A DNA stretch of 62,104 bases from a virus (Duplodnaviria > Caudoviricetes). A model generated the notes under the pieces. It was given only the letters and a program-made list of their open reading frames with translations. It was not told the DNA's origin and made no database searches. Position 1 is the first letter of the stretch. Every line of letters begins with the position of its first letter. Of this stretch, positions 1 through 62,104 are shown in pieces. A program made the position numbers and the translations under genes. Location of the stretch: positions 1-62,104 of the IMG/VR virus record IMGVR_UViG_3300003690_003506; one strand, given 5' to 3'.

Positions 1-278
1 TTACATATCAGCTGACTCTGTATAAGCATTTCTTCTGTCAGAAGCATAATATCGACCCTGAGAATGTAGAAACTCACTTTGCTCTTCTAAAAAGAACTGC
101 CAAAAAAAACCGTGTAGAGATATTTAGGGTAACGAGCGGCAAGAAAAAAACTGAAAACGCTCTTAAACTTTTATACCAAGCAATTTATAATATCTCTAAA
201 AGGGTAAGCATTAAAAATAGGCTCTCTTGCTTTAAGCCTTATCCTTGCAAGCTGTATAAAACCGAACACTGCCCGTAA
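1..278 (+). CDS. C-terminal part of a PD-(D/E)xK / Cas4-like exonuclease (5' truncated)
   Basis: Open frame from nt 3 to TAA at 276-278 reads TYQLTLYKHFF...RLSCFKPYPCKLYKTEHCP. It has a YQLxLY (QxxxY) motif and a terminal three-Cys cluster typical of RecB/Cas4-like nucleases. Confidence 0.65.
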   Translation, partial: TYQLTLYKHFFCQKHNIDPENVETHFALLKRTAKKNRVEIFRVTSGKKKTENALKLLYQAIYNISKRVSIKNRLSCFKPYPCKLYKTEHCP

Positions 279-287
279 AGGAACCCT

Positions 288-1538
288 ATGTCAGATAAAA
301 TTAAGATTTTCACAATTGGCGATCACCCTCTTTCTCCCTCTGGAGTGGGTACACAGTCAAGATATATAATCGAGGGAATGCTCAAAACTGGTAAATATCA
401 GTTTGTATCCTTCGGAGGGGCGATCAAACACCCGGCGCACGAACCCCAACAAACTGAGGAATGGGGCACAGATTGGGTTATATGGCCAGTCGATGGTTAT
501 GGTACAAAAGACATGGTGCGAGCCATGGTACAACAGCAAAAACCAGATATTCTTTGGTTTATGACAGATCCTCGATTTTGGGGATGGTTGTGGCAAATTG
601 AAAATGAAGTGCGTGCACATGTTCCTATGATTTATTATCACGTATGGGACAATTACCCCTATCCTAAATTTAATAGATCATATTACTTGTCAAACGACCA
701 CGTGGCCTGTATATCAAAATTAACTCACGACATCCTGCAAACTGTAGCACCGGAAGTAGAAAGTTCTTATATTCCTCATGCAGTTGATGATGAAATATTT
801 AAGCCACTATCCCCCGAAGTGATAAATCGTCTTAAAAAGGAAAGAGGTTTGGGGGAGAAATTTGTATGTGTTTGGAACAATAGAAATGCGCGTAGAAAAC
901 AATCTGGTACACTAATTTGGTGGTTTAAAGAATTTTTAGATAAGGTGGGACACGACAAAGCAGCTTTAATAATGCATACGGATGTTAAAGATGTCCATGG
1001 ACAAGACCTACAGGCGATTATCCACGAGCTTGGTTTAACTCACGGTGAGGTACTATTTTCCAGGGAAAAGGTATCCTCCCAAGATTTGGCCTTGATGTAC
1101 AATATGTCTGATGTAACAGTTAATATTTCGGATGCAGAGGGTTTTGGCCTATCAACCTTAGAGTCACTTTCGTGTGGCACTCCTATATTGGTGAGTATGA
1201 CCGGTGGCCTTCAAGATCAAATAACGGATGGTAAAAAATGGTTTGGTATTGGTTTGGAGCCATCATCGAAAGCCATTATTGGATCTCAAGAAGTTCCATA
1301 TATCTACGAAGATCGCCTTAATAAAGATGATTTTATTAACGCTTTAGTAGAATTATATGAAATGGGTCCCGAAAAGCGGCAAAAAATGGGAAACTTGGGA
1401 CGGCAGTTTGTACAAAAAAAGTTTAATTTTGAAGATTTTGTCGCTCGATGGGATGACCTTTTTACAAAGATATATGAGGAAAAGGGTTCCTGGGAAACTC
1501 GAGCTGGTTATGAGCGCTATAGTGTAAGGACATATTGA
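288..1538 (+). CDS. GT-B glycosyltransferase (GT4-like)
   Basis: N-terminal PSGVG, NRNARRKQ and AEGFGLSTLESLSCGTP (ExFG..xE) motifs. Confidence 0.9.
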   Translation: MSDKIKIFTIGDHPLSPSGVGTQSRYIIEGMLKTGKYQFVSFGGAIKHPAHEPQQTEEWGTDWVIWPVDGYGTKDMVRAMVQQQKPDILWFMTDPRFWGWLWQIENEVRAHVPMIYYHVWDNYPYPKFNRSYYLSNDHVACISKLTHDILQTVAPEVESSYIPHAVDDEIFKPLSPEVINRLKKERGLGEKFVCVWNNRNARRKQSGTLIWWFKEFLDKVGHDKAALIMHTDVKDVHGQDLQAIIHELGLTHGEVLFSREKVSSQDLALMYNMSDVTVNISDAEGFGLSTLESLSCGTPILVSMTGGLQDQITDGKKWFGIGLEPSSKAIIGSQEVPYIYEDRLNKDDFINALVELYEMGPEKRQKMGNLGRQFVQKKFNFEDFVARWDDLFTKIYEEKGSWETRAGYERYSVRTY

Positions 1539-1539
1539 G

Positions 1540-3624
1540 ATGAGAAAGAAAATATTAATTAAGGGCCCTGTTTTATCTCGCTCTGGGTATGGAGAACAAT
1601 CGAGAATTGCCCTTCGAGCCCTAAGAGAAAGGGCGGACCTGTTTGATATCTATTTGTTGAATATCAATTGGGGCCACACAGCGTTCATAACTTCAGCAGA
1701 TGGCGACGAATACGAATGGCTTCAACAAAAAATATTGGAAACAGCTAATTTTATTCAGGGTGGGGGCACTTTTGACATGTCTTTGCAGATAACAATTCCT
1801 AACGAATTTGAAAAAATAGCACCAATCAATATTGGTTATACTGCCGGAATTGAGACGACCCGCGTTGCACCCGAGTGGATTCAAAAATGTAACGAAATAG
1901 TTGATAAAGTTATAACTATCTCAAAGCATTCGAAAAAAGTTTTTGAGGAAACCAAGTATAATATAAAAAATGACGAAACTGGAGAAGAAACCCTCAATTG
2001 GGGAATTTCAAAGCCAGTCGAGGTTGTTAACTACCCCGTTTACGAGCATAAACCAGAAAGTATTGATATTGAATTTACTACTAATAAAAACTTTTTAGTT
2101 ATTTCACAGTGGGGGATTCGAAAAAACCTCGAAAACACTATCAGATGGTTTATCGAGGAGTTTCAAAATGACGAAGATGTTGGGCTTGTTCTTAAAACAA
2201 ACACCGCATCTGATTGTATTATAGATAGAGAAATTACAGAGAAGAGACTCCAGAATTTATTGGATTCTTTGGGGGATAGAAAATGCAAAATTTATTTAAT
2301 CCATGGTGAGTTAACGTCTGGGGAAATTACGTGGTTATATCAGCACAAGACTATGAAGGCTCTTATCAACATAGCACACGGAGAGGGCTATGGATTGCCG
2401 CTTTTTGAGGCTGCGTATAATCAATTACCTCTGGTGACGATTACTTGGAGCGGCCAAATGGATTTCATTTGTAAGCCAAACAAAAAAGGTAAAAATGTTC
2501 CACTTGTCGCACGCGTAGATTATGATCTTAAACCAGTACAAGAAGAAGCTCGCTGGCCAGGCGTTATAACTGAAGAGTCTATGTGGGCATATGCTCGCGA
2601 AAATTCCTATAAACGTGCGCTCAGAGATGTATATAAAAAGGAAAAGCATTATAAGAATCAAGCCAAGTCCCTACAAAACCATATATTGGCAAATTTTAAG
2701 AAAGAAAAAATTTATAGGCAATACATTACGAGTTTAGGATTTGAAACCTTTTTAGAGAAATCAGATTATGTGTTTGTTAGCGACGCGTTTAGGGACCAAT
2801 TTGTTGGTGGTGCAGAATTAAGCTTGCAGTCTTTAATAGACACATGCCCCGGCACAAAAAGATTAGTAAACTCTTCTGACTTAACAAAGGAGACAATTGA
2901 TTTTTATAAAGATTCTACCTGGATATTTGGTAATATAGCACAGGTTAAAAATGATGAGACACTTCAATATATAATCGATAGTAAAATTAAATATCATTTT
3001 GTTGAGTTTGACTATAAATTTTGCGAATATAGAAATCCCCTTCTTTACAAAATGCTGGAGGATGAAGAGTGTGACTATGCATCAACCGATAAGGGGAAAT
3101 TAATCACTAATTTTGTCAACGGCTCTGTAATGACTCATTTTATGTCTCAAAAACAAATAGATATATATAAAGATAGTCTTGAAAACATAGACGAAAGTAA
3201 AACGCATCTCCTATCATCTGTTTTTGATGACGAATTTTTTGATAAAATTGATGACTTAAGAAATCAACTTCCAGAGGAGAAAGAAAAATATCTTGTTTTG
3301 GGGTCTCGTTCGTGGGTTAAGGGTTTTTCCGATTCGGAGAAATGGTGCAAAGAAAATAAGATGGAATATGAGGTAATTAGTGATCTTACACCGTCGCAAG
3401 TTCTTGAAAAGCTCGCCGGCGCCAAAGGTATCTGCTTTAAGCCCTCTGGGCTAGATACGTGCCCCAGGTATGTTATTGAAGCAAAGCTATTAGGCTGCGA
3501 ATTGGAATTAAATGATAATGTACAGCATCTTGATGAAGAGTGGTTTAATACAAATGATATTGATGGTGTTGTAGAATACCTCAGATCTCGTAGGTCTGTA
3601 TTCTGGAATTGTGCCGCGGATTGA
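1540..3624 (+). CDS. Two-domain glycosyltransferase (GT4-like plus a second GT-B-like domain)
   Basis: First half has SRSGYG, RKNL and GEGYGLPLFEAA. Second half has VGGAELS and DTCPRYVIEAKLLGC. Confidence 0.85.
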   Translation: MRKKILIKGPVLSRSGYGEQSRIALRALRERADLFDIYLLNINWGHTAFITSADGDEYEWLQQKILETANFIQGGGTFDMSLQITIPNEFEKIAPINIGYTAGIETTRVAPEWIQKCNEIVDKVITISKHSKKVFEETKYNIKNDETGEETLNWGISKPVEVVNYPVYEHKPESIDIEFTTNKNFLVISQWGIRKNLENTIRWFIEEFQNDEDVGLVLKTNTASDCIIDREITEKRLQNLLDSLGDRKCKIYLIHGELTSGEITWLYQHKTMKALINIAHGEGYGLPLFEAAYNQLPLVTITWSGQMDFICKPNKKGKNVPLVARVDYDLKPVQEEARWPGVITEESMWAYARENSYKRALRDVYKKEKHYKNQAKSLQNHILANFKKEKIYRQYITSLGFETFLEKSDYVFVSDAFRDQFVGGAELSLQSLIDTCPGTKRLVNSSDLTKETIDFYKDSTWIFGNIAQVKNDETLQYIIDSKIKYHFVEFDYKFCEYRNPLLYKMLEDEECDYASTDKGKLITNFVNGSVMTHFMSQKQIDIYKDSLENIDESKTHLLSSVFDDEFFDKIDDLRNQLPEEKEKYLVLGSRSWVKGFSDSEKWCKENKMEYEVISDLTPSQVLEKLAGAKGICFKPSGLDTCPRYVIEAKLLGCELELNDNVQHLDEEWFNTNDIDGVVEYLRSRRSVFWNCAAD

Positions 3625-4355
3625 TGAGTAAACATTTCACAATTGTAATTCCTTCCTACAATTGTAGAAATTGGGTTCAAAAAAATTTAAATTCGGCATG
3701 CCGACAGGAATATGATAATTTCGATGTCGTATATATAGATGATGCCTCAACAGATGGTACAACGGAACTTGTTAGAGAATATAAAGACAAAGATAATCTA
3801 GAAATAATATTTAATCCTTTCAATAAAGGTAAAATGGAAAATTTATTTAATGTGGTAAATTCTGCTAAAGATGATACAATCATTCTTATTTTAGACGGCG
3901 ATGACTGGCTATCGCACGCCGATGTCTTAAAAACCCTTAATGAGGTGTATAAATCAGATGATGTGTGGATGACAAACGGATCTTATGTAATAGACTCCAC
4001 AGGGGAAATTGTAACGCCGAAGATAAATTCTTCATATTGGGAAGGAGGAATCAGAAAGAAATCCTGGGAGCTTTCTCATTTGGGCACATTTAGAAAAAAG
4101 TTGTTTTGTAAGATAAAAAGAAAAGATTTAATGAACAAACAGGGAGAGTTTTGGTCAACAACAAGCGATCAAGCAGTAATGTGGCCTATGGCAGAAATGG
4201 CCGGCCCTGAACATTTTCGAGCACTAAAAAATGTTTTATATGTTTATAATAGACTAAATCCATTATCTGATGATCGCGCTCATCGACAAGATCAACTTAT
4301 AACCGAACAGATCATCCGCAATAAAAAACCATATTCTATATTGGAGTGCCTGTGA
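3624..4355 (+). CDS. GT2 family glycosyltransferase
   Basis: IVIPSYN, YIDDASTDGT and LDGDDW motifs. The ATG at 3624 overlaps the upstream TGA and is preferred over 3609. Confidence 0.9.
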   Translation: MSKHFTIVIPSYNCRNWVQKNLNSACRQEYDNFDVVYIDDASTDGTTELVREYKDKDNLEIIFNPFNKGKMENLFNVVNSAKDDTIILILDGDDWLSHADVLKTLNEVYKSDDVWMTNGSYVIDSTGEIVTPKINSSYWEGGIRKKSWELSHLGTFRKKLFCKIKRKDLMNKQGEFWSTTSDQAVMWPMAEMAGPEHFRALKNVLYVYNRLNPLSDDRAHRQDQLITEQIIRNKKPYSILECL

Positions 4356-5260
4356 ATATATTTTTAGAAAATGTCAATTTGAGTTCCAACTCGGGCCCCA
4401 ACTATTTTGCACAAAAATTAATCAAATATTTGGAACCCAGAAGTGTATTATTTGACCCAAAATTCAAGTATGATCTAAAATTAACTTTTATTGAATCTCA
4501 CAATCATATGCCGCAGCTTCCAATGATTCAGCGATTAGACGGAATTTATTTTAACGCCAATTTTGATTGTGATAGAATGAATTATAATATTAAGAGGACA
4601 TATGAGCTGGCGCAAGGGGTAATATTCCAAACGGAATTCAATAAAGAATTGATCTTTAATTGGTTTGGGGAGCACGACAATTACAGAGTCATAAATAATG
4701 GTGCGGACATTTCCTATATTAAAAATCTGCAGGAAGTACAGTCGATAGAAGAGAAGTTTCAGGAGTTTGAGAATGTATGGAGTTGCGCTGCCCATTGGCA
4801 CGTTTTTAAGAGACTCAAAGATAATATAGAATACTTTTTAAATTTTTCTGGTGAAAACGATTGTTTGGTTGTTGCTGGTCCTGGGGCAGATCATCTTATA
4901 ACACATCCTCGTGTTTTTTATGTTGATAACTTAGATACGGATGAATTGCTAACTCTATTTAAGATATCTAAATATTTTATCCATTTGGCATATTTAGATC
5001 ACTGCCCGAATGTTGTAATAGATGCTAGGGTTTGCGGTTGTCAAATTATTTGTTCTTCTACGGGAGGAACAAAAGAAATCGCCGGCGAGGACGCTATTAT
5101 AATCCAAGAGGCTCCGTGGGATTATAGCTTCTTAGACAGTAAGGTGCCTCCCGAGGTAAACTATGACAAGAAGTCTAGAACAGGCATCGAATCGAATATG
5201 TCCATGATAAAAGTAGCAAAAAAATATTATGATTTTTTCAAAGAAACAGGAAAACGATGA
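4346..5260 (+). CDS. GT-B glycosyltransferase (GT4-like)
   Basis: SNSGP, RLDG, INNGAD and DHCPNVVIDA..CGC..I.SSTGGTKEI motifs; GTG start. Confidence 0.8.
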   Translation: MPVNIFLENVNLSSNSGPNYFAQKLIKYLEPRSVLFDPKFKYDLKLTFIESHNHMPQLPMIQRLDGIYFNANFDCDRMNYNIKRTYELAQGVIFQTEFNKELIFNWFGEHDNYRVINNGADISYIKNLQEVQSIEEKFQEFENVWSCAAHWHVFKRLKDNIEYFLNFSGENDCLVVAGPGADHLITHPRVFYVDNLDTDELLTLFKISKYFIHLAYLDHCPNVVIDARVCGCQIICSSTGGTKEIAGEDAIIIQEAPWDYSFLDSKVPPEVNYDKKSRTGIESNMSMIKVAKKYYDFFKETGKR

Positions 5261-7185
5261 CTGAAAGGCAATTTAAAGAGGAAGAATATTTTGGCTGGCG
5301 TGCTTCCTGCGCGCAAGACTATATTGATGCTTGTGTTGAAGCATTGACCGACGACGAGGCTTTTAAGAATTTTCGTCGTAATCCAAAATATACTCCTATA
5401 CTTGCGCATGTTACAGCCAATCAAGGAATAGAATATCTTGCTGATATTATTCAAAATAATTCATATATCATTGATAAATTTATACATATGAAGGACACCA
5501 CAGGAAACCCGCTATTGAGTAATTTTACAATCAGTAAGGAGAATAACCCTGCATATTTAAATCTTAATATGTCTCCAACCGCCACAAGATATATTAAAGT
5601 TTTTAGCGATCTGGTGACGTTATTTGGTTCCTTAGAAAACTTCAATATTGTAGAAATTGGTGGTGGTTTTGGCGGCCTAGCTAATATTTTATCAAAGGGT
5701 AACTATAAAAATTATTATAATATTGATCTTCGTGAGCCGGGACTTTTGGCGAAGAAATATTGCACAACTGTTGGGATTAAAAATTTCCATATAATAACTC
5801 CATCTGAATTACATAAGTTAGAAGATGTTGAAATTGATTTGGTAATTAGCAACTACGCATTCTCGGAATGTAGTTATGAAGCTCAAGACATTTATATTGA
5901 TAAGATAATTTCAAGAGCCAAGAGAGGATATATCACACACAACACAACACAACAGCGTATTGAAAGAACAAAATCTATTATTGGAAACTACAAAAACTTT
6001 ATGTTGTTTAAAAAAGATGTATGTCAGAAAAAACATCCTATTTTTTCATGGGATAAAACAAAATCGCGAATATCTGTGATTGGTATTGGTCGCTTGGGGT
6101 TGTGTTTTTGCTTAAGTCTAGAGAAAGGGCGCCACGATGTTGTTGGATGTGATATTAATCAAGACTATGTTGATAATATAAATAATAAAACTTTTCTATC
6201 TCACGAACTGGGAGTAAATGAACTTTTAGGTAATACGAAGTCCCTTGAAGCAACTACAGATTTAAATAAGACCGTTAAGCATGCAGATTTGATATTTGTT
6301 ACAGTTGCATCGTATTCTGAGCCGGATGGAAGATACGATGTTTCTCAAGTTGATTCTGTGGTCGAATCGCTAATACAACTTGGAAAGCAGCCAACCAAAA
6401 AACATTTGGTAATATGTACAAATGTAAATCCTGGGTATTCTGATACGGTCTACGAAAGGTTAAAAGATTATAATTGGGAAGTTTCTTTTAATCCTGAAAC
6501 AGTTGCACAAGGAACTATACTACAAAATCAAGCAGAGCCGGATTGCGTGTATATCGGTAGTGATACACAAGAATTAGCTGATGAAATAGCTATTATATAT
6601 GAGAATGTATGTAATAATACACCATCAATTCACACAATGGATCGTTTAAGTGCCGAACTTACAAAGGTTTCATTAAATTGTTATCTGACTTGTAAAATAT
6701 CGTTTGCAAATATGGTCGGGGATCTTGCGACTAAGATTGGCGCGGATCCGGAAAAAGTTTTGAGTGCTGTCGGTGCCGACAGTCGAATAAATCCAAAGTT
6801 TTTTAAATATGGTTTTGGATGGGGAGGCCCGTGTTTTCCGAGAGATACGAGAGCGTTTATACGTCTGGCGGCGAATAACGACTTACCTCACGATATGTGC
6901 ACAGCCGCGAACGAAATAAACAAGAAACATTTAGATTTTCAAGTCGACGAGTTTTTAAAAACCGGTAAGAAAAAATATTACACTGACTCGGTGACGTATA
7001 AGAAAGATACTATTATTCTTGAAGAATCCCAGCAGTTAGCTTTCGCAAAGCGTCTTGCTGCAGCAGGAGTTGAAGTAACAATTAAAGAGAGCCCAGAAGT
7101 GGCTCGTGCACTTCAGGAGCAAGGGAGCAAGATAAAAATAATACCGAATTCAACAGGGAAGGATTTATCCAAAAATAATGACTAA
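5257..7185 (+). CDS. Fusion of a putative sugar O-methyltransferase and a UDP-glucose/GDP-mannose dehydrogenase family domain
   Basis: N-half has IVEIGGGFGG and ISNYAFSEC. C-half has VIGIGRLG, FNPE and GFGWGGPCFPRD (catalytic Cys). Confidence 0.85.
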   Translation: MTERQFKEEEYFGWRASCAQDYIDACVEALTDDEAFKNFRRNPKYTPILAHVTANQGIEYLADIIQNNSYIIDKFIHMKDTTGNPLLSNFTISKENNPAYLNLNMSPTATRYIKVFSDLVTLFGSLENFNIVEIGGGFGGLANILSKGNYKNYYNIDLREPGLLAKKYCTTVGIKNFHIITPSELHKLEDVEIDLVISNYAFSECSYEAQDIYIDKIISRAKRGYITHNTTQQRIERTKSIIGNYKNFMLFKKDVCQKKHPIFSWDKTKSRISVIGIGRLGLCFCLSLEKGRHDVVGCDINQDYVDNINNKTFLSHELGVNELLGNTKSLEATTDLNKTVKHADLIFVTVASYSEPDGRYDVSQVDSVVESLIQLGKQPTKKHLVICTNVNPGYSDTVYERLKDYNWEVSFNPETVAQGTILQNQAEPDCVYIGSDTQELADEIAIIYENVCNNTPSIHTMDRLSAELTKVSLNCYLTCKISFANMVGDLATKIGADPEKVLSAVGADSRINPKFFKYGFGWGGPCFPRDTRAFIRLAANNDLPHDMCTAANEINKKHLDFQVDEFLKTGKKKYYTDSVTYKKDTIILEESQQLAFAKRLAAAGVEVTIKESPEVARALQEQGSKIKIIPNSTGKDLSKNND

Positions 7186-8095
7186 TGGAACCGTAACCGT
7201 AAATTTTACAATTGGATTTGGGAACAACTTATTTCAATATGTTTGTGCTAGACTGATAGCAGAGAGAAACAATTTACAATTACGCCACCGGGATATTCCA
7301 GAAGTAGGCATTATAGCCGCGGCCGCAGAAGTTGATAGGGGCCTTCCTACTTTTGTTGTAGATGATGGTAACTATAAAAAAGCTTTATTTACAGAAAACC
7401 TTCAGAATTATAATGTGTTGGTTAATGGATATTTTGAAGATTATAAAATACTAAAGAATCATCTATCAGAGGTCAGGACTTGGTTCACTCCACATAAGAT
7501 AACAAACACGAAGGATGTTATTTTACACCTAAGACTCCAAAATAGGCTAATTCAAGTTAGTCATAATAAAAATCACATTAAAGTGGATTCTTTTAAGGAC
7601 GCCATTGGGCAGTTTGAATATGATAGACTTCATATTGTAACTGATGCTGGAAAATGGACACCATACACTCTTGAAGACATAGAAAAGATTAGGCACGAAG
7701 TATCTATTGGGCCAAATCCTCCCTCAAATTCGCCATGGGTTGAAACTGAGCAATCTATGGAATATATGAATCATTTGATAAAAGACTTTGCAGACCTTGA
7801 TCCTATAGTACACTGCAATGGAGAAGAAACGCTAGAGGGCACAGGAGCGCTACGAGGTGGTTTTATGGATGATTTTAATTTACTAAGAAGCTTTAACCAG
7901 GTCATAGTTTTTAATAGTACATTTTCTTGGTGGGGCGCCATTTTAAGCGGAGCAGAAAAGGTGGCAATTTTTAGTCCCTGGAAGATTGCCAAGCCTAAGC
8001 ATCAAAGAAGAAATTTAGGAGGCACCAATTTTCCCGGATGGTTTTCGTGGGGCAACCCAGATGATTTATATTTTAAAAAATATGGTGTAGAATGA
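7178..8095 (+). CDS. GT11-like (alpha-1,2-fucosyltransferase-like) glycosyltransferase
   Basis: GFGNNLFQY, LHLR and NSTFSWWGA motifs characteristic of GT11. Confidence 0.8.
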   Translation: MTNGTVTVNFTIGFGNNLFQYVCARLIAERNNLQLRHRDIPEVGIIAAAAEVDRGLPTFVVDDGNYKKALFTENLQNYNVLVNGYFEDYKILKNHLSEVRTWFTPHKITNTKDVILHLRLQNRLIQVSHNKNHIKVDSFKDAIGQFEYDRLHIVTDAGKWTPYTLEDIEKIRHEVSIGPNPPSNSPWVETEQSMEYMNHLIKDFADLDPIVHCNGEETLEGTGALRGGFMDDFNLLRSFNQVIVFNSTFSWWGAILSGAEKVAIFSPWKIAKPKHQRRNLGGTNFPGWFSWGNPDDLYFKKYGVE

Positions 8096-8703
8096 AAAAA
8101 TTAATTATTTTTGATTTAGATGGAGTTTTGGTCGATGCTTGTGAGTGGCATCGTGTGGCGTTAAATGAGGCTTTAAAAGAAGTTTGTAATTATGAAATTT
8201 CTCTGGAAGAACACTATTCTACATTTAATGGAACTCCCACAAAAGTAAAATTGCAAAAATTGACAGAATTGGGAATTTTGCCACTCGATCAGCATCAAGA
8301 AGTATATGATAAGAAGCAAGAGTTAACGGCTGAAACAATTAGAAAGAATGCCACCCACAGAAAAGAAAAAGTCGACATGATCGAAGAGTTAAAACAGAAC
8401 GGATATTCTATAGCTTGTTATACCAACAGTATTCGGAATACTGCTATTTTAATGCTTCAGAAGACAGGGGTACTAGAACATTTAGATTATTTATTGACAA
8501 ACCAAGATGTGAAAAAAACCAAACCGGACCCAGAAGGATATCTCTTCTTGGTTAAAAAATTTAATGTTCAAAAAAATGATGTTATAATAGTCGAAGATTC
8601 TCCGAAAGGCCGAGCTGCAGCACACGCCTCTGGATGTAATGTGATAGAAGTCGAGAATCCGGATGAGGTTAATATAGAACTTTTTAGGGAGTATTTGAAG
8701 TGA
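8092..8703 (+). CDS. HAD-superfamily phosphatase
   Basis: FDLDGVLVD, KPDPEGY and VEDSPKG motifs. Confidence 0.9.
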   Translation: MKKLIIFDLDGVLVDACEWHRVALNEALKEVCNYEISLEEHYSTFNGTPTKVKLQKLTELGILPLDQHQEVYDKKQELTAETIRKNATHRKEKVDMIEELKQNGYSIACYTNSIRNTAILMLQKTGVLEHLDYLLTNQDVKKTKPDPEGYLFLVKKFNVQKNDVIIVEDSPKGRAAAHASGCNVIEVENPDEVNIELFREYLK

Positions 8704-9416
8704 AGGTGTTGATTCCAATGGCCGGCGAAGGGAGCCGATTTACAAAAGAAGGCTATACGTTTCCAAAGCCTCTAATTCATGTAAATGGTAAACCTATGAT
8801 TCAAACTGTTATAGAAAATTTGGATTTTGATTGTGAGTATATTTTTCTTGTTAGGGAATCTCACGTTGAGCAATATCCTGGCCTCATTGATACGCTTGAT
8901 AGAATCACTAATGGCAATTTTAAGCATATTCTTGTTGACGGTCTTACTGAAGGTGCCACTTGTACGGCACTATTGGCCGAAGAGTATATCGATAATAATG
9001 AGGATTTGCTAATAGCCAATTCAGATCAATATATTGAATATCAACTTCAAAATTTTAATATGCTTAAAAATCAAACATCGGCTGACGCTATAGTTTATAC
9101 TTTTAATGCTGTTCATCCAAAATGGTCATTTGTAAAAACAAATTCGAGAGGGTTTGTGGTGGAAGTGGCAGAAAAGAAGCCAATTTCAAATATTGCTACG
9201 TGTGGTATTTATTGGTACCGCCGAGGGTCTGATTTTGTAAAATATGCCAAACAAATGATAGAGAAAAATATACGAGTTAATAATGAATTCTATATTGCAC
9301 CGGTATATAATGAATTAATTGCAGATGGAAAAACATTGATTCCATTTTATGTTCATAAAATGTGGGGAATAGGAACACCGGAAGACTTAAAACATTTTTT
9401 GGATAACTGCCCCTAA
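8700..9416 (+). CDS. Sugar-phosphate nucleotidyltransferase (NTP transferase family)
   Basis: IPMAGEGSRF..GY..PKPLI, ANSDQ, AEKKPIS and GIGTPEDL motifs. Confidence 0.9.
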   Translation: MKVLIPMAGEGSRFTKEGYTFPKPLIHVNGKPMIQTVIENLDFDCEYIFLVRESHVEQYPGLIDTLDRITNGNFKHILVDGLTEGATCTALLAEEYIDNNEDLLIANSDQYIEYQLQNFNMLKNQTSADAIVYTFNAVHPKWSFVKTNSRGFVVEVAEKKPISNIATCGIYWYRRGSDFVKYAKQMIEKNIRVNNEFYIAPVYNELIADGKTLIPFYVHKMWGIGTPEDLKHFLDNCP

Positions 9417-9420
9417 TTAT
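9413..9420 (+). promoter_or_regulatory. Candidate phage late promoter motif CTAWTTAT
   Basis: CTAATTAT 14 nt before the ATG at 9435; the same octamer precedes four structural genes. Confidence 0.35.
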
Positions 9421-9434
9421 TACGGAGAGAAAAA

Positions 9435-11297
9435 ATGAAATTTTTAATGATATACCCAAATAAGGTTATGATAACCCGCGCACCTCTTGGTATAGGATAC
9501 CTTGCAACATATATTGAAGATGCTGGCCATGAATTTAAATTATTTGATACTACCTTTATTAGTTGCGGCGAATGTCCAAGCGACGATGCCCTGAGAGAAC
9601 AAAATCTTCAAGTAGTAAATCCAGATTTTGAAAAACTTGGCCTTGTAGAAAAAAACATAAATGTATATGATGCCCTTGAAGAGGAAATAGAAAGTTTTCA
9701 GCCAGATATGATTGGTATGTCGACAGTTGATCCAAATCATAATTTTGGAATGCAATTATTACGTCATTGTAAAAGTATTCGGCCGGACATTCCAATTATC
9801 GTCGGGGGTCCTTTAAGTACGTTGGTGCCAGATGACGTGATAGTGGAAGAATCTGTGGATATAGTCGGCAGAGGAGAATGTGATATACATCTTGCTGAAT
9901 TATGTAATAGATATCATGATATTAAATATCCCGATGTAAAAAGTGTATCTTCACGGTCAAACCCTACGAAAGAAAAAAAGAATTTATTCAATGTTATAAC
10001 ACCAGCAGAAGCGCAGCCCCGAAAGAGTGGGTGGGAAAGTTTATATGACATTCCTAATTTTTGGGTTAAAGATAAAGATTATAAAGACAATGGTATAGTA
10101 CATAAGAATAAAGTAACTCTTCCCGAACTTGCGAATGGCCTCTCGCCTAATTTATCAATCTATGACCCGCGCCACTTTTTGCGTCCGCTAGGGGGACGTA
10201 TGTATAATATGGCTACAGTTATTTGGACACGAGGATGTGTATTCAGATGTAGTTATTGTGCAAACGAGACTTTTTATAAGGCTGCTGACGCATCTGCAAA
10301 AGAATACTATAGGAAGAAAGATGTTAAACCACTAGTTGAAGAATTATCTCGGTTTAAAGAACAATTCAACCTAAACTTTTTGATGTTTGTTGATGATATC
10401 TTCCCCTTGCATGAACCAGAACTTATTGATGAATTTTGCAGACTGTATAAGAAACACGTCGATCTCCCATTCTCTGTAAATCTACAACCGCGTCTCGTTC
10501 GTGAAGACACATTCGCTATGGCTGTTGACGCTGGCCTTAGAAATATTTGTGTTGGGGTTGAGGCGGGAAGCGATCGTGTCAGAAGGAAAATATTAAAGAG
10601 AAATTATAGGGATGAACACGTTGAGAAAGTTTTTATCATGGCCCATAAGCATAGGATTAGGTGCTCGTCCTTTAATATAATTGGCTTACCTGATGAAAAT
10701 AGAGAAGATATCTTTGAAACAATAGCTGTTAATAGAAAAATTAACCCAACTAGTGCAACTGTCACCTTCTTTCACCCCTATCGCGGCGCGCCACTGCGAG
10801 AGCTCTGTGTGGAGCGAGGGTATATTGATCCAAACCAGGGAAAACACGAAGATGTTTATAGAACAGACTCACAGTTGAATATGCCACAGATAACCAAGCA
10901 AGAATTAAAGAATATTATGAAATCATTTCAGCTATATATGAAGCTTCCAGAAGAATATGAAACATTAATTAAAATGCAAGAAGATCAATCATCTTTCGAA
11001 GCGCGTCAAATACGAGAGAAGATCTTGTTGCCGGTGTTTAAAAAAATTCAAGATGAAGAATCTAAATGGGATTTCAGAAAAAAGAAAGAATGGTGGACTA
11101 GCGACATCTCCGGCCGCGAAGAAGTAGATTCTAAAATTAAACTACCAGGTACAAAGCCCGGTGATGCGGGATTTATCCCACTACCAGTTCTTAGAGTCTC
11201 CACAAAAAAAGCTGGTGAAGACTTTAAAAAAGAATTATATCCTGGTAACGAATCAGTGATTGACATTCTTGACAAAAGTGCTACAATAAACAAATGA
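9435..11297 (+). CDS. Cobalamin-binding radical SAM protein
   Basis: APLGIGYLA and IVGGP (B12-binding domain), RGCVFRCSYC, GVEAGS and PYRGAPL. Confidence 0.9.
   Translation: MKFLMIYPNKVMITRAPLGIGYLATYIEDAGHEFKLFDTTFISCGECPSDDALREQNLQVVNPDFEKLGLVEKNINVYDALEEEIESFQPDMIGMSTVDPNHNFGMQLLRHCKSIRPDIPIIVGGPLSTLVPDDVIVEESVDIVGRGECDIHLAELCNRYHDIKYPDVKSVSSRSNPTKEKKNLFNVITPAEAQPRKSGWESLYDIPNFWVKDKDYKDNGIVHKNKVTLPELANGLSPNLSIYDPRHFLRPLGGRMYNMATVIWTRGCVFRCSYCANETFYKAADASAKEYYRKKDVKPLVEELSRFKEQFNLNFLMFVDDIFPLHEPELIDEFCRLYKKHVDLPFSVNLQPRLVREDTFAMAVDAGLRNICVGVEAGSDRVRRKILKRNYRDEHVEKVFIMAHKHRIRCSSFNIIGLPDENREDIFETIAVNRKINPTSATVTFFHPYRGAPLRELCVERGYIDPNQGKHEDVYRTDSQLNMPQITKQELKNIMKSFQLYMKLPEEYETLIKMQEDQSSFEARQIREKILLPVFKKIQDEESKWDFRKKKEWWTSDISGREEVDSKIKLPGTKPGDAGFIPLPVLRVSTKKAGEDFKKELYPGNESVIDILDKSATINK
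11260..11287 (+). promoter_or_regulatory. Sigma70-type promoter, possibly giving a leaderless mRNA
   Basis: TTGACA 11260-11265, 16-nt spacer ending in TGc, TACAAT 11282-11287; the ATG is at 11294. Confidence 0.55.
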
Positions 11298-11653
11298 AAG
11301 ATATAGTTGTTGATAATATTATTAGGTCTCAAGTTGTTGAGGATTATTTAGATTTTTTTGAAAATAAAGACTTAGATGGCATAACCGATCTGCTTGCGGA
11401 AAACTGTTCTTTAACAGATTGGAATATTGGGCTTGTGGAAGGGAAAGAAAATGTTTTAGAAATATTTTCTAATATTTTTGATTCTTTTGAAAAAATAGAG
11501 GTAAACATATTTCATCTTCATGAGGACGTAACTGGAATCTTGACGTGTGAGATGACCTTAGCACTAGATGATCAAGAATTGCTTGTAGCCGATATATTTG
11601 AATTTGACGACGATGATCACATTCAATCCTTGCGAGCTTATAAAGGAAATTAA
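11294..11653 (+). CDS. SnoaL/NTF2-like protein
   Basis: 119 aa with the pattern YLDFFENKDLDGITDLLAE..LTDW..EGKENV..DIFEFDDD.HIQSLRAYKG. Confidence 0.7.
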   Translation: MKDIVVDNIIRSQVVEDYLDFFENKDLDGITDLLAENCSLTDWNIGLVEGKENVLEIFSNIFDSFEKIEVNIFHLHEDVTGILTCEMTLALDDQELLVADIFEFDDDDHIQSLRAYKGN

Positions 11654-11654
11654 T

Positions 11655-12392
11655 ATGAAAGTTGCATTCTGCTTACACGGGTTAGTAGGAACAACCGATA
11701 AGTATGGAATAGGGAAAAGAGAGATTCCATATAAAATTGGTCATAAACACTATAAAGAGCACGTTTTTGATAAAAATGATGACGTAGATATCTTTATTCA
11801 TACTTGGTCACACCATCATCGCGACGGCATTAAAGAACTTTACAAGCCACTGGCAATAAAATCAGCGCCACCGCCAGATTTTGATATTCCGGATCCGAAT
11901 GGAAATTTGGACGAGATTAAACAAGCGCGGCTATATGCCATAAAATGTAAGTGGAAATCTTATAAAACTGTTATAGACATGGTAAAAGAAAGCGGAAATA
12001 CCTACGATTGGGTGTTTGTAACAAGATTTGACTTGGCTTTTAGTGTAGACTTTTGTTTTGATAAGTATGATAACTCAAAATTTTATGCTCAAGGCCCCCC
12101 AGGCCCGGTGCAAAATGGATTTCAATTGATTAATGATTTGTGGTACTTCACAAACCAGAAAGATATGGAGAGATTTGGGGCCCTGTACGATCACATGAAT
12201 CAAGGGCCCTATAAATCCTTAGAAAGTAATCACGAATTAGAGCGGTTACATTTACAGAAAACTGGTTTACAAGACAAATTGGAATATATATTTCGTCGCG
12301 ATTGGACGCCCGGAAAGGCCAGTAAAATGACTACCGAAACGCCTTTGGTACGATGGGTTTATTTTGAAGGCGGCGATAGAGGCTTTACTTAG
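11655..12392 (+). CDS. Putative glycosyltransferase-like protein
   Basis: Start MKVAFCLHG at 11655 after AGGA. IFIHTW and YDWVFVTRFD pattern of the kind seen in glycan-cluster proteins. Confidence 0.5.
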   Translation: MKVAFCLHGLVGTTDKYGIGKREIPYKIGHKHYKEHVFDKNDDVDIFIHTWSHHHRDGIKELYKPLAIKSAPPPDFDIPDPNGNLDEIKQARLYAIKCKWKSYKTVIDMVKESGNTYDWVFVTRFDLAFSVDFCFDKYDNSKFYAQGPPGPVQNGFQLINDLWYFTNQKDMERFGALYDHMNQGPYKSLESNHELERLHLQKTGLQDKLEYIFRRDWTPGKASKMTTETPLVRWVYFEGGDRGFT

Positions 12393-12821
12393 ATGAATCT
12401 GATAGCTCATAGGGGGAATATCAATGGGCCACATCCAGAGTTAGAAAATAGCCCAGAATATTTGGATAAGGCTCTCAATGCTGGTTATGATGTCGAAATA
12501 GATATATGGCTGATAAATGATAAACTATTCTTGGGCCACGACGGACCACAATATCAAACAACTTTAGATTATTTATCAAATAGTCATTTTTGGTGCCACT
12601 GTAAGAACATAGAGGCTTTAAAATATCTTTTAGAAAATAATATTCATTGCTTTTTTCACAAAACTGATGATGTAACGTTAACTTCGAAAGGTATTATGTG
12701 GACTTTCCCAAGAAAGAGATTGATGGAGGGTTCTGTTTGTGTGATGCCGGAATATGGATACGAAGGAAATCTCGATAACTGCTCTGGAATCTGCAGCGAC
12801 TATGTAGAGAAATACAAATGA
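12393..12821 (+). CDS. Short glycerophosphodiester phosphodiesterase-like protein
   Basis: IAHRG, ENS, DVEID, LGHD and GICSD motifs. Confidence 0.7.
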   Translation: MNLIAHRGNINGPHPELENSPEYLDKALNAGYDVEIDIWLINDKLFLGHDGPQYQTTLDYLSNSHFWCHCKNIEALKYLLENNIHCFFHKTDDVTLTSKGIMWTFPRKRLMEGSVCVMPEYGYEGNLDNCSGICSDYVEKYK

Positions 12822-13657
12822 GCAAAAAGTTGCTTGTTGTTGGCCGCGGGCCCTCTTGGGAAAGGGCCAAAGAGATACCAGATGATTATGAAATGGTATT
12901 ATTTATTAATACACCACAGATTTTTGATTCTGCCAACCGGGATGAAGAGTTACTAGAGAGATTAAGATCTAAAAAAGTAATAATGTATACAAATATGCCT
13001 CAACGACTTGTGGCATTTCAAGAACATATTTTAAATTTTTTTAATGTTGATGAATGTGCAATTGCTCGCTGTAGTCCCAATTGGCCTTTGTGGAGAGAGC
13101 ACAAAGCTAAGCAGAAGAGGGTGTGTCCTGCATGGAAACAATTATCGTGGCTTCCCCCTTTAGAGGAGGATGAACCATATATGTATATTTGGAGGGGCCC
13201 CGAACCAGCGAACGCCCCTGAAATGTTTACCCCTGGCGGCCGTAAGATAAATCACCTAGTAGACGAAGCGGAGCCTTATTTGGCATCGGTTTATGGTGAT
13301 AGAATGATGTGTAATTGCTCGATTTTTGCTTCTTTGTATGCAATACTAAAGTTGCAGGTTGATCATATTTATTATTGTGGATTAGACTTTTATCACGATC
13401 TTAAGGTGGCCAAGGAATCTTACTTTCAGGCCCCGGCGTATATGTCGGGTCAAAATTGGTGGCAGCTTAGAGTTAAAACCGAAGGTGAGCATACAAAGAT
13501 AGTTTATGATGAATATATGACCAAGTTTTTTCCAAATGTGACTTATGAATTTTATACAGATGCAGATTGGACTCCCAGCAATAAAAATGTTGTAACGCAT
13601 TGTTCGGGGAAGGAAATCATTTTTAAGAAATATGATTCAAATTATTATAAAGGATAA
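12818..13657 (+). CDS. Hypothetical protein, possible sialyltransferase-like (GT29/GT42/Maf-like)
   Basis: N-terminal LVVGRGPS and C-terminal IYYCGLDFY motifs; lies near the neu genes. Confidence 0.4.
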   Translation: MSKKLLVVGRGPSWERAKEIPDDYEMVLFINTPQIFDSANRDEELLERLRSKKVIMYTNMPQRLVAFQEHILNFFNVDECAIARCSPNWPLWREHKAKQKRVCPAWKQLSWLPPLEEDEPYMYIWRGPEPANAPEMFTPGGRKINHLVDEAEPYLASVYGDRMMCNCSIFASLYAILKLQVDHIYYCGLDFYHDLKVAKESYFQAPAYMSGQNWWQLRVKTEGEHTKIVYDEYMTKFFPNVTYEFYTDADWTPSNKNVVTHCSGKEIIFKKYDSNYYKG

Positions 13658-13688
13658 TTAGTAATATTATTACACTGTAATAAATCTA

Positions 13689-13717
13689 TTGACATAGATA
13701 GTTTGTTGTGTTAAAAT
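13689..13717 (+). promoter_or_regulatory. Near-consensus sigma70 promoter with an inverted repeat over the -35 box
   Basis: TTGACA 13689-13694, 17-nt spacer, TGn-TAAAAT 13712-13717. ATCTAT-tgac-ATAGAT at 13684-13699. Confidence 0.75.
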
Positions 13718-13739
13718 TAACCTTAATGAGAAAAAACCA

Positions 13740-15368
13740 ATGAGCACTGATATCAAGAAATCAAAACTTAATGTTGTTGACGCTAACGAAAATTATGCTA
13801 AATATGCGCCCGAAATGGATGATAAACATACGCGGATTGTTGATCGAAAATTAGGAAGCAAAGATGTTAATCCTCTATTAAAAATAAATTACGATGGTAA
13901 GCACTTCAAGGATACGAGCGGCCCTAGAAAATATAATTTGCCCTCTTTGTCTAAAGGTGAAAAGCGCGGACGATTTCTTTTTATCATGGTCGACCAATAT
14001 GATAAAATGCCATATTGGACTTTTGGGCCTGCTTATTTAGGGGCCGTCCTTGAAAAAAATGATTATGAAGTAGAAATTTTTAATGGTACTTGTTGGCACT
14101 TAACCCCCAAAGATCTTGAAAGATTTTTGCGTGATAAGAAACACTTCGATTATATAGGAATCGGATACCTCACAAATTATATCCACTCAGTTATTGAGCA
14201 TATAGAAGTGTGTCGTTCGGTTTCTCCTGATTCAAAAATTATATTAGGGGGGAATGGCTACACCCCGCTGCCTGCTTTCTATTTATCTAAAACTGGCGCC
14301 GATTACGGCGTTGCCGGTGAAGCAGAGAATTCACTTTTAAATCTAGTTAACGCATTATCGCTTGGTGAATCAGTAGAAAATATTCCGTCTGTATCCTTTA
14401 GAGATGGCGAAGATATGTATGTTTCCGATTTAAGAGAACCAGTTCCTGACATCACAACGATACCCACACCAGCATATCATCTTTTTCCAATTGAAAAATA
14501 TATATGGTACGAACATCGAGGATATCATAAGGGCGTAAAGTCGTTTAATATTCTTTCTAGTAGAGGCTGTCCTTTTCGGTGTAACTTTTGTTATCGTCTA
14601 GAGGAAGGATTCCGATATCGTCCATTTGAAGATATTATAGAAGAACTGAATTTTTTGAATGAAAAATACGGCATCCGTCATTTCAATATGTCTGATGAAC
14701 TCTTTATGACGAGCAAAAAACACGTGATTAGTTTTTCCAATCAAATGGTTGAGGCAATGGATAGTGGCGGCCTTGCAAGAATTTCGTGGGAAACTACCGG
14801 AAGACTCAATATAGTAAATCAAGAAGTAGCTAATGCTATGGCAGCCGGCGGCTGTAATAGAATATTATATGGTCTTGAATCTGGAGATACAAAAGTTTTA
14901 GAATTGATGAATAAAAAAACTACTAGTGAAATGATCGAGACGGGAATTCAAGCCACATTTAATGCTGGAATGGAAGTACAGCTTCCTTGTATGTTTGGTA
15001 ATATTGGCGAAACAGCCGAATCAGTTAAAAAGACTGTTGAAATATTGAAAAAATATGGAGGCAACGACGAGAGACTATTAAGGCCCGTAACTCCATATCC
15101 AGGGTCTCCTCTTTATTACTATGCACTAGAAAAAGGCTTATTAAAAGATCACGATGAATTTTTTGAAATCTCAAAAAATCCTGATCTTCTAACAATAAAT
15201 TTTACTGAAATGGATGATGAAACATTTTATAAAGTTTTATATGAAGCAAATGTGGAATTAATTGAAGATTTTCATAGTCGTATGTGCGAGGCCGAAAAAC
15301 AGTCTTTTCGGGATCTATATTTTGAAGACGATGATTCTACCTTTGGTTTAGTCGATCACCGTCGATAA
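13740..15368 (+). CDS. Cobalamin-binding radical SAM protein
   Basis: GPAYLGAVL, ILGG, GEAE, SRGCPFRCNFC, GLESG and TPYPGSPLY motifs. Confidence 0.92.
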   Translation: MSTDIKKSKLNVVDANENYAKYAPEMDDKHTRIVDRKLGSKDVNPLLKINYDGKHFKDTSGPRKYNLPSLSKGEKRGRFLFIMVDQYDKMPYWTFGPAYLGAVLEKNDYEVEIFNGTCWHLTPKDLERFLRDKKHFDYIGIGYLTNYIHSVIEHIEVCRSVSPDSKIILGGNGYTPLPAFYLSKTGADYGVAGEAENSLLNLVNALSLGESVENIPSVSFRDGEDMYVSDLREPVPDITTIPTPAYHLFPIEKYIWYEHRGYHKGVKSFNILSSRGCPFRCNFCYRLEEGFRYRPFEDIIEELNFLNEKYGIRHFNMSDELFMTSKKHVISFSNQMVEAMDSGGLARISWETTGRLNIVNQEVANAMAAGGCNRILYGLESGDTKVLELMNKKTTSEMIETGIQATFNAGMEVQLPCMFGNIGETAESVKKTVEILKKYGGNDERLLRPVTPYPGSPLYYYALEKGLLKDHDEFFEISKNPDLLTINFTEMDDETFYKVLYEANVELIEDFHSRMCEAEKQSFRDLYFEDDDSTFGLVDHRR

Positions 15369-15395
15369 ATTATTTTTTATGAAAGGTACAAACAT

Positions 15396-16442
15396 ATGCC
15401 GGAAATTTTAATCGGCAATAGAAAAATTAGTCATAAAACTAAGCCATTTATAATTGCAGAAATTGGCATTAACCATGAAGGAAGCTTTACAAAAGCTCTT
15501 CAAATGGTTTATGACGCCCAACGAGCAGGCGCAGAATGTGTTAAATTTCAATGTCATATTTTAGAAGATGAAATGACGAAAGATGCGCAGAAGACCATTC
15601 CGAGTAATAGTGATAAATCAATTTATGAGATTATGAAAAGATGTTTGTTGAATGAAGATGAAGAACGGTCCCTCAAACAAATTGTAGACGACTTGGGTAT
15701 GATATATCTCTCTACTCCTTTTTCTAGAGCGGCTGCAGATAGACTCGAAAGTATGAACGTTAAAGCATATAAGATTGGTTCCGGCGAATGTAATAATTAT
15801 CCGCTAATTGAGCACGTAGCATCTTTTGGAAAGCCAATTATCTTAAGCACTGGTATGAATAATATTAAATCAATTCAGGCTGCTGTAGATATATTAAGGA
15901 AGCACAATATTCAATATGCTCTTTTACACTGTACGTCTTTATACCCAACTCCATATGATAAAGTTCGATTAGGCGCTCTCTCTCAAATGAAGGAATCTTT
16001 CCCTGATGCCGTTTTGGGGCTAAGTGATCATTCTATAGGAAATTATACTTGCTTCGGTGCAGTACCCCTCGGCGCGTCAATACTAGAAAAGCATTTTACC
16101 TCTGATAAAACGTGGGCCGGCCCCGATATTGAAATATCTATAGATCCTTCGGAGTTAAAAGAACTGATCAATGGTTCTTCGGCTATTCATGCGGCTCTTG
16201 GGGGCACCAAAGACGTACTTAGCGAGGAAAAACCAACTATTGATTTTGCATATGCGTCAGTTGTTGCGATTAAAAATATCAAAGCTGGAGAAGTCTTCTC
16301 TAAAAAAAATATATGGGTAAAGCGCCCGGGCACCGGACAAATTCTTGCCAAGGAATATAATGGCATACTGGGGCGACTGGCTGCGAAAGATATAGTTAAC
16401 GATCGCCAACTGAGTTGGGATGATATTAATGAGTCACGTTGA
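15396..16442 (+). CDS. neuB: N-acetylneuraminate (nonulosonate) synthase with C-terminal SAF domain
   Basis: IIAEIGINHEGS, VKFQ, KIGSGE, LLHCTSLYPTP, GLSDHS, LEKHFT and KRPGTG motifs. Confidence 0.95.
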   Translation: MPEILIGNRKISHKTKPFIIAEIGINHEGSFTKALQMVYDAQRAGAECVKFQCHILEDEMTKDAQKTIPSNSDKSIYEIMKRCLLNEDEERSLKQIVDDLGMIYLSTPFSRAAADRLESMNVKAYKIGSGECNNYPLIEHVASFGKPIILSTGMNNIKSIQAAVDILRKHNIQYALLHCTSLYPTPYDKVRLGALSQMKESFPDAVLGLSDHSIGNYTCFGAVPLGASILEKHFTSDKTWAGPDIEISIDPSELKELINGSSAIHAALGGTKDVLSEEKPTIDFAYASVVAIKNIKAGEVFSKKNIWVKRPGTGQILAKEYNGILGRLAAKDIVNDRQLSWDDINESR

Positions 16443-17124
16443 TTATATTTATAAAAATGAAGACTATACAGACAAACCCAAAGACCAGTTTAAAAGAATT
16501 TTAGATTGGCTGAAAAGGAACACACGCCCAGAGCAAAAATACAACCTCCTCGACCTTGGTTGCGCGCGTGGTGAATTAATACATTTTTTGAATAAAAATA
16601 CCGAGAATGTGTCTTTTGTTGGGGTCGATCATTCAGATGACTTAATAAAAATGGCAAAAGAGAGTGTTGGTGTTGATTTTGAATTATCAAGTGTAGAACA
16701 ATACGAGAGCGATAAAAAATATGATTTTGTTGTAATATCTGGTGTGATTGAATATTTGGATGATCCAGAAATAATAGTAAAAAAGATCTCGAGTCATCTA
16801 AAGCAATTCGGAAGGGCGCTGGTATTAAACATTTTTAATGAGTACGATATTGATGTCAGGGTACGGTATAGAAATAACAAATATTTTAATGAATTTAAAA
16901 ACGGCTGGAGTTTACATTCCATCAAAACCTTTTATAAGATACTAGAAGCAAATAATTTTGCTGTGGAAAAGGAAGAAAAGTTTTTTCCAGATTGTTTTTT
17001 GGCTCCGAAAGAAGATCCGGCGCGCTCTTGGATGATAAGAAATCAAGATGGCGTACTCAAATATATGAATGGATTATCTCAAGTCTATGATAGCTACGTA
17101 CTTGAAATTCTGAAAACGAAATGA
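16429..17124 (+). CDS. Class I SAM-dependent methyltransferase
   Basis: LLDLGCARG, GVD and YDFVVISGVIEYLDDP motifs. Start is 16429 or 16420. Confidence 0.85.
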   Translation: MSHVDYIYKNEDYTDKPKDQFKRILDWLKRNTRPEQKYNLLDLGCARGELIHFLNKNTENVSFVGVDHSDDLIKMAKESVGVDFELSSVEQYESDKKYDFVVISGVIEYLDDPEIIVKKISSHLKQFGRALVLNIFNEYDIDVRVRYRNNKYFNEFKNGWSLHSIKTFYKILEANNFAVEKEEKFFPDCFLAPKEDPARSWMIRNQDGVLKYMNGLSQVYDSYVLEILKTK

Positions 17125-18020
17125 AAACGATAATGTATCATTATGTTCGCTACTTTGATAAACAATATCCTGAGTTTAGATATTTGGATGTCGATAAATT
17201 TATAGAACAACTTAATTTCTTTGAAAAAGAGTGGGGATTTCTGAAGAAAGAAGAGTTTTTAGAATCTGTGGAAACTGGCATTTCAAAATCTGGGGTTATT
17301 CTTACATTTGATGACGGATTTAAAGAACATTATGATATAGTGTTGCCCATCCTAAAAGATCGCGGCCTCTATGGGCTCTTCTATATTCCCACAGGACACT
17401 ACCAGAATGATCATAAAGAATTATTAGATGTTCACAGAATTCATTTTTTGGTATCGAAATGCGATTCTAATAGTTTGTATAAAGAAGTATCAGATAATAT
17501 AGATTCTTCAATGCTAGAGACGGGAAGAACTGCACAGTTCGAAGGGGAACTATATAATAATCAAACAAATGATGAGAAGGTTTTAAAATTTAAGAAGTTG
17601 ATGAACTATTCTCTAAAGTATGAGCATAAAAAGCCGATACTGGACTTTCTAGCTAAAAAATATTTAATAGAACACGAAATCTATGATAAATTATATCTAA
17701 CTACGGATGAATTAAGTGAGATTGAAAAGGAAGGCAACATCGTTGGTGCCCATACGGTAAGTCATAAAGTTTTATCTAGATTGCCTGTGGCTGAACAAAG
17801 AGAAGAAATAGGGAGTTCTTTTTCATTCTTGAGTAAATTTTTGAAACTCGACGTAAAAAGTTTTTGTTATCCTTATGGAACAGATAAAACTTTTAATTCT
17901 GATACAGTTATGATTTTATCGGATTTAAATGTGCATCATGCGTTTATGTTTAGTAACAGTGAATCCGGTAGAGAAATCGATAGATACAGGCTGGAAAGAA
18001 TTGATTGTAATAGGTTTTAA
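17121..18020 (+). CDS. Polysaccharide deacetylase (CE4/NodB-like)
   Basis: IMYHYV, LTFDDG, GAHTVSH and FCYPYG motifs. Confidence 0.9.
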   Translation: MKTIMYHYVRYFDKQYPEFRYLDVDKFIEQLNFFEKEWGFLKKEEFLESVETGISKSGVILTFDDGFKEHYDIVLPILKDRGLYGLFYIPTGHYQNDHKELLDVHRIHFLVSKCDSNSLYKEVSDNIDSSMLETGRTAQFEGELYNNQTNDEKVLKFKKLMNYSLKYEHKKPILDFLAKKYLIEHEIYDKLYLTTDELSEIEKEGNIVGAHTVSHKVLSRLPVAEQREEIGSSFSFLSKFLKLDVKSFCYPYGTDKTFNSDTVMILSDLNVHHAFMFSNSESGREIDRYRLERIDCNRF

Positions 18021-18022
18021 TT

Positions 18023-19186
18023 ATGAGAAAAGTATGTGTCGTAACCGGCTATAGATCTGATTATACAAAATTAAAAAGTATTTTAAGTGGCATTAAGAAA
18101 CAAAAAGACTTAAAACTGCAATTGGTTGTTTTCGGCGCGCATATGCTCGACAGCTTTGGCAAAACTGTAGATCAAATTGAAGGGGACGGTTTTCCGGTTG
18201 ATTTAAAGTTGACCACGAATATTGATGGAAATACACCCTATTGTATGGCCAAATCAATCGGTTTGGCAGTTATTGAGCTCACCGGCTCTCTGGAGCATCT
18301 CAACCCAGACTTAGTATTAATTGTAGGCGATCGTTATGAAATATTTTCTGTTGCTATTGCAGCTAGCATATCAAATATTCCTGTTGCACACGTTCAGGGC
18401 GGTGAACTAAGCGGAACAATTGATGAAGTGCTGAGGCATTGTATTACAAAATTGTCTCATATTCATTTTCCTTCTACTTCTTTGAGTGCAAAAAGAATCG
18501 AATATTTAGGTGAGAATCCTGATAATATATATAATGTAGGATGTCCCGCCATAGATTTTATCAAAAAGACTAAATTTGTTGGAAAAGAAAATATTAAAAC
18601 CTTAGAAGGCCTTAAATATTCAAATTTGGACTTAAGCAGCCCGTATTTTATTTTAATACAACACCCAGTCACAACTGATTACGCCCAATCGGGCCCCGAT
18701 ATGAAAACTGTTTTGGAGGCATTGCAGGAAATCGGCACCCAAACAATTCTCATTTATCCCAATCCCGACGCAGGTGCAGACGAAATTCTCCGCGAAATAA
18801 GAAGTTTTGGGACAATTCATGGCAAGAATTCTATTTTGGTCAATAAATATAAAAATATACCGTTTGATTCCTATTTGAATTTGCTTAAGTATAGCAGCTG
18901 CTTAATAGGCAACTCTAGTAGTGGAATCCGCGAAGCGCATGCTTTTGGGACACCGGTTATTAACGTAGGGCGCCGCCAGGAAGGCCGCGAGCGTACACAA
19001 AATATTATAGATGTCCGCTGTGAAAAACAGCTTATCATCGATGCTATTTTGGATGTTCAAGATAAAAAATATAATATTGAAGAAACTCTCTATGGCAACG
19101 GTCATGCCGGCACAAAGATAGCAGATATTTTATCAGATATTGATATCGACAAAATAATAAACAAGAGACTTCATTTTGAATTATGA
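18023..19186 (+). CDS. neuC: Hydrolysing UDP-N-acetylglucosamine 2-epimerase
   Basis: VVTGYRSDY, GDRYE, HVQGGE.SGTIDE, QHPVT, GNSSSGIREA and RQEGRE motifs. Confidence 0.93.
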   Translation: MRKVCVVTGYRSDYTKLKSILSGIKKQKDLKLQLVVFGAHMLDSFGKTVDQIEGDGFPVDLKLTTNIDGNTPYCMAKSIGLAVIELTGSLEHLNPDLVLIVGDRYEIFSVAIAASISNIPVAHVQGGELSGTIDEVLRHCITKLSHIHFPSTSLSAKRIEYLGENPDNIYNVGCPAIDFIKKTKFVGKENIKTLEGLKYSNLDLSSPYFILIQHPVTTDYAQSGPDMKTVLEALQEIGTQTILIYPNPDAGADEILREIRSFGTIHGKNSILVNKYKNIPFDSYLNLLKYSSCLIGNSSSGIREAHAFGTPVINVGRRQEGRERTQNIIDVRCEKQLIIDAILDVQDKKYNIEETLYGNGHAGTKIADILSDIDIDKIINKRLHFEL

Positions 19187-19842
19187 AAGAATTTGCAATT
19201 TTAATACCTGCCCGCGGCGGCTCTAAAAGAATACCAAATAAAAATATAGTTGAACTAGCTGGTCGCCCTTTGATTGAATACTCAATAGAAGAAAGCTTAA
19301 AAGTTACAAAAAATGTATACGTAAGCACAGATTGCCCCAATATTAAAAAAGTTTGCGACAAATATAAAGATGTAAAGATTGTTCATCGTCCTATGAAGTT
19401 AGCAGAAGATGATTCTACAACAAATTCAGTTATAGAACACTTTTTAGAAAATCATAAAGTTGGTATTTTTGCATTGGTACAAGCAACATCTCCGCTTTTA
19501 AAATCTTTTTATTTAAAGGAAGGATTTAATAAATTTAAAAAAGGCGTGTATGATACGGTTATATCAGCCAATAAAACTGTAGAGTTTTATTGGAGACAGG
19601 ACGGAACTCCATTAAATTTTGATTTGTCTAATAAAAAGAGGACACAGGATATAGAAGATTGGTTTGTTGAAAACGGAGCTTTTTATATAACGACCAAAGA
19701 TTCTTTTTATAAGAGAAACAACTTAATAGGTGATAAAGTAGCATTTATCGAGATGCCTAAAATTGATTCAATAGATATTGATAATTATGATGATCTTGAA
19801 ATGGCTGAATCAATAATCTTCTACAGAAAGGAGAAAGAGTGA
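19183..19842 (+). CDS. neuA: CMP-nonulosonate (acylneuraminate) cytidylyltransferase
   Basis: IPARGGSKRIPNKN, VSTD, QATSPL, ENGAFY and SIDID motifs. Confidence 0.93.
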   Translation: MKEFAILIPARGGSKRIPNKNIVELAGRPLIEYSIEESLKVTKNVYVSTDCPNIKKVCDKYKDVKIVHRPMKLAEDDSTTNSVIEHFLENHKVGIFALVQATSPLLKSFYLKEGFNKFKKGVYDTVISANKTVEFYWRQDGTPLNFDLSNKKRTQDIEDWFVENGAFYITTKDSFYKRNNLIGDKVAFIEMPKIDSIDIDNYDDLEMAESIIFYRKEKE

Positions 19843-20849
19843 AAAGAATTTTGGTCTGTGGCGCCGGCGGATTTATTGGCGGCGCTATGATAAAAAGGCT
19901 AAAAGCAGAGGGCCATTGGGTTCGAGGCGTCGATCGGAAGAAACACGAATTTTTTGAAGCCCGAGAGGTTGCTGATGAATTCATTATTGGCGATTTGCGA
20001 GATCCAGCTGTCTGTGACCAAGTTGTAACTGAAGATTTAGATGAAATTTATCAATTTGCGGCCGACATGGGGGGCGCCGGATTTGTGTTTACCGGCGAAA
20101 ATGATGCTGATATTATGCATAATTCGGCGATGATAAACCTCAATATTGCTGAACAGTGCGTAAAAAAGGGGGTCAATCGGATCTTTTACTCATCGTCGGC
20201 TTGTATGTACCCCCAACACAATCAGATGGATCCAGATAACCCCAATTGTACGGAAGATTCTGCATATCCAGCTCAGCCAGACTCAGAATATGGTTGGGAA
20301 AAGCTGTTTAGTGAGCGATTATGGTTCGCTTTTGCAAGAAATTATGATCTCACAGTTCGTGTTGCACGATATCACAACATCTTTGGGCCCGAGGGCACCT
20401 GGGACGGCGGTCGCGAGAAAGCTCCCGCAGCATTCTGTAGGAAGGTCGCTGTGGCCTCTGAGGGCGACGCTGTTGAGGTTTGGGGGGATGGCCTACAGAC
20501 GAGGTCCTTCCTCTATATTGACGAGTGTATAGAGGCTACCAGACGCCTTATGGACCATCCCACTTTTGAAGGCCCGGTAAATATTGGCTCCGAGGAGATG
20601 ATCGCGATCAATAAATTTGCTGAGATGGCAATTGACATTTCTGGTAAGAGTCTTACAATTGATAATATTGATGGGGAAAGATTTAAGACTAAATATGGAT
20701 TCCCCACACCAATTGGAGTTCGGGGACGCAATTCAGACAATGCGCTCATTCGTGAAAAACTCGGTTGGGATTACGAACAGCTGTTGCGCGTAGGAATGGA
20801 AAAGACCTATGCGTGGATATTACATCAAGTGGAGGCAATAAATGGCTAG
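19839..20849 (+). CDS. GDP-mannose 3,5-epimerase-like NAD-dependent epimerase
   Basis: GAGGFIG, AADMGG.GF, SSSACMYP, YGWEKLFSE, REKAPAAFCRK and GVRGRNSDN, the GME signature set. Confidence 0.88.
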   Translation: MKRILVCGAGGFIGGAMIKRLKAEGHWVRGVDRKKHEFFEAREVADEFIIGDLRDPAVCDQVVTEDLDEIYQFAADMGGAGFVFTGENDADIMHNSAMINLNIAEQCVKKGVNRIFYSSSACMYPQHNQMDPDNPNCTEDSAYPAQPDSEYGWEKLFSERLWFAFARNYDLTVRVARYHNIFGPEGTWDGGREKAPAAFCRKVAVASEGDAVEVWGDGLQTRSFLYIDECIEATRRLMDHPTFEGPVNIGSEEMIAINKFAEMAIDISGKSLTIDNIDGERFKTKYGFPTPIGVRGRNSDNALIREKLGWDYEQLLRVGMEKTYAWILHQVEAING

Positions 20850-21714
20850 GTGCTTGGTTACAGGTCATAAAGGGTATATAGGATCAAAACTTTTTAGAGA
20901 GTTGGAAAATCTGGGGCACGAGGTTGTGGGAATCGATCTTGCTAGCCCGATACCGCATGATATCTGTCGTTTTTTAGAGGAAACCGGCGACGGCACATTT
21001 CATCCGTATTACCAGAACTTTCAACCCGAGTATATTTTTCATTTGGCGTGTTGGCCGAGAATTGGTTTATGTCTGGAAAAACCAGTTGAAACTATGCGTA
21101 ACAATGTATTGGCCGGTAGTATTGTGTTAAATTTTGCTAGAAAATGTAAATCTGTTAAAAGGGTGATATATTCATCTTCATCCTCTATTGTGGGTAACGG
21201 CGATGGTCCAACAAATCCGTATGCCCTTCAGAAGCTAATTACCGAAAAAGAGTGCGGTATATATTCAAGTGTTTACGGTCTGGATACTGTTTGCTTAAGA
21301 TATTTTAATGTTTATTCAGAAGATCAAAAGGCAGACGGACCCTACGCCACAGCTATAGCAAATTGGCGAAGAGCTCTGACAGAAGGCGACAAACCCTTTA
21401 TCACGGGCGATGGAGAACAAAGAAGAGATATGGTCCATGTAAGTGATGTGGTCTCGGCTAATATATTTGCTATGAACTATAGTAAAGATTTTAATGGCCA
21501 GCACTATGATGTGGGTACCGGCGAAAATATATCTTTAAATGAAATTAAAGATATTGTTCAGAAGCATCATAACATAAAATTTAACTATATTCCACGCCGC
21601 CCCGGAGAAGTCTTGAGTACCTGTGCAGATATAAATGGTTTGAAGAAATTAGGCTGGGTGGCTGCTACCACTATAGGGGAAGGAATTAATAGTTGTTTTA
21701 AACAAGAAAATTAA
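20842..21714 (+). CDS. NAD-dependent epimerase/dehydratase (extended SDR)
   Basis: VTGHKGYIGS, SSSS, PYALQK, LRYFNVY and GDGEQRRD motifs. Confidence 0.9.
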   Translation: MARCLVTGHKGYIGSKLFRELENLGHEVVGIDLASPIPHDICRFLEETGDGTFHPYYQNFQPEYIFHLACWPRIGLCLEKPVETMRNNVLAGSIVLNFARKCKSVKRVIYSSSSSIVGNGDGPTNPYALQKLITEKECGIYSSVYGLDTVCLRYFNVYSEDQKADGPYATAIANWRRALTEGDKPFITGDGEQRRDMVHVSDVVSANIFAMNYSKDFNGQHYDVGTGENISLNEIKDIVQKHHNIKFNYIPRRPGEVLSTCADINGLKKLGWVAATTIGEGINSCFKQEN

Positions 21715-21729
21715 AAAGGAGAAATTAAA

Positions 21730-21948
21730 ATGAAATTATCAAATCAAGCAATGGGGGCCCTTATGATGGCTCTCCAGAAGTCATTAATGGAGCAAAGTGA
21801 TATTCTCCCGTTATTGGCTGAAATGAATTTTGAGAAGGCGCCAACCGCAAAGCGATGGGGAACCAAGAATGGAGAATTAATTGTTAATAATCCTCCGGTG
21901 GTTTCACTTGCCGGCGTGGCGCCATCATTTACTATAGAAGAAGAATAA
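21730..21948 (+). CDS. Hypothetical protein
   Basis: 72-aa ORF with AGGAG RBS upstream. Confidence 0.7.
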   Translation: MKLSNQAMGALMMALQKSLMEQSDILPLLAEMNFEKAPTAKRWGTKNGELIVNNPPVVSLAGVAPSFTIEEE

Positions 21949-21963
21949 GGAAAGGAGAGAAAA

Positions 21964-22125
21964 ATGACAAATCAAAAAAAAGTAGCAAGTGAAGCAAGAA
22001 TTGTTGAAATAGTTGACAATTTACTTCGTAAAGCTTTCCGTGATCAGGCACGAGATTTAGAGAAACACCTTAATGATATTGACAAGCGATTGTCTGCATT
22101 AGAAGACAAGACTAAACGTGCCTAG
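21964..22125 (+). CDS. Small coiled-coil hypothetical protein (53 aa, absent from the ORF track)
   Basis: AGGAG RBS; reads MTNQKKVASEARIVEIVDNLLRKAFRDQARDLEKHLNDIDKRLSALEDKTKRA; fills the intergenic gap. Confidence 0.7.
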   Translation: MTNQKKVASEARIVEIVDNLLRKAFRDQARDLEKHLNDIDKRLSALEDKTKRA

Positions 22126-22369
22126 ATATGTATACCGATGTAAAGAGTGCGATGAACTATCAGTAATTTCACATTTATCTGACGAAACAATTACAGAATG
22201 TCCCGAATGTGCCAAGTCTGATGTGTTGGTTAAAGTATTAACGTCGTTTACTACGACAAATAAAAATATATCGAATAAAACAAAAGTTGGTCAAATAACT
22301 GAAGAATTTATCCAAGACGCGCGTCAAGAATTGAGCCAACAAAAGGATGAATTGGACAAAAATAGATGA
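22118..22369 (+). CDS. FmdB-family zinc-ribbon protein
   Basis: MPRYVYRCKEC...CPEC pattern. Confidence 0.8.
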   Translation: MPRYVYRCKECDELSVISHLSDETITECPECAKSDVLVKVLTSFTTTNKNISNKTKVGQITEEFIQDARQELSQQKDELDKNR

Positions 22370-22692
22370 CACTGTATATTATAATATCGGCGTCAATCAT
22401 TCTTAACCTATTGTTATTTTGGTATGTAATTAGATTATTAAGAAAATTTCTTTTTATATCGGAAACGATCTCCGATCTGTATCTTACAACAAGATCTTTT
22501 CAAGTATTTGCGCGTTCTTTATATAGTATGGATACATATCACGGTGAACCGATGATCCAGGAACTTGTATTCAAAATAAAAGAAGTTATTGAAGAAGTAG
22601 AAAATTTTAGAGACGTATTTGAATACACATTAGATGAAGAAATAGAGGAAGAACTTAATGCCACTGAAGAAGAAGCGACGAGCACGCACTAA
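22366..22692 (+). CDS. Hypothetical protein with N-terminal transmembrane helix
   Basis: Hydrophobic residues ~3-22 followed by RLLRK; acidic C-terminus. Confidence 0.65.
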   Translation: MTLYIIISASIILNLLLFWYVIRLLRKFLFISETISDLYLTTRSFQVFARSLYSMDTYHGEPMIQELVFKIKEVIEEVENFRDVFEYTLDEEIEEELNATEEEATSTH

Positions 22693-23356
22693 AAATTATT
22701 ATTTTACACAAGTACACGAAGATGCAATTGTAAAATATGCCGCTACCAACGATCTAGGTTTAAGAACACATTTATATATTGAATATATACAGCCCGCCTT
22801 TGATCAAATGGTTGATAAAATAATTTATACTTATCGATTTACAACCCTTCCAAATATTGATTATTTAAAAGACGACTGCAAGGTGTGGCTTACCACTATA
22901 TTAAACAAATACGATCCCAATAAAGGCTCAAAGGCCTTTTCATATTTTTCTGTTGTTACAAAAAATTGGTTTATTCACAAGGTGAAAAGAACCCAAAAGC
23001 GTAATGCAACAGAAGTGTTTATGGAAGATATGCTTAATCAGCTTGAAGAAGATTTGATATCAGCAGAACCAACTTATGAACAAAAAAGAACTGATTTAGA
23101 ATTTTGGGAATCGTTAAATGGGGAGATTGATACCTGGAATTCTTTCATGCTTAAAGAAAATGAAAAAAAAGTTCTTATGGCAGTCCGCATTTTACTAGAT
23201 TCAGCCGATACAATTGAAATTTTTAATAAAAAAGCTATTTACTTATATCTACGAGAGATTACTGGACTCAACACAAAACAGGTTGTTAATAACTTAAATA
23301 AATTAAGAAAAAGATATAAGGTATTTAAAAACAAATGGGAAAACGGCGAAATTTAA
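22658..23356 (+). CDS. Phage RNA polymerase sigma factor (T4 gp55-like)
   Basis: NYYF near the N-terminus, region-2-like KYDPNKGSKAFSYFSVVTKNWF, and a C-terminal HTH-like LREITGLNTKQV. Confidence 0.65.
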   Translation: MPLKKKRRARTKNYYFTQVHEDAIVKYAATNDLGLRTHLYIEYIQPAFDQMVDKIIYTYRFTTLPNIDYLKDDCKVWLTTILNKYDPNKGSKAFSYFSVVTKNWFIHKVKRTQKRNATEVFMEDMLNQLEEDLISAEPTYEQKRTDLEFWESLNGEIDTWNSFMLKENEKKVLMAVRILLDSADTIEIFNKKAIYLYLREITGLNTKQVVNNLNKLRKRYKVFKNKWENGEI

Positions 23357-23646
23357 ATTTAGATGATTATATAGAAGAGGCGACCACTAATATTCGTGAA
23401 GACCGAGCTATGGCTAAGTCTCTTTTAATGGATGCAATCAGTGATATGAAGTTATCTGATTCAGCCCGCAAGGAACTCGGACCAATTGCGGCAAAATATG
23501 TAGAAAATTTGCAGCGCTCAAACGAACAAATGGTTAAGTTGGGCGCGCTTCTTCAAAAACAGAAATCACAGCAATTTGGATTGTCACCCGATGATAAAGA
23601 ACAATTATTTGATCTTCTAAACGAAGGGACCCCGATCGATGACTGA
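23335..23646 (+). CDS. Hypothetical helical protein
   Basis: 103-aa ORF overlapping both neighbours. Confidence 0.7.
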   Translation: MGKRRNLNLDDYIEEATTNIREDRAMAKSLLMDAISDMKLSDSARKELGPIAAKYVENLQRSNEQMVKLGALLQKQKSQQFGLSPDDKEQLFDLLNEGTPIDD

Positions 23647-24910
23647 AACATTTCGCACCGCCGGCGGCCTTCCATTGGAAGACTTCTTTGAACACAGGCC
23701 CATAGAAGATGAAAACTTGGTTCCGGCAGTCGACCCTCGACGTGATAATACTACAACACAACTGCGCACTGCCTTACACGCGCTGAGAACGCCAAAAGAC
23801 GGGTTTGTTTACGAAGGTGTTGTTATTAATGTTTATCCTTCAAATACGGCTGCCTATGTGAAAAGAGGGCAAGCCTTGAATATGAAAGCAATCACAAGAA
23901 ATCTGATGAACCCACAAAGCAATTTTAAACTTCCTATTGACACTGAACCATCTATCAATGTATATAAGGTTTTTATGAGAGGAGATGCAAAGCCATTTCC
24001 GTGTGGCCCAAACGATCCTATTATATATACTTATCCGGAGATTCTTGCTCATGAAAGTCTCCGAGACAAAGAACCATTTTCAGTTGGAACCATCGTTGAA
24101 CTCGACGATAAAAAGCAATCAACCATAGTTAATTTTTATCCTGGCGCGGTTCCCATTCAATGGAAAGATAAATCTAACAAGAGGTCTCTGTTTAAAAATA
24201 AGACGCCTGTTACGGTCGACGCCGTAGTTGACCGGCCTGCTACTGGTACTCGCGCCGCTCGCAGGGAAGCCTCGCGCGCCGCCGCCCGCGCAGCCGCTCT
24301 CGCCGCGAAATCTGGCATTCGAAAACAAATATTTGAAGAGAATAATTATACTTTGAAGCTTAGGCATAATCATACCGGCGTGAGATCAAATGCTATTCTT
24401 AATAAAACACATCAAGTAGCTTTGAAAGCCAAACATCAAAGTAAAATCAAATCTGTAACGAGGGAAATGAGAATGCGAGTAAAGACCCTAGAAAAGATTT
24501 TCTTGAAAGAAGGCGGCACATTTGACCCTTATGCCATAAATAATAATACAAATGCGACAGGGTTGATTCAGTGGATGCCATCCACAGCCCGGGCCTTCGG
24601 GATCACCACCGATGAGTTACTGAAGAAGGGGCCAGACTTTCAGCTAGATCAGGTACTGAAATATTTTAAAAAGAATAAGGCGCAGAGACCTAGCAGTAAC
24701 TGGGAAGAGGTAGACTGGTATTTCATTGTTTTTTATCCGAGTGCCATTGGAAAGAAAGACGACTATGTGATCGGGTACACCGGTAAGACTAATGCCGAGA
24801 GAGCCGAGAGAGCAACGTACACCGCCTCCGTTAATAAGGGATACATAGATCCACACCATCCTCGCGGATGGATCACGCGCCGCTCAGTGAGAGCGGCATG
24901 GATGAGGTGA
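23639..24910 (+). CDS. Putative baseplate hub protein with C-terminal lytic transglycosylase/lysozyme-like domain
   Basis: KEGG.FDPYAIN...ATGLIQWMPSTA...QLDQVLKYF...YFIVFYP; sits at the start of the baseplate module. Confidence 0.7.
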   Translation: MTETFRTAGGLPLEDFFEHRPIEDENLVPAVDPRRDNTTTQLRTALHALRTPKDGFVYEGVVINVYPSNTAAYVKRGQALNMKAITRNLMNPQSNFKLPIDTEPSINVYKVFMRGDAKPFPCGPNDPIIYTYPEILAHESLRDKEPFSVGTIVELDDKKQSTIVNFYPGAVPIQWKDKSNKRSLFKNKTPVTVDAVVDRPATGTRAARREASRAAARAAALAAKSGIRKQIFEENNYTLKLRHNHTGVRSNAILNKTHQVALKAKHQSKIKSVTREMRMRVKTLEKIFLKEGGTFDPYAINNNTNATGLIQWMPSTARAFGITTDELLKKGPDFQLDQVLKYFKKNKAQRPSSNWEEVDWYFIVFYPSAIGKKDDYVIGYTGKTNAERAERATYTASVNKGYIDPHHPRGWITRRSVRAAWMR

Positions 24911-24936
24911 CGTCATGAGGAAGGTATAAATAAAGA

Positions 24937-26001
24937 ATGGGCGGAAAAAGAAATAATAAACTAATCGATACACAGCTGATGTCAGATCGAGATAAGGCTG
25001 TCTACGACGCGCTCCCGGCTGATGAAAAGTTAATTTGGCTCGGCTTTGGCATAGGCGAACGACGCAATTTTGATGTGCCTGAATTTAATAAGTTGCCTTG
25101 GGAACAGGTTCACCAGAAAGGAAATGCTTTTATAACCTTAGGATTGGATCGAAACGGCGACGAGACTTCTGGTTTTGGGGCCCAAGGCGCTACACATTGT
25201 GGTGCAGTGGATATCGTCGCCGGCCGCAAAGGGTATCTCGCACGCAAACGAAGAAAAAGGAGTGGCACTATTAGAATTGTGGATAATGATTTTGTTCTTG
25301 ACGCCGCGCGCCTATATCTTAGTCAAAGAGCTGATCCTGATGGGTATTTCCGAATAATGCCAGGGAATGTGGGAAATACAAGCGACGAGGAGCCTCGTTC
25401 TGCTGCCGTACTTAAAGCAGATGCTGTAAGAATTGTCGGACGTGAAAACATTAAATTAGTAACAAGAACAGATATAATGAATTCTCAGGGAGGAATATTA
25501 ACAAATATGATTAAGGGTTCATATGGCATTGATTTAATGGCAATGAATGGTGCTGGGGGCCAGCAGCCCCTAGTAAAGGGCGATAACCTTGTGGAGCTGT
25601 TAACCGTTTTGATCCAGCTTATTCAGCAGCTGGCGTCGACATTCACAACGTATGTGTCAGAAACCAGAAAGTTTCAGACTGCCTTAATAACGCATGATCA
25701 TTTGGCTCCATTTTTTGGTAATATGACTGCTCCAGATTTCCGAAACAACATTCCCACAGGGATAAACACCTTGATTAATAATGTCTGCAATGTTGATGTA
25801 GGAGCCCGTACCACCCAACTGGCCCTCAATCAGCTGATATTTGAATATTTGAGCTCTCCCGGCGGCGCCGAATTTGGTGAAAGCGGCGGCGGCGTTGGGA
25901 ATCATGGACATGTGGATGATGAAGGTGAGCCCGGGCATAAACACCAACTGAGCCCCGGCCCCACCAGAAATATATTAAGTATTTACAATAGTACTAACTA
26001 A
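24937..26001 (+). CDS. Putative baseplate central spike protein
   Basis: Beta-strand-like DAARLYLSQ and LKADAVRIVGRENIKLVT, QPLVKGDNL, and a THDH (HxH) motif. Confidence 0.5.
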   Translation: MGGKRNNKLIDTQLMSDRDKAVYDALPADEKLIWLGFGIGERRNFDVPEFNKLPWEQVHQKGNAFITLGLDRNGDETSGFGAQGATHCGAVDIVAGRKGYLARKRRKRSGTIRIVDNDFVLDAARLYLSQRADPDGYFRIMPGNVGNTSDEEPRSAAVLKADAVRIVGRENIKLVTRTDIMNSQGGILTNMIKGSYGIDLMAMNGAGGQQPLVKGDNLVELLTVLIQLIQQLASTFTTYVSETRKFQTALITHDHLAPFFGNMTAPDFRNNIPTGINTLINNVCNVDVGARTTQLALNQLIFEYLSSPGGAEFGESGGGVGNHGHVDDEGEPGHKHQLSPGPTRNILSIYNSTN

Positions 26002-26013
26002 TGGACAACGATA

Positions 26014-29000
26014 ATGTCTAGCCCATCTGATTATTTTTTAAGCGGTCACGTTGCTAATAAAACCGGGTTTCGGTCTAAAAAGCGGAATATTCCATTTTAT
26101 AATCCTCACGACGAGACAATAAAAGTAAAAATAACTTATGATGAGTTTGCAGATCCTCAAGATTTTCTTGGCAAAGTTAACGGGGTTACAAACAAGCTAG
26201 TAAATCGCTTTATTCTACATTATTATCCTGAATTTTATCCGTACTTACAGGACGCGAGTTACACGTCAGGCATTGCAATTTTGGATGATGCCTTCACCGA
26301 CATAAAGAGAATGTTTAAAGAGTCTCTAGAAGCTGGCAGCTTAATATACTATGTACCACATGACCCTTATTTAAAATCACAGAATAAACATATGGTTTTG
26401 GGAAGCATTTCATCCTTTACATATGATTTGCTGCCTTGTGATGTTCGCACTCTGAAGAAAAGATCTCTGCTAGCTTTCACAGCTAGAATTTATGCAAAAA
26501 TTCAAGTAATGACGGTACCGGCCCCGGGCGACACACTAACTTTTACTACTCGGTCACCTCTGGAAATAAGAGAACTATTGGAATTGGCAAACAGAATGCC
26601 CAGTTGGGATTCGGCCTTGTCTCTTTTTAATCAGGATCAAAAGATAACTAATCCAAATGATCAAACAACAATAGTAATCGGTGGGTTGATGGAAAATAAT
26701 AACCTTATGAACGATGGTTTATCATCTTTCCAATCAGAAATAGCAGGATTTGGGGGGTTGTTCCCCCTACCTATTGATTTTAATGCAATCCAGAAAAGCA
26801 TGATGTTCATTCTTAATGTGACAATTTTAAAATCTATTGTAGAAGAACTGACTGATATTGGTGTCAAAGGCTACACCGGCCGTTCTAAATTTACGGAATT
26901 TGGAGATGCTGACTCAATTACTATATATTTTGGTAAAAAAAGACGTCCTGGTCCTCCACCGCTCCCGTCGGAAACTGCCATTGGTCGGATTACTTATGTT
27001 GTAAACGAAGAGGGCCCCGAAGAAAATGTTTTAAAGACCGGTTATATGACAAATGTCAAATATAACAAAGAATTTCAAGACCCACTGACTCTCTCCACCC
27101 TTAAAAACTATGAATATCTACTTCAACGTATGCGTCTAGCTGCCATTGATCCCAATGGCCCTCCGTTTTCGTTTACAGAGTTTATAACTGATTCCTCTGG
27201 AGATTTTGGATTACCGGCGGATTTTACGCTGGATGAGTTACCAGCACCAGCCCCACCGGTAAAAAATGCATTCCTTAAGCAAGCGGTAGAGATGGGGTTA
27301 GTCGACCTTAAGGATACACAGGCTCTAGAAAAAGGTTTTGTTGAATCTATGTCTCCGGCCGAGATGAAGAAACTAAGACAGCAAGTAAGACAAAATCCAG
27401 AAATTTTTAAAAAGGTTTTTGAAGCCAACAAAGCAAAAGCACTCAAGACAGGGCAAAACGTTGCAAAAGGGATAGCAGCCGTTTTAAATGGCGACATCCC
27501 GGGCGGTAAAAAGAATAAAAAAGCAGCTTTATTATTGAGATCTCTTGGAATCGACGAAATAGCCAAAGAAGCTATGATCTGTGCCACTTTGGGGATGGCG
27601 CCCTCGATGGCCAGAATTGCCCAGGCCGCCGCAAATGCGATGCAGACAGTTGGTCAACGCAATCTTCCGTCGCCGGGGATGCAGATAAATATCCAGCCGT
27701 ATGAAGTCCCTGATCACCCGGACTCGGCCGTCAAAATACCACCGATCGATATTAAAAAGATTTTTAAGACTTTTACTATTGATGGAGATATGTGGAAAGA
27801 GATATTAAAAATTATGCTCGACAGTCTCCAGGAAATGGTTATGGAAATTGTTAAGGGCCTCGCCGAGCTACTGAAGGATTTGTGTGAATTAGCTAATCCC
27901 TTTGCCTCAGACTTCGGTGAAAATGATCTTGCAGACTTGGTCCAAGACAATCTAACCGACGATGCTGCGAATCTTCCAAATATTTCTAATCCGTCCGCAT
28001 TGGATCAATTGTTTGAAAGAGATAACATGACTTTTGACGACGTCATGAAATATTTCAGAGATTTATCGGCAATACTAAGTTCAATGGAAATTTGCTTTTT
28101 GTTTACGGATCGTGATGAAGTTTCGTATGATACGATGGAAAAAATATTGGACTTTAATGCAGCATATGGAGATGTGCATATTAGAAATACTCTTAATAAT
28201 TATGGAGCGGTGATGGGATTTTTTGCGAATCTATCGCGCTTTGTTGATTTTTCAGATTTTTGTAATAAGATAGCCAGCGACTTAGTCCATTTGAATCATG
28301 ATAATCTTTGTTTATTGGAGGTAAAAGCTCCAGATGCTATAGCTGATATCTTGAGTAATATAGCAGATGGTATCAAACTTGATCAGCCAAAGATTAATTT
28401 AGATTGTCCTTTGCGCCCGGGTTTTATCAAAAATCCTTTGGTCAGCGATACAATACCAGATTTGATAAATACAATTGTAAGAGTGGTTGAAATGGAGTTT
28501 ACCAATTCTATTAGTTCGGTCACTCAGATTCTTAAAGAGCCGACAATTGTTACGAACAAGGATGCGGATGGAAATATAGATCCGGCTATGAAAAAAATCA
28601 TGGACGCGCTGGCGGCTGTCCGCGACGGCGATGAGGATCCCTATTCCGAAGTGCGCAAGCCCCCGACTGACGCCACAAAGGCCGTTTTAACGAAAATCAA
28701 AGAAGCCTTTGCTGAGATCCCACTCATGGATACTAGCAACCTCCAGGAGACGTGTAATATTGACCTGACACAGGCCTTTGGAGTCGAAGTAGGTGCCGTA
28801 CAAGGTGTCTTGAATATGATTATTACCATCCTTGATGAACTTCTATCGGATCCAGAATTTTTATCAGCAATAGGCGATCTTGAGGATATGCTCGGCCGTA
28901 TGAGCGGCGACCCCGACGATTCCGCCGCACCACCAGTAACAGCAACAAAAACCTTTCAGTTCCCCAGGAAATATAAGAATGAGTTTACGAATTATATGGG

Positions 29001-32000
29001 TACCCCAGACCGAGGCGCCTTAAGCACCAGCTTCAGCGTATATACTTTCGAAATCTCGAGGGCGAACAAATTTAGTTCTAAAGCGAGTTTCAGCTACCAG
29101 AATGACTCCTTCGACAAGCTGGAGCTTAAATTTAGATTTGGTCGATCACAAACTCGACCCAGGTGGGCGCCCTTCAATCCGCCGCGGTCGAACAACGTGA
29201 CGTACACACTTCCTGATGGCACCTCGGGTAGCTATGCAATCCCGGGTTATGAGTTGCGGGCCCCGGGCAGCGACAGCACTGAAATGGTAAAAATTAAATA
29301 CGAGCCCCACACCGGTGCCAGCTACGGCACCGATCGGGGCAGAATTCAAGTTAACCTTAGTTCAGATTTAATTCCGGGCGCTGGCAATATAAGTGCGTTT
29401 AGCTTTTCTGCTCCTGATACCAGCGGCACTGGCCAGGGTGGGAATTATAATCCGACGATCGTGGACATAAATCAATATGTTGATATTTTCGCTGCAGCGC
29501 TGGCAGAAAATCTTAGGTTCGACCCGGGCCCCGGGCCACATCCCCACGACTTTGTCGGCGACGCCTGGGAACGCATTACTCTCCAGGATTTTGATGCGCC
29601 CACCGTCACAGGTATTTCGGCCACCCCCGAGGAAATCAAGAAGGAGATCGTCGGCATATTGTTTCCTGCAGCTTTTGCTGGGATGGTCGAATCAGCTTTT
29701 GATTATATCGAAGCAAACGGTATCTTTGATATGGAAAGATTAAATGCAGTGAACTTTTTCCATGACAATAGGAATTGTATACCAGATAACGTGGCCGATT
29801 TCTTAGATATAGATGGTATTTTGGCAATACTAAAAGATGAAATGTTGGACGCACTTTGTTATGATGAGGACAAAGAAGATTTAAATCCAATGGGGGGTAA
29901 GATAAGGGATGTTATTCGATACGGGCTTTTCTTGTTATTGACTCAAATTCATATAGCCCAATTCTTGATCAAAAATATATTTGTTCTCTCGGCATTCAAA
30001 GTAGAAGATATTATGGCATCCCAGATGATAACAGATTTACTAGCAGTAACAGTTCGCGATCAAATGACGGCATTCTTGCAAACAGAACCAGTTATAGGGC
30101 ACCAGATGGTTCAATATTTTAGCAAGAAGGCCAAGAGACCATCAATTGTTTCTAAAGGCGGCTTTGAAGATAGGGCGGGAAATATGGTTTTCCCAGTGGC
30201 CACACCCACAACAAATATGCAGGATTTCAATTTTGAAGATTCTTTTGATGGATTTAGTATTAGTGATTTTCCTGCAATTATTGAATATGTCACTAAATTA
30301 CGAATGTCTGATTCAAAAAAATCTGTGTCTAATGCCATGAAAAGGTCGAGCGCAATGACTCCTTCAAAGTCGGTTGATAAAATCTTTTTAGAAAACATTC
30401 TTACAGTACAGCCTATGTGGTTCGGAGACCTTACTCCTGAATTATATATAGAGGATGGCCAACACAATATTGTGATGCATCAACCCGCCATCACCAACAA
30501 CAGCTGGAAGACAGTCCTGCTCCGAGAGCGGATTCAGGGTGATTGGGCACAGCAGGCCACTTTCGGGAAGCTCGTCTTGGAAAGAGTGGTTGTTTGGGAT
30601 TCTGCGTGGGTCACCTTCGCGACAGGCGGCGAGCCTCGATCGGCCGCCGGCGTGTCCTGGGCGCCACTCGCCGGCGCCAACAATGGATTAGAAATTAGTT
30701 TGTTTAATCACGCTTTAGGTATTGAGGGTGCCGCGATGGTGCACTGGAGTACCAACGAAGCCCATACTGCCCGGGATTTGCTGAGCAGCGACGATCGAGA
30801 CTCGTCGTCCGGAATTAGCTTTTTTGGCCTAGGCATAAGACATCGTATAGTATATTATTTACCCGGCACCGAACACGACCAGCCGGGCGAAGACTTATTT
30901 TATAGAGATTACAGCGACGAGCTTCATCCATCCCAACGCCACGATTCGTTGGGTCTACGTAGGGTTGTTATAGCAGATCTCGGTACTCTAGTATCATTGG
31001 GGGATAAACAGACTACAGACCCAGCCTTCGCAGAGGATATGCTATATTATAATTCATCAAAAATTCGTGGGAGCGAAATTAGTCAAATTAGTACAGATCC
31101 CGTGTATCAAGAACTTTTTGGGAAGACGTTTAACAAAGAATTGATTATGCTTATTCCTATAATGTATAATTTCTATCTTACAAATGCTCATTTCTCCGAG
31201 ATAGACGATCGTTTCAGGGCGCCCAAGTATCGTTGTCTTCAAATATTTAAAGATAGTGTACGTGACGAAAATAATTTTAGCAGCCCTGTTCCGGATCCTG
31301 CGGGAGCAAAGCGCTTGGGAGCAATAGATCCAGAAGATCCTCTTCTTGATTTAGGATTCTCAGCATTGGACTTTATATTAAAAATGCTTATACAAACACC
31401 AATTAAAATTTTTAAGGGGGTATCTGAAATAATAGATCCGCACGTTGCAATATCTAAGATAGTTAAAGATGTTTCCGGCGCGGCCTTTAATGAGCTTGCT
31501 AAAGTTATCGACGCAGCTCCTCCGGTCATCGCGTTGCGTGAGCCTATACCACACCCTCGCCGCGGGCAGCCTCCTGCTAATGATCCCGAAGGCGAGCCGA
31601 TTGAAGAAGACGCAACACTCCCGGCAATTGCACCAGCCATCACCGGCGAGGGTATTCTTTCCTTCCTCTTATGTATGATTACAATAGGAATGAAAGAAGG
31701 TCTTGAAGATGTATCTCCAACTCCGCCCGGTTGGCACAAGGCCCTGGAAGATGGAATTCTTTATCCAAAAATTAATATAAAAGGTGTTGATTTCCTCGGC
31801 ACATTACCGGGAATGTTTATGGCACCTCCGTTTGTGTTTGGTATAATATATTTGCTATTATCACTACTTATGAAAGAAGTGGAGGATGATCTTAATGATT
31901 TGAGAGACGATGTACCGCCAATGTCGCCGCCGGCTGATGATGGTCTTAATCCACCTGGATCCAGCGCCTGCCCTGATCCAGTGGCCACCACCCTTAGTCC

Positions 32001-32043
32001 CTCGAATCCTAATTATGTGCCACCAGAGTCTGGCGAGTGCTAA
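26014..32043 (+). CDS. Large hypothetical virion protein (2009 aa)
   Basis: Uninterrupted ORF between the spike-like and gp25-like genes. Confidence 0.65.
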   Translation: MSSPSDYFLSGHVANKTGFRSKKRNIPFYNPHDETIKVKITYDEFADPQDFLGKVNGVTNKLVNRFILHYYPEFYPYLQDASYTSGIAILDDAFTDIKRMFKESLEAGSLIYYVPHDPYLKSQNKHMVLGSISSFTYDLLPCDVRTLKKRSLLAFTARIYAKIQVMTVPAPGDTLTFTTRSPLEIRELLELANRMPSWDSALSLFNQDQKITNPNDQTTIVIGGLMENNNLMNDGLSSFQSEIAGFGGLFPLPIDFNAIQKSMMFILNVTILKSIVEELTDIGVKGYTGRSKFTEFGDADSITIYFGKKRRPGPPPLPSETAIGRITYVVNEEGPEENVLKTGYMTNVKYNKEFQDPLTLSTLKNYEYLLQRMRLAAIDPNGPPFSFTEFITDSSGDFGLPADFTLDELPAPAPPVKNAFLKQAVEMGLVDLKDTQALEKGFVESMSPAEMKKLRQQVRQNPEIFKKVFEANKAKALKTGQNVAKGIAAVLNGDIPGGKKNKKAALLLRSLGIDEIAKEAMICATLGMAPSMARIAQAAANAMQTVGQRNLPSPGMQINIQPYEVPDHPDSAVKIPPIDIKKIFKTFTIDGDMWKEILKIMLDSLQEMVMEIVKGLAELLKDLCELANPFASDFGENDLADLVQDNLTDDAANLPNISNPSALDQLFERDNMTFDDVMKYFRDLSAILSSMEICFLFTDRDEVSYDTMEKILDFNAAYGDVHIRNTLNNYGAVMGFFANLSRFVDFSDFCNKIASDLVHLNHDNLCLLEVKAPDAIADILSNIADGIKLDQPKINLDCPLRPGFIKNPLVSDTIPDLINTIVRVVEMEFTNSISSVTQILKEPTIVTNKDADGNIDPAMKKIMDALAAVRDGDEDPYSEVRKPPTDATKAVLTKIKEAFAEIPLMDTSNLQETCNIDLTQAFGVEVGAVQGVLNMIITILDELLSDPEFLSAIGDLEDMLGRMSGDPDDSAAPPVTATKTFQFPRKYKNEFTNYMGTPDRGALSTSFSVYTFEISRANKFSSKASFSYQNDSFDKLELKFRFGRSQTRPRWAPFNPPRSNNVTYTLPDGTSGSYAIPGYELRAPGSDSTEMVKIKYEPHTGASYGTDRGRIQVNLSSDLIPGAGNISAFSFSAPDTSGTGQGGNYNPTIVDINQYVDIFAAALAENLRFDPGPGPHPHDFVGDAWERITLQDFDAPTVTGISATPEEIKKEIVGILFPAAFAGMVESAFDYIEANGIFDMERLNAVNFFHDNRNCIPDNVADFLDIDGILAILKDEMLDALCYDEDKEDLNPMGGKIRDVIRYGLFLLLTQIHIAQFLIKNIFVLSAFKVEDIMASQMITDLLAVTVRDQMTAFLQTEPVIGHQMVQYFSKKAKRPSIVSKGGFEDRAGNMVFPVATPTTNMQDFNFEDSFDGFSISDFPAIIEYVTKLRMSDSKKSVSNAMKRSSAMTPSKSVDKIFLENILTVQPMWFGDLTPELYIEDGQHNIVMHQPAITNNSWKTVLLRERIQGDWAQQATFGKLVLERVVVWDSAWVTFATGGEPRSAAGVSWAPLAGANNGLEISLFNHALGIEGAAMVHWSTNEAHTARDLLSSDDRDSSSGISFFGLGIRHRIVYYLPGTEHDQPGEDLFYRDYSDELHPSQRHDSLGLRRVVIADLGTLVSLGDKQTTDPAFAEDMLYYNSSKIRGSEISQISTDPVYQELFGKTFNKELIMLIPIMYNFYLTNAHFSEIDDRFRAPKYRCLQIFKDSVRDENNFSSPVPDPAGAKRLGAIDPEDPLLDLGFSALDFILKMLIQTPIKIFKGVSEIIDPHVAISKIVKDVSGAAFNELAKVIDAAPPVIALREPIPHPRRGQPPANDPEGEPIEEDATLPAIAPAITGEGILSFLLCMITIGMKEGLEDVSPTPPGWHKALEDGILYPKINIKGVDFLGTLPGMFMAPPFVFGIIYLLLSLLMKEVEDDLNDLRDDVPPMSPPADDGLNPPGSSACPDPVATTLSPSNPNYVPPESGEC

Positions 32044-32047
32044 TTAT
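32040..32047 (+). promoter_or_regulatory. Candidate late promoter motif CTAWTTAT
   Basis: CTAATTAT 17 nt before the ATG at 32065. Confidence 0.4.
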
Positions 32048-32064
32048 AAAAAGGAAATAGAATT

Positions 32065-32457
32065 ATGGCATCAGGAATAGCAGTTAGATTACCACTTAAA
32101 GAAGATAATGTTAATGGGCCGTATGGGCTTATAAAAAATTATGTTGAGCTAGCTAGACAAAATTTTAAAATGCTTTTACTAACAAGTCCCGGGGAAAAGA
32201 TGATGAATCCTGATTTTGGAGTTGGGCTTAAGAGGTATTTATTTGAATTAAATGGATCGACGGTATATGCAGAAATAAATGATAGAATACACTCGCAGAC
32301 AAAGCGCTATATGAGTTTCATTCAGCTTAATAAAATCGATTTTAGCGTGCCAGAAAATGAACCGGACTTTTTTCCACACACCATATCAGTGTCAATACAT
32401 TTTACAATTGTGCCGCTTCAAACAAGCACTTTGCTTCAAATTGAATTTGATAACTAA
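32065..32457 (+). CDS. Baseplate wedge/sheath initiator, gp25/GpW-like
   Basis: QNFKMLLLTSPGEKMMNPDFGVGLKRYLFE motif. Confidence 0.9.
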   Translation: MASGIAVRLPLKEDNVNGPYGLIKNYVELARQNFKMLLLTSPGEKMMNPDFGVGLKRYLFELNGSTVYAEINDRIHSQTKRYMSFIQLNKIDFSVPENEPDFFPHTISVSIHFTIVPLQTSTLLQIEFDN

Positions 32458-32461
32458 TTAT
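32454..32461 (+). promoter_or_regulatory. Candidate late promoter motif CTAWTTAT
   Basis: CTAATTAT 16 nt before the ATG at 32478. Confidence 0.4.
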
Positions 32462-32477
32462 TATTGGGACCACTTTA

Positions 32478-34274
32478 ATGCCAAAGAAACAACAAGCCAT
32501 AAATTATACAAGTCGAGATTTTGATTCTATTAGGCGCGACTTAGAGACGTACGCTAAAAGATATTATCCGGATACTTATCAAGATTTTAGTGAGGCATCT
32601 TTTGGGTCATTAATGCTCGATACGGTAGCTTACGTAGGCGATATTTTATCATTTTATTTAGACTACCAAGCAAATGAAAGTTTTTTAGATTCCGCAATTC
32701 AATATGATAACGTTGCGAGGCATTCACGTCAATTTGGATTTCGCCTGCCGGCTAGCCCTTCCTCGTTCGGAATTTTGACTTTTTATATTAAAATACCGGT
32801 CACTTCGGTTGGCGGGGGCCCAGACTTAGATTTTGCTCCCACACTTAGGGCCGGCTCAACCTTTAGTTCTGTGGGCGGTGGATCCTACACTTTACTTGAT
32901 AGTATAGATTTTTCTGTAGGGACTAACCAGGTTGTTGTTGCAGAGGCTGATTCAGACACTGGAGAGGCTCAGTCATTTGTTATACGCGCGTTAGGCAGAG
33001 CTGTATCTGGTAGAGCTGTTGTACAAGAGTTTGAAGTGGGAGAATTTCAGAGATTTTTGAAATTGTCCCTTTCTAATGCTAATGTTACAGCCATATTGAG
33101 TATTATGGATTCAGAAGGTCACGAATATGTTCAAGTTGATAATTTATCGCAAAACGTAATTTATAAAGCTCTTAGAAATTCAGATTCTAATAGTTCAACG
33201 GTGCCAAATATACTTAAAGCTGTGCCTGTTCCAAGAAGGTTTGTATTAGAAAATTTAGGTAACGAGTCCTTTTTACAATTTGGATATGGATCTGATTCTG
33301 AGTTATTAACAAATTCTGTTTTAGATCCGACAGAGTTGGTGCTCGACTTAAATGGCAAAAATTATATTACTGATTTAGATTTTGATCCAACAAAATTAAT
33401 AAGTACAGATAAATTTGGAATTGCCCCAGCCAATACAAAGCTAAGAGTGTCATATCGAATTAATACCGGCAGAGACATCAACGCGGCGGTTAATACCGTC
33501 ACGACAATAAAAACCCCTCTTTTCAAGTTTTCACGACAAGCGGAATTACAATCTTCAACGAGGGCAAGTGTAACAACTTCACTGGAGGTTACAAACGAGC
33601 AGGCATTTGTTGGTAATTTAGCGCTTCCTTCATCTGAAGAAATTAAGCAAAGAACTATGTCATATTTTGCAGCACAAAATAGAGCTGTTACGGCTCAAGA
33701 TTATCAGGCAATTATATATGGAATGCCGGCCAAATTTGGCGCCATCCACCGAGCGCAGATAGTAAGAGATTTTGATGAGTTTAAAAGAAATTTAAATTTA
33801 TATATTATTTCAAAAGATGTTAATGGTAAACTAACTTCAGCGAACTCAACATTAAAAAGTAATATTAAAAGTTGGATTATGCAATATAAGATGATTAATG
33901 ATACTGTTGATATTCTTGATGCAGAAATTGTTAATTTTGGAATTCGTTATAGTATTTCTTTAGATTCAAATGCCAACAGATACACTGTTATAAGCAGAGC
34001 CAATAAAAGACTTGCTAAATTTTATTCTAAAAGACAATTTGATATCGGAGAATCCATTCAAATCTCGGATATTTATCGTGAACTACAAAAAGTTAAAGGA
34101 ATTATGGATGTATACGACGTACAGATTGTAGATAAAATCGGCGGCTTGTATTCTAATAGCAATTATGATTTACGTTCTTCTGTTTCCATGGATGGAACCA
34201 GGGTTTTGGCCTCCAATAGAATTATATTTGAACTCAAATTTCCAAATGTTGATATACAAGGAACTGTCAAATAA
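32478..34274 (+). CDS. Baseplate wedge protein, T4 gp6/baseplate J-like
   Basis: YTSRDFDSIR, LSFYLDYQANESFLDSA, LQFG.G and QNRAVTAQDY; follows the gp25-like gene. Confidence 0.88.
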   Translation: MPKKQQAINYTSRDFDSIRRDLETYAKRYYPDTYQDFSEASFGSLMLDTVAYVGDILSFYLDYQANESFLDSAIQYDNVARHSRQFGFRLPASPSSFGILTFYIKIPVTSVGGGPDLDFAPTLRAGSTFSSVGGGSYTLLDSIDFSVGTNQVVVAEADSDTGEAQSFVIRALGRAVSGRAVVQEFEVGEFQRFLKLSLSNANVTAILSIMDSEGHEYVQVDNLSQNVIYKALRNSDSNSSTVPNILKAVPVPRRFVLENLGNESFLQFGYGSDSELLTNSVLDPTELVLDLNGKNYITDLDFDPTKLISTDKFGIAPANTKLRVSYRINTGRDINAAVNTVTTIKTPLFKFSRQAELQSSTRASVTTSLEVTNEQAFVGNLALPSSEEIKQRTMSYFAAQNRAVTAQDYQAIIYGMPAKFGAIHRAQIVRDFDEFKRNLNLYIISKDVNGKLTSANSTLKSNIKSWIMQYKMINDTVDILDAEIVNFGIRYSISLDSNANRYTVISRANKRLAKFYSKRQFDIGESIQISDIYRELQKVKGIMDVYDVQIVDKIGGLYSNSNYDLRSSVSMDGTRVLASNRIIFELKFPNVDIQGTVK

Positions 34275-35806
34275 TGAGCATCGCAAGGTATACAGCCAGT
34301 CTGGATACAACTATAGTTAATGCATTTGAGGCTGATTTATCAACAAGAGCCAGCGGCTCAAATATGGGGTACGCAGATTCCCTAGAAATTTTTTCAATTT
34401 ATGGCCAAACTTCAGCTTCAGTTGGTCAGTCTCAAGAGCTTTCTAGAGCGCTCATAAAATTTCCTATATCTTCAATTTCAGCCGATAGGACGGCCGGTAC
34501 TATTGGTGCTAGCGGAAGCGTATCATTTTATCTTAAAATGTTTAATGCCGAGCATCCATTTACGCTTCCCCAAGACTTTACTTTGGTTGTGGCACCTATT
34601 TCTCAGTCTTGGACAGAGGGAACGGGCCTCGATATGGATGAATACCAAGATCTTGGCTATGCTAGTTGGATGTCTGCTAGCAGTACCGCAGCATGGACCT
34701 CTATCGGCGGCGATTATTTAACGGATCAAAATTATGAGATCACCTTTCCGGGCGGCTACGAAGATGTAGAGGTAAATGTAACAGATCTTGTGGAAAATTG
34801 GATCTTAGGGGATTCGGGTGGTAAGTTTGATAATCACGGCATAGGTTTTAGACTAACAGCCAGCCAGGAAGCTTATTATTCTGCTTCTACTGGAGCTGAT
34901 ACGGGAAGTATTATACACAACACAGCCGGCGCAACAGAATCATATTATACAAAAAAGTTCTTCGCTCGGTCCTCGGAGTTCTTCTTTAAACGTCCGTTCA
35001 TCGAGGCGCGTTGGGATTCGCGTATACAAGATGATAGAGAAAATTTCTTTTATTCTAGTTCATTGGCGCCCGCGGAAGATAATTTAAATACTTTATATCT
35101 TTACAATTATATACGCGGGCGTCTTGTTGACATTCCAAACGTTGCTGGCGGCGAGATTCTTGTTTCCTTATACTCTGGTTCCTCGGCGCCAACTGGTTCA
35201 AAGATGAAGATGTCGGCGGGCGGCGGCACTGTTGCTGCAGCAGACACCGATGTTACTGGTGGCTGGGTTAAGACCGGTATCTATTCTGCTTCCATGGCCA
35301 TCACGGCCGCGGCAACTCCATTTGAAGCTCTTTTCGATGTGTGGCACAGCGGGACTACGGATGTAGAGTACTTTACAGGATCAATTTACCCCGAAAAGAT
35401 GCCAACATATGAAGCAGCACCAACTTTCACAAAACTTACAAGCTTAACAAATCTTAAGAGGAAGTATTCAACAAGCGAAAAAGCAAGATTTAGATTTTTT
35501 GTTCGTGATAGAAACTGGAGTCCGACGATCTATACAGTTTCAAATAGTACTAATCCAACTGATGTAATTCATAGTGCTTCTTATTCGGTCCGCCGTGTAA
35601 TAGACAACTGGAATGCCATTCCGTATGGGACAGGTTCTGATTTTAGTACTTATTTGTCTTATGACAAGGACGGTAATTATTTTGATCTGGATTTATCTAT
35701 GTTAGAGTCTGGATATATGTATGAGATTAAATTGTCCTATTACAATGATAGCATAGGCGACTGGCAGGAGCAGGGACAAACGTTCAAATTTAGAGTTGAA
35801 GAATAA
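34274..35806 (+). CDS. Putative virion structural protein (DNRLRE-like beta domain)
   Basis: SRALIKF, SWTEGTG, NVTDLVENW and RPFIEARW patterns; Ser/Thr/Gly-rich. Confidence 0.6.
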   Translation: MSIARYTASLDTTIVNAFEADLSTRASGSNMGYADSLEIFSIYGQTSASVGQSQELSRALIKFPISSISADRTAGTIGASGSVSFYLKMFNAEHPFTLPQDFTLVVAPISQSWTEGTGLDMDEYQDLGYASWMSASSTAAWTSIGGDYLTDQNYEITFPGGYEDVEVNVTDLVENWILGDSGGKFDNHGIGFRLTASQEAYYSASTGADTGSIIHNTAGATESYYTKKFFARSSEFFFKRPFIEARWDSRIQDDRENFFYSSSLAPAEDNLNTLYLYNYIRGRLVDIPNVAGGEILVSLYSGSSAPTGSKMKMSAGGGTVAAADTDVTGGWVKTGIYSASMAITAAATPFEALFDVWHSGTTDVEYFTGSIYPEKMPTYEAAPTFTKLTSLTNLKRKYSTSEKARFRFFVRDRNWSPTIYTVSNSTNPTDVIHSASYSVRRVIDNWNAIPYGTGSDFSTYLSYDKDGNYFDLDLSMLESGYMYEIKLSYYNDSIGDWQEQGQTFKFRVEE

Positions 35807-35813
35807 TTAGGGT

Positions 35814-38800
35814 ATGAGCTTTAAAGATTATTTTAACAAAGCATCAACTATTCGCGCGTTATCCAACAAATCTGCTGAAGAAATAGCAGCAGAAGTTGAA
35901 TCGGTTGGATATCACGAAGAAGACATAGTTCGCGAAGAGAGGTTTATCCCCCGGGTTGACTTTACTCGCCCAGAGAGTTTTGTTCGTTATGGCTCTGCGA
36001 CAGAATATTACGAGCAATCTTTAAAAAGAATTTATGAAGATTATCCATATGATGGTTCTCTTAGAGAAAAAATCAAATGGGAAAATGAATCAACTTATTT
36101 AGATTTACATATTTTTAATAATAGGTATCCTCGCACCAATGGGTATGCGCTGTTTTCCCCGGCCGGCTGGGGAACTGTTAGTAGCGGCTCGGGAGATACT
36201 GGTTATGGATTACCGGCAGATTTAGAATACATTTACTTGAAGGGGGGGCCCCACGCCAACCTCCACGGGATGTCGCCTTACTCAATTCAGTTTACTGGGT
36301 CAAACTATTACGACACAGATAAAAATCGTGAAAACAATTTAAAGTTCGATCTGAAAGATAATGGAATTTCGGTTGAATTCTGGCTTAGGAAAGACGCGTT
36401 TGATGCCTCTAAGACACAGAAGGAAGTAATATTTGATCTTTGGAATGGCGAGGCCTCTTCGTCGGCCCAATACGGTCGTTTTCGTATCGAGTTAACGGGC
36501 GCTGCCAACGAGGCAGGCGCTGATCCATTTAGGGTTACCCTTGTGTCTGGTACGACGGGTTTTGTAAGTTCGTCTATTGTGGCCAGCACATTTACAACAT
36601 CCGACGTCGCCGACGATAATTGGCATCATTATGCCTTCACATTTAAATCAGCTTCTGCTGGAATTACATCTAGATTTTATGTCGATGGCACACTGAACAA
36701 TGAATGCCTCAGCGGAACTATAGCAGCCGATGGAGATCCATCAGCCACGGCTGCGGGGATGAATGAGGTGACAGGTGCCCTCAGAGCTTATATGGGCGCC
36801 TTAATAACCCCAAATCATAGAAGCGTCAATCCCGCTGCTGCAGGCGCAGGCAAGCTCTCGGGCTCTATCGATGAGTTTAGATATTGGAAGACAGAGAGGA
36901 CGGCTAAAGAGATCGGCCGTCATTGGTTTACCCAAGTTGGCGGCGGAACAAATGATGACCCAACTCCCGGCATTACCACTACCGAAAATATTAATACTAA
37001 ATTGGGTGTTTATTATAAGTTTAACGAAGGAATTACCGGAGTATCATCCACGGATTCGGTCGTACTTGATTATTCCGGCCGCATCACCAATGGAGCTTGG
37101 ACAGGATATTCGAGCGACTCAAGAAATACTGGTTCGGCAATCGTTTCTTCTAGTGCCGCAATAAAAGAATTTAAAGATCCAATTATTTATAAATTTCATC
37201 CATCGGTGGAAACTTTAGCTGCCGATTTGCAGATAACTGGCTCTGAATATGATGTAAATAATAATGCATCAATATATAACTCTATTCCGGCTTGGATTAC
37301 AGAAGAAGATTCGGGCGATAAAGGACAAAAACAACTCAAATATTTGACACAAATTATGTCAAGCTATTTTGATACGCTTCAATTACAGATTGAATCGTTG
37401 GCAAACCTTAAAGATATAACTTACAACACAGGAAGCAATAAGCCATTGCCGTTTGCTGAAAAACTTCTTTCCTCGGCCGGCCTCTTTGCACCAGAAATTT
37501 TTATAGATGCAGATGTGTTGGAAAAATTGGCTGATAGAAGCGAAAATAGAGTATTTGAGAAATCTCTGCATGATGTAAAAAATACGATATATCAAAACAT
37601 TTATAATAATTTAGTTTATATCTATAAAACGAAAGGAACCGAAAAAGCTTTTCGAAATATGATTAGATGTTTCGGCATCGATGATGAATTAGTAAAACTG
37701 AATATGTATGCCGGCGGTATTGAGTATGAGGCGAGAGATAATCGTCGTAACATAGTATCGATAGTGGATAAATTTGTTAATTTTAATACAGCAGATAATA
37801 GTAACGCGGTGGTGTATCAACAGCAGGATGCTTCAGATACAACAGATACTACAGGATATTTTCCTGCTAATTCTAAATTGGCCGATGGCTATGCTCAAAC
37901 ATTTGAGGCGGACATAAGCTTCCCCAAGAAGCCAGATGCGAATGCTTCCTTTTATTTTGACACAAATACAATAAGTTCTTCGTTATTTGGTGTTCATGGG
38001 GTTGTTTCTGAAGAATCTGTTCCACAATGGGATGATACTGCCGATGCTGCCAATTATCAAGTATTTGCTGTAAGAGATGAGATAGATTCCACCAATGTAC
38101 GCTTTGTGTTGACTGGTACTGAGGGGGGTTATGTACCATATTTGGTATCTGATTTATACCAAGATACTTATGAAGATAGCCACTGGAATTTAGCTGTTCG
38201 AATTAAGCCAGAAAACTACCCGTATGCCGGTACGAAGCCGGGTGGCGAGTTCGGCGTCCTTGGCGGCGCTTGTTGCGGAAATTATACCGTAGAACTCCAC
38301 GGAATACAAATAGACGCTGGCGTCGTACGTAATGAGTTTAATTTGAGCGGCTTAGCAGCAACCGAATCAGATAGTTTAAAAAAGACACCAGCTGGATTTA
38401 TAACGGGCAGTAAGAGAGTATATCTTGGAACACACAGGACAAACTTCACGGGCACGATTCTTAACTCTACAGATGTTAAAGTTAACGCATGTAGATATTG
38501 GTTTGATTATGTAGAGGACGAGACACTCTTGGGTCATGCATATGATACAGAAAATTACGGCTCTTTAAAACCACGTGCTTATGCTTACCCATTCGATTTC
38601 TCTGGGTCATATGGTGATATATTAAAATTTGATACTCTAGCATTAAATTGGGAATTCTCACAGAATACTGGTTCCGATGCATCTGGACAGTTTACTGTCA
38701 AAGATCGATCTTCTGGATCTGCAACCACCGCGGCAGCGCGCTTTGGTTGGCTTGGGAATTACTTAAACAGACAATATAGCGGAAAAGGCTATGATTTTTT

Positions 38801-41800
38801 GACTTCTTCAAGTACGGTAGTTGATAAAGACTTTGTTGTATCTTCAAAACTTCAGTTACCAGAAAATGTTCAATCTAGTGAAATGGTTACAGTTCTTAAT
38901 GCGCAAGAACAAAACGTCTTTACAAGAGATTCTCGGCCAATAAACTATTTCTTTGCTTTTGAAAAGAGCATGGCGCAAGCAGTTTCAACCGAAATGATCA
39001 ACTATTTCGCTACCTTAAAAGATATTAATACTCTAATCGGTGCTCCAGTAAATCGATATCGACCCGAATATAAAGGACTTAAGATATTAAGACAAAGATT
39101 TTTTGAAAGAGTGAGCAATAGTGAGATTGATTTTGAAAAATTTTATGAATTTTATAAATGGTTCGACTCCACCTTAACAATAATGCTGCAACAACTTGTT
39201 CCTGCCTCTGCTGATTTTGCCGAGAATGTAAGAACAGTTATAGAAAGCCACGTTCTCGAAAGAAGCAAATACCAAAGCAAATTCCAGAATGTTAAAAAAC
39301 AACTTAATGATATCGAGGCAGTCGCGGTTGGTTCTGAAACTGATACAGAATCGACTATTATGGCGGCCACTAACACACCCGGAAGTGGATTTGAAACACC
39401 CAATAAAAATACAAATCGACAAACAGGGGATTCTGATCTGGCCGGCTCCGGGCAAGCGGGCTGGAAATGGAGCACGCCAGGCCTTGATGAGAACGAGGAA
39501 TTAGACCAAACAGTAAATAAAGAATATTGGAAATATGAAGCCGAAGCTGACAGTCCGGTACTTTCTCAAAGCGCCGCAGCAGTTAATGAAGATAAACAGA
39601 TCATTCGTGCAAACATTCGGGTTACAAAGCATCGTGCCAAGGGATCTGTTTACAGATTTTCTGCCGGCGGAAATTCAATTCTCGGTAGCGTCGGGTTCAA
39701 TGAAAACAAGAAGGTTGATTTTATATATAATGCCACGACTCCTTATGGAAAAACATCACAAGGCGAAAGAGCGCCAGAAAATATTATCCTTGCTTCCGGC
39801 TCTGGTGTTGAAAAGTTGCAGGGCACATCTGATGATATATTCCCAGCAGTCTCACAAAGGCTTGGATTTGATGTAGATCCAGATATTAATAAAAATAATG
39901 ATAGTGAAAATAAAAATGATGGTAATTTATTAGTTCCATTTAGTTTATATTCTTCTTCTGTCGTGAGCGGCTTCAATCAGGAGGTGATTAAAAATTATGC
40001 TTCCGGAGTGATGATTACAAATTTACATCACGATCTTGTTTACGATAATGATATACCGATGCAGGGCCCATTTGCCGAAAAGTTTGTTGGTGGACGCTCT
40101 CATCGACATATTGAGTTTAATCAACCTTGGATCCGGCGCGCCGCGGCAGTTAGAGATTATAAACAAACAAAGTATGTTAGTTTTTCAGGTTCATTCGATG
40201 CAAGCAAAGCGCCTAGGTTCGTAATTGACAATAGTTCAGCGTGGACTGCAATTACCGGTGCGACATACGCCGGCTGGGTTAGGTTTAACGATCTTTCACA
40301 GGATAGAACGTGGTTTAGATTTGGAGATAGCGGCTATCAAATAGCTGTATTTTTATCAAATGGAAATGTTGCTTTAAGTCGTTCTTGGAGCGGCCGACCA
40401 ATTCACGCTGAAGCTGCCACGCCCTTCGCCGGCGGCGCGCCCGCAACAGACACTTGGTATCATGTTGCCATAGCATATAGCTGCTCGGCATTGGGAGATG
40501 TCCCAGTAGTCTATGTTAATGCCACAGGTACTGTTGCGACCGCAGCGCAAACCCCGATCGGAACCCCGGTAGCTGCAGATCAGAAAGCTGCCATTGGTGG
40601 CGACCAACACGCCAGCTGGACAAACAGCGGCCCTTCAAGTATCAATCAAACGTTTGGTACTGCCAGTATGGCAGAGTTTACATTGTGGAAAACTTGCTTG
40701 ACCGAAGATGAAATTAAAGAACTGTATCATCGCAGTGCAGGTGAGATTGATGAAGTGCGCGCCTATAATGTGGGCCCATATGATTTATATTCCCATTCCA
40801 GAGTTTCTGAATTAGCTGGTTGGTGGCGTATGGGTATGGGCACTGGTTCTGCCGCCCACGGTGGTTGCCATGATTCTGAAGACAACTATATTGATGAAGT
40901 TAGCGGCTCAACCTGTGTCATATACGATATGTCCCCCGTCGGCAATTTCCTACACGGCTCAGGAAGTGATGAATTCTATTCCGGCGATGGGGCCAGGGGC
41001 GGTATCGCCACTCTGACATCGGCCGACAAACTTGTTATGGGAGGTGGAGATTTTACTGCATCAATACCCGGACATGCTTGGCAGCCGGCCAGCAAGGGCG
41101 GCCTTTCGTGGGATACGTCAAAGCGTCGCCCAGAAGCGTGGCAGCTAAAGTTTAAAGATGTAACGTCATCTGGAGGAGACACATTTAAGTCTTCCTTCGC
41201 CATCACCCCGGCAAACTATGATGCCACTCTCGCCCGCGGTCACGACAGTAATATTCCAACTGCGCATCGTCTTCGCAACGAAGGCACAAAACGACCGGTT
41301 AATATTCAGAACATCTTAATGACAACAGCTTCTACGGAAATCAGACTTGATGGTGTATTGGCTCATGGTTCTATCGGTAACTACCAGAAGAATTATCAAA
41401 TTGTTCAATCTGCGGCCCGAAGTAAGAATGATCCATTCTTTAGGGATGAGTCATTTAAATTTGCTATTCACCCGGAAACCCTCAGTATTAGGGGTCGGCT
41501 ACCCTTGGACCCACCACGTGGTCGCTCGTTGCAGTGGGATGGAGATCCCAGTGTTGCCGGTAATACTTTTATCCGCACCTTTACAAACGTTACTGGCAGC
41601 GCCAACGGTTGGAATTATGTGGCCGGCGGAGCTGGAAGTGATGCTAAAGCATTTAGTGTTTCGGCCTGGGCATATTTGACAAATTATGGTGATAGTTCCA
41701 CTGGGATGCTTTTTAATATTGGCGCTATCGATCGTTACGCACAGATGGTGAGTAATAAGCTTCGATTTGTTATAGACGGCGCCGCAGATGGTCGGGTTGA

Positions 41801-44800
41801 AAGTAGCACTTTAAGTTTGAATCAATGGTATCATATTACTTTGACTTTTGCCGGCGGCGATCCCGGTGGTTCAAATACGGCAGACTATATGAAAGTGTAT
41901 ATTGATGGCGTGCTGGATTCTACAGTCACTCAAGAGTTAAATAATCCGGATTACATCTCCGAGGCCGCGACCACATATCAGCTTACGATCGGAGCCAGTT
42001 ATGGCTCAGCCCCGTGGAATGTTTGGGGTGGCAATATAGTCGACTTTGCTTTTTGGACAAAAGAATTGTCTGCTGCAGAGGCCGCCGAAGTTTATAATAA
42101 CGGCACAAGGCTTAATTTAAGGATTACTTCACCAGCTATAGGGTCTCTTTTCTTGTGGTATAAACTTGGTGACGGTCATTACCCGGGCGACTCCGGGCCC
42201 GATGGTTACCTATTTGACGAAGCTGGTGGAACTTATGGATATACGTATAACTTCGATGCCACTGCGTCGATCTTACGTTCCCCTCCATATGGCGCAGTTG
42301 GTCCATCCTGGCAAGCTGCCGGCGGCAATTACGGATCCTTCTACGGTCGACACTTCTCCAATCCCGGTACTCAGTTCCCCGGCGGCACTTTAGATTACGC
42401 TTTGCCGGACAGAACAGGCCCCAACTCAAATAAGAGCATCATCGTCACCCGGTTCGGCGCTCCAGGTGGCCCGGAAGTGCAAAGCAGGGGTTATATGGAC
42501 CCGGCCCACGAAGAGATGTCGGTCTACAATGCTTTGCCATATAGAAATCGGTCAGTAATTGATTTCGGTGGTGTTTGGCGCGATAAGCTTTTCTCAATGC
42601 GATCGCACTGGGAAGGCCCAGGCGATGCCATTTGGACCGGCGGCGTGATCCGAGGCCTTGCGTCTTCATCGATCGACGGAACTATTACTGCTTCAATTAA
42701 TACAAGGGATCACTTAAATGAACAAAGAGGATTGAATCAGCTTTCGGCATTGCGATGCGGAAAATATGGATCTGATGCCACGTATGGCATAATAACCGAA
42801 CCGGTGCATAGGAACCAGCACGATAATCACAATTATTCGTTAGCATCAGGCTTTACTCGAGTCGATCGTGATCTGGGGTATTGTGAAACTCCATCATTTC
42901 ATAAAGTAAATAGAAATTCCAGGAAAATAATAAAAAGTGGCAGCGCCGCACAGACCTATCTTGGGGGCCCCAAAATTAACACGCTCACGAGTTCGGTATA
43001 CGACAATTTGTATATACAACATCAGATTCCTCAAAATATGTCTCAATATACCTGGGTTACAGCTTCTATGTGGAAAGGCCTAGCCCAAGGTCAGATCATT
43101 GCCCGCGGAACAACATTGGCCGAAGGAAGACTTGGTGGAGGCACTGGCCATCCAGCATTCCGGAACAGCCCGGCTTATAGTGGAAAGAGAGCCGCTCTCT
43201 TCCTCGCACCACTTTCTTATCCAACTTGTTATAGTGCTTCAACTTTAGAGATTATTTGTACGTCAAGCCTTGTTGCTGCTTCGGATTTGACCATGTCATG
43301 GACCAACAAACCTCCGGGGATGATGTTTCCATTTAGCTTACCGACTAATATTTATGATAGTATCGTATTCAGAAATCCTGGAAATATGATGGCTGGAAAT
43401 TTTGGTGTACTGCAAGCTCTCATTAAGGATCCTGTTTGTGAATGGCCAATAGATGATGAAAACCCCTCCGCATATCTGGGAGCGGAGCCATCGATGTCAA
43501 TGGAAAATACTCTGGGCTACCCCCTTCAGGGAATGAAATGGATAGGTGATTCTAACGAAATGCACAATCCATATGATTTTACACCCTTATGTTGGGATTG
43601 GCTGGATACATCTGATCTCAAGCTCGCCCCGCCGAAAAATAAATTTCAATATGCAAATAGATATTTAAATGTATCTGGTTCCCCAACAAATGCAGAAGGC
43701 TTTATTAATGTCTTTATGATCCCCAGCGGCGCCTTTGCCGATTCTAATAACATGGACCCTCGGCTGGCTTCTGCGCATATGTTTAACGTTTTGATGTGTC
43801 ATCGCAACGGTCCGTACGGATATCCTACTTTCAAGCAAGTTCGAACAGGACAACATCCTGTCTCTCGATGGTTAAGAAAAAATAATCTGATTGGTGCTTT
43901 GGTGCCTCCTCCTGTTATTAGAGGCGGCAATGGCACAATTCAAGGATTGAGGTCAAATAAGTTCGTGAATTATAAAGAAATGCCAATTGCATCGAATGCA
44001 CTGCCCATTACCTTTGCATTTGAGGATAATGATGAAGATCCAAACGTTGTGAACAATATCATATTAAACGTATCTTATCAGAATAACTTGGATTACTTTA
44101 CCAATCAAGGTCTCAATAATCGTTTGAATCTCGGAGAAAGAAAATCTGCAGATGATGGGAATGCATATAACACACTTGCTGATTTTACGCTCGAATCTAA
44201 TTTGAGTACAGTCATCCGATTTGGTCAAAAGATATATCCAGCAGCCGAGAATGTCTATCAATCTAAGGTTCGAACGAGAGAAAATTACGATATTCGAACC
44301 ATATGGAATGATGTTCGTCAATTCCGTTCGACGCAACTTGATGTAACTGGTGCAATCCTCAGCGGCTATAATGGCACAACTTCTTCGATGGGTCGTATCG
44401 ATCCAAGCGCAAGTATGTGGCCACTTGATGGCAAATATGGTACTCGATCGGTGCCCCCAAATGCACTTGGTGAGTCATATGCAAATACTGGATCTACCAT
44501 GGGTGAGCTTTTGAATACCTATGCAAGATACGGGAATGATGATGCAGGCACTCTTCGGCCCGGGCCAAGTTATGTGATGCCGTTACGTATGGGATCGGGA
44601 TCCCACCCAGACGATTCCACGGATACTGAATCATATGTGATTATTACTGGTCCAGAGTGGGAAGCACCAGACCAGGCAGGAGTTAACCCATATCAACCAT
44701 ACGAAGATTATGCAAAAACTATTCGTTTAATTGGTAAAGATATGTCCATCATTCCTGAATTTAGGATCAGCGAACATATAGAAACATATTTTAATATATA

Positions 44801-47663
44801 CGGCGGGGATTTCTTGGCCAAATTTGATAATGTGCTTAGTTTAACCGGCGCGTCGCTCAGTGGCACTGCACCCACAGCCTCCAACGATAGAGGCACGATA
44901 TCGCCAGATTTCTATAAAGTGTATTCAACAACAGACTTTATGAAATATTTTAAGATTGTCGACGATGATTTGGCGGATCAAGCAAATGCAGCAGATAATA
45001 AAATACGAAGACACTCCCTCGAACTTACCTGTGATGCTGTACTTCAATTCTTGCCTTATAAGGGATTTTATCCGGCCGAGCGAACGTTGGAATTAGCCTC
45101 ATTGCTTTCTAAGTCACTAGGACGGAGACAGCACGACTTTGGTGCGTCATACGTTCCAGGGGAACCACACAATGCCACTGATGCGATCGCAGATAGGATT
45201 TTGTATGAACCATTAATGGCGCCAGGAATTTTATATAACACAATAAAATCAGGAATTGCTGTCAGTAATTTCGTGATGCTTCAAACAAAACCTTACACCG
45301 ACCAATACTCGGTGTCGGGTATGTACGCATTAACGTCGAGTGTGGCAATCTTACCAGAAAATAGTGGTTCCGCATTGGATTCGTGCGGGACGAAAAGGTG
45401 CTTCGCTGAATCAGCTGGCATCAATGGCTATTTTAGCAACTTCTTTTTTGTCGGCAATGGGAATGCGGGGGACCCGCTTCGGCAGAATATTGCGAGCCAG
45501 TTATATACAAATAAAGGTTTTATGCCTATGTTAGACTTAGTTGGCTCCGGATCTTCAGCTGAAACCGGAAGTGCAGAAGGTTACTATATGCATAGACTTC
45601 CGTTCGAAGCGCTCAGAGATCCTGAAAAATATCTTGGGGAGAAAACTATTCCCGGTCGATGGATCTTTGATACAGGCATGTATAGTTCTAGTACCTATTA
45701 TGTAAATGGTCTCGCCGGCGGCTCGTCGGCGGCGATCGTGGCGCCACCATATGTAGTGTATAGCGGTGTCGCCGCAAAACCCTTCTATAAGTTAGCCATA
45801 GATAATTTCTTATGTGAAACCTATAATTTTTTCCAGCCCGGGCCCCAAGCAACAACTTTTCTATCGAAAGATGATGATTCATTTGGCAGAGTAGAAAAAG
45901 GTAAATATTATGGACTAAGAGTTAATCTTGGAACTGCCGACCAGATCGGTGGATCCACAAACCTTGCAGAAACTCCTAATTCTTTCTGTATGTATAGCCG
46001 CGCAAGTGCATTCGGCGTACCTCTCGTATTATCGGGTACCAATTCACATGATACTGGCTATGGTACTTCCTCCGAGTCAAATCGCTGGCCAACATTTGAA
46101 CACGTATTACCTCCCTATTATTATGGTCGTGCATCGGCAAATATAATTTTTAAAGCACCATATTCGGGCAAAGTAACAGTGGATGAAATTTTAGGTAACT
46201 GTACAGTTGAATATAATAAAAGATCGTTTTGGGAGGGACCTAAGTATTATAGCTATAATGATCCGACGATTGAAAAGTTTGATGTTGAAGAGCGAAGTGT
46301 TGTACAATCGCAAATAGATACAAGCGTTGATTTGTTCGAAAAATATCTTGTTGTTCCAGAGGGTACGAATACACAGAAGGCTCGGTGGATGATTCGACCG
46401 AAATTTGAAACTCCTATAATGAATTTCTTGGATAAACCCACTACTCCGGTTAATACAGGATCTATGTATTCCTGGGGCGGCAACAGCGCTGCTGGTTATT
46501 ACGCCGGTATGCCAATTCGTGGTATGTGGCATCAATATGGTCGCCCACCGACAGCATCCGCCGGCCTTACCTTAGATATTGTCGAGCTGCCTACCGAAAT
46601 GAGTTCTTCAAAGCATGGAGATATTAAAGTTGAATCGTTGGCAAACCTTGTAGGATTTAATACAACCGCGAAACGAATCGGCCAAGTTGCCTCGTCTAAG
46701 AGACTTGAGGAAGCAATTGTTTGCATTCCGTTTAGAACATCTAAGGGTGAAAGAAAATTCTTTGATGTTGATAAAGATTCGCAAGAATATGTCACGCAAT
46801 TAGCCCTTTTGAATAAGTATATTTTCCCGCCGACATTTGATTTCTTGATAAATGAGGACGTAAGCCCCGTTGCTTTCTATGCATTTGAGTTTAATATGAA
46901 TTTGACTCAAGATGATTTGATCAATATTTGGCAAAACTTACCACCAGATTCACAGTCGAAGTTCCAAAAGACTACAACTACAATCAAGATTCGAAGTCTC
47001 GTTGATAGATTGCTTGATAATGATGAGCATTTACAGTGGATGGTGTTTAAAGTTAAGAGAAAAGCAGAAAAGGATTATAATGTTCTTGTGAAGAAGAAAC
47101 TTGGGAAAGGTCTCCCGATTGTTCAGCCAGCAATTGACTCGCCATATTCGTATAACTGGCCCTATGATTATTTCTCATTTGTTGAGCTAATTAAGATAAA
47201 AGAACAGGTAGTATATGCAACGGAGGATATTATAACTGAAGAAGATCGCGAACCAGCAGTCATTCCGGACTTAAGAGAATTTATTCCTGCCCCAGCAGAT
47301 ATGCCAGAGAGAACAAGACCTCGACAAGATGTTCTTGATGTTTCTCATAAAGGCAGAAAACCTGGAGAACTGATTAGCGAAAAGGAGCTCTTGGATGCTG
47401 CAAGACGTAAGAGGACGGAAGAAGAACGATTAGCAAGAGTCGCAAAACAGCCCACTAATGCCGAGAAGTTGGCTGATCGTGTAGATGATGATCGTGCCTC
47501 CCAACGCCGAGCACAACGTGAAACAAAGCGAGCTCAAAAGCGTTCTGGAAAGAAAGCCAGCACCTTGAAACGTACGCCGCCGCCGCGACTTACTGAAGAC
47601 CAGCGAAAAGAGGCAATAAGACGCAAAAGACGCGCTGATAAGCGCGCCAAGAAGAAGAAATAA
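35814..47663 (+). CDS. Giant baseplate/tail protein (3949 aa) with several LamG/ConA-like domains
   Basis: Repeated SVxxW..W[HY]H.A.T..YVDG..IDE.R.W patterns near 36.4-37.1, 40.2-40.9 and 41.5-42.3 kb. YKTKGT..AFR motif resembles wedge/tail protein I. Confidence 0.8.
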   Translation: MSFKDYFNKASTIRALSNKSAEEIAAEVESVGYHEEDIVREERFIPRVDFTRPESFVRYGSATEYYEQSLKRIYEDYPYDGSLREKIKWENESTYLDLHIFNNRYPRTNGYALFSPAGWGTVSSGSGDTGYGLPADLEYIYLKGGPHANLHGMSPYSIQFTGSNYYDTDKNRENNLKFDLKDNGISVEFWLRKDAFDASKTQKEVIFDLWNGEASSSAQYGRFRIELTGAANEAGADPFRVTLVSGTTGFVSSSIVASTFTTSDVADDNWHHYAFTFKSASAGITSRFYVDGTLNNECLSGTIAADGDPSATAAGMNEVTGALRAYMGALITPNHRSVNPAAAGAGKLSGSIDEFRYWKTERTAKEIGRHWFTQVGGGTNDDPTPGITTTENINTKLGVYYKFNEGITGVSSTDSVVLDYSGRITNGAWTGYSSDSRNTGSAIVSSSAAIKEFKDPIIYKFHPSVETLAADLQITGSEYDVNNNASIYNSIPAWITEEDSGDKGQKQLKYLTQIMSSYFDTLQLQIESLANLKDITYNTGSNKPLPFAEKLLSSAGLFAPEIFIDADVLEKLADRSENRVFEKSLHDVKNTIYQNIYNNLVYIYKTKGTEKAFRNMIRCFGIDDELVKLNMYAGGIEYEARDNRRNIVSIVDKFVNFNTADNSNAVVYQQQDASDTTDTTGYFPANSKLADGYAQTFEADISFPKKPDANASFYFDTNTISSSLFGVHGVVSEESVPQWDDTADAANYQVFAVRDEIDSTNVRFVLTGTEGGYVPYLVSDLYQDTYEDSHWNLAVRIKPENYPYAGTKPGGEFGVLGGACCGNYTVELHGIQIDAGVVRNEFNLSGLAATESDSLKKTPAGFITGSKRVYLGTHRTNFTGTILNSTDVKVNACRYWFDYVEDETLLGHAYDTENYGSLKPRAYAYPFDFSGSYGDILKFDTLALNWEFSQNTGSDASGQFTVKDRSSGSATTAAARFGWLGNYLNRQYSGKGYDFLTSSSTVVDKDFVVSSKLQLPENVQSSEMVTVLNAQEQNVFTRDSRPINYFFAFEKSMAQAVSTEMINYFATLKDINTLIGAPVNRYRPEYKGLKILRQRFFERVSNSEIDFEKFYEFYKWFDSTLTIMLQQLVPASADFAENVRTVIESHVLERSKYQSKFQNVKKQLNDIEAVAVGSETDTESTIMAATNTPGSGFETPNKNTNRQTGDSDLAGSGQAGWKWSTPGLDENEELDQTVNKEYWKYEAEADSPVLSQSAAAVNEDKQIIRANIRVTKHRAKGSVYRFSAGGNSILGSVGFNENKKVDFIYNATTPYGKTSQGERAPENIILASGSGVEKLQGTSDDIFPAVSQRLGFDVDPDINKNNDSENKNDGNLLVPFSLYSSSVVSGFNQEVIKNYASGVMITNLHHDLVYDNDIPMQGPFAEKFVGGRSHRHIEFNQPWIRRAAAVRDYKQTKYVSFSGSFDASKAPRFVIDNSSAWTAITGATYAGWVRFNDLSQDRTWFRFGDSGYQIAVFLSNGNVALSRSWSGRPIHAEAATPFAGGAPATDTWYHVAIAYSCSALGDVPVVYVNATGTVATAAQTPIGTPVAADQKAAIGGDQHASWTNSGPSSINQTFGTASMAEFTLWKTCLTEDEIKELYHRSAGEIDEVRAYNVGPYDLYSHSRVSELAGWWRMGMGTGSAAHGGCHDSEDNYIDEVSGSTCVIYDMSPVGNFLHGSGSDEFYSGDGARGGIATLTSADKLVMGGGDFTASIPGHAWQPASKGGLSWDTSKRRPEAWQLKFKDVTSSGGDTFKSSFAITPANYDATLARGHDSNIPTAHRLRNEGTKRPVNIQNILMTTASTEIRLDGVLAHGSIGNYQKNYQIVQSAARSKNDPFFRDESFKFAIHPETLSIRGRLPLDPPRGRSLQWDGDPSVAGNTFIRTFTNVTGSANGWNYVAGGAGSDAKAFSVSAWAYLTNYGDSSTGMLFNIGAIDRYAQMVSNKLRFVIDGAADGRVESSTLSLNQWYHITLTFAGGDPGGSNTADYMKVYIDGVLDSTVTQELNNPDYISEAATTYQLTIGASYGSAPWNVWGGNIVDFAFWTKELSAAEAAEVYNNGTRLNLRITSPAIGSLFLWYKLGDGHYPGDSGPDGYLFDEAGGTYGYTYNFDATASILRSPPYGAVGPSWQAAGGNYGSFYGRHFSNPGTQFPGGTLDYALPDRTGPNSNKSIIVTRFGAPGGPEVQSRGYMDPAHEEMSVYNALPYRNRSVIDFGGVWRDKLFSMRSHWEGPGDAIWTGGVIRGLASSSIDGTITASINTRDHLNEQRGLNQLSALRCGKYGSDATYGIITEPVHRNQHDNHNYSLASGFTRVDRDLGYCETPSFHKVNRNSRKIIKSGSAAQTYLGGPKINTLTSSVYDNLYIQHQIPQNMSQYTWVTASMWKGLAQGQIIARGTTLAEGRLGGGTGHPAFRNSPAYSGKRAALFLAPLSYPTCYSASTLEIICTSSLVAASDLTMSWTNKPPGMMFPFSLPTNIYDSIVFRNPGNMMAGNFGVLQALIKDPVCEWPIDDENPSAYLGAEPSMSMENTLGYPLQGMKWIGDSNEMHNPYDFTPLCWDWLDTSDLKLAPPKNKFQYANRYLNVSGSPTNAEGFINVFMIPSGAFADSNNMDPRLASAHMFNVLMCHRNGPYGYPTFKQVRTGQHPVSRWLRKNNLIGALVPPPVIRGGNGTIQGLRSNKFVNYKEMPIASNALPITFAFEDNDEDPNVVNNIILNVSYQNNLDYFTNQGLNNRLNLGERKSADDGNAYNTLADFTLESNLSTVIRFGQKIYPAAENVYQSKVRTRENYDIRTIWNDVRQFRSTQLDVTGAILSGYNGTTSSMGRIDPSASMWPLDGKYGTRSVPPNALGESYANTGSTMGELLNTYARYGNDDAGTLRPGPSYVMPLRMGSGSHPDDSTDTESYVIITGPEWEAPDQAGVNPYQPYEDYAKTIRLIGKDMSIIPEFRISEHIETYFNIYGGDFLAKFDNVLSLTGASLSGTAPTASNDRGTISPDFYKVYSTTDFMKYFKIVDDDLADQANAADNKIRRHSLELTCDAVLQFLPYKGFYPAERTLELASLLSKSLGRRQHDFGASYVPGEPHNATDAIADRILYEPLMAPGILYNTIKSGIAVSNFVMLQTKPYTDQYSVSGMYALTSSVAILPENSGSALDSCGTKRCFAESAGINGYFSNFFFVGNGNAGDPLRQNIASQLYTNKGFMPMLDLVGSGSSAETGSAEGYYMHRLPFEALRDPEKYLGEKTIPGRWIFDTGMYSSSTYYVNGLAGGSSAAIVAPPYVVYSGVAAKPFYKLAIDNFLCETYNFFQPGPQATTFLSKDDDSFGRVEKGKYYGLRVNLGTADQIGGSTNLAETPNSFCMYSRASAFGVPLVLSGTNSHDTGYGTSSESNRWPTFEHVLPPYYYGRASANIIFKAPYSGKVTVDEILGNCTVEYNKRSFWEGPKYYSYNDPTIEKFDVEERSVVQSQIDTSVDLFEKYLVVPEGTNTQKARWMIRPKFETPIMNFLDKPTTPVNTGSMYSWGGNSAAGYYAGMPIRGMWHQYGRPPTASAGLTLDIVELPTEMSSSKHGDIKVESLANLVGFNTTAKRIGQVASSKRLEEAIVCIPFRTSKGERKFFDVDKDSQEYVTQLALLNKYIFPPTFDFLINEDVSPVAFYAFEFNMNLTQDDLINIWQNLPPDSQSKFQKTTTTIKIRSLVDRLLDNDEHLQWMVFKVKRKAEKDYNVLVKKKLGKGLPIVQPAIDSPYSYNWPYDYFSFVELIKIKEQVVYATEDIITEEDREPAVIPDLREFIPAPADMPERTRPRQDVLDVSHKGRKPGELISEKELLDAARRKRTEEERLARVAKQPTNAEKLADRVDDDRASQRRAQRETKRAQKRSGKKASTLKRTPPPRLTEDQRKEAIRRKRRADKRAKKKK

Positions 47664-47665
47664 AA

Positions 47666-48685
47666 ATGGCAGAGTTTTTTAATAAAAAAGAAGAGATGTT
47701 AGAAGTCCAGCTCACTGAGTATGGGAAATATTTATTGTCTATGGGCAAGTTGGATCCCGCTTATTACGCTTTTTTTGATGATGAAATCTTGTATAATTCG
47801 GAATATGCCGGTATAAAAGGCGCGGCCGCAGAGGCCCAGAACAATATCGATCGTAGAATTAGGCATGAAACACCGAATTTGAAGATTGTTCCAACTAGAA
47901 CAGGCGCAGAAACTCGCGTAGAGCGATTTATAAATAGCGTTAGTGGTGCATTAGCCAGTTCTAATTCAGAGCCGTCTGAAAATGCAGAAGCATTTCAACA
48001 GCAATATTTTATCGAAAAAGTTAATTTCTCGTCTTTTCCAATTGGTACTGGCGACATGACGAGCGACAAGAATGCATCCTGGTCGATCAACGCATTAAAG
48101 AATACTATTTCTGGCTCTAAAGAATATATCGTAACAAATCCTAGCAGCAGCTTTGCTGATATAAATAATGGTGTTATAAAAAGAATCCCTCAGCTTGATA
48201 TTGACATAAATTATCAAACTTTCTTTCAGAAGGGAGATTTTTCTGAATTTGCAATAAGTGATTATTTAGGTGCAGCTGGAGAAAATATATATCTTTCTTT
48301 ATATGAAGATTATTTAGTGTTGGAGATAGTAGAAGAAAACACTGTTTTTCAAAAGGAAAATTTTGATGTAGAGGTTTATTATGTTGGTGTTACTGCTTCT
48401 CTTAATCCTGCGTTTCCCGCGAATGACGCTCGACAACCAACGCAAAGGAGTGTTTTAAAACAAATGTCTTTTGTTAAAGAAGATCCTGGCACGTTCGCGG
48501 CGCCCAAGAAAATCGGGAATATGGAAACAAATATTGGAGACGTTGAATACTATTTTGATTTATATTTAGATGACGATATACCTTTTGATATAGCCGACGC
48601 AGCTAAAATTTCTGATATGGGCTTGAGTAGGTTTAAGCTGAATAGAGATTTGTATGTGAGCGAACCAGATGAGGACCCGTGTTAA
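47666..48685 (+). CDS. Putative virion structural protein
   Basis: N-terminal QLTEYGKYLLSMG..YYAFFDDEILY resembles the N-terminus of 56672..57652. Confidence 0.6.
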   Translation: MAEFFNKKEEMLEVQLTEYGKYLLSMGKLDPAYYAFFDDEILYNSEYAGIKGAAAEAQNNIDRRIRHETPNLKIVPTRTGAETRVERFINSVSGALASSNSEPSENAEAFQQQYFIEKVNFSSFPIGTGDMTSDKNASWSINALKNTISGSKEYIVTNPSSSFADINNGVIKRIPQLDIDINYQTFFQKGDFSEFAISDYLGAAGENIYLSLYEDYLVLEIVEENTVFQKENFDVEVYYVGVTASLNPAFPANDARQPTQRSVLKQMSFVKEDPGTFAAPKKIGNMETNIGDVEYYFDLYLDDDIPFDIADAAKISDMGLSRFKLNRDLYVSEPDEDPC

Positions 48686-51645
48686 TGAAACTAACAAAAG
48701 ATTTATTTAATGGCTGTTTGCCACTTCTTCTTATAGAAAAAGTACAGATTCTTCCAACCGATGACGCCGCTTCTAAACAAAGAGTAGACATCACCTTATC
48801 AATACAGAAGCGAGCAGATGCCAAAATTCTTCCTTATAGAATCTTTACGGCATGTTCTTACACTTTGAAGCCAATTCAGAAAATGCTTAATAATGCATTG
48901 ATTGCAAAAGATTTTATTCGAACACCAACCCGTGGCCAGAAGACTGTTCAAAAAGAGTATTTAAAACTAGAGGCCAAAGAAGGCGATTTTGATGAACCAG
49001 GCGTCGCTGCAGATAATTCCCGTATTGTAAAAAAATCTCTGACATTTACAAAAGATTTTGACTCTGACAAGGTTAACAATCTTTATTTATATGCTGTGGC
49101 CTATGCTATTGATTCCAAATCAGACAGCAAGTCCGGCATCGATGGTACAATTGCTAGTATGCTCATCGGTAAACCGGCTGTTGAAACAATTATATCAAGC
49201 GGGAAAACCCCAAATGAGAGTGTTATTTATAAACTTGATGCCGACGTTGTAGGTCAAGGCAAAAAAGGGGATATTTGGGTGGGCCCTACCAATGTAATAA
49301 ATGGTGATGTTGTAACTGCCACAGAAACTCCGGACACAGTGCCGGTATCTTTGGTGCCAATTCGTGTTTCCAATCAGAAAATGCAAGACATGAGATTTCT
49401 TAATGCTGCTGAAAATTTACCATTTAATAATACCACTAACGGGTCTCGAAAAAGTCAAAAAGATGCTGAAGTAATTAAAAAAATATTTAAGACATCTGGC
49501 GCGATATCTGATGCACACTATTCAAGAACTAGAAAAAGTTTAAATATTTTATTTACCATAGACCGTATCACGCTAGCTAGACAAAATACAAAGTTGGGAT
49601 ATTTGATGCTTAATAATACTTCTCTGGGTAGTTGTTTGAAAATAGAAAATATACGAGTTTACAGGACCAGGATTGAGCCAAATGTAAAAGCAAACGAACT
49701 AACTCCGGGAAAAATAAGCGTATGTGGATCGAATACCCGTATTTCAACAGATAAACTTGTAGCAACGTTGCGAGATGGCGGTGTTAAAGCAACTGATCTC
49801 GGTACCAGAACAGGGCCCGCAATGAGCTTGATAATTACAGATGGTAGTATTTCAAGTGACAATATGGGAACACACGAATATACAATATTTTTAGAGATGA
49901 TTGATTATTCAACTAGTGCTATAGCGGAGATTTCCGACACATTAACAACTTTATTATCGCGATACAGTAAATTTGTAGACAATATTGAAATTGGGGGACG
50001 TTCAGCAAAGGGTGCCAACTTTAAAATTTATTTGAAGGCCAAGAAAATTTCGATCAAAGAAGAAAGTAAAGACTGGCAAAGACTTATAGATTATTATTTA
50101 ACGGCCGTTCGTTTTATTTTTGGATCACAACCCTTTAATAGATATTCCCAGATAACATGGAGAAAAAATTTATTAGCTATGGTAAATCCTGATAATGGAG
50201 ATATGAAATCTATTCTAAAGGTTAGAGAAATAATAACCAATTTTAATACAAATCTTATGAGAATGTATAAGGGTTCCACCATGGGGGGTGCTGAGGATAA
50301 TTTTAAAGTTACTTCTAAGGGTGGCAGCACCGCAGCCGGTAAAAGAATAATTGGATTAGAACACACATTTTCTTCTAAATATGTTAAAAATAGTTCTGAC
50401 GAGGAAGGAATGGATTATCTGGATATGTCGTTATCCAAGCCAAATCCTGGTAATTTTACAAACATACCGCTTTCGGGCTTTGATAGAAGAATTGCTGCCG
50501 AGGTAAAAAAATATGGTGTAGGGGATCCAGATAGCGTGGGGGTCAATAAGTATGGATATCTTAGTCCAAAAAGAGTACATGTAAAAGGTAACGTAGTTGA
50601 AACAGATACAAAATACTTTCCCCAAGAATCCGGAAATGGCATATTAAAATCCAATATAGGCCCTGGTAAAATAGGTTTGCATTCTCCCTCTAGCATATCA
50701 GATAAAGTCTACACGTCAGAAATGGATTCTTTATTGAATTATTCCGATGTTTCTATTGTACCTCTTAAAAAGTCAATTGGTAAATTACTTCAAATTCCCA
50801 GAGTTAAGATTGTAAAAGCTGATTTGGACTCTACTTCCTATTTCTCAAATAATTCACCATTTAATAAAGACATAGAGGATAAAAAAACCGCCATTAGTGG
50901 TTCTTCTGAATTAAATATAAAAACGGATAGATCGCGTGAAGAGGAAATACTCAAATCAGATGTGGCCAAGACTATGACAGATTCTTTATCTGTTGGTTTT
51001 AAGAGATCAAAAGTTGTGATAGACGACGACGACACAGCACCATCACTTGCCGCACAAGCCTTAAAGGCTGATTCTGGATTAGTGATTGAAAATAACAATT
51101 TTGAAAATGCAATGAATTATAATTCAATAGCAAAAATTCAATATTTTGATGGATTTAAGTCTCAAAACGGAAAAGTAAATATTAATGAGCCACGCTGGAA
51201 GACTCTAAATAAGGGGAAGATTGATAGTCTTAAATCCAATGGTGATCGCGTATTGTGCAGAACTGTTTTGATAAATAATATGGTAGATATTCCGAATAAG
51301 TATACATTACCAGAATATGATTGTTTATTTGTGTTGGGTGATAAGCCGCCTGCCACAAAAAAGATTAATCCCCCAACATATAAAACTTTATTAGAGACTT
51401 CACTAGGAAGTGCTAAAAAGCAAGCTAAAAATGTAGCATTAAATATAGAAAGCGGCGCCACAGCAGAGGTCGATGTGTCTTATGCAATATCTCCCCTTCC
51501 GGGCCGAGCCACTCCGGCGCGCCCAGGTGGCGTAACCAAAGGTGGCAGAGGCGGTAGCACTCCCACTGGTGGCGGTAGTGTGCCTGGAGGCGGCGGCGCT
51601 CCCGGTGGGGGCTCAATGCCCAGTGGTGGCGGAGCAGATTATTAA
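48685..51645 (+). CDS. Hypothetical virion-module protein with Gly/Pro-rich tail
   Basis: ATG at 48685 overlaps the upstream TAA; ends in GGGSVPGGGGAPGGGSMPSGGG. Confidence 0.65.
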   Translation: MKLTKDLFNGCLPLLLIEKVQILPTDDAASKQRVDITLSIQKRADAKILPYRIFTACSYTLKPIQKMLNNALIAKDFIRTPTRGQKTVQKEYLKLEAKEGDFDEPGVAADNSRIVKKSLTFTKDFDSDKVNNLYLYAVAYAIDSKSDSKSGIDGTIASMLIGKPAVETIISSGKTPNESVIYKLDADVVGQGKKGDIWVGPTNVINGDVVTATETPDTVPVSLVPIRVSNQKMQDMRFLNAAENLPFNNTTNGSRKSQKDAEVIKKIFKTSGAISDAHYSRTRKSLNILFTIDRITLARQNTKLGYLMLNNTSLGSCLKIENIRVYRTRIEPNVKANELTPGKISVCGSNTRISTDKLVATLRDGGVKATDLGTRTGPAMSLIITDGSISSDNMGTHEYTIFLEMIDYSTSAIAEISDTLTTLLSRYSKFVDNIEIGGRSAKGANFKIYLKAKKISIKEESKDWQRLIDYYLTAVRFIFGSQPFNRYSQITWRKNLLAMVNPDNGDMKSILKVREIITNFNTNLMRMYKGSTMGGAEDNFKVTSKGGSTAAGKRIIGLEHTFSSKYVKNSSDEEGMDYLDMSLSKPNPGNFTNIPLSGFDRRIAAEVKKYGVGDPDSVGVNKYGYLSPKRVHVKGNVVETDTKYFPQESGNGILKSNIGPGKIGLHSPSSISDKVYTSEMDSLLNYSDVSIVPLKKSIGKLLQIPRVKIVKADLDSTSYFSNNSPFNKDIEDKKTAISGSSELNIKTDRSREEEILKSDVAKTMTDSLSVGFKRSKVVIDDDDTAPSLAAQALKADSGLVIENNNFENAMNYNSIAKIQYFDGFKSQNGKVNINEPRWKTLNKGKIDSLKSNGDRVLCRTVLINNMVDIPNKYTLPEYDCLFVLGDKPPATKKINPPTYKTLLETSLGSAKKQAKNVALNIESGATAEVDVSYAISPLPGRATPARPGGVTKGGRGGSTPTGGGSVPGGGGAPGGGSMPSGGGADY

Positions 51646-54434
51646 TGAGCGCTCAAAACCCAGACTTTAAAGTTAAGACACGGTATATAAATTCTGACTT
51701 GAAGAGCGTTGCTCCCTCGGAGGTTTTGGGAAACAGCGAAGGTTCATCTCACCTGTGGCTAAGACATTCCTGGGGGACTTCCGACAGGTTTCGTGGAATA
51801 ACAGGAAATTCTTTGTATTTCTATCAAGGGCGCCTCCTAAATTTTAGAGACCTGGAACCCGGGTTCCATAGCCAGATCGTGGGTTTCCCCCTCGAAATGA
51901 TTGAGTTGCCTGGCGGATCCGCACAAGGCACCAGTGGCGGCGGTAGTGGGTATAACAGTTATACATCTCATTATCTGATTCTCCCTAACCATATATACTG
52001 GAAGGCCGGCGTTGTCAATCCAGATCTCCCGGGGGTTGTTCTAGATACATTACTTAAAGAAATTCAAATACTTCCAGGCCTAGACCAAGGGGATCCATAC
52101 TGGAAGATGTTTCTGAAAGATGGTATAGACAACACCGACAGTCGCTTCTTCGGCGTCGTCGACGGCGGAACGAAATGGGATCCAATTTTTAATCACCTTA
52201 ACAATAACGATTATTTTAACGACTTTACTTATAGTTATTTAAGGCCGTCGAATGATGAAAAAATTCGAAAGAAAAGCGGCATGGATGTCCGTGTTGATTC
52301 GGTTTATAACTTTTATTTAGATACGACTCCTCCATACGAAGACGCGATTAAAAATGTATCAGACTCACTGATTACGAATTTTTATTGTTTAGAATCCGAA
52401 CTTCGAAACACTGGGTCTACTTATAATTCTCAAGACTACTATAATCAAATTACATTAGAAAATAACTTAGGGTGGTTTGTTGTTAAAGATCTTGGAGTTG
52501 GAGGCCTCACCGAGGAGCAACGACGTCAGATCGCGCAAGCCCAGGCAAGCTATGCGGCCGGCCAGTCCGCCGCCGTCGAGGGCGAGGTCACCTCGATGGG
52601 CATGGAAGAGTTCGTCCCAGCGGTCCAGGCCGGCGGCTCGCAGCAACCCGAATGGTTTAACAATATTCAAGGAGGAGTTAATTCCTATAATGAGTCAACT
52701 ACCGCTGAGTTTTATAGTCTTTATAGTAAGGGTATTGGTGGCGCCGCATCGTCGCAAGACTTAGTGAACAGCATGCTCACAAAATATAAAAATATGGTAA
52801 TTTTATGCTCTGATCTTGATATGTTAAGCGATTTAGCAGTAAGAGATGATGATACCTCTGGGGTATCAAATCTTCCATTTTATAACAAGATAACAATTGG
52901 TGTGAACGACGACGATATTACTGGCGGCGCGCTCACCGTGCTTCGAGACGCCTACCGAAATCTCGAAGGGGGCTCCTTCTTCAAAAATCTATTGGTCCTT
53001 TTCGGTCTTGGTCAACAAGATCTCGATCCTGCCTTCGTCCCCGCTACCATATTAGACATAATCCAAATGTATATAATTCAAAAAATTGAAGGCACTGGGC
53101 CGTTCACTGGCGGTGGTGACCAAGACTCTCTTAATTTTGCAAAGTCGGTACGTACGCCGACAAACTCGGAAAACGCTAGCCTAGCGCAGAGCAGCCAGGG
53201 AGTCAATGAAACCTCGGTAGTTTCCTTTTCGTGGAGGGAATTTATGGAAGATATCCGCAACCCCACGGCCCGGGCACAAGTTATAACGCCTCTTATTAAC
53301 AGAATAAACAATAATGTAACTACTGGCGACGACAATTTTATTTTATTAAGAAACTATAATGAAGGATTGGCCATTGCAGACGATACCTTTCTTGAAACTC
53401 TCAGAACCCAGGCAGGTTCCAACCACATACACTTTCCCACAAGAACCTATGAACAAATATTGGCAAACGAAGATTGTTATAGCGAGCCTATATTATATAA
53501 AATTGATAAATATAGCGTTCAACCGTTGACGACCGGAACCACACTATCGCAAACGTTTTATATTAGTGCGCGCGGCGAGAATTGGGAACCTAGGCCGATA
53601 ACTTATATCGATTCGCAGGTTAAATATGGTGTAGAATATAGATATGATATTAAACAAATAAGGATGGTATTTGGAAATAGTTATGGTTATAGAGATCTTC
53701 AGGCCGACAATACACTTATCGGTGGCCGCGGCAAACAGGTAGCAAATTCTTTAGGGTTTTATAGGCCTACAGATCCTAACACGCATTTCGATGATTACGT
53801 TGAGGCGCAGTACGGCGTGCGCGCAGGACCAGACTACACCGACAGTGATCGGGACAGCTCCGACGCGTTGCTCACCGTTGCTCCACCCAACCCGAACCTC
53901 GGCCCCGGCTTCCGCGACCTAGGTGATAAGACTTATTTGCGAGGGAATTTCGTATTTAAGCAAAGACAGCCCGGAGAGACTGGCGGCTCACCGTGGCGCC
54001 TGCAGTGGGCTGGTGGTGAGCATTCGGCCCAGGAATATTATGATGTATTAATGGATCAGGGTACCCGGCCCTGGCGCGGACAGCCAGGAGGCCAACATTC
54101 TCTCAGTTTTACTTCCGCCGTACTGCAGAATATGTTTATTAGGATCCACGAGGCGGCCGGTTCGTATGCCGGTGGAGCTGTTGCGTCTCACGTTAATTGG
54201 TCTGCGTTAACATGGCCAGCGGCGATCACACCGCCGCCAACAGGACCACCGCCGGCCACCTCCCCACAGCTCGGCGACGCGGGCTTCACCGGTGACGACG
54301 ACGATCCAAATACGTGGTGGGATGAGAGCCGATACGATCAAGAGGAACAGCATCAGCAGGCAATAGACAATGAGATGATCCCCGGCGGCGGTACCGGCGG
54401 CGGTGGCGGAGGCGGTGGCGGAGGCGCCTCGTAA
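51645..54434 (+). CDS. Hypothetical virion-module protein with poly-Gly tail
   Basis: 929-aa ORF with an FN3-like YIDSQVKYGVEYRY strand and many GC-rich patches. Confidence 0.65.
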   Translation: MSAQNPDFKVKTRYINSDLKSVAPSEVLGNSEGSSHLWLRHSWGTSDRFRGITGNSLYFYQGRLLNFRDLEPGFHSQIVGFPLEMIELPGGSAQGTSGGGSGYNSYTSHYLILPNHIYWKAGVVNPDLPGVVLDTLLKEIQILPGLDQGDPYWKMFLKDGIDNTDSRFFGVVDGGTKWDPIFNHLNNNDYFNDFTYSYLRPSNDEKIRKKSGMDVRVDSVYNFYLDTTPPYEDAIKNVSDSLITNFYCLESELRNTGSTYNSQDYYNQITLENNLGWFVVKDLGVGGLTEEQRRQIAQAQASYAAGQSAAVEGEVTSMGMEEFVPAVQAGGSQQPEWFNNIQGGVNSYNESTTAEFYSLYSKGIGGAASSQDLVNSMLTKYKNMVILCSDLDMLSDLAVRDDDTSGVSNLPFYNKITIGVNDDDITGGALTVLRDAYRNLEGGSFFKNLLVLFGLGQQDLDPAFVPATILDIIQMYIIQKIEGTGPFTGGGDQDSLNFAKSVRTPTNSENASLAQSSQGVNETSVVSFSWREFMEDIRNPTARAQVITPLINRINNNVTTGDDNFILLRNYNEGLAIADDTFLETLRTQAGSNHIHFPTRTYEQILANEDCYSEPILYKIDKYSVQPLTTGTTLSQTFYISARGENWEPRPITYIDSQVKYGVEYRYDIKQIRMVFGNSYGYRDLQADNTLIGGRGKQVANSLGFYRPTDPNTHFDDYVEAQYGVRAGPDYTDSDRDSSDALLTVAPPNPNLGPGFRDLGDKTYLRGNFVFKQRQPGETGGSPWRLQWAGGEHSAQEYYDVLMDQGTRPWRGQPGGQHSLSFTSAVLQNMFIRIHEAAGSYAGGAVASHVNWSALTWPAAITPPPTGPPPATSPQLGDAGFTGDDDDPNTWWDESRYDQEEQHQQAIDNEMIPGGGTGGGGGGGGGGAS
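54383..54426 (+). repeat. GGN trinucleotide low-complexity repeat (poly-Gly)
   Basis: ggcggcggtaccggcggcggtggcggaggcggtggcggaggc. Confidence 0.7.
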
Positions 54435-54449
54435 AAAGAAAATAAGAAA

Positions 54450-55175
54450 ATGCAAGAAAAAGAATTTGAATATATAAAAGGAGCTGCAAGAACTAATATA
54501 CCGTGGTTTCGTCCGCAAGCGCACCGGCTAAATTTATGGAAAGAAGAGTTCTTCAAAATTCCAGGCGTAGATAAATATAAGTTTTGGATTTGCGGGGGCG
54601 CCCTGGAGAACTGGAAATCTTGGGATACTGACATACTTGTTACTGGAAAAGTTACATCATATATGGAATTGCAAAATATTATGGTATCCGCTACTCAACT
54701 TGGGCTTGATCTTAGACAATTAATTGATATTAATTGGAATGATTCTTTAGAAAAATATTTAGAAAAGGGCCCTTGCTCTCGGCGAAGTATATGTTGCGAT
54801 CATTTTTTTAGATACGAGTGGTGCAACATTGAACATTGTTTAACTGAAATGGATTTTGAAACGATTATTATAAGCCCGACAACCATAAAAAATGGCGCAG
54901 TCATCGGTAGAAAAAAAGATCCAAACCCTATACAGCTGGCTTCATCTTTATGGAAAATTGCTATGAATAGGGGCTATAATGTACTTCCATCAAAAAAACA
55001 GGCAAAAAGAATAAAAAATGGCATTATTTATAAAGGAAGACCGACTTTGTTAACATACGATTTGGATTTTAAAACAATTATCCCCCCGGATCATCGGCGC
55101 CAAGACCTTTTCTTGAAGGAATCTCGGCCACAACGCGCAGTAACGCCTGCTTGGTTGGATTCTCTAGGAAATTAG
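54450..55175 (+). CDS. Putative Pol-beta-superfamily nucleotidyltransferase
   Basis: WICGGAL....WDTDILV plus a later LIDI fits the hGG..DxD..D signature. Confidence 0.55.
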   Translation: MQEKEFEYIKGAARTNIPWFRPQAHRLNLWKEEFFKIPGVDKYKFWICGGALENWKSWDTDILVTGKVTSYMELQNIMVSATQLGLDLRQLIDINWNDSLEKYLEKGPCSRRSICCDHFFRYEWCNIEHCLTEMDFETIIISPTTIKNGAVIGRKKDPNPIQLASSLWKIAMNRGYNVLPSKKQAKRIKNGIIYKGRPTLLTYDLDFKTIIPPDHRRQDLFLKESRPQRAVTPAWLDSLGN

Positions 55176-55176
55176 T

Positions 55177-56622
55177 ATGGCAAGTATTTATTACTATATA
55201 GATATTCAAGAACGGAACTATTATAGCGCCTCGGCGGTGATGATGTGGTATAGCCACCTGAACAGATATGAGCTCATGGATCCGGCGGGATCCCTTGCCG
55301 ACCCAAACGATGAGGGCGTCCCTGCTCTAGAAACTTTTTCAGTCGGCCCGATCGAGTTCCAGGATCAGGGGCAATATTCCATTGCTCAGTTCATGACCAA
55401 AATCAATGATGCTTTTACCACAGCGCTCCTCTACAGTGACGCACCAAGGCTATATCAGATTCAGATTCGTCCGCATGACCCAGGGAGTACTACGCCGGGC
55501 CCGGGCTTCCAGCCCATGCCACTCGGTAACAAATCCGGCGCCATGCTAACCGCCCTCACTGCCGCCCGCGCGAACGGTGAAATTTTAATAAATTATGACA
55601 TCTTCAATGAAGACCGCGTTACTTTTAAACTTTTGTTTCGTTCTGGAGAACACGGATCCAGCATTGCGTCAACTCCATCAATCCCGGCTGGAGGCGGCCG
55701 CACGGCAAATTCGCCACCTTGGGCCACCGTCAAAGTCAAAAATAAACTAAACATTGCCAAAGCTGTTGAAGTTCCGTATTGTTCAATATCCACCACAATT
55801 ACTGACAAACCCCCTGTCCCTCCTGATATATTATTTGTTCCCTATGTAGGCGTCAATAACAAAGTGTTAATTATGTTAAATTCTACTGCCGGCGAAAGAC
55901 TAGAGAAGCCAATTATATTGGACGATGATGACATAACGTTTATAAGAGAGGAGTACAACTCTCAGTACGGCATCGACGTCGGTCTGTTTACAGATGCCCA
56001 GCTCACCGCTGTAGATTTGAGTCTTGCCGCAGGCAAACTTTTGCAATATAGAAGCGACGACCCGGTAAAAAAATATGAAATATTTAGAGTTGATCGTAAA
56101 CCAACAAATTATCAAAGTTTTAAAGGTTTTCGAATTGCTCGAATTGAAGAAAAAATAGGCCCCGATAAAGCTTCTACTGCGGCTTCTTTTATAGACACAA
56201 TTCAGCCAAATAAAAAGTATTGGTATTGCGCCCGCGCAATTGACGTACACAACAATATCTCTAATCCAACTTATATTTTCGAAGTCGAGATGGTGGACAA
56301 TAGAGGACAAATGTATTTTATAAGCAAGCCGATTGCTTTTGATGCGCGGAAACTAGATTATAAGAAACAAGGCAGAAGGTACCTTGCTATTCGTCCGCAA
56401 GCATCTCAAACAACGTACGACCCCAATTCTGATCAGGCAGCCAATTTGGGTTCTGTGGCTATCGACCAGCCCCCAGGCGCCACCGCGGCAATTTTAGGAT
56501 TGGCGAGTATTGAAGATTCAATTTGGGAGAAAAAGTTCAAAATTAGAGTGACCAGTAAAAAGACTGGAAGGAAAATTGATTTAAACGTGACGTTTAAAAA
56601 TGATGGAGTTATCATTCCATAG
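55177..56622 (+). CDS. Putative virion protein with FN3-like domain
   Basis: DKPPVPP, YEIFRVD and FIDTIQPNKKYWYCARAIDVHNNISNP patterns. Confidence 0.6.
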   Translation: MASIYYYIDIQERNYYSASAVMMWYSHLNRYELMDPAGSLADPNDEGVPALETFSVGPIEFQDQGQYSIAQFMTKINDAFTTALLYSDAPRLYQIQIRPHDPGSTTPGPGFQPMPLGNKSGAMLTALTAARANGEILINYDIFNEDRVTFKLLFRSGEHGSSIASTPSIPAGGGRTANSPPWATVKVKNKLNIAKAVEVPYCSISTTITDKPPVPPDILFVPYVGVNNKVLIMLNSTAGERLEKPIILDDDDITFIREEYNSQYGIDVGLFTDAQLTAVDLSLAAGKLLQYRSDDPVKKYEIFRVDRKPTNYQSFKGFRIARIEEKIGPDKASTAASFIDTIQPNKKYWYCARAIDVHNNISNPTYIFEVEMVDNRGQMYFISKPIAFDARKLDYKKQGRRYLAIRPQASQTTYDPNSDQAANLGSVAIDQPPGATAAILGLASIEDSIWEKKFKIRVTSKKTGRKIDLNVTFKNDGVIIP

Positions 56623-56642
56623 GATATAACTAATTGTTATTA

Positions 56643-56650
56643 CTATTTAT
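56643..56650 (+). promoter_or_regulatory. Candidate late promoter motif CTAWTTAT
   Basis: CTATTTAT, intergenic, 21 nt before the ATG at 56672. Confidence 0.5.
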
Positions 56651-56671
56651 ATACAGAAAGAGGTTTAAAAG

Positions 56672-57652
56672 ATGGGTTTCTTAGATAATTCAGGCGACAT
56701 TCTACTTGATGCAGTCCTCACGGATGCGGGTAGGCTTCGCTTAGCCAAGGGTGATGGAAGTTTTAAAATTGATAAATTTGCACTTGGTGATGACGAGATT
56801 GATTATGGTTTATACGACAAGAACCATGCCAGTGGTTCTGCTTATTACGATTTGAGTATTTTACAGACACCAGTATTGGAGGCATTCACTAACAATATGT
56901 CTAGCATGAAGTCTAGACTTTTGACTGTTAATAATAATGATCTTCTATATCTGCCGGTTATTAAACTATTTACACAATCCGGCAAAGGATCTGAATTAAA
57001 TGCGAATGGGTCTTTTGTGGTACCGGTTGATAAAAGTACTGTTGAAACTGGCTTCGGCTCCGTTTTGGGTGCTGGATTATTAAACGGGTATATCCCCTCG
57101 GATGATCCCGGCAGGATTGAACTTCATCAAGGACTTAATACTAATGAAAAACCCAAAGAGGAACCACTTCAATCCCAATTAGTTGAAAGTCAGTACATTG
57201 TTCAAATTGATAATCGATTAGGACAAATTTACCCGACCGCTGATTCTGAAGCCGAAGGTGACGATGTCGGCATACAAATTGCTCCCGCAAGTTATGCTTT
57301 CTTGGATGATGATAATATTGCTAACTATTATTTTGTATCCTCGGCCGGCCGCGGCTTTGTGGGTAACTTGAGGTCAACCGAACCCTCACCCATACTGGGC
57401 CCACGAGGAACTAAGATTACTTTTCGAATCGGTGCTAGCTTGGAATTGAGAAACAGTGAGTTCTTGTTTGATCAGCTCGGCACAGTCGGCGCCGCAACGA
57501 TTGCAAACTCCGCCGCCGACGAAGACGCCGGCGCGGATCTAAACCCTGCCTCAAACCCCTATAAATTTATTGATTCTACTGTCCGGATTTCTGGTGTTAA
57601 TACGGGTTTTAGTGTTGATATACCGCTTAGGTTTGTTAAGTTAAGCGCATAA
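56672..57652 (+). CDS. Putative baseplate/tail-fibre attachment protein
   Basis: DAVLTDAGRLRLAKG..FKIDKFALGDDEIDY resembles the N-terminus of tail-collar (DUF3751-like) domains. Confidence 0.6.
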   Translation: MGFLDNSGDILLDAVLTDAGRLRLAKGDGSFKIDKFALGDDEIDYGLYDKNHASGSAYYDLSILQTPVLEAFTNNMSSMKSRLLTVNNNDLLYLPVIKLFTQSGKGSELNANGSFVVPVDKSTVETGFGSVLGAGLLNGYIPSDDPGRIELHQGLNTNEKPKEEPLQSQLVESQYIVQIDNRLGQIYPTADSEAEGDDVGIQIAPASYAFLDDDNIANYYFVSSAGRGFVGNLRSTEPSPILGPRGTKITFRIGASLELRNSEFLFDQLGTVGAATIANSAADEDAGADLNPASNPYKFIDSTVRISGVNTGFSVDIPLRFVKLSA

Positions 57653-57663
57653 GGATATAAATA

Positions 57664-58800
57664 ATGGCAAATTCATTTAAGACAATTAATCCAAAAGACA
57701 TAGTTTCAACAAGAAATTTATTGCACGAAGCAATACCGTTAACAGGAGCGATTATATCTGGTACGTATATTGATAACAATATCAAAAACTTTTCTCATGG
57801 AATGTTTCAATCAATATACGATTATCCCTATTTAAGTTCTTCTGCAAATCACATAATGGATTTGACTCTCGGGTATGCAAACACTTCTAGTCTTTCGGGC
57901 GCTTCCAATACGCAAAATGCTAAGAAAATTAACATTTATAACGAGATGGCTCAGGTGCTTGCTGGATTTGATGCATCCAGTAACTTGAGAAGGTTCGATG
58001 AGGACGGCGACTTAACTGGTGGAGCTAAGATTCAGCAGGCCATCGTTTTTAATTTTACGAGACTTTTACAGAAGGACGAGATTAAGAAAGGCAGCTTCGC
58101 GTTGGAACTGGGGGTAAGTTCTTCGTATCTTGATCCGTTTAGTGGCTATAGAATCAAACTTACTGATTATAGTGGCTCTGATGGGTTTAAGGTGAATTCA
58201 CCAGCCGGCGAGTTTGGCATTCTGTATGCTACAAGTAGCGGCGCTGAAATATCTTTAGCTGAATCCAATGTCGACGGTAATGGATATATGAAAGCTGGCT
58301 TAATATATTATCAAGCCGGCATTGTTATTGTATCATCTTCTATCTTTGGAAGCGCAGTTACTTCTAGTGGACCTACCGACACCGACAATTATGGCGGAAT
58401 TGCACCAATTAGTAGTTCGGTTTTAAACATTTCTGGCGGAATGAATTCTGCCGGCGATTCAATCGAGGCATTGCTCACAGGTTCTGCGATTAGTTCGTCT
58501 TGTGATGCCATAAGGCATAGAATTTATAATATTCAGTTTAATAATACAACGGAATTAAATTCTACAGTTTATTTCTGTAGAGCAAATCATGGCGATTTTA
58601 ATTATTCTGCAAATCCAACATACTTGAGTGCAAGTAAAATGGTGGTTAAGAATAATTCTACAGATTCGCCAGTAAGTTATGCTACGGCGGTTGGTCTTTA
58701 TTCTGCTGATAACGAACTTTTGGCAGTTGCTAAGTTGTCCGAGCCACTTAAGAAAGATCCTACGACAGAATTTACGCTTAGAGTTAGACTGGATTATTAA
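57664..58800 (+). CDS. Putative virion structural protein
   Basis: C-terminal VGLYSADNELLAVAKLSEPLKK..RVRLDY; Ser-rich. Confidence 0.65.
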   Translation: MANSFKTINPKDIVSTRNLLHEAIPLTGAIISGTYIDNNIKNFSHGMFQSIYDYPYLSSSANHIMDLTLGYANTSSLSGASNTQNAKKINIYNEMAQVLAGFDASSNLRRFDEDGDLTGGAKIQQAIVFNFTRLLQKDEIKKGSFALELGVSSSYLDPFSGYRIKLTDYSGSDGFKVNSPAGEFGILYATSSGAEISLAESNVDGNGYMKAGLIYYQAGIVIVSSSIFGSAVTSSGPTDTDNYGGIAPISSSVLNISGGMNSAGDSIEALLTGSAISSSCDAIRHRIYNIQFNNTTELNSTVYFCRANHGDFNYSANPTYLSASKMVVKNNSTDSPVSYATAVGLYSADNELLAVAKLSEPLKKDPTTEFTLRVRLDY

Positions 58801-58827
58801 CGTTCGTTTCTTAAAAATTGGATCAAA

Positions 58828-58835
58828 CTATTTAT
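58828..58835 (+). promoter_or_regulatory. Candidate late promoter motif CTAWTTAT
   Basis: CTATTTAT, intergenic, 17 nt before the ATG at 58853. Confidence 0.5.
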
Positions 58836-58852
58836 AATAGTAGGGATCTAAA

Positions 58853-60205
58853 ATGCCGTTTTACAAATTTAAGAAAAACGATGTATATTTTAACACACTA
58901 AAGACTTACCCAGAGGTAAAGTTTTTCATTTATAATCAAGTGTCATATTATAATGATACTCCTCATATCTCTGGATCTTTCACTGGTTCACTTCGGGCAA
59001 CTTCGCCCGGCCACGTTAGTTTATTCGAGCTTAATATTGATCGCCGCGCTGGCAGTAACGGATATATAAGTGAATTCAAGGACCCAGATGGCACCACGGT
59101 CTCTCTCAAATCTGTTAAAAATACTGGCCTGATATATCAATTTATGGTGAAGGATGCCACAAGGCTCGCATTTAGTTCAGTTACGTCGACAGCCTTTGGT
59201 GGGGCCGAGATCGGCGAGGTATTCACGGGCAGCTATCCTTACACAGCTACAATAACAAAGAAATATTATCCTGCAGCTCTCGATCGTTCTGAGGCACCGT
59301 CGATTACGCGCATCGCTGGTGGCATTGGTCGAGAAGTATCAGATTCGGGCTCTGTAACACAGTTGAGAGCTTTGAAAAACACGATAAATCACTATAATTA
59401 TGTTAATCCTCATTTTCTTTATTCGTCTTCATATATTGGGGGCCCGACAGATGCTCCCGGTGTTTTAAATCGAGATTTTGATAATATTGATGTTGGATTA
59501 ATTGACATACCGTCGATTTTTTATGGAAGTAAAATTAAGCCTGGCACCATAAAATTAGATTTTCTTATTTCCGGCAGCCTTCATGGCCGCCTGCGCGATA
59601 TAAATCAAGACGGTGTTCTTTATCAAACTGCGCCGGCAGGGTCACCTGGTTCGGGTACGGTGGCTGGGATTGCTTTATATAACGAAGGCTTTATTATATT
59701 AACAGGCAGTTGGGATTTATCTGACGGGACACACACAGAGGATTATGTTACAAAGGGTGTTAATGTGGCGCCGTCTTGGATTTACTTCGCTCAGTCGATA
59801 TCATCTTCGGTAGGTCTTGCCGACAACACTTGGATAACTACACCATCCTCTTCATTTTTGCTTGAAATGAGTGGCACCACGAAGATTCAAAATCTCACTA
59901 TGTTTGCGAACGCTCCAAAGGGCGCCCTCAATCAATCAGGCAATCCGACATTCACAAATTATGTTACAGGCGCGATTGGGGTCACAAGTAGTATGGCATA
60001 TATACAGAATCGAGAGATAGGTATTAAAAATATTGTTAGTTCGTCGTATAATACACCCAGTGCTTCTTTCGAAAGAACCACTTATATTTCTAAAATCGGA
60101 ATATATGATAAAAATATGAATTTGATTGCTATAGCAAAACCGGCAACTCCTATTAAGAAGACTGCTGAAAGAGACTTTACCTTTAAGATTGAACTGGATA
60201 TTTAA
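58853..60205 (+). CDS. Putative virion structural protein, paralogue of 57664..58800
   Basis: Shares IKPGT/IKKGS, AG..[LY]Y..G, S.NPT and a C-terminal IGIYDKNMNLIAIAK..PIKK..KIELDI. Confidence 0.65.
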   Translation: MPFYKFKKNDVYFNTLKTYPEVKFFIYNQVSYYNDTPHISGSFTGSLRATSPGHVSLFELNIDRRAGSNGYISEFKDPDGTTVSLKSVKNTGLIYQFMVKDATRLAFSSVTSTAFGGAEIGEVFTGSYPYTATITKKYYPAALDRSEAPSITRIAGGIGREVSDSGSVTQLRALKNTINHYNYVNPHFLYSSSYIGGPTDAPGVLNRDFDNIDVGLIDIPSIFYGSKIKPGTIKLDFLISGSLHGRLRDINQDGVLYQTAPAGSPGSGTVAGIALYNEGFIILTGSWDLSDGTHTEDYVTKGVNVAPSWIYFAQSISSSVGLADNTWITTPSSSFLLEMSGTTKIQNLTMFANAPKGALNQSGNPTFTNYVTGAIGVTSSMAYIQNREIGIKNIVSSSYNTPSASFERTTYISKIGIYDKNMNLIAIAKPATPIKKTAERDFTFKIELDI

Positions 60206-60738
60206 TGATCCTGGGGTTGGATGTTTCAACTAGTATAACTGGTTATACAATATTAGATTACGATGGCAATGTCGTTGCTTGTGACCACATCGATTTGCGC
60301 AAAGAAAAGAATTTTTTTAAGAAGGCTCGGGAAATCCAGGGTCGTCTCCATTTTATAGCGGACACATATAAAATAGAGCACGTCTATATTGAGCAGTCAT
60401 TGCAATCGTTTCGGTCGGGCTTCTCTTCAGCGCAAACGCTTTCATTATTATCAAAAATTAATGGCATTGTTTCCTGGTTGTGCTATAATATATTTGGAAG
60501 CGAACCGCAATATTTTGCCGCAACATCCGCTCGCAAGCTCTGCGGCATTAAAGTTCCCAAGGGCCAGAAAGCAAAAGCGGTGTCGCTGCAATTTGTGGTT
60601 GACAACGTACCCAACTTTGAGGTACAATATACAAAACATGGAAATCCTCGCCCCGGCTATGCAGACCGGTCAGATAGTTATGTTATAGCAAAGGCTGGCT
60701 GGCTGAATGAAAGACAAGAAACTCAAAATACTGGTTAA
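60205..60738 (+). CDS. ruvC: RuvC-like Holliday junction resolvase
   Basis: ILGLDVS..TGY, VYIEQ and DRSDS acidic catalytic motifs. Confidence 0.85.
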   Translation: MILGLDVSTSITGYTILDYDGNVVACDHIDLRKEKNFFKKAREIQGRLHFIADTYKIEHVYIEQSLQSFRSGFSSAQTLSLLSKINGIVSWLCYNIFGSEPQYFAATSARKLCGIKVPKGQKAKAVSLQFVVDNVPNFEVQYTKHGNPRPGYADRSDSYVIAKAGWLNERQETQNTG

Positions 60739-61642
60739 TGTGTTGGGGTCCCATTATAGGACCAACAACGAGTTTCTTTTTAAGTGCCCCTATTGCGATC
60801 ATCACAAGCGTAAATTCTCTGTAAATCTCGATAAAGGATTCTATAAATGCTGGGTCTGTGATACCCGAGGCAAGAACCTGTATCGTGTCGTTCGCCGCTT
60901 CGGCACCAACCATGATAAAGCACAGTGGCGTGATCTCACATCTGAGATTGACTTTGATAAGCTCGAAGATTTATTTGCCGAGAAAGTAGAAGAAAAACAA
61001 ATACTTGAGATGCCTGAAGGATTTGTATCTTTGGCAAATAAAGATGTGCCTCCAACTGGTTTCGCCGCAAGAAACTATCTAAGGAAGAGAAATATCAGCA
61101 AGCAAGATATTGTTTGGTGGAAAATGGGCTATTGTAGTGAGGGCGAATACGAAGGACGAATCATTATTCCATCGTTTGATGAAGAGGGTGATTTGAGTTA
61201 TTTCGTTTCCAGATCTTATGATAAGGCGTTTTATCCAAAATATAAAAATCCACCCGCAAGTAAAAATATTATATTCAACGATTTGTTTGTTGATTGGAGC
61301 TCGGATATAATTCTTGTTGAAGGAGTTTTTGATGCAATTATCGCGGGCCGCAATGCGGTTCCTGTTCTTGGATCCACATTAAACCAAAGTTCATTATTGT
61401 TGAGGAAAATTGTTAAAGAAGACGCAGGAGTCTACATTGCTCTCGATCCTGATGCAAAGAAAAAAGAACTTGAGATTATCAAAACTTTATTGGATTTTGA
61501 CATTGAAGTATGGAAGGTGGACATCGGCGACAACGACGATGTGGGCTCCATGAGCAAAGAGCAATTCCAAAAATGCCTGGAAAATGCGACCCTTATCACT
61601 TCGGACAACTATTTATTGTTGACACTTGCAATGTCAGTGTAA
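60707..61642 (+). CDS. DNA primase (Zn finger plus TOPRIM)
   Basis: CPYC..CWVC, YLRKR, RIIIP, KYKNP, LVEGVFDA and LDPD motifs. Confidence 0.9.
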   Translation: MKDKKLKILVNVLGSHYRTNNEFLFKCPYCDHHKRKFSVNLDKGFYKCWVCDTRGKNLYRVVRRFGTNHDKAQWRDLTSEIDFDKLEDLFAEKVEEKQILEMPEGFVSLANKDVPPTGFAARNYLRKRNISKQDIVWWKMGYCSEGEYEGRIIIPSFDEEGDLSYFVSRSYDKAFYPKYKNPPASKNIIFNDLFVDWSSDIILVEGVFDAIIAGRNAVPVLGSTLNQSSLLLRKIVKEDAGVYIALDPDAKKKELEIIKTLLDFDIEVWKVDIGDNDDVGSMSKEQFQKCLENATLITSDNYLLLTLAMSV

Positions 61643-61656
61643 AGGAACAATATAAA

Positions 61657-61803
61657 ATGAAACTATTATTATTAAACACCGTAGCTTTAGGTAAGGATCT
61701 TTTGTTACTCCGAGCCCCTCGTGAGCTTTATGTGCTTTTGGCGGCGAATAGTGCGGTTGCTCTTGTTGTTGGCCTCGTTGTCGGCCACTGTTCCCTGCTT
61801 TAG
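61657..61803 (+). CDS. Small hydrophobic hypothetical protein (48 aa)
   Basis: ATG at 61657 after AGGA; C-terminal TM-like segment. Preferred over the 61510 start, which lies inside the primase. Confidence 0.5.
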   Translation: MKLLLLNTVALGKDLLLLRAPRELYVLLAANSAVALVVGLVVGHCSLL

Positions 61804-61812
61804 GAGCGAAAA

Positions 61813-62013
61813 ATGAAAATCACCAAACAAAGACTTGAAGAGATTATTAAGGAAGAGCTTGGAAGCATAAGCGAAGTAACTCAGGGCCTCGGAGTAAACG
61901 AGGCGCTAGACACACTTTATCAAACAATAGATCTTTTGCTGAATATATTGGACCCCGAGACGGTGGTCCAGGAGCTCGAAGCCCAGATTAAAGACATAAG
62001 AGGCAGCCAATAG
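61813..62013 (+). CDS. Small acidic protein with MKITKQRLEEIIKEEL leader
   Basis: AGGAG RBS; 66 aa. Confidence 0.8.
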   Translation: MKITKQRLEEIIKEELGSISEVTQGLGVNEALDTLYQTIDLLLNILDPETVVQELEAQIKDIRGSQ

Positions 62014-62061
62014 ATGAAAATCACCAAGCAAAGACTCAAAGAGATTATTAGGAACGAGCTT
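61813..62061 (+). repeat. 48-nt direct repeat at the 5' ends of two tandem ORFs
   Basis: 61813-61860 versus 62014-62061 match at 42 of 48 nt, then diverge completely. Confidence 0.85.
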
Positions 62062-62104
62062 CATGAAGCGCAATCACATGTAAGAACTGAGGATCTGCTT
62101 GATA
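62014..62104 (+). CDS. Second ORF with MKITKQRLKEIIRNEL leader (3' truncated)
   Basis: ATG directly follows the TAG at 62011-62013; the frame stays open to the window end. Confidence 0.75.
   Translation, partial: MKITKQRLKEIIRNELHEAQSHVRTEDLLD

Follow-up and report, generated by a model that had tools for sequence, protein, structure and literature searches.

Short GC-rich patches interrupt the AT-rich structural genes of a 62,104-nt IMG/VR virus record (here "the window"; 40.1% GC, estimated 52% complete). A sequence-only reading had proposed that fragments of high-GC DNA, possibly from the host, are repeatedly captured in frame into variable loops of virion proteins. We asked whether the patches are imports or inherited parts of the genes that carry them.

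GC-rich patches and their composition

The base counts behind the proposal were reproduced exactly; positions 52501-52650 contain 105/150 G or C and positions 52381-52500 contain 37/120. Among the other stretches listed, 10/11 have 57-75% GC, but 24590-24910 has only 49.5%. We called patches by running a two-state GC model on the window. The model returned 32 patches, covering 5096 nt, with a mean GC of 0.618 compared to 0.381 elsewhere. All 32 are inside + strand ORFs, in frame and without stop codons. The 3949-aa ORF, absent from the earlier list, has 11 patches, the 2009-aa ORF has nine and the 929-aa ORF has three. The 354-aa and 481-aa ORFs have two each, and single patches were called in the hub gene, in an epimerase gene and in the 510-aa, 988-aa and 326-aa ORFs. 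As previously noted, no patch was called in the gp25-like (32065-32457) or gp6-like (32478-34274) genes.

Shuffling codons within genes (n = 40) gave on average 7.7 patches covering 986 nt, and at most 14 patches and 2490 nt. Synonymous-codon shuffles, which keep the proteins (n = 40), gave on average 19.4 patches covering 2723 nt, and at most 25 patches and 3575 nt. The observed values exceed every one of the 40 codon and 40 synonymous shuffles. The GC-rich patches are real and not due to chance. Thus, the protein sequences account for about half of the patch signal and the remainder needs co-located GC-rich codon choice.

Compared to the backbone, Gly, Ala, Pro and Trp are doubled in the patches; Lys, Asn, Ile and Phe are depleted. 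Patch GC is 0.613, amino acids explain 0.533, and the backbone value is 0.393. Roughly two thirds of the patch GC excess is therefore accounted for by amino-acid composition. The rest is a real silent-site shift. Patch GC3 is 0.594, compared to 0.377 (sd 0.011, maximum 0.418 in 2000 draws) expected from the patches' own amino acids and late-gene codon usage. Because the patches were selected by GC, we added a selection-free test of GC12 against GC3. For 409 late-gene windows of 30 codons the correlation was r = 0.427, above all 300 synonymous shuffles (0.231 +/- 0.037, maximum 0.357). There was no excess in the first 23.6 kb (0.256 compared to 0.208 +/- 0.051 shuffled). Both tests agree with the earlier statement, made for 52501-52650, that amino acids alone do not explain the high GC.

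Position of the patches within genes

All of the patches are described on the + strand; L006 and L007 are the two close strains. The epimerase patch (20385-20507; 67% GC, GC3 0.68) is outside the range given in the sequence-only reading. It belongs to the conserved core of the gene (19839-20849), which encodes a nucleotide-sugar epimerase, and is not a variable loop. Its peptide is 66-85% identical to 80 bacterial loci, and the best DNA identity among these is 77.6%. The baseplate hub/lysozyme-like gene (23639-24910) contains a sharp Ala/Arg-rich patch of 75% GC (24204-24307), upstream of an SLT-like domain, that includes a 12-nt unit repeated 1.9 times. No orthologue of this gene was found by blastp in L014, L015, L016, L017 or G001. 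In the 354-aa ORF, a Gly/Ala-rich patch (25155-25245) is conserved (72-76% amino-acid identity in L014 and L015). The second patch (25853-25965) includes a window-lineage insertion (25921-25959).

The patches of the 2009-aa ORF are associated with insertions or variable sequence. Insertions are included in the patches at 27591-27730 (12 codons, 27655-27690), 30726-30812 (30739-30768), 31509-31652 (Pro-rich; 31579-31611) and 31915-32004 (C-terminal, Pro/Ser-rich; 31936-31983). The patch at 29490-29632 is mostly a window-lineage insertion. Those at 28602-28684 and 28890-28934 (short) are within variable stretches, the former rich in indels, and the region at 29155-29340 differs in length in every lineage. 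The patch at 30484-30678 (GC3 0.74) is a conserved core motif with a variable surround. The Ala/Gly/Thr-rich patch of the 510-aa ORF (35181-35360) is conserved, with 56-59% amino-acid identity in L014 and L017.

In the 3949-aa ORF, the two-state GC model called patches at 36129-36277 (62% amino-acid identity in L017), 36706-36863, 39440-39483 and 38219-38278, the last with several differences in the covering contigs of runs X2, X4 and X5. The patches at 40387-40633 and 40981-41145 share one strain-variable stretch, where 2254 nt of the window (40121-42375) are matched by only 1315 nt in an X2 contig. The next patch (41491-41560), with a peptide identical in L007, adjoins a concanavalin-like lectin domain (Pfam Laminin_G_3, best stretch residues 1943-2090). 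The longest patch of this ORF (42182-42679, ~165-166 aa) has homologues only in five marine metagenome giant proteins. It is 82% identical to L006 at the nucleotide level, compared to 91% for its flanks, with a GC of 0.56/0.57 in the two strains. Three further patches are hypervariable. The first (43077-43210) has 68% identity to L006 and about 10% to L007. At the others (45708-45775 and 46471-46566; 43% and 69% identity to L006) all three strains differ.

The 988-aa ORF ends in a Gly/Pro-rich low-complexity tail (51452-51635; 88% identity to L006, GC 0.68/0.67). In the 929-aa ORF, the first patch (51851-51950; 69% identity to L006) is in part an insertion relative to distant relatives. The second (52500-52650; 70% GC, GC3 0.80), previously the type example, is a 50-codon clade-restricted insertion. 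It occurs in 3/38 aligned family members (the window, P0001 and L007) and also in L006, to which it is 72% identical (flanks 88%). The third patch (53804-54431) forms the C-terminal 209 residues and finishes with a tandem poly-Gly (GGN) array (54383-54426). Its alignment to L006 (65% identity) contains 69 gap positions and 27 inserted ones. In an AlphaFold2 model of this protein, conserved AT-rich parts mostly score 80-95. The pLDDT is 42-62 for residue blocks 281-340, around the 50-residue insert, which may only reflect the few aligned sequences in the insert columns, and 30-55 for the C-terminal patch (blocks 721-929). The 929-aa, 481-aa and 2009-aa proteins matched no family or fold.

The N-terminal variable region of the 481-aa ORF (55226-55577; 67% identity to L006) has an identical core between two hypervariable blocks. 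A short Gly/Pro-rich patch in the same ORF (55683-55729) is conserved (98% identity to L006). The patch of the 326-aa ORF (57339-57559) has 87% identity to L006 and is also conserved in distant relatives (47-66% amino-acid identity in L002, L008, L010, L012 and L013). Since several patches (20385-20507, 25155-25245, 35181-35360, 55683-55729 and 57339-57559) are not hypervariable, the patch class is mixed.

Divergence among strains and relatives

In the three strains, conserved blocks are about 96% identical and the patches are at the same places, GC-rich in all. Between the window and L006, identity is 0.733 in patches (2479 nt) and 0.910 in the rest (16460 nt), with gaps at 3.9% and 0.6%, respectively. 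The GC of L006 is 0.596 in patches and 0.401 in the rest. Across 210 windows of this strain pair, the Spearman correlation of GC with identity is -0.49. Blocks defined by divergence gave the same gradient: 96.4% identity and GC 0.384/0.385 for conserved blocks, 71.8% and 0.52/0.53 for intermediate blocks, and 35.8% and 0.57/0.62 for hypervariable blocks. The gradient was repeated in the other two strain pairs, and identity is at most 36% where the patches vary most. Silent sites behave similarly. In codons for the same amino acid, the fraction of four-fold sites that differ is 0.104, 0.258 and 0.52 for the conserved, intermediate and hypervariable classes, a five-fold rise from first to last; GC4 is 0.35, 0.42 and 0.63. 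Both patterns were repeated with L007. Judged from these alignments, the patches diverge far faster than the conserved backbone, at amino-acid and silent sites, with short in-frame indels.

Alleles differ by substitutions and small in-place indels, and peptide alignments retain residual homology. The patches are thus inherited and diversify in place. The strain and relative alignments bear out the expectation that patches fall where virion proteins are hypervariable or carry indels. Conversely, repeated capture as a working diversification route is not supported, because each of the three strains has homologous patches that can be aligned and are just as GC-rich; any captures are, at the least, not recent. 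The 57 variable runs comprise 21 in which every strain is different, 15 in which the window matches L006, three in which it matches L007, and 18 intermediate ones. Such discordant allele sharing is a hint of recombination in the patches.

We polarised changes by parsimony on the three strains, which is crude at saturated sites. With 950/2479 patch positions passing the alignability filter, there were 66 W>S and 72 S>W changes at all positions. This balance indicates no decay towards AT. Hence, the decay towards the AT-rich background expected of recent import is absent. Equilibrium GC at four-fold sites is 0.515 in patches (CI 0.41-0.62, 188 sites) and 0.368 outside (0.32-0.42, 1564 sites), the intervals just overlapping (0.408 and 0.415). 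Taken over all third positions, equilibrium GC is 0.564 in patches (0.515-0.609) and 0.387 outside (0.363-0.413). A broader "variable" class was not different (0.40 compared to 0.387). The silent sites of the patches are at or near a higher GC equilibrium, of about 0.5-0.56 compared to about 0.37-0.39.

The patches are best explained as the parts of the tail and baseplate proteins that evolve fast and are prone to indels, in an uncultured marine T4-like myovirus. We consider it probable (about 0.6) that they are inherited hypervariable loop, linker and tail segments, kept GC-rich by residue selection together with a putative local GC-favouring regime. Diversifying or relaxed selection would act on exposed, flexible segments of proteins that presumably contact the host, and alleles may be shuffled between strains through conserved flanks. 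The silent-site shift would reflect a process that favours GC locally. Candidate mechanisms are GC-biased repair or conversion where segments are prone to recombination, a lower rate of cytosine deamination where the duplex is locally stable, and an ongoing exchange of alleles from a GC-rich pool. Some of the sharpest inserts may go back to GC-rich DNA that was foreign, or that arose by slippage, in a clade ancestor.

More distant relatives bear on capture. Compared to 33%-identical relatives, many patches are clade-restricted insertions. We defined clade-restricted columns from the alignment only, as those present in a third or fewer of the aligned relatives. Their GC/GC3 is 0.61/0.59 in the window, 0.60/0.64 in L006 and 0.65/0.61 in L007, compared to 0.38/0.34-0.35 for conserved core columns. 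The same GC rise was seen in restricted columns of the 22.6-35.8 kb genes. Six more distant relatives have a weaker rise (0.46-0.53 restricted, 0.39-0.42 core). Relatives also have their own GC-rich inserts at other places. Patches make up 9-10% of the sequence in L006 and L007, but about 1% in each of L010-L013 and L016. In a cultured relative that infects a low-GC Flavobacterium, 41.8 kb contain a single weak patch.

These observations would fit the in-frame capture of foreign high-GC fragments, perhaps of host origin, by loops that tolerate inserts. Such capture could have been repeated and recent, or a single event per site in the clade ancestor. GC-rich DNA would pass more easily because it has few stop codons; by our arithmetic, a random 50-codon insert is open with a probability of about 0.28 at 65% GC and about 0.03 at 35%. 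Furthermore, the sharp edges and GC3 of the 52500-52650 insertion fit an inserted GC-rich fragment better than gradual enrichment in place. We nevertheless consider capture unlikely. Apart from the homology in all close strains and the lack of decay, the bacterial source whose search had been suggested did not emerge; searches of phage, viral, metagenome and bacterial collections gave no donor. In blastn searches of GenBank phages the patches had no match, their peptides matched only orthologous positions in relatives' loci, and two patches of the 929-aa ORF had no other context in IMG/VR. Random GC-rich DNA would, by our estimate, encode ~12% Arg, but Arg in the patches reaches 1.1 times its backbone level, compared to a doubling of Gly and Ala. 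The patches also differ little from the backbone in dinucleotide signature (mean difference 0.068). Thus, what survives of in-frame capture is the existence of clade-restricted, GC3-raised segments; fresh or ongoing capture of host DNA is not supported. Alignability across relatives, named in advance as evidence against capture, holds among close relatives but does not extend to distant ones.

Targeted GC-biased hypermutation or break-repair, acting on defined short virion-gene segments to give antibody-like variable loops, is improbable. It would account for the five-fold silent divergence, for the 21 of 57 runs that differ in all strains, for the raised equilibrium GC, and for within-gene identity that drops abruptly from 100% to about 40%. 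However, old selected alleles with recombination-homogenised flanks explain the same pattern. The changes comprise every substitution class and indels rather than one mutation type, and there is no strand asymmetry (GC skew 0.004). No candidate enzyme was found, with no reverse transcriptase in 3/3 records searched, all incomplete and not including L006 or L007.

Remaining alternatives and known systems

A purely compositional reading, in which the patches only reflect the GC-rich codons of Gly/Ala/Pro-rich linkers, is very improbable. Amino acids do explain much of the GC, and synonymous shuffles retain many patches, but this reading is contradicted by the GC3 excess, by GC4 at unchanged residues (0.63 compared to 0.35), by the patch census and by the GC12-GC3 correlation. 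Diversity-generating retroelement (DGR) targeting, or cassette-based gene conversion from silent copies, is barely credible. Short hypervariable segments of phage virion proteins are the DGR substrate, and the window covers only about half of the genome. However, no patch has a copy elsewhere in the window, or outside orthologous places in relatives' loci; allelic differences include indels and involve all four bases, at dozens of sites over at least ten genes, and no reverse transcriptase was found in the three incomplete records searched. The patches share no sequence with one another, and a mobile repeat family was rejected on that basis. The patches are not fresh host fragments, a mobile repeat family or DGR targets. 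Stitching of GC-rich reads from other organisms into this metagenome contig, where the poly-Gly array does attract unrelated GGC-repeat contigs, can practically be dismissed: the frame is kept in 32/32 patches, a separate Logan assembly of the probable source run (the same reads, hence not independent data) spans patches with contigs of 4958, 5104 and 7431 nt carrying 0, 0 and 4 differences, and homologous GC-rich patches occur in contigs of other collections and in a run from another study.

Elements of several known systems recur in the window. In bacteria, GC-biased gene conversion links recombination positively to GC content, independently of codon selection (Lassalle et al., 2015; PMC4450053). 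Such conversion would raise silent-site equilibrium GC in recombining segments, as in the patches. In that study the effect is described per gene in cellular genomes, whereas the window has 50-600-nt blocks inside phage genes, with recombination only hinted at by discordant allele sharing.

Two kinds of repeat family, the Rickettsia palindromic elements and the yeast mitochondrial GC clusters, have palindromic structure. Like the patches, both are short frame-keeping inserts inside coding sequence, and the yeast clusters are GC-rich islands in AT-rich DNA. Conversely, the patches share no sequence and 9/10 fold no better than shuffles (z -0.8 to +2.2; one at -2.4). The vls antigenic-variation cassettes of Borrelia are GC-rich in an AT-rich genome, with strong GC skew and gene conversion from silent cassettes. 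The patches are similarly GC-rich variable protein segments, but were found without cassettes and have almost no skew. DGRs act on hypervariable short segments of phage virion proteins, as seen here, but the patches vary at all bases and by indels, at many sites, and no template copy was found.

The T-even gp37/gp38 adhesins carry hypervariable segments of phage host-recognition proteins; in gp38, the conserved Gly-rich motifs are GC-rich, not the variable parts. In the literature searched we found no description of a compositional mark on hypervariable phage segments. As described, these adhesins and the "metaviromic islands" of marine phage populations resemble the window in having short divergent stretches, conserved flanks and strains that differ mainly there. 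The window differs from both in that its variable stretches have ~60% GC in a 38% GC backbone, silent sites included, and form dozens of micro-blocks over at least ten genes.

Composition of the GC-rich patches

The window is a virus record of IMG/VR (62104 nt, 40.1% GC), estimated to be about 52% complete. All of its long ORFs are on the + strand, and neither tRNAs nor Rfam families were found in it. Sugar metabolism dominates the first 22 kb: a dense block at 288–21714, unusually large for a phage, contains at least five glycosyltransferase-like ORFs, a HAD hydrolase, two nucleotide-sugar epimerases and a UDP-glucose dehydrogenase fusion (5257–7185). It could serve in glycosylation of the virion or DNA, or in altering the host surface.

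The late genes, also on the + strand, begin with a late sigma-like factor (from 22.6 kb on). They continue with a baseplate hub carrying a lysozyme-like domain (23639–24910), ORFs of 354 and 2009 aa, gp25-like (32065–32457) and gp6-like (32478–34274) baseplate wedge genes, a 510-aa ORF, a 3949-aa ORF with concanavalin-like lectin domains, seven more ORFs without a family match and, at the end, a RuvC-like resolvase and a primase. The closest cultured relatives of the gp6-like protein, from Microcystis phage Mel-JY01 and Flavobacterium phage vB_FspM_immuto, are only ~30% identical. The same or closely related sequence is carried by marine and hydrothermal-vent metagenome runs. At least part of 51000–56000 was found in 20 rows from 18 studies; besides the probable source run, only three had a share of 0.24–0.26, and the analysis used runs with a share of 0.2 or more.

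The sequence-only reading had described short, sharply bounded GC-rich patches in the late genes, absent from the gp25-like and gp6-like genes. Using a two-state model of GC, we called 32 patches (5096 nt in total; GC 0.618 vs 0.381), all in frame in + strand ORFs. The base counts of that reading were reproduced exactly, the edges at 52500–52650 were only a few bases wide, and none of the 32 patches fell in either wedge gene. Its list of patches mostly stood, 24590–24910 being weak (49.5% GC); 11 patches in the 3949-aa ORF were not on it, nor were those at 57339–57559 and in an epimerase gene (20385–20507). The epimerase patch (67% GC, GC3 0.68) lies in the conserved catalytic core and is not variable; the rest of the gene is 37–50% GC per 60-nt window.

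The patch load was higher than in every one of 40 within-gene codon shuffles, which averaged 986 nt, and every one of 40 synonymous shuffles, which averaged 2723 nt. Hence, about half of the signal comes from the protein sequences and about half from co-located codon choice. In patches, Gly, Ala, Pro and Trp are roughly doubled, and Lys, Asn, Ile and Phe fall to 0.3–0.5 times. The patch GC predicted from amino acids was 0.533 vs 0.613 observed, with the late-gene backbone at 0.393; residue composition thus accounts for about two thirds of the GC-richness. GC3 was 0.594 vs 0.377 expected, as anticipated from the claim that amino acids alone do not explain the patches. In 30-codon windows, taken with no selection by GC, GC12 and GC3 were correlated at r=0.427, where synonymous shuffling gave 0.231 +/- 0.037; no excess over shuffles was seen in the first 23.6 kb. 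In dinucleotide signature the patches differed little from the backbone (mean difference 0.068), and they showed no strand skew. By our estimate, random GC-rich DNA would carry about 12% Arg; Arg is not enriched in the patches.

Divergence between strains and insertions relative to distant relatives

Relatives of the 929-aa protein were one IMG/VR contig (G001, 90 kb, 33% identity) and eight metagenome contigs; four more IMG/VR contigs covered 21.7–36 kb. After clustering at 90%, only three other alleles of this protein are on record at 52% identity or more, and relatives beyond these are at 39% or less. Two metagenome contigs represent close strains. By blastn, L006 is 84–90% identical to window 41706–60644, and L007 is 87–92% identical in pieces, the breaks coinciding with patches. 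The alignment of a 9.4-kb contig from a metagenome run of another study likewise broke at patches (51916–52028, 53776–54039 and 55228–55575). A second contig from that run has only 1315 nt in place of 40121–42375 (2254 nt), beside the lectin-like domains of the 3949-aa ORF, which suggests that a module was swapped or deleted.

We divided the window–L006 alignment into blocks by divergence alone. Conserved blocks were 96.4% identical (GC 0.384), intermediate blocks 71.8% (GC 0.52) and hypervariable blocks 35.8% (GC 0.57 in the window, 0.62 in L006). The hypervariable blocks formed 67 runs, with a median of 20 nt and a maximum of 77, and the gradient of GC with divergence was repeated in both other strain pairs. 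When patches were instead defined by GC, they were 73.3% identical to L006 vs 91.0% elsewhere, with seven times more gaps, and GC in L006 was 0.596 in patches vs 0.401 elsewhere. Within a few bases, nucleotide alignments fell from 100% identity to GC-rich sequence that could barely be aligned, and rose again just as abruptly. The patches coincide with hypervariable stretches, strain divergence being concentrated in short stretches between conserved flanks. The peptides of divergent alleles keep residual homology; hence, the alleles are diverged versions of one segment and not unrelated fragments. For 57 variable runs in 18 kb, all three strains differed at 21, the window matched L006 at 15 and L007 at 3, and 18 were intermediate.

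Selection on residues alone does not explain the silent-site divergence of the patches. At four-fold sites encoding the same residue, the window and L006 differed at 0.104, 0.258 and 0.52 of sites in conserved, intermediate and hypervariable classes, where GC4 was 0.35, 0.42 and 0.63. The patch segments therefore have either an older coalescence or faster mutation. With older coalescence, alleles would have been long kept and their flanks homogenised by recombination.

Many patches are insertions relative to distant relatives. Of 38 aligned family members, only the window, P0001 and L007 have the 50-codon patch at 52500–52650; L006 has it too. In multiple alignments of eleven late genes, we defined clade-restricted columns as those occupied by a third or fewer sequences. 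Their GC/GC3 was 0.61/0.59 in the window, 0.60/0.64 in L006 and 0.65/0.61 in L007, vs 0.38/0.34–0.35 in conserved core columns. In 16 insertion runs defined by alignment and profiled across their edges, GC3 averaged ~0.43 in flanks and ~0.53 inside, with too much noise to distinguish a step from a gradient. In distant relatives GC rises less, chiefly at the first two codon positions, and these relatives have their own Gly/Pro/Ala-rich inserts at other places. Patch load is 9–10% of the sequence in L006 and L007, 5% in one further relative (L015) and about 1% in five others (L010–L013, L016); in 41.8 kb of a cultured Flavobacterium phage, a single weak patch was called. The patches are a mixed class: five are conserved Gly/Ala-rich stretches, among them the epimerase catalytic core.

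For the 929-aa protein, AlphaFold2 with 38 sequences gave a model of mean pLDDT 68 and pTM 0.68; pLDDT was mostly 80–95 in AT-rich conserved parts, 42–62 around the 50-residue insert (blocks 281–340) and 30–55 over the C-terminal patch (blocks 721–929). The low values fit flexible or poorly constrained segments, and the few sequences in these columns may contribute. Foldseek gave no match for this model in the PDB at E of 0.001 or better. An AlphaFold2 model of the 481-aa protein was too poor for use (mean pLDDT 45.7). Of possible relevance to exposure in receptor-binding proteins, a lectin-like domain was recognised in the 3949-aa ORF alone.

Whole genes also differ between relatives. An AT-rich 241-aa ORF (54450–55175) has 97% amino acid identity in L006 and was not found in L007 or six more distant relatives; this is therefore a presence/absence difference between close strains. 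For the hub gene (23639–24910), blastp at E below 1e-8 found no orthologue in L014–L017 or G001, where the neighbours on both sides do have one; the gene seems to have been replaced or to have diverged extremely between lineages. Two small ORFs in tandem share their first 16 residues, their starts being direct repeats of 48 nt at 61813–61860 and 62014–62061 (88% identical, spaced 201 nt); the pair is also present in G001 (locus L002, around 19067 and 19352).

Origin of the patches

The sequence-only reading proposed that fragments of GC-rich DNA, possibly from the host, are repeatedly captured in frame, as a diversification route and a clue to a GC-rich host. Of the features of horizontal capture, insertion relative to relatives was found, and an identifiable donor and compositional decay were not. 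Blastn of 51645–56622, 24100–32050 and 39800–47700 gave no match among GenBank phages, and two patches of the 929-aa ORF, as peptides, gave no donor in IMG/VR. A 165-aa patch matched only five marine metagenome proteins. When the 929-aa protein was searched exhaustively, no hit among the best 150 of 329 had its best stretch confined to a patch, and tblastn of patch peptides against the relatives' loci hit orthologous places only. The comparison with bacterial DNA, which covered the epimerase patch only, also gave no donor. A host conversion tract was rejected for that patch: its best nucleotide identity among 80 bacterial loci was 77.6%, with no outlier.

A recent GC-rich import under the backbone regime should show a clear GC-to-AT excess. 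The patches do not: by parsimony in three strains, over the 950 of 2479 positions that could be used, AT-to-GC changes numbered 66 and GC-to-AT changes 72, and the polarised changes gave no sign of decay towards the recipient. The equilibrium GC implied by changes at all positions was 0.47–0.68 in patches and 0.39–0.50 in the backbone. For all third positions it was 0.564 (0.515–0.609) inside vs 0.387 (0.363–0.413) outside, and for four-fold sites with unchanged residues 0.515 (0.41–0.62) vs 0.368 (0.32–0.42). The difference appeared only with stricter classes; polarised four-fold sites of a looser 'variable' class gave 0.40 vs 0.387. With no donor, no decay and homologous alleles, repeated capture is not supported as a current route. 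All that is left of the capture idea is a possible ancient origin for some of the sharp inserts, and host GC cannot usefully be read from the patches.

Tandem slippage is not the main source, since only 5 of 24 TRF rows (four short arrays) lie in patches. The clearest array, (GGN) at 54383–54426, gives the 929-aa protein a poly-Gly C-terminus, is shorter in L006 and draws unrelated GGC-repeat contigs when metagenome contigs are matched to the window. Nor do the patches resemble in-frame mobile mini-elements of the RPE or GC-cluster kind, having no similar copies and no palindromic or hairpin structure. All-against-all comparison of the 32 patches gave only 9–15-nt matches (E 0.014 or more), and comparison with the whole window a single off-site match of 21 nt (E 0.007). 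Of 10 patches selected for RNA folding (150 nt or less), nine folded no better than shuffles (z -0.79 to +2.18), the sole weak exception being at z -2.41. An assembly artefact is rejected, as a separate assembly of the probable source run spans the patches almost unchanged, its contigs of 4958, 5104 and 7431 nt crossing them with 0, 0 and 4 differences.

It is well supported that the patches are inherited segments of virion proteins, of hypervariable and insert kinds.

A probable local GC-favouring regime and known diversification systems

The GC-richness is only partly explained: the excess beyond residue composition is a local GC-favouring regime at silent sites, for which there are several candidate causes. 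The silent-site mark does not decay, and hence points to a local evolutionary force beyond residue selection. One candidate is that cytosines deaminate more slowly where the duplex is locally stable. Others are an old foreign origin, exchange of alleles drawn from a GC-rich pool, and GC-biased conversion in recombining segments, of the kind proposed for bacteria (PMC4450053).

We put at roughly 15% the probability that this phage clade has a localised GC-favouring diversification, by biased repair or conversion or by an unknown targeted mutator or insertion activity, acting on dozens of short, defined virion-protein segments to give antibody-like variable loops recognisable by base composition alone. 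In that case, the host-contact surfaces of an AT-rich phage could be marked out by local GC, from sequence only. Were the link general, a plain GC scan would find the fast-evolving surfaces of an AT-rich phage without relatives, and the silent-site pattern would be a natural test of GC-biased conversion in viruses. In a limited literature search, no account was found of hypervariable phage segments marked by GC. An anomaly of local GC within a phage gene need not mean host-derived DNA or reflect host GC.

Diversity-generating retroelements (DGRs) confine differences to template adenines and make no indels, whereas the patches show all substitution classes and many indels. A DGR is rejected: no template repeat (~90% identical, nearby) was found in the window (~52% of the genome) or the relatives' loci, and reverse transcriptase PF00078 had no match in three of three records (G000, G001, G002), all incomplete. 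Conversion of the vls type needs silent donor cassettes, and there were none in the window (about half the genome) or the relatives' loci. The patches share a feature with the hypervariable regions of phage host-contact proteins: the divergence of close strains is concentrated in short stretches (blocks of 96% vs 36% identity). Such hypervariable segments are known from phages; their probable counterparts in this clade bear a strong compositional mark, which includes silent sites and is not decaying.
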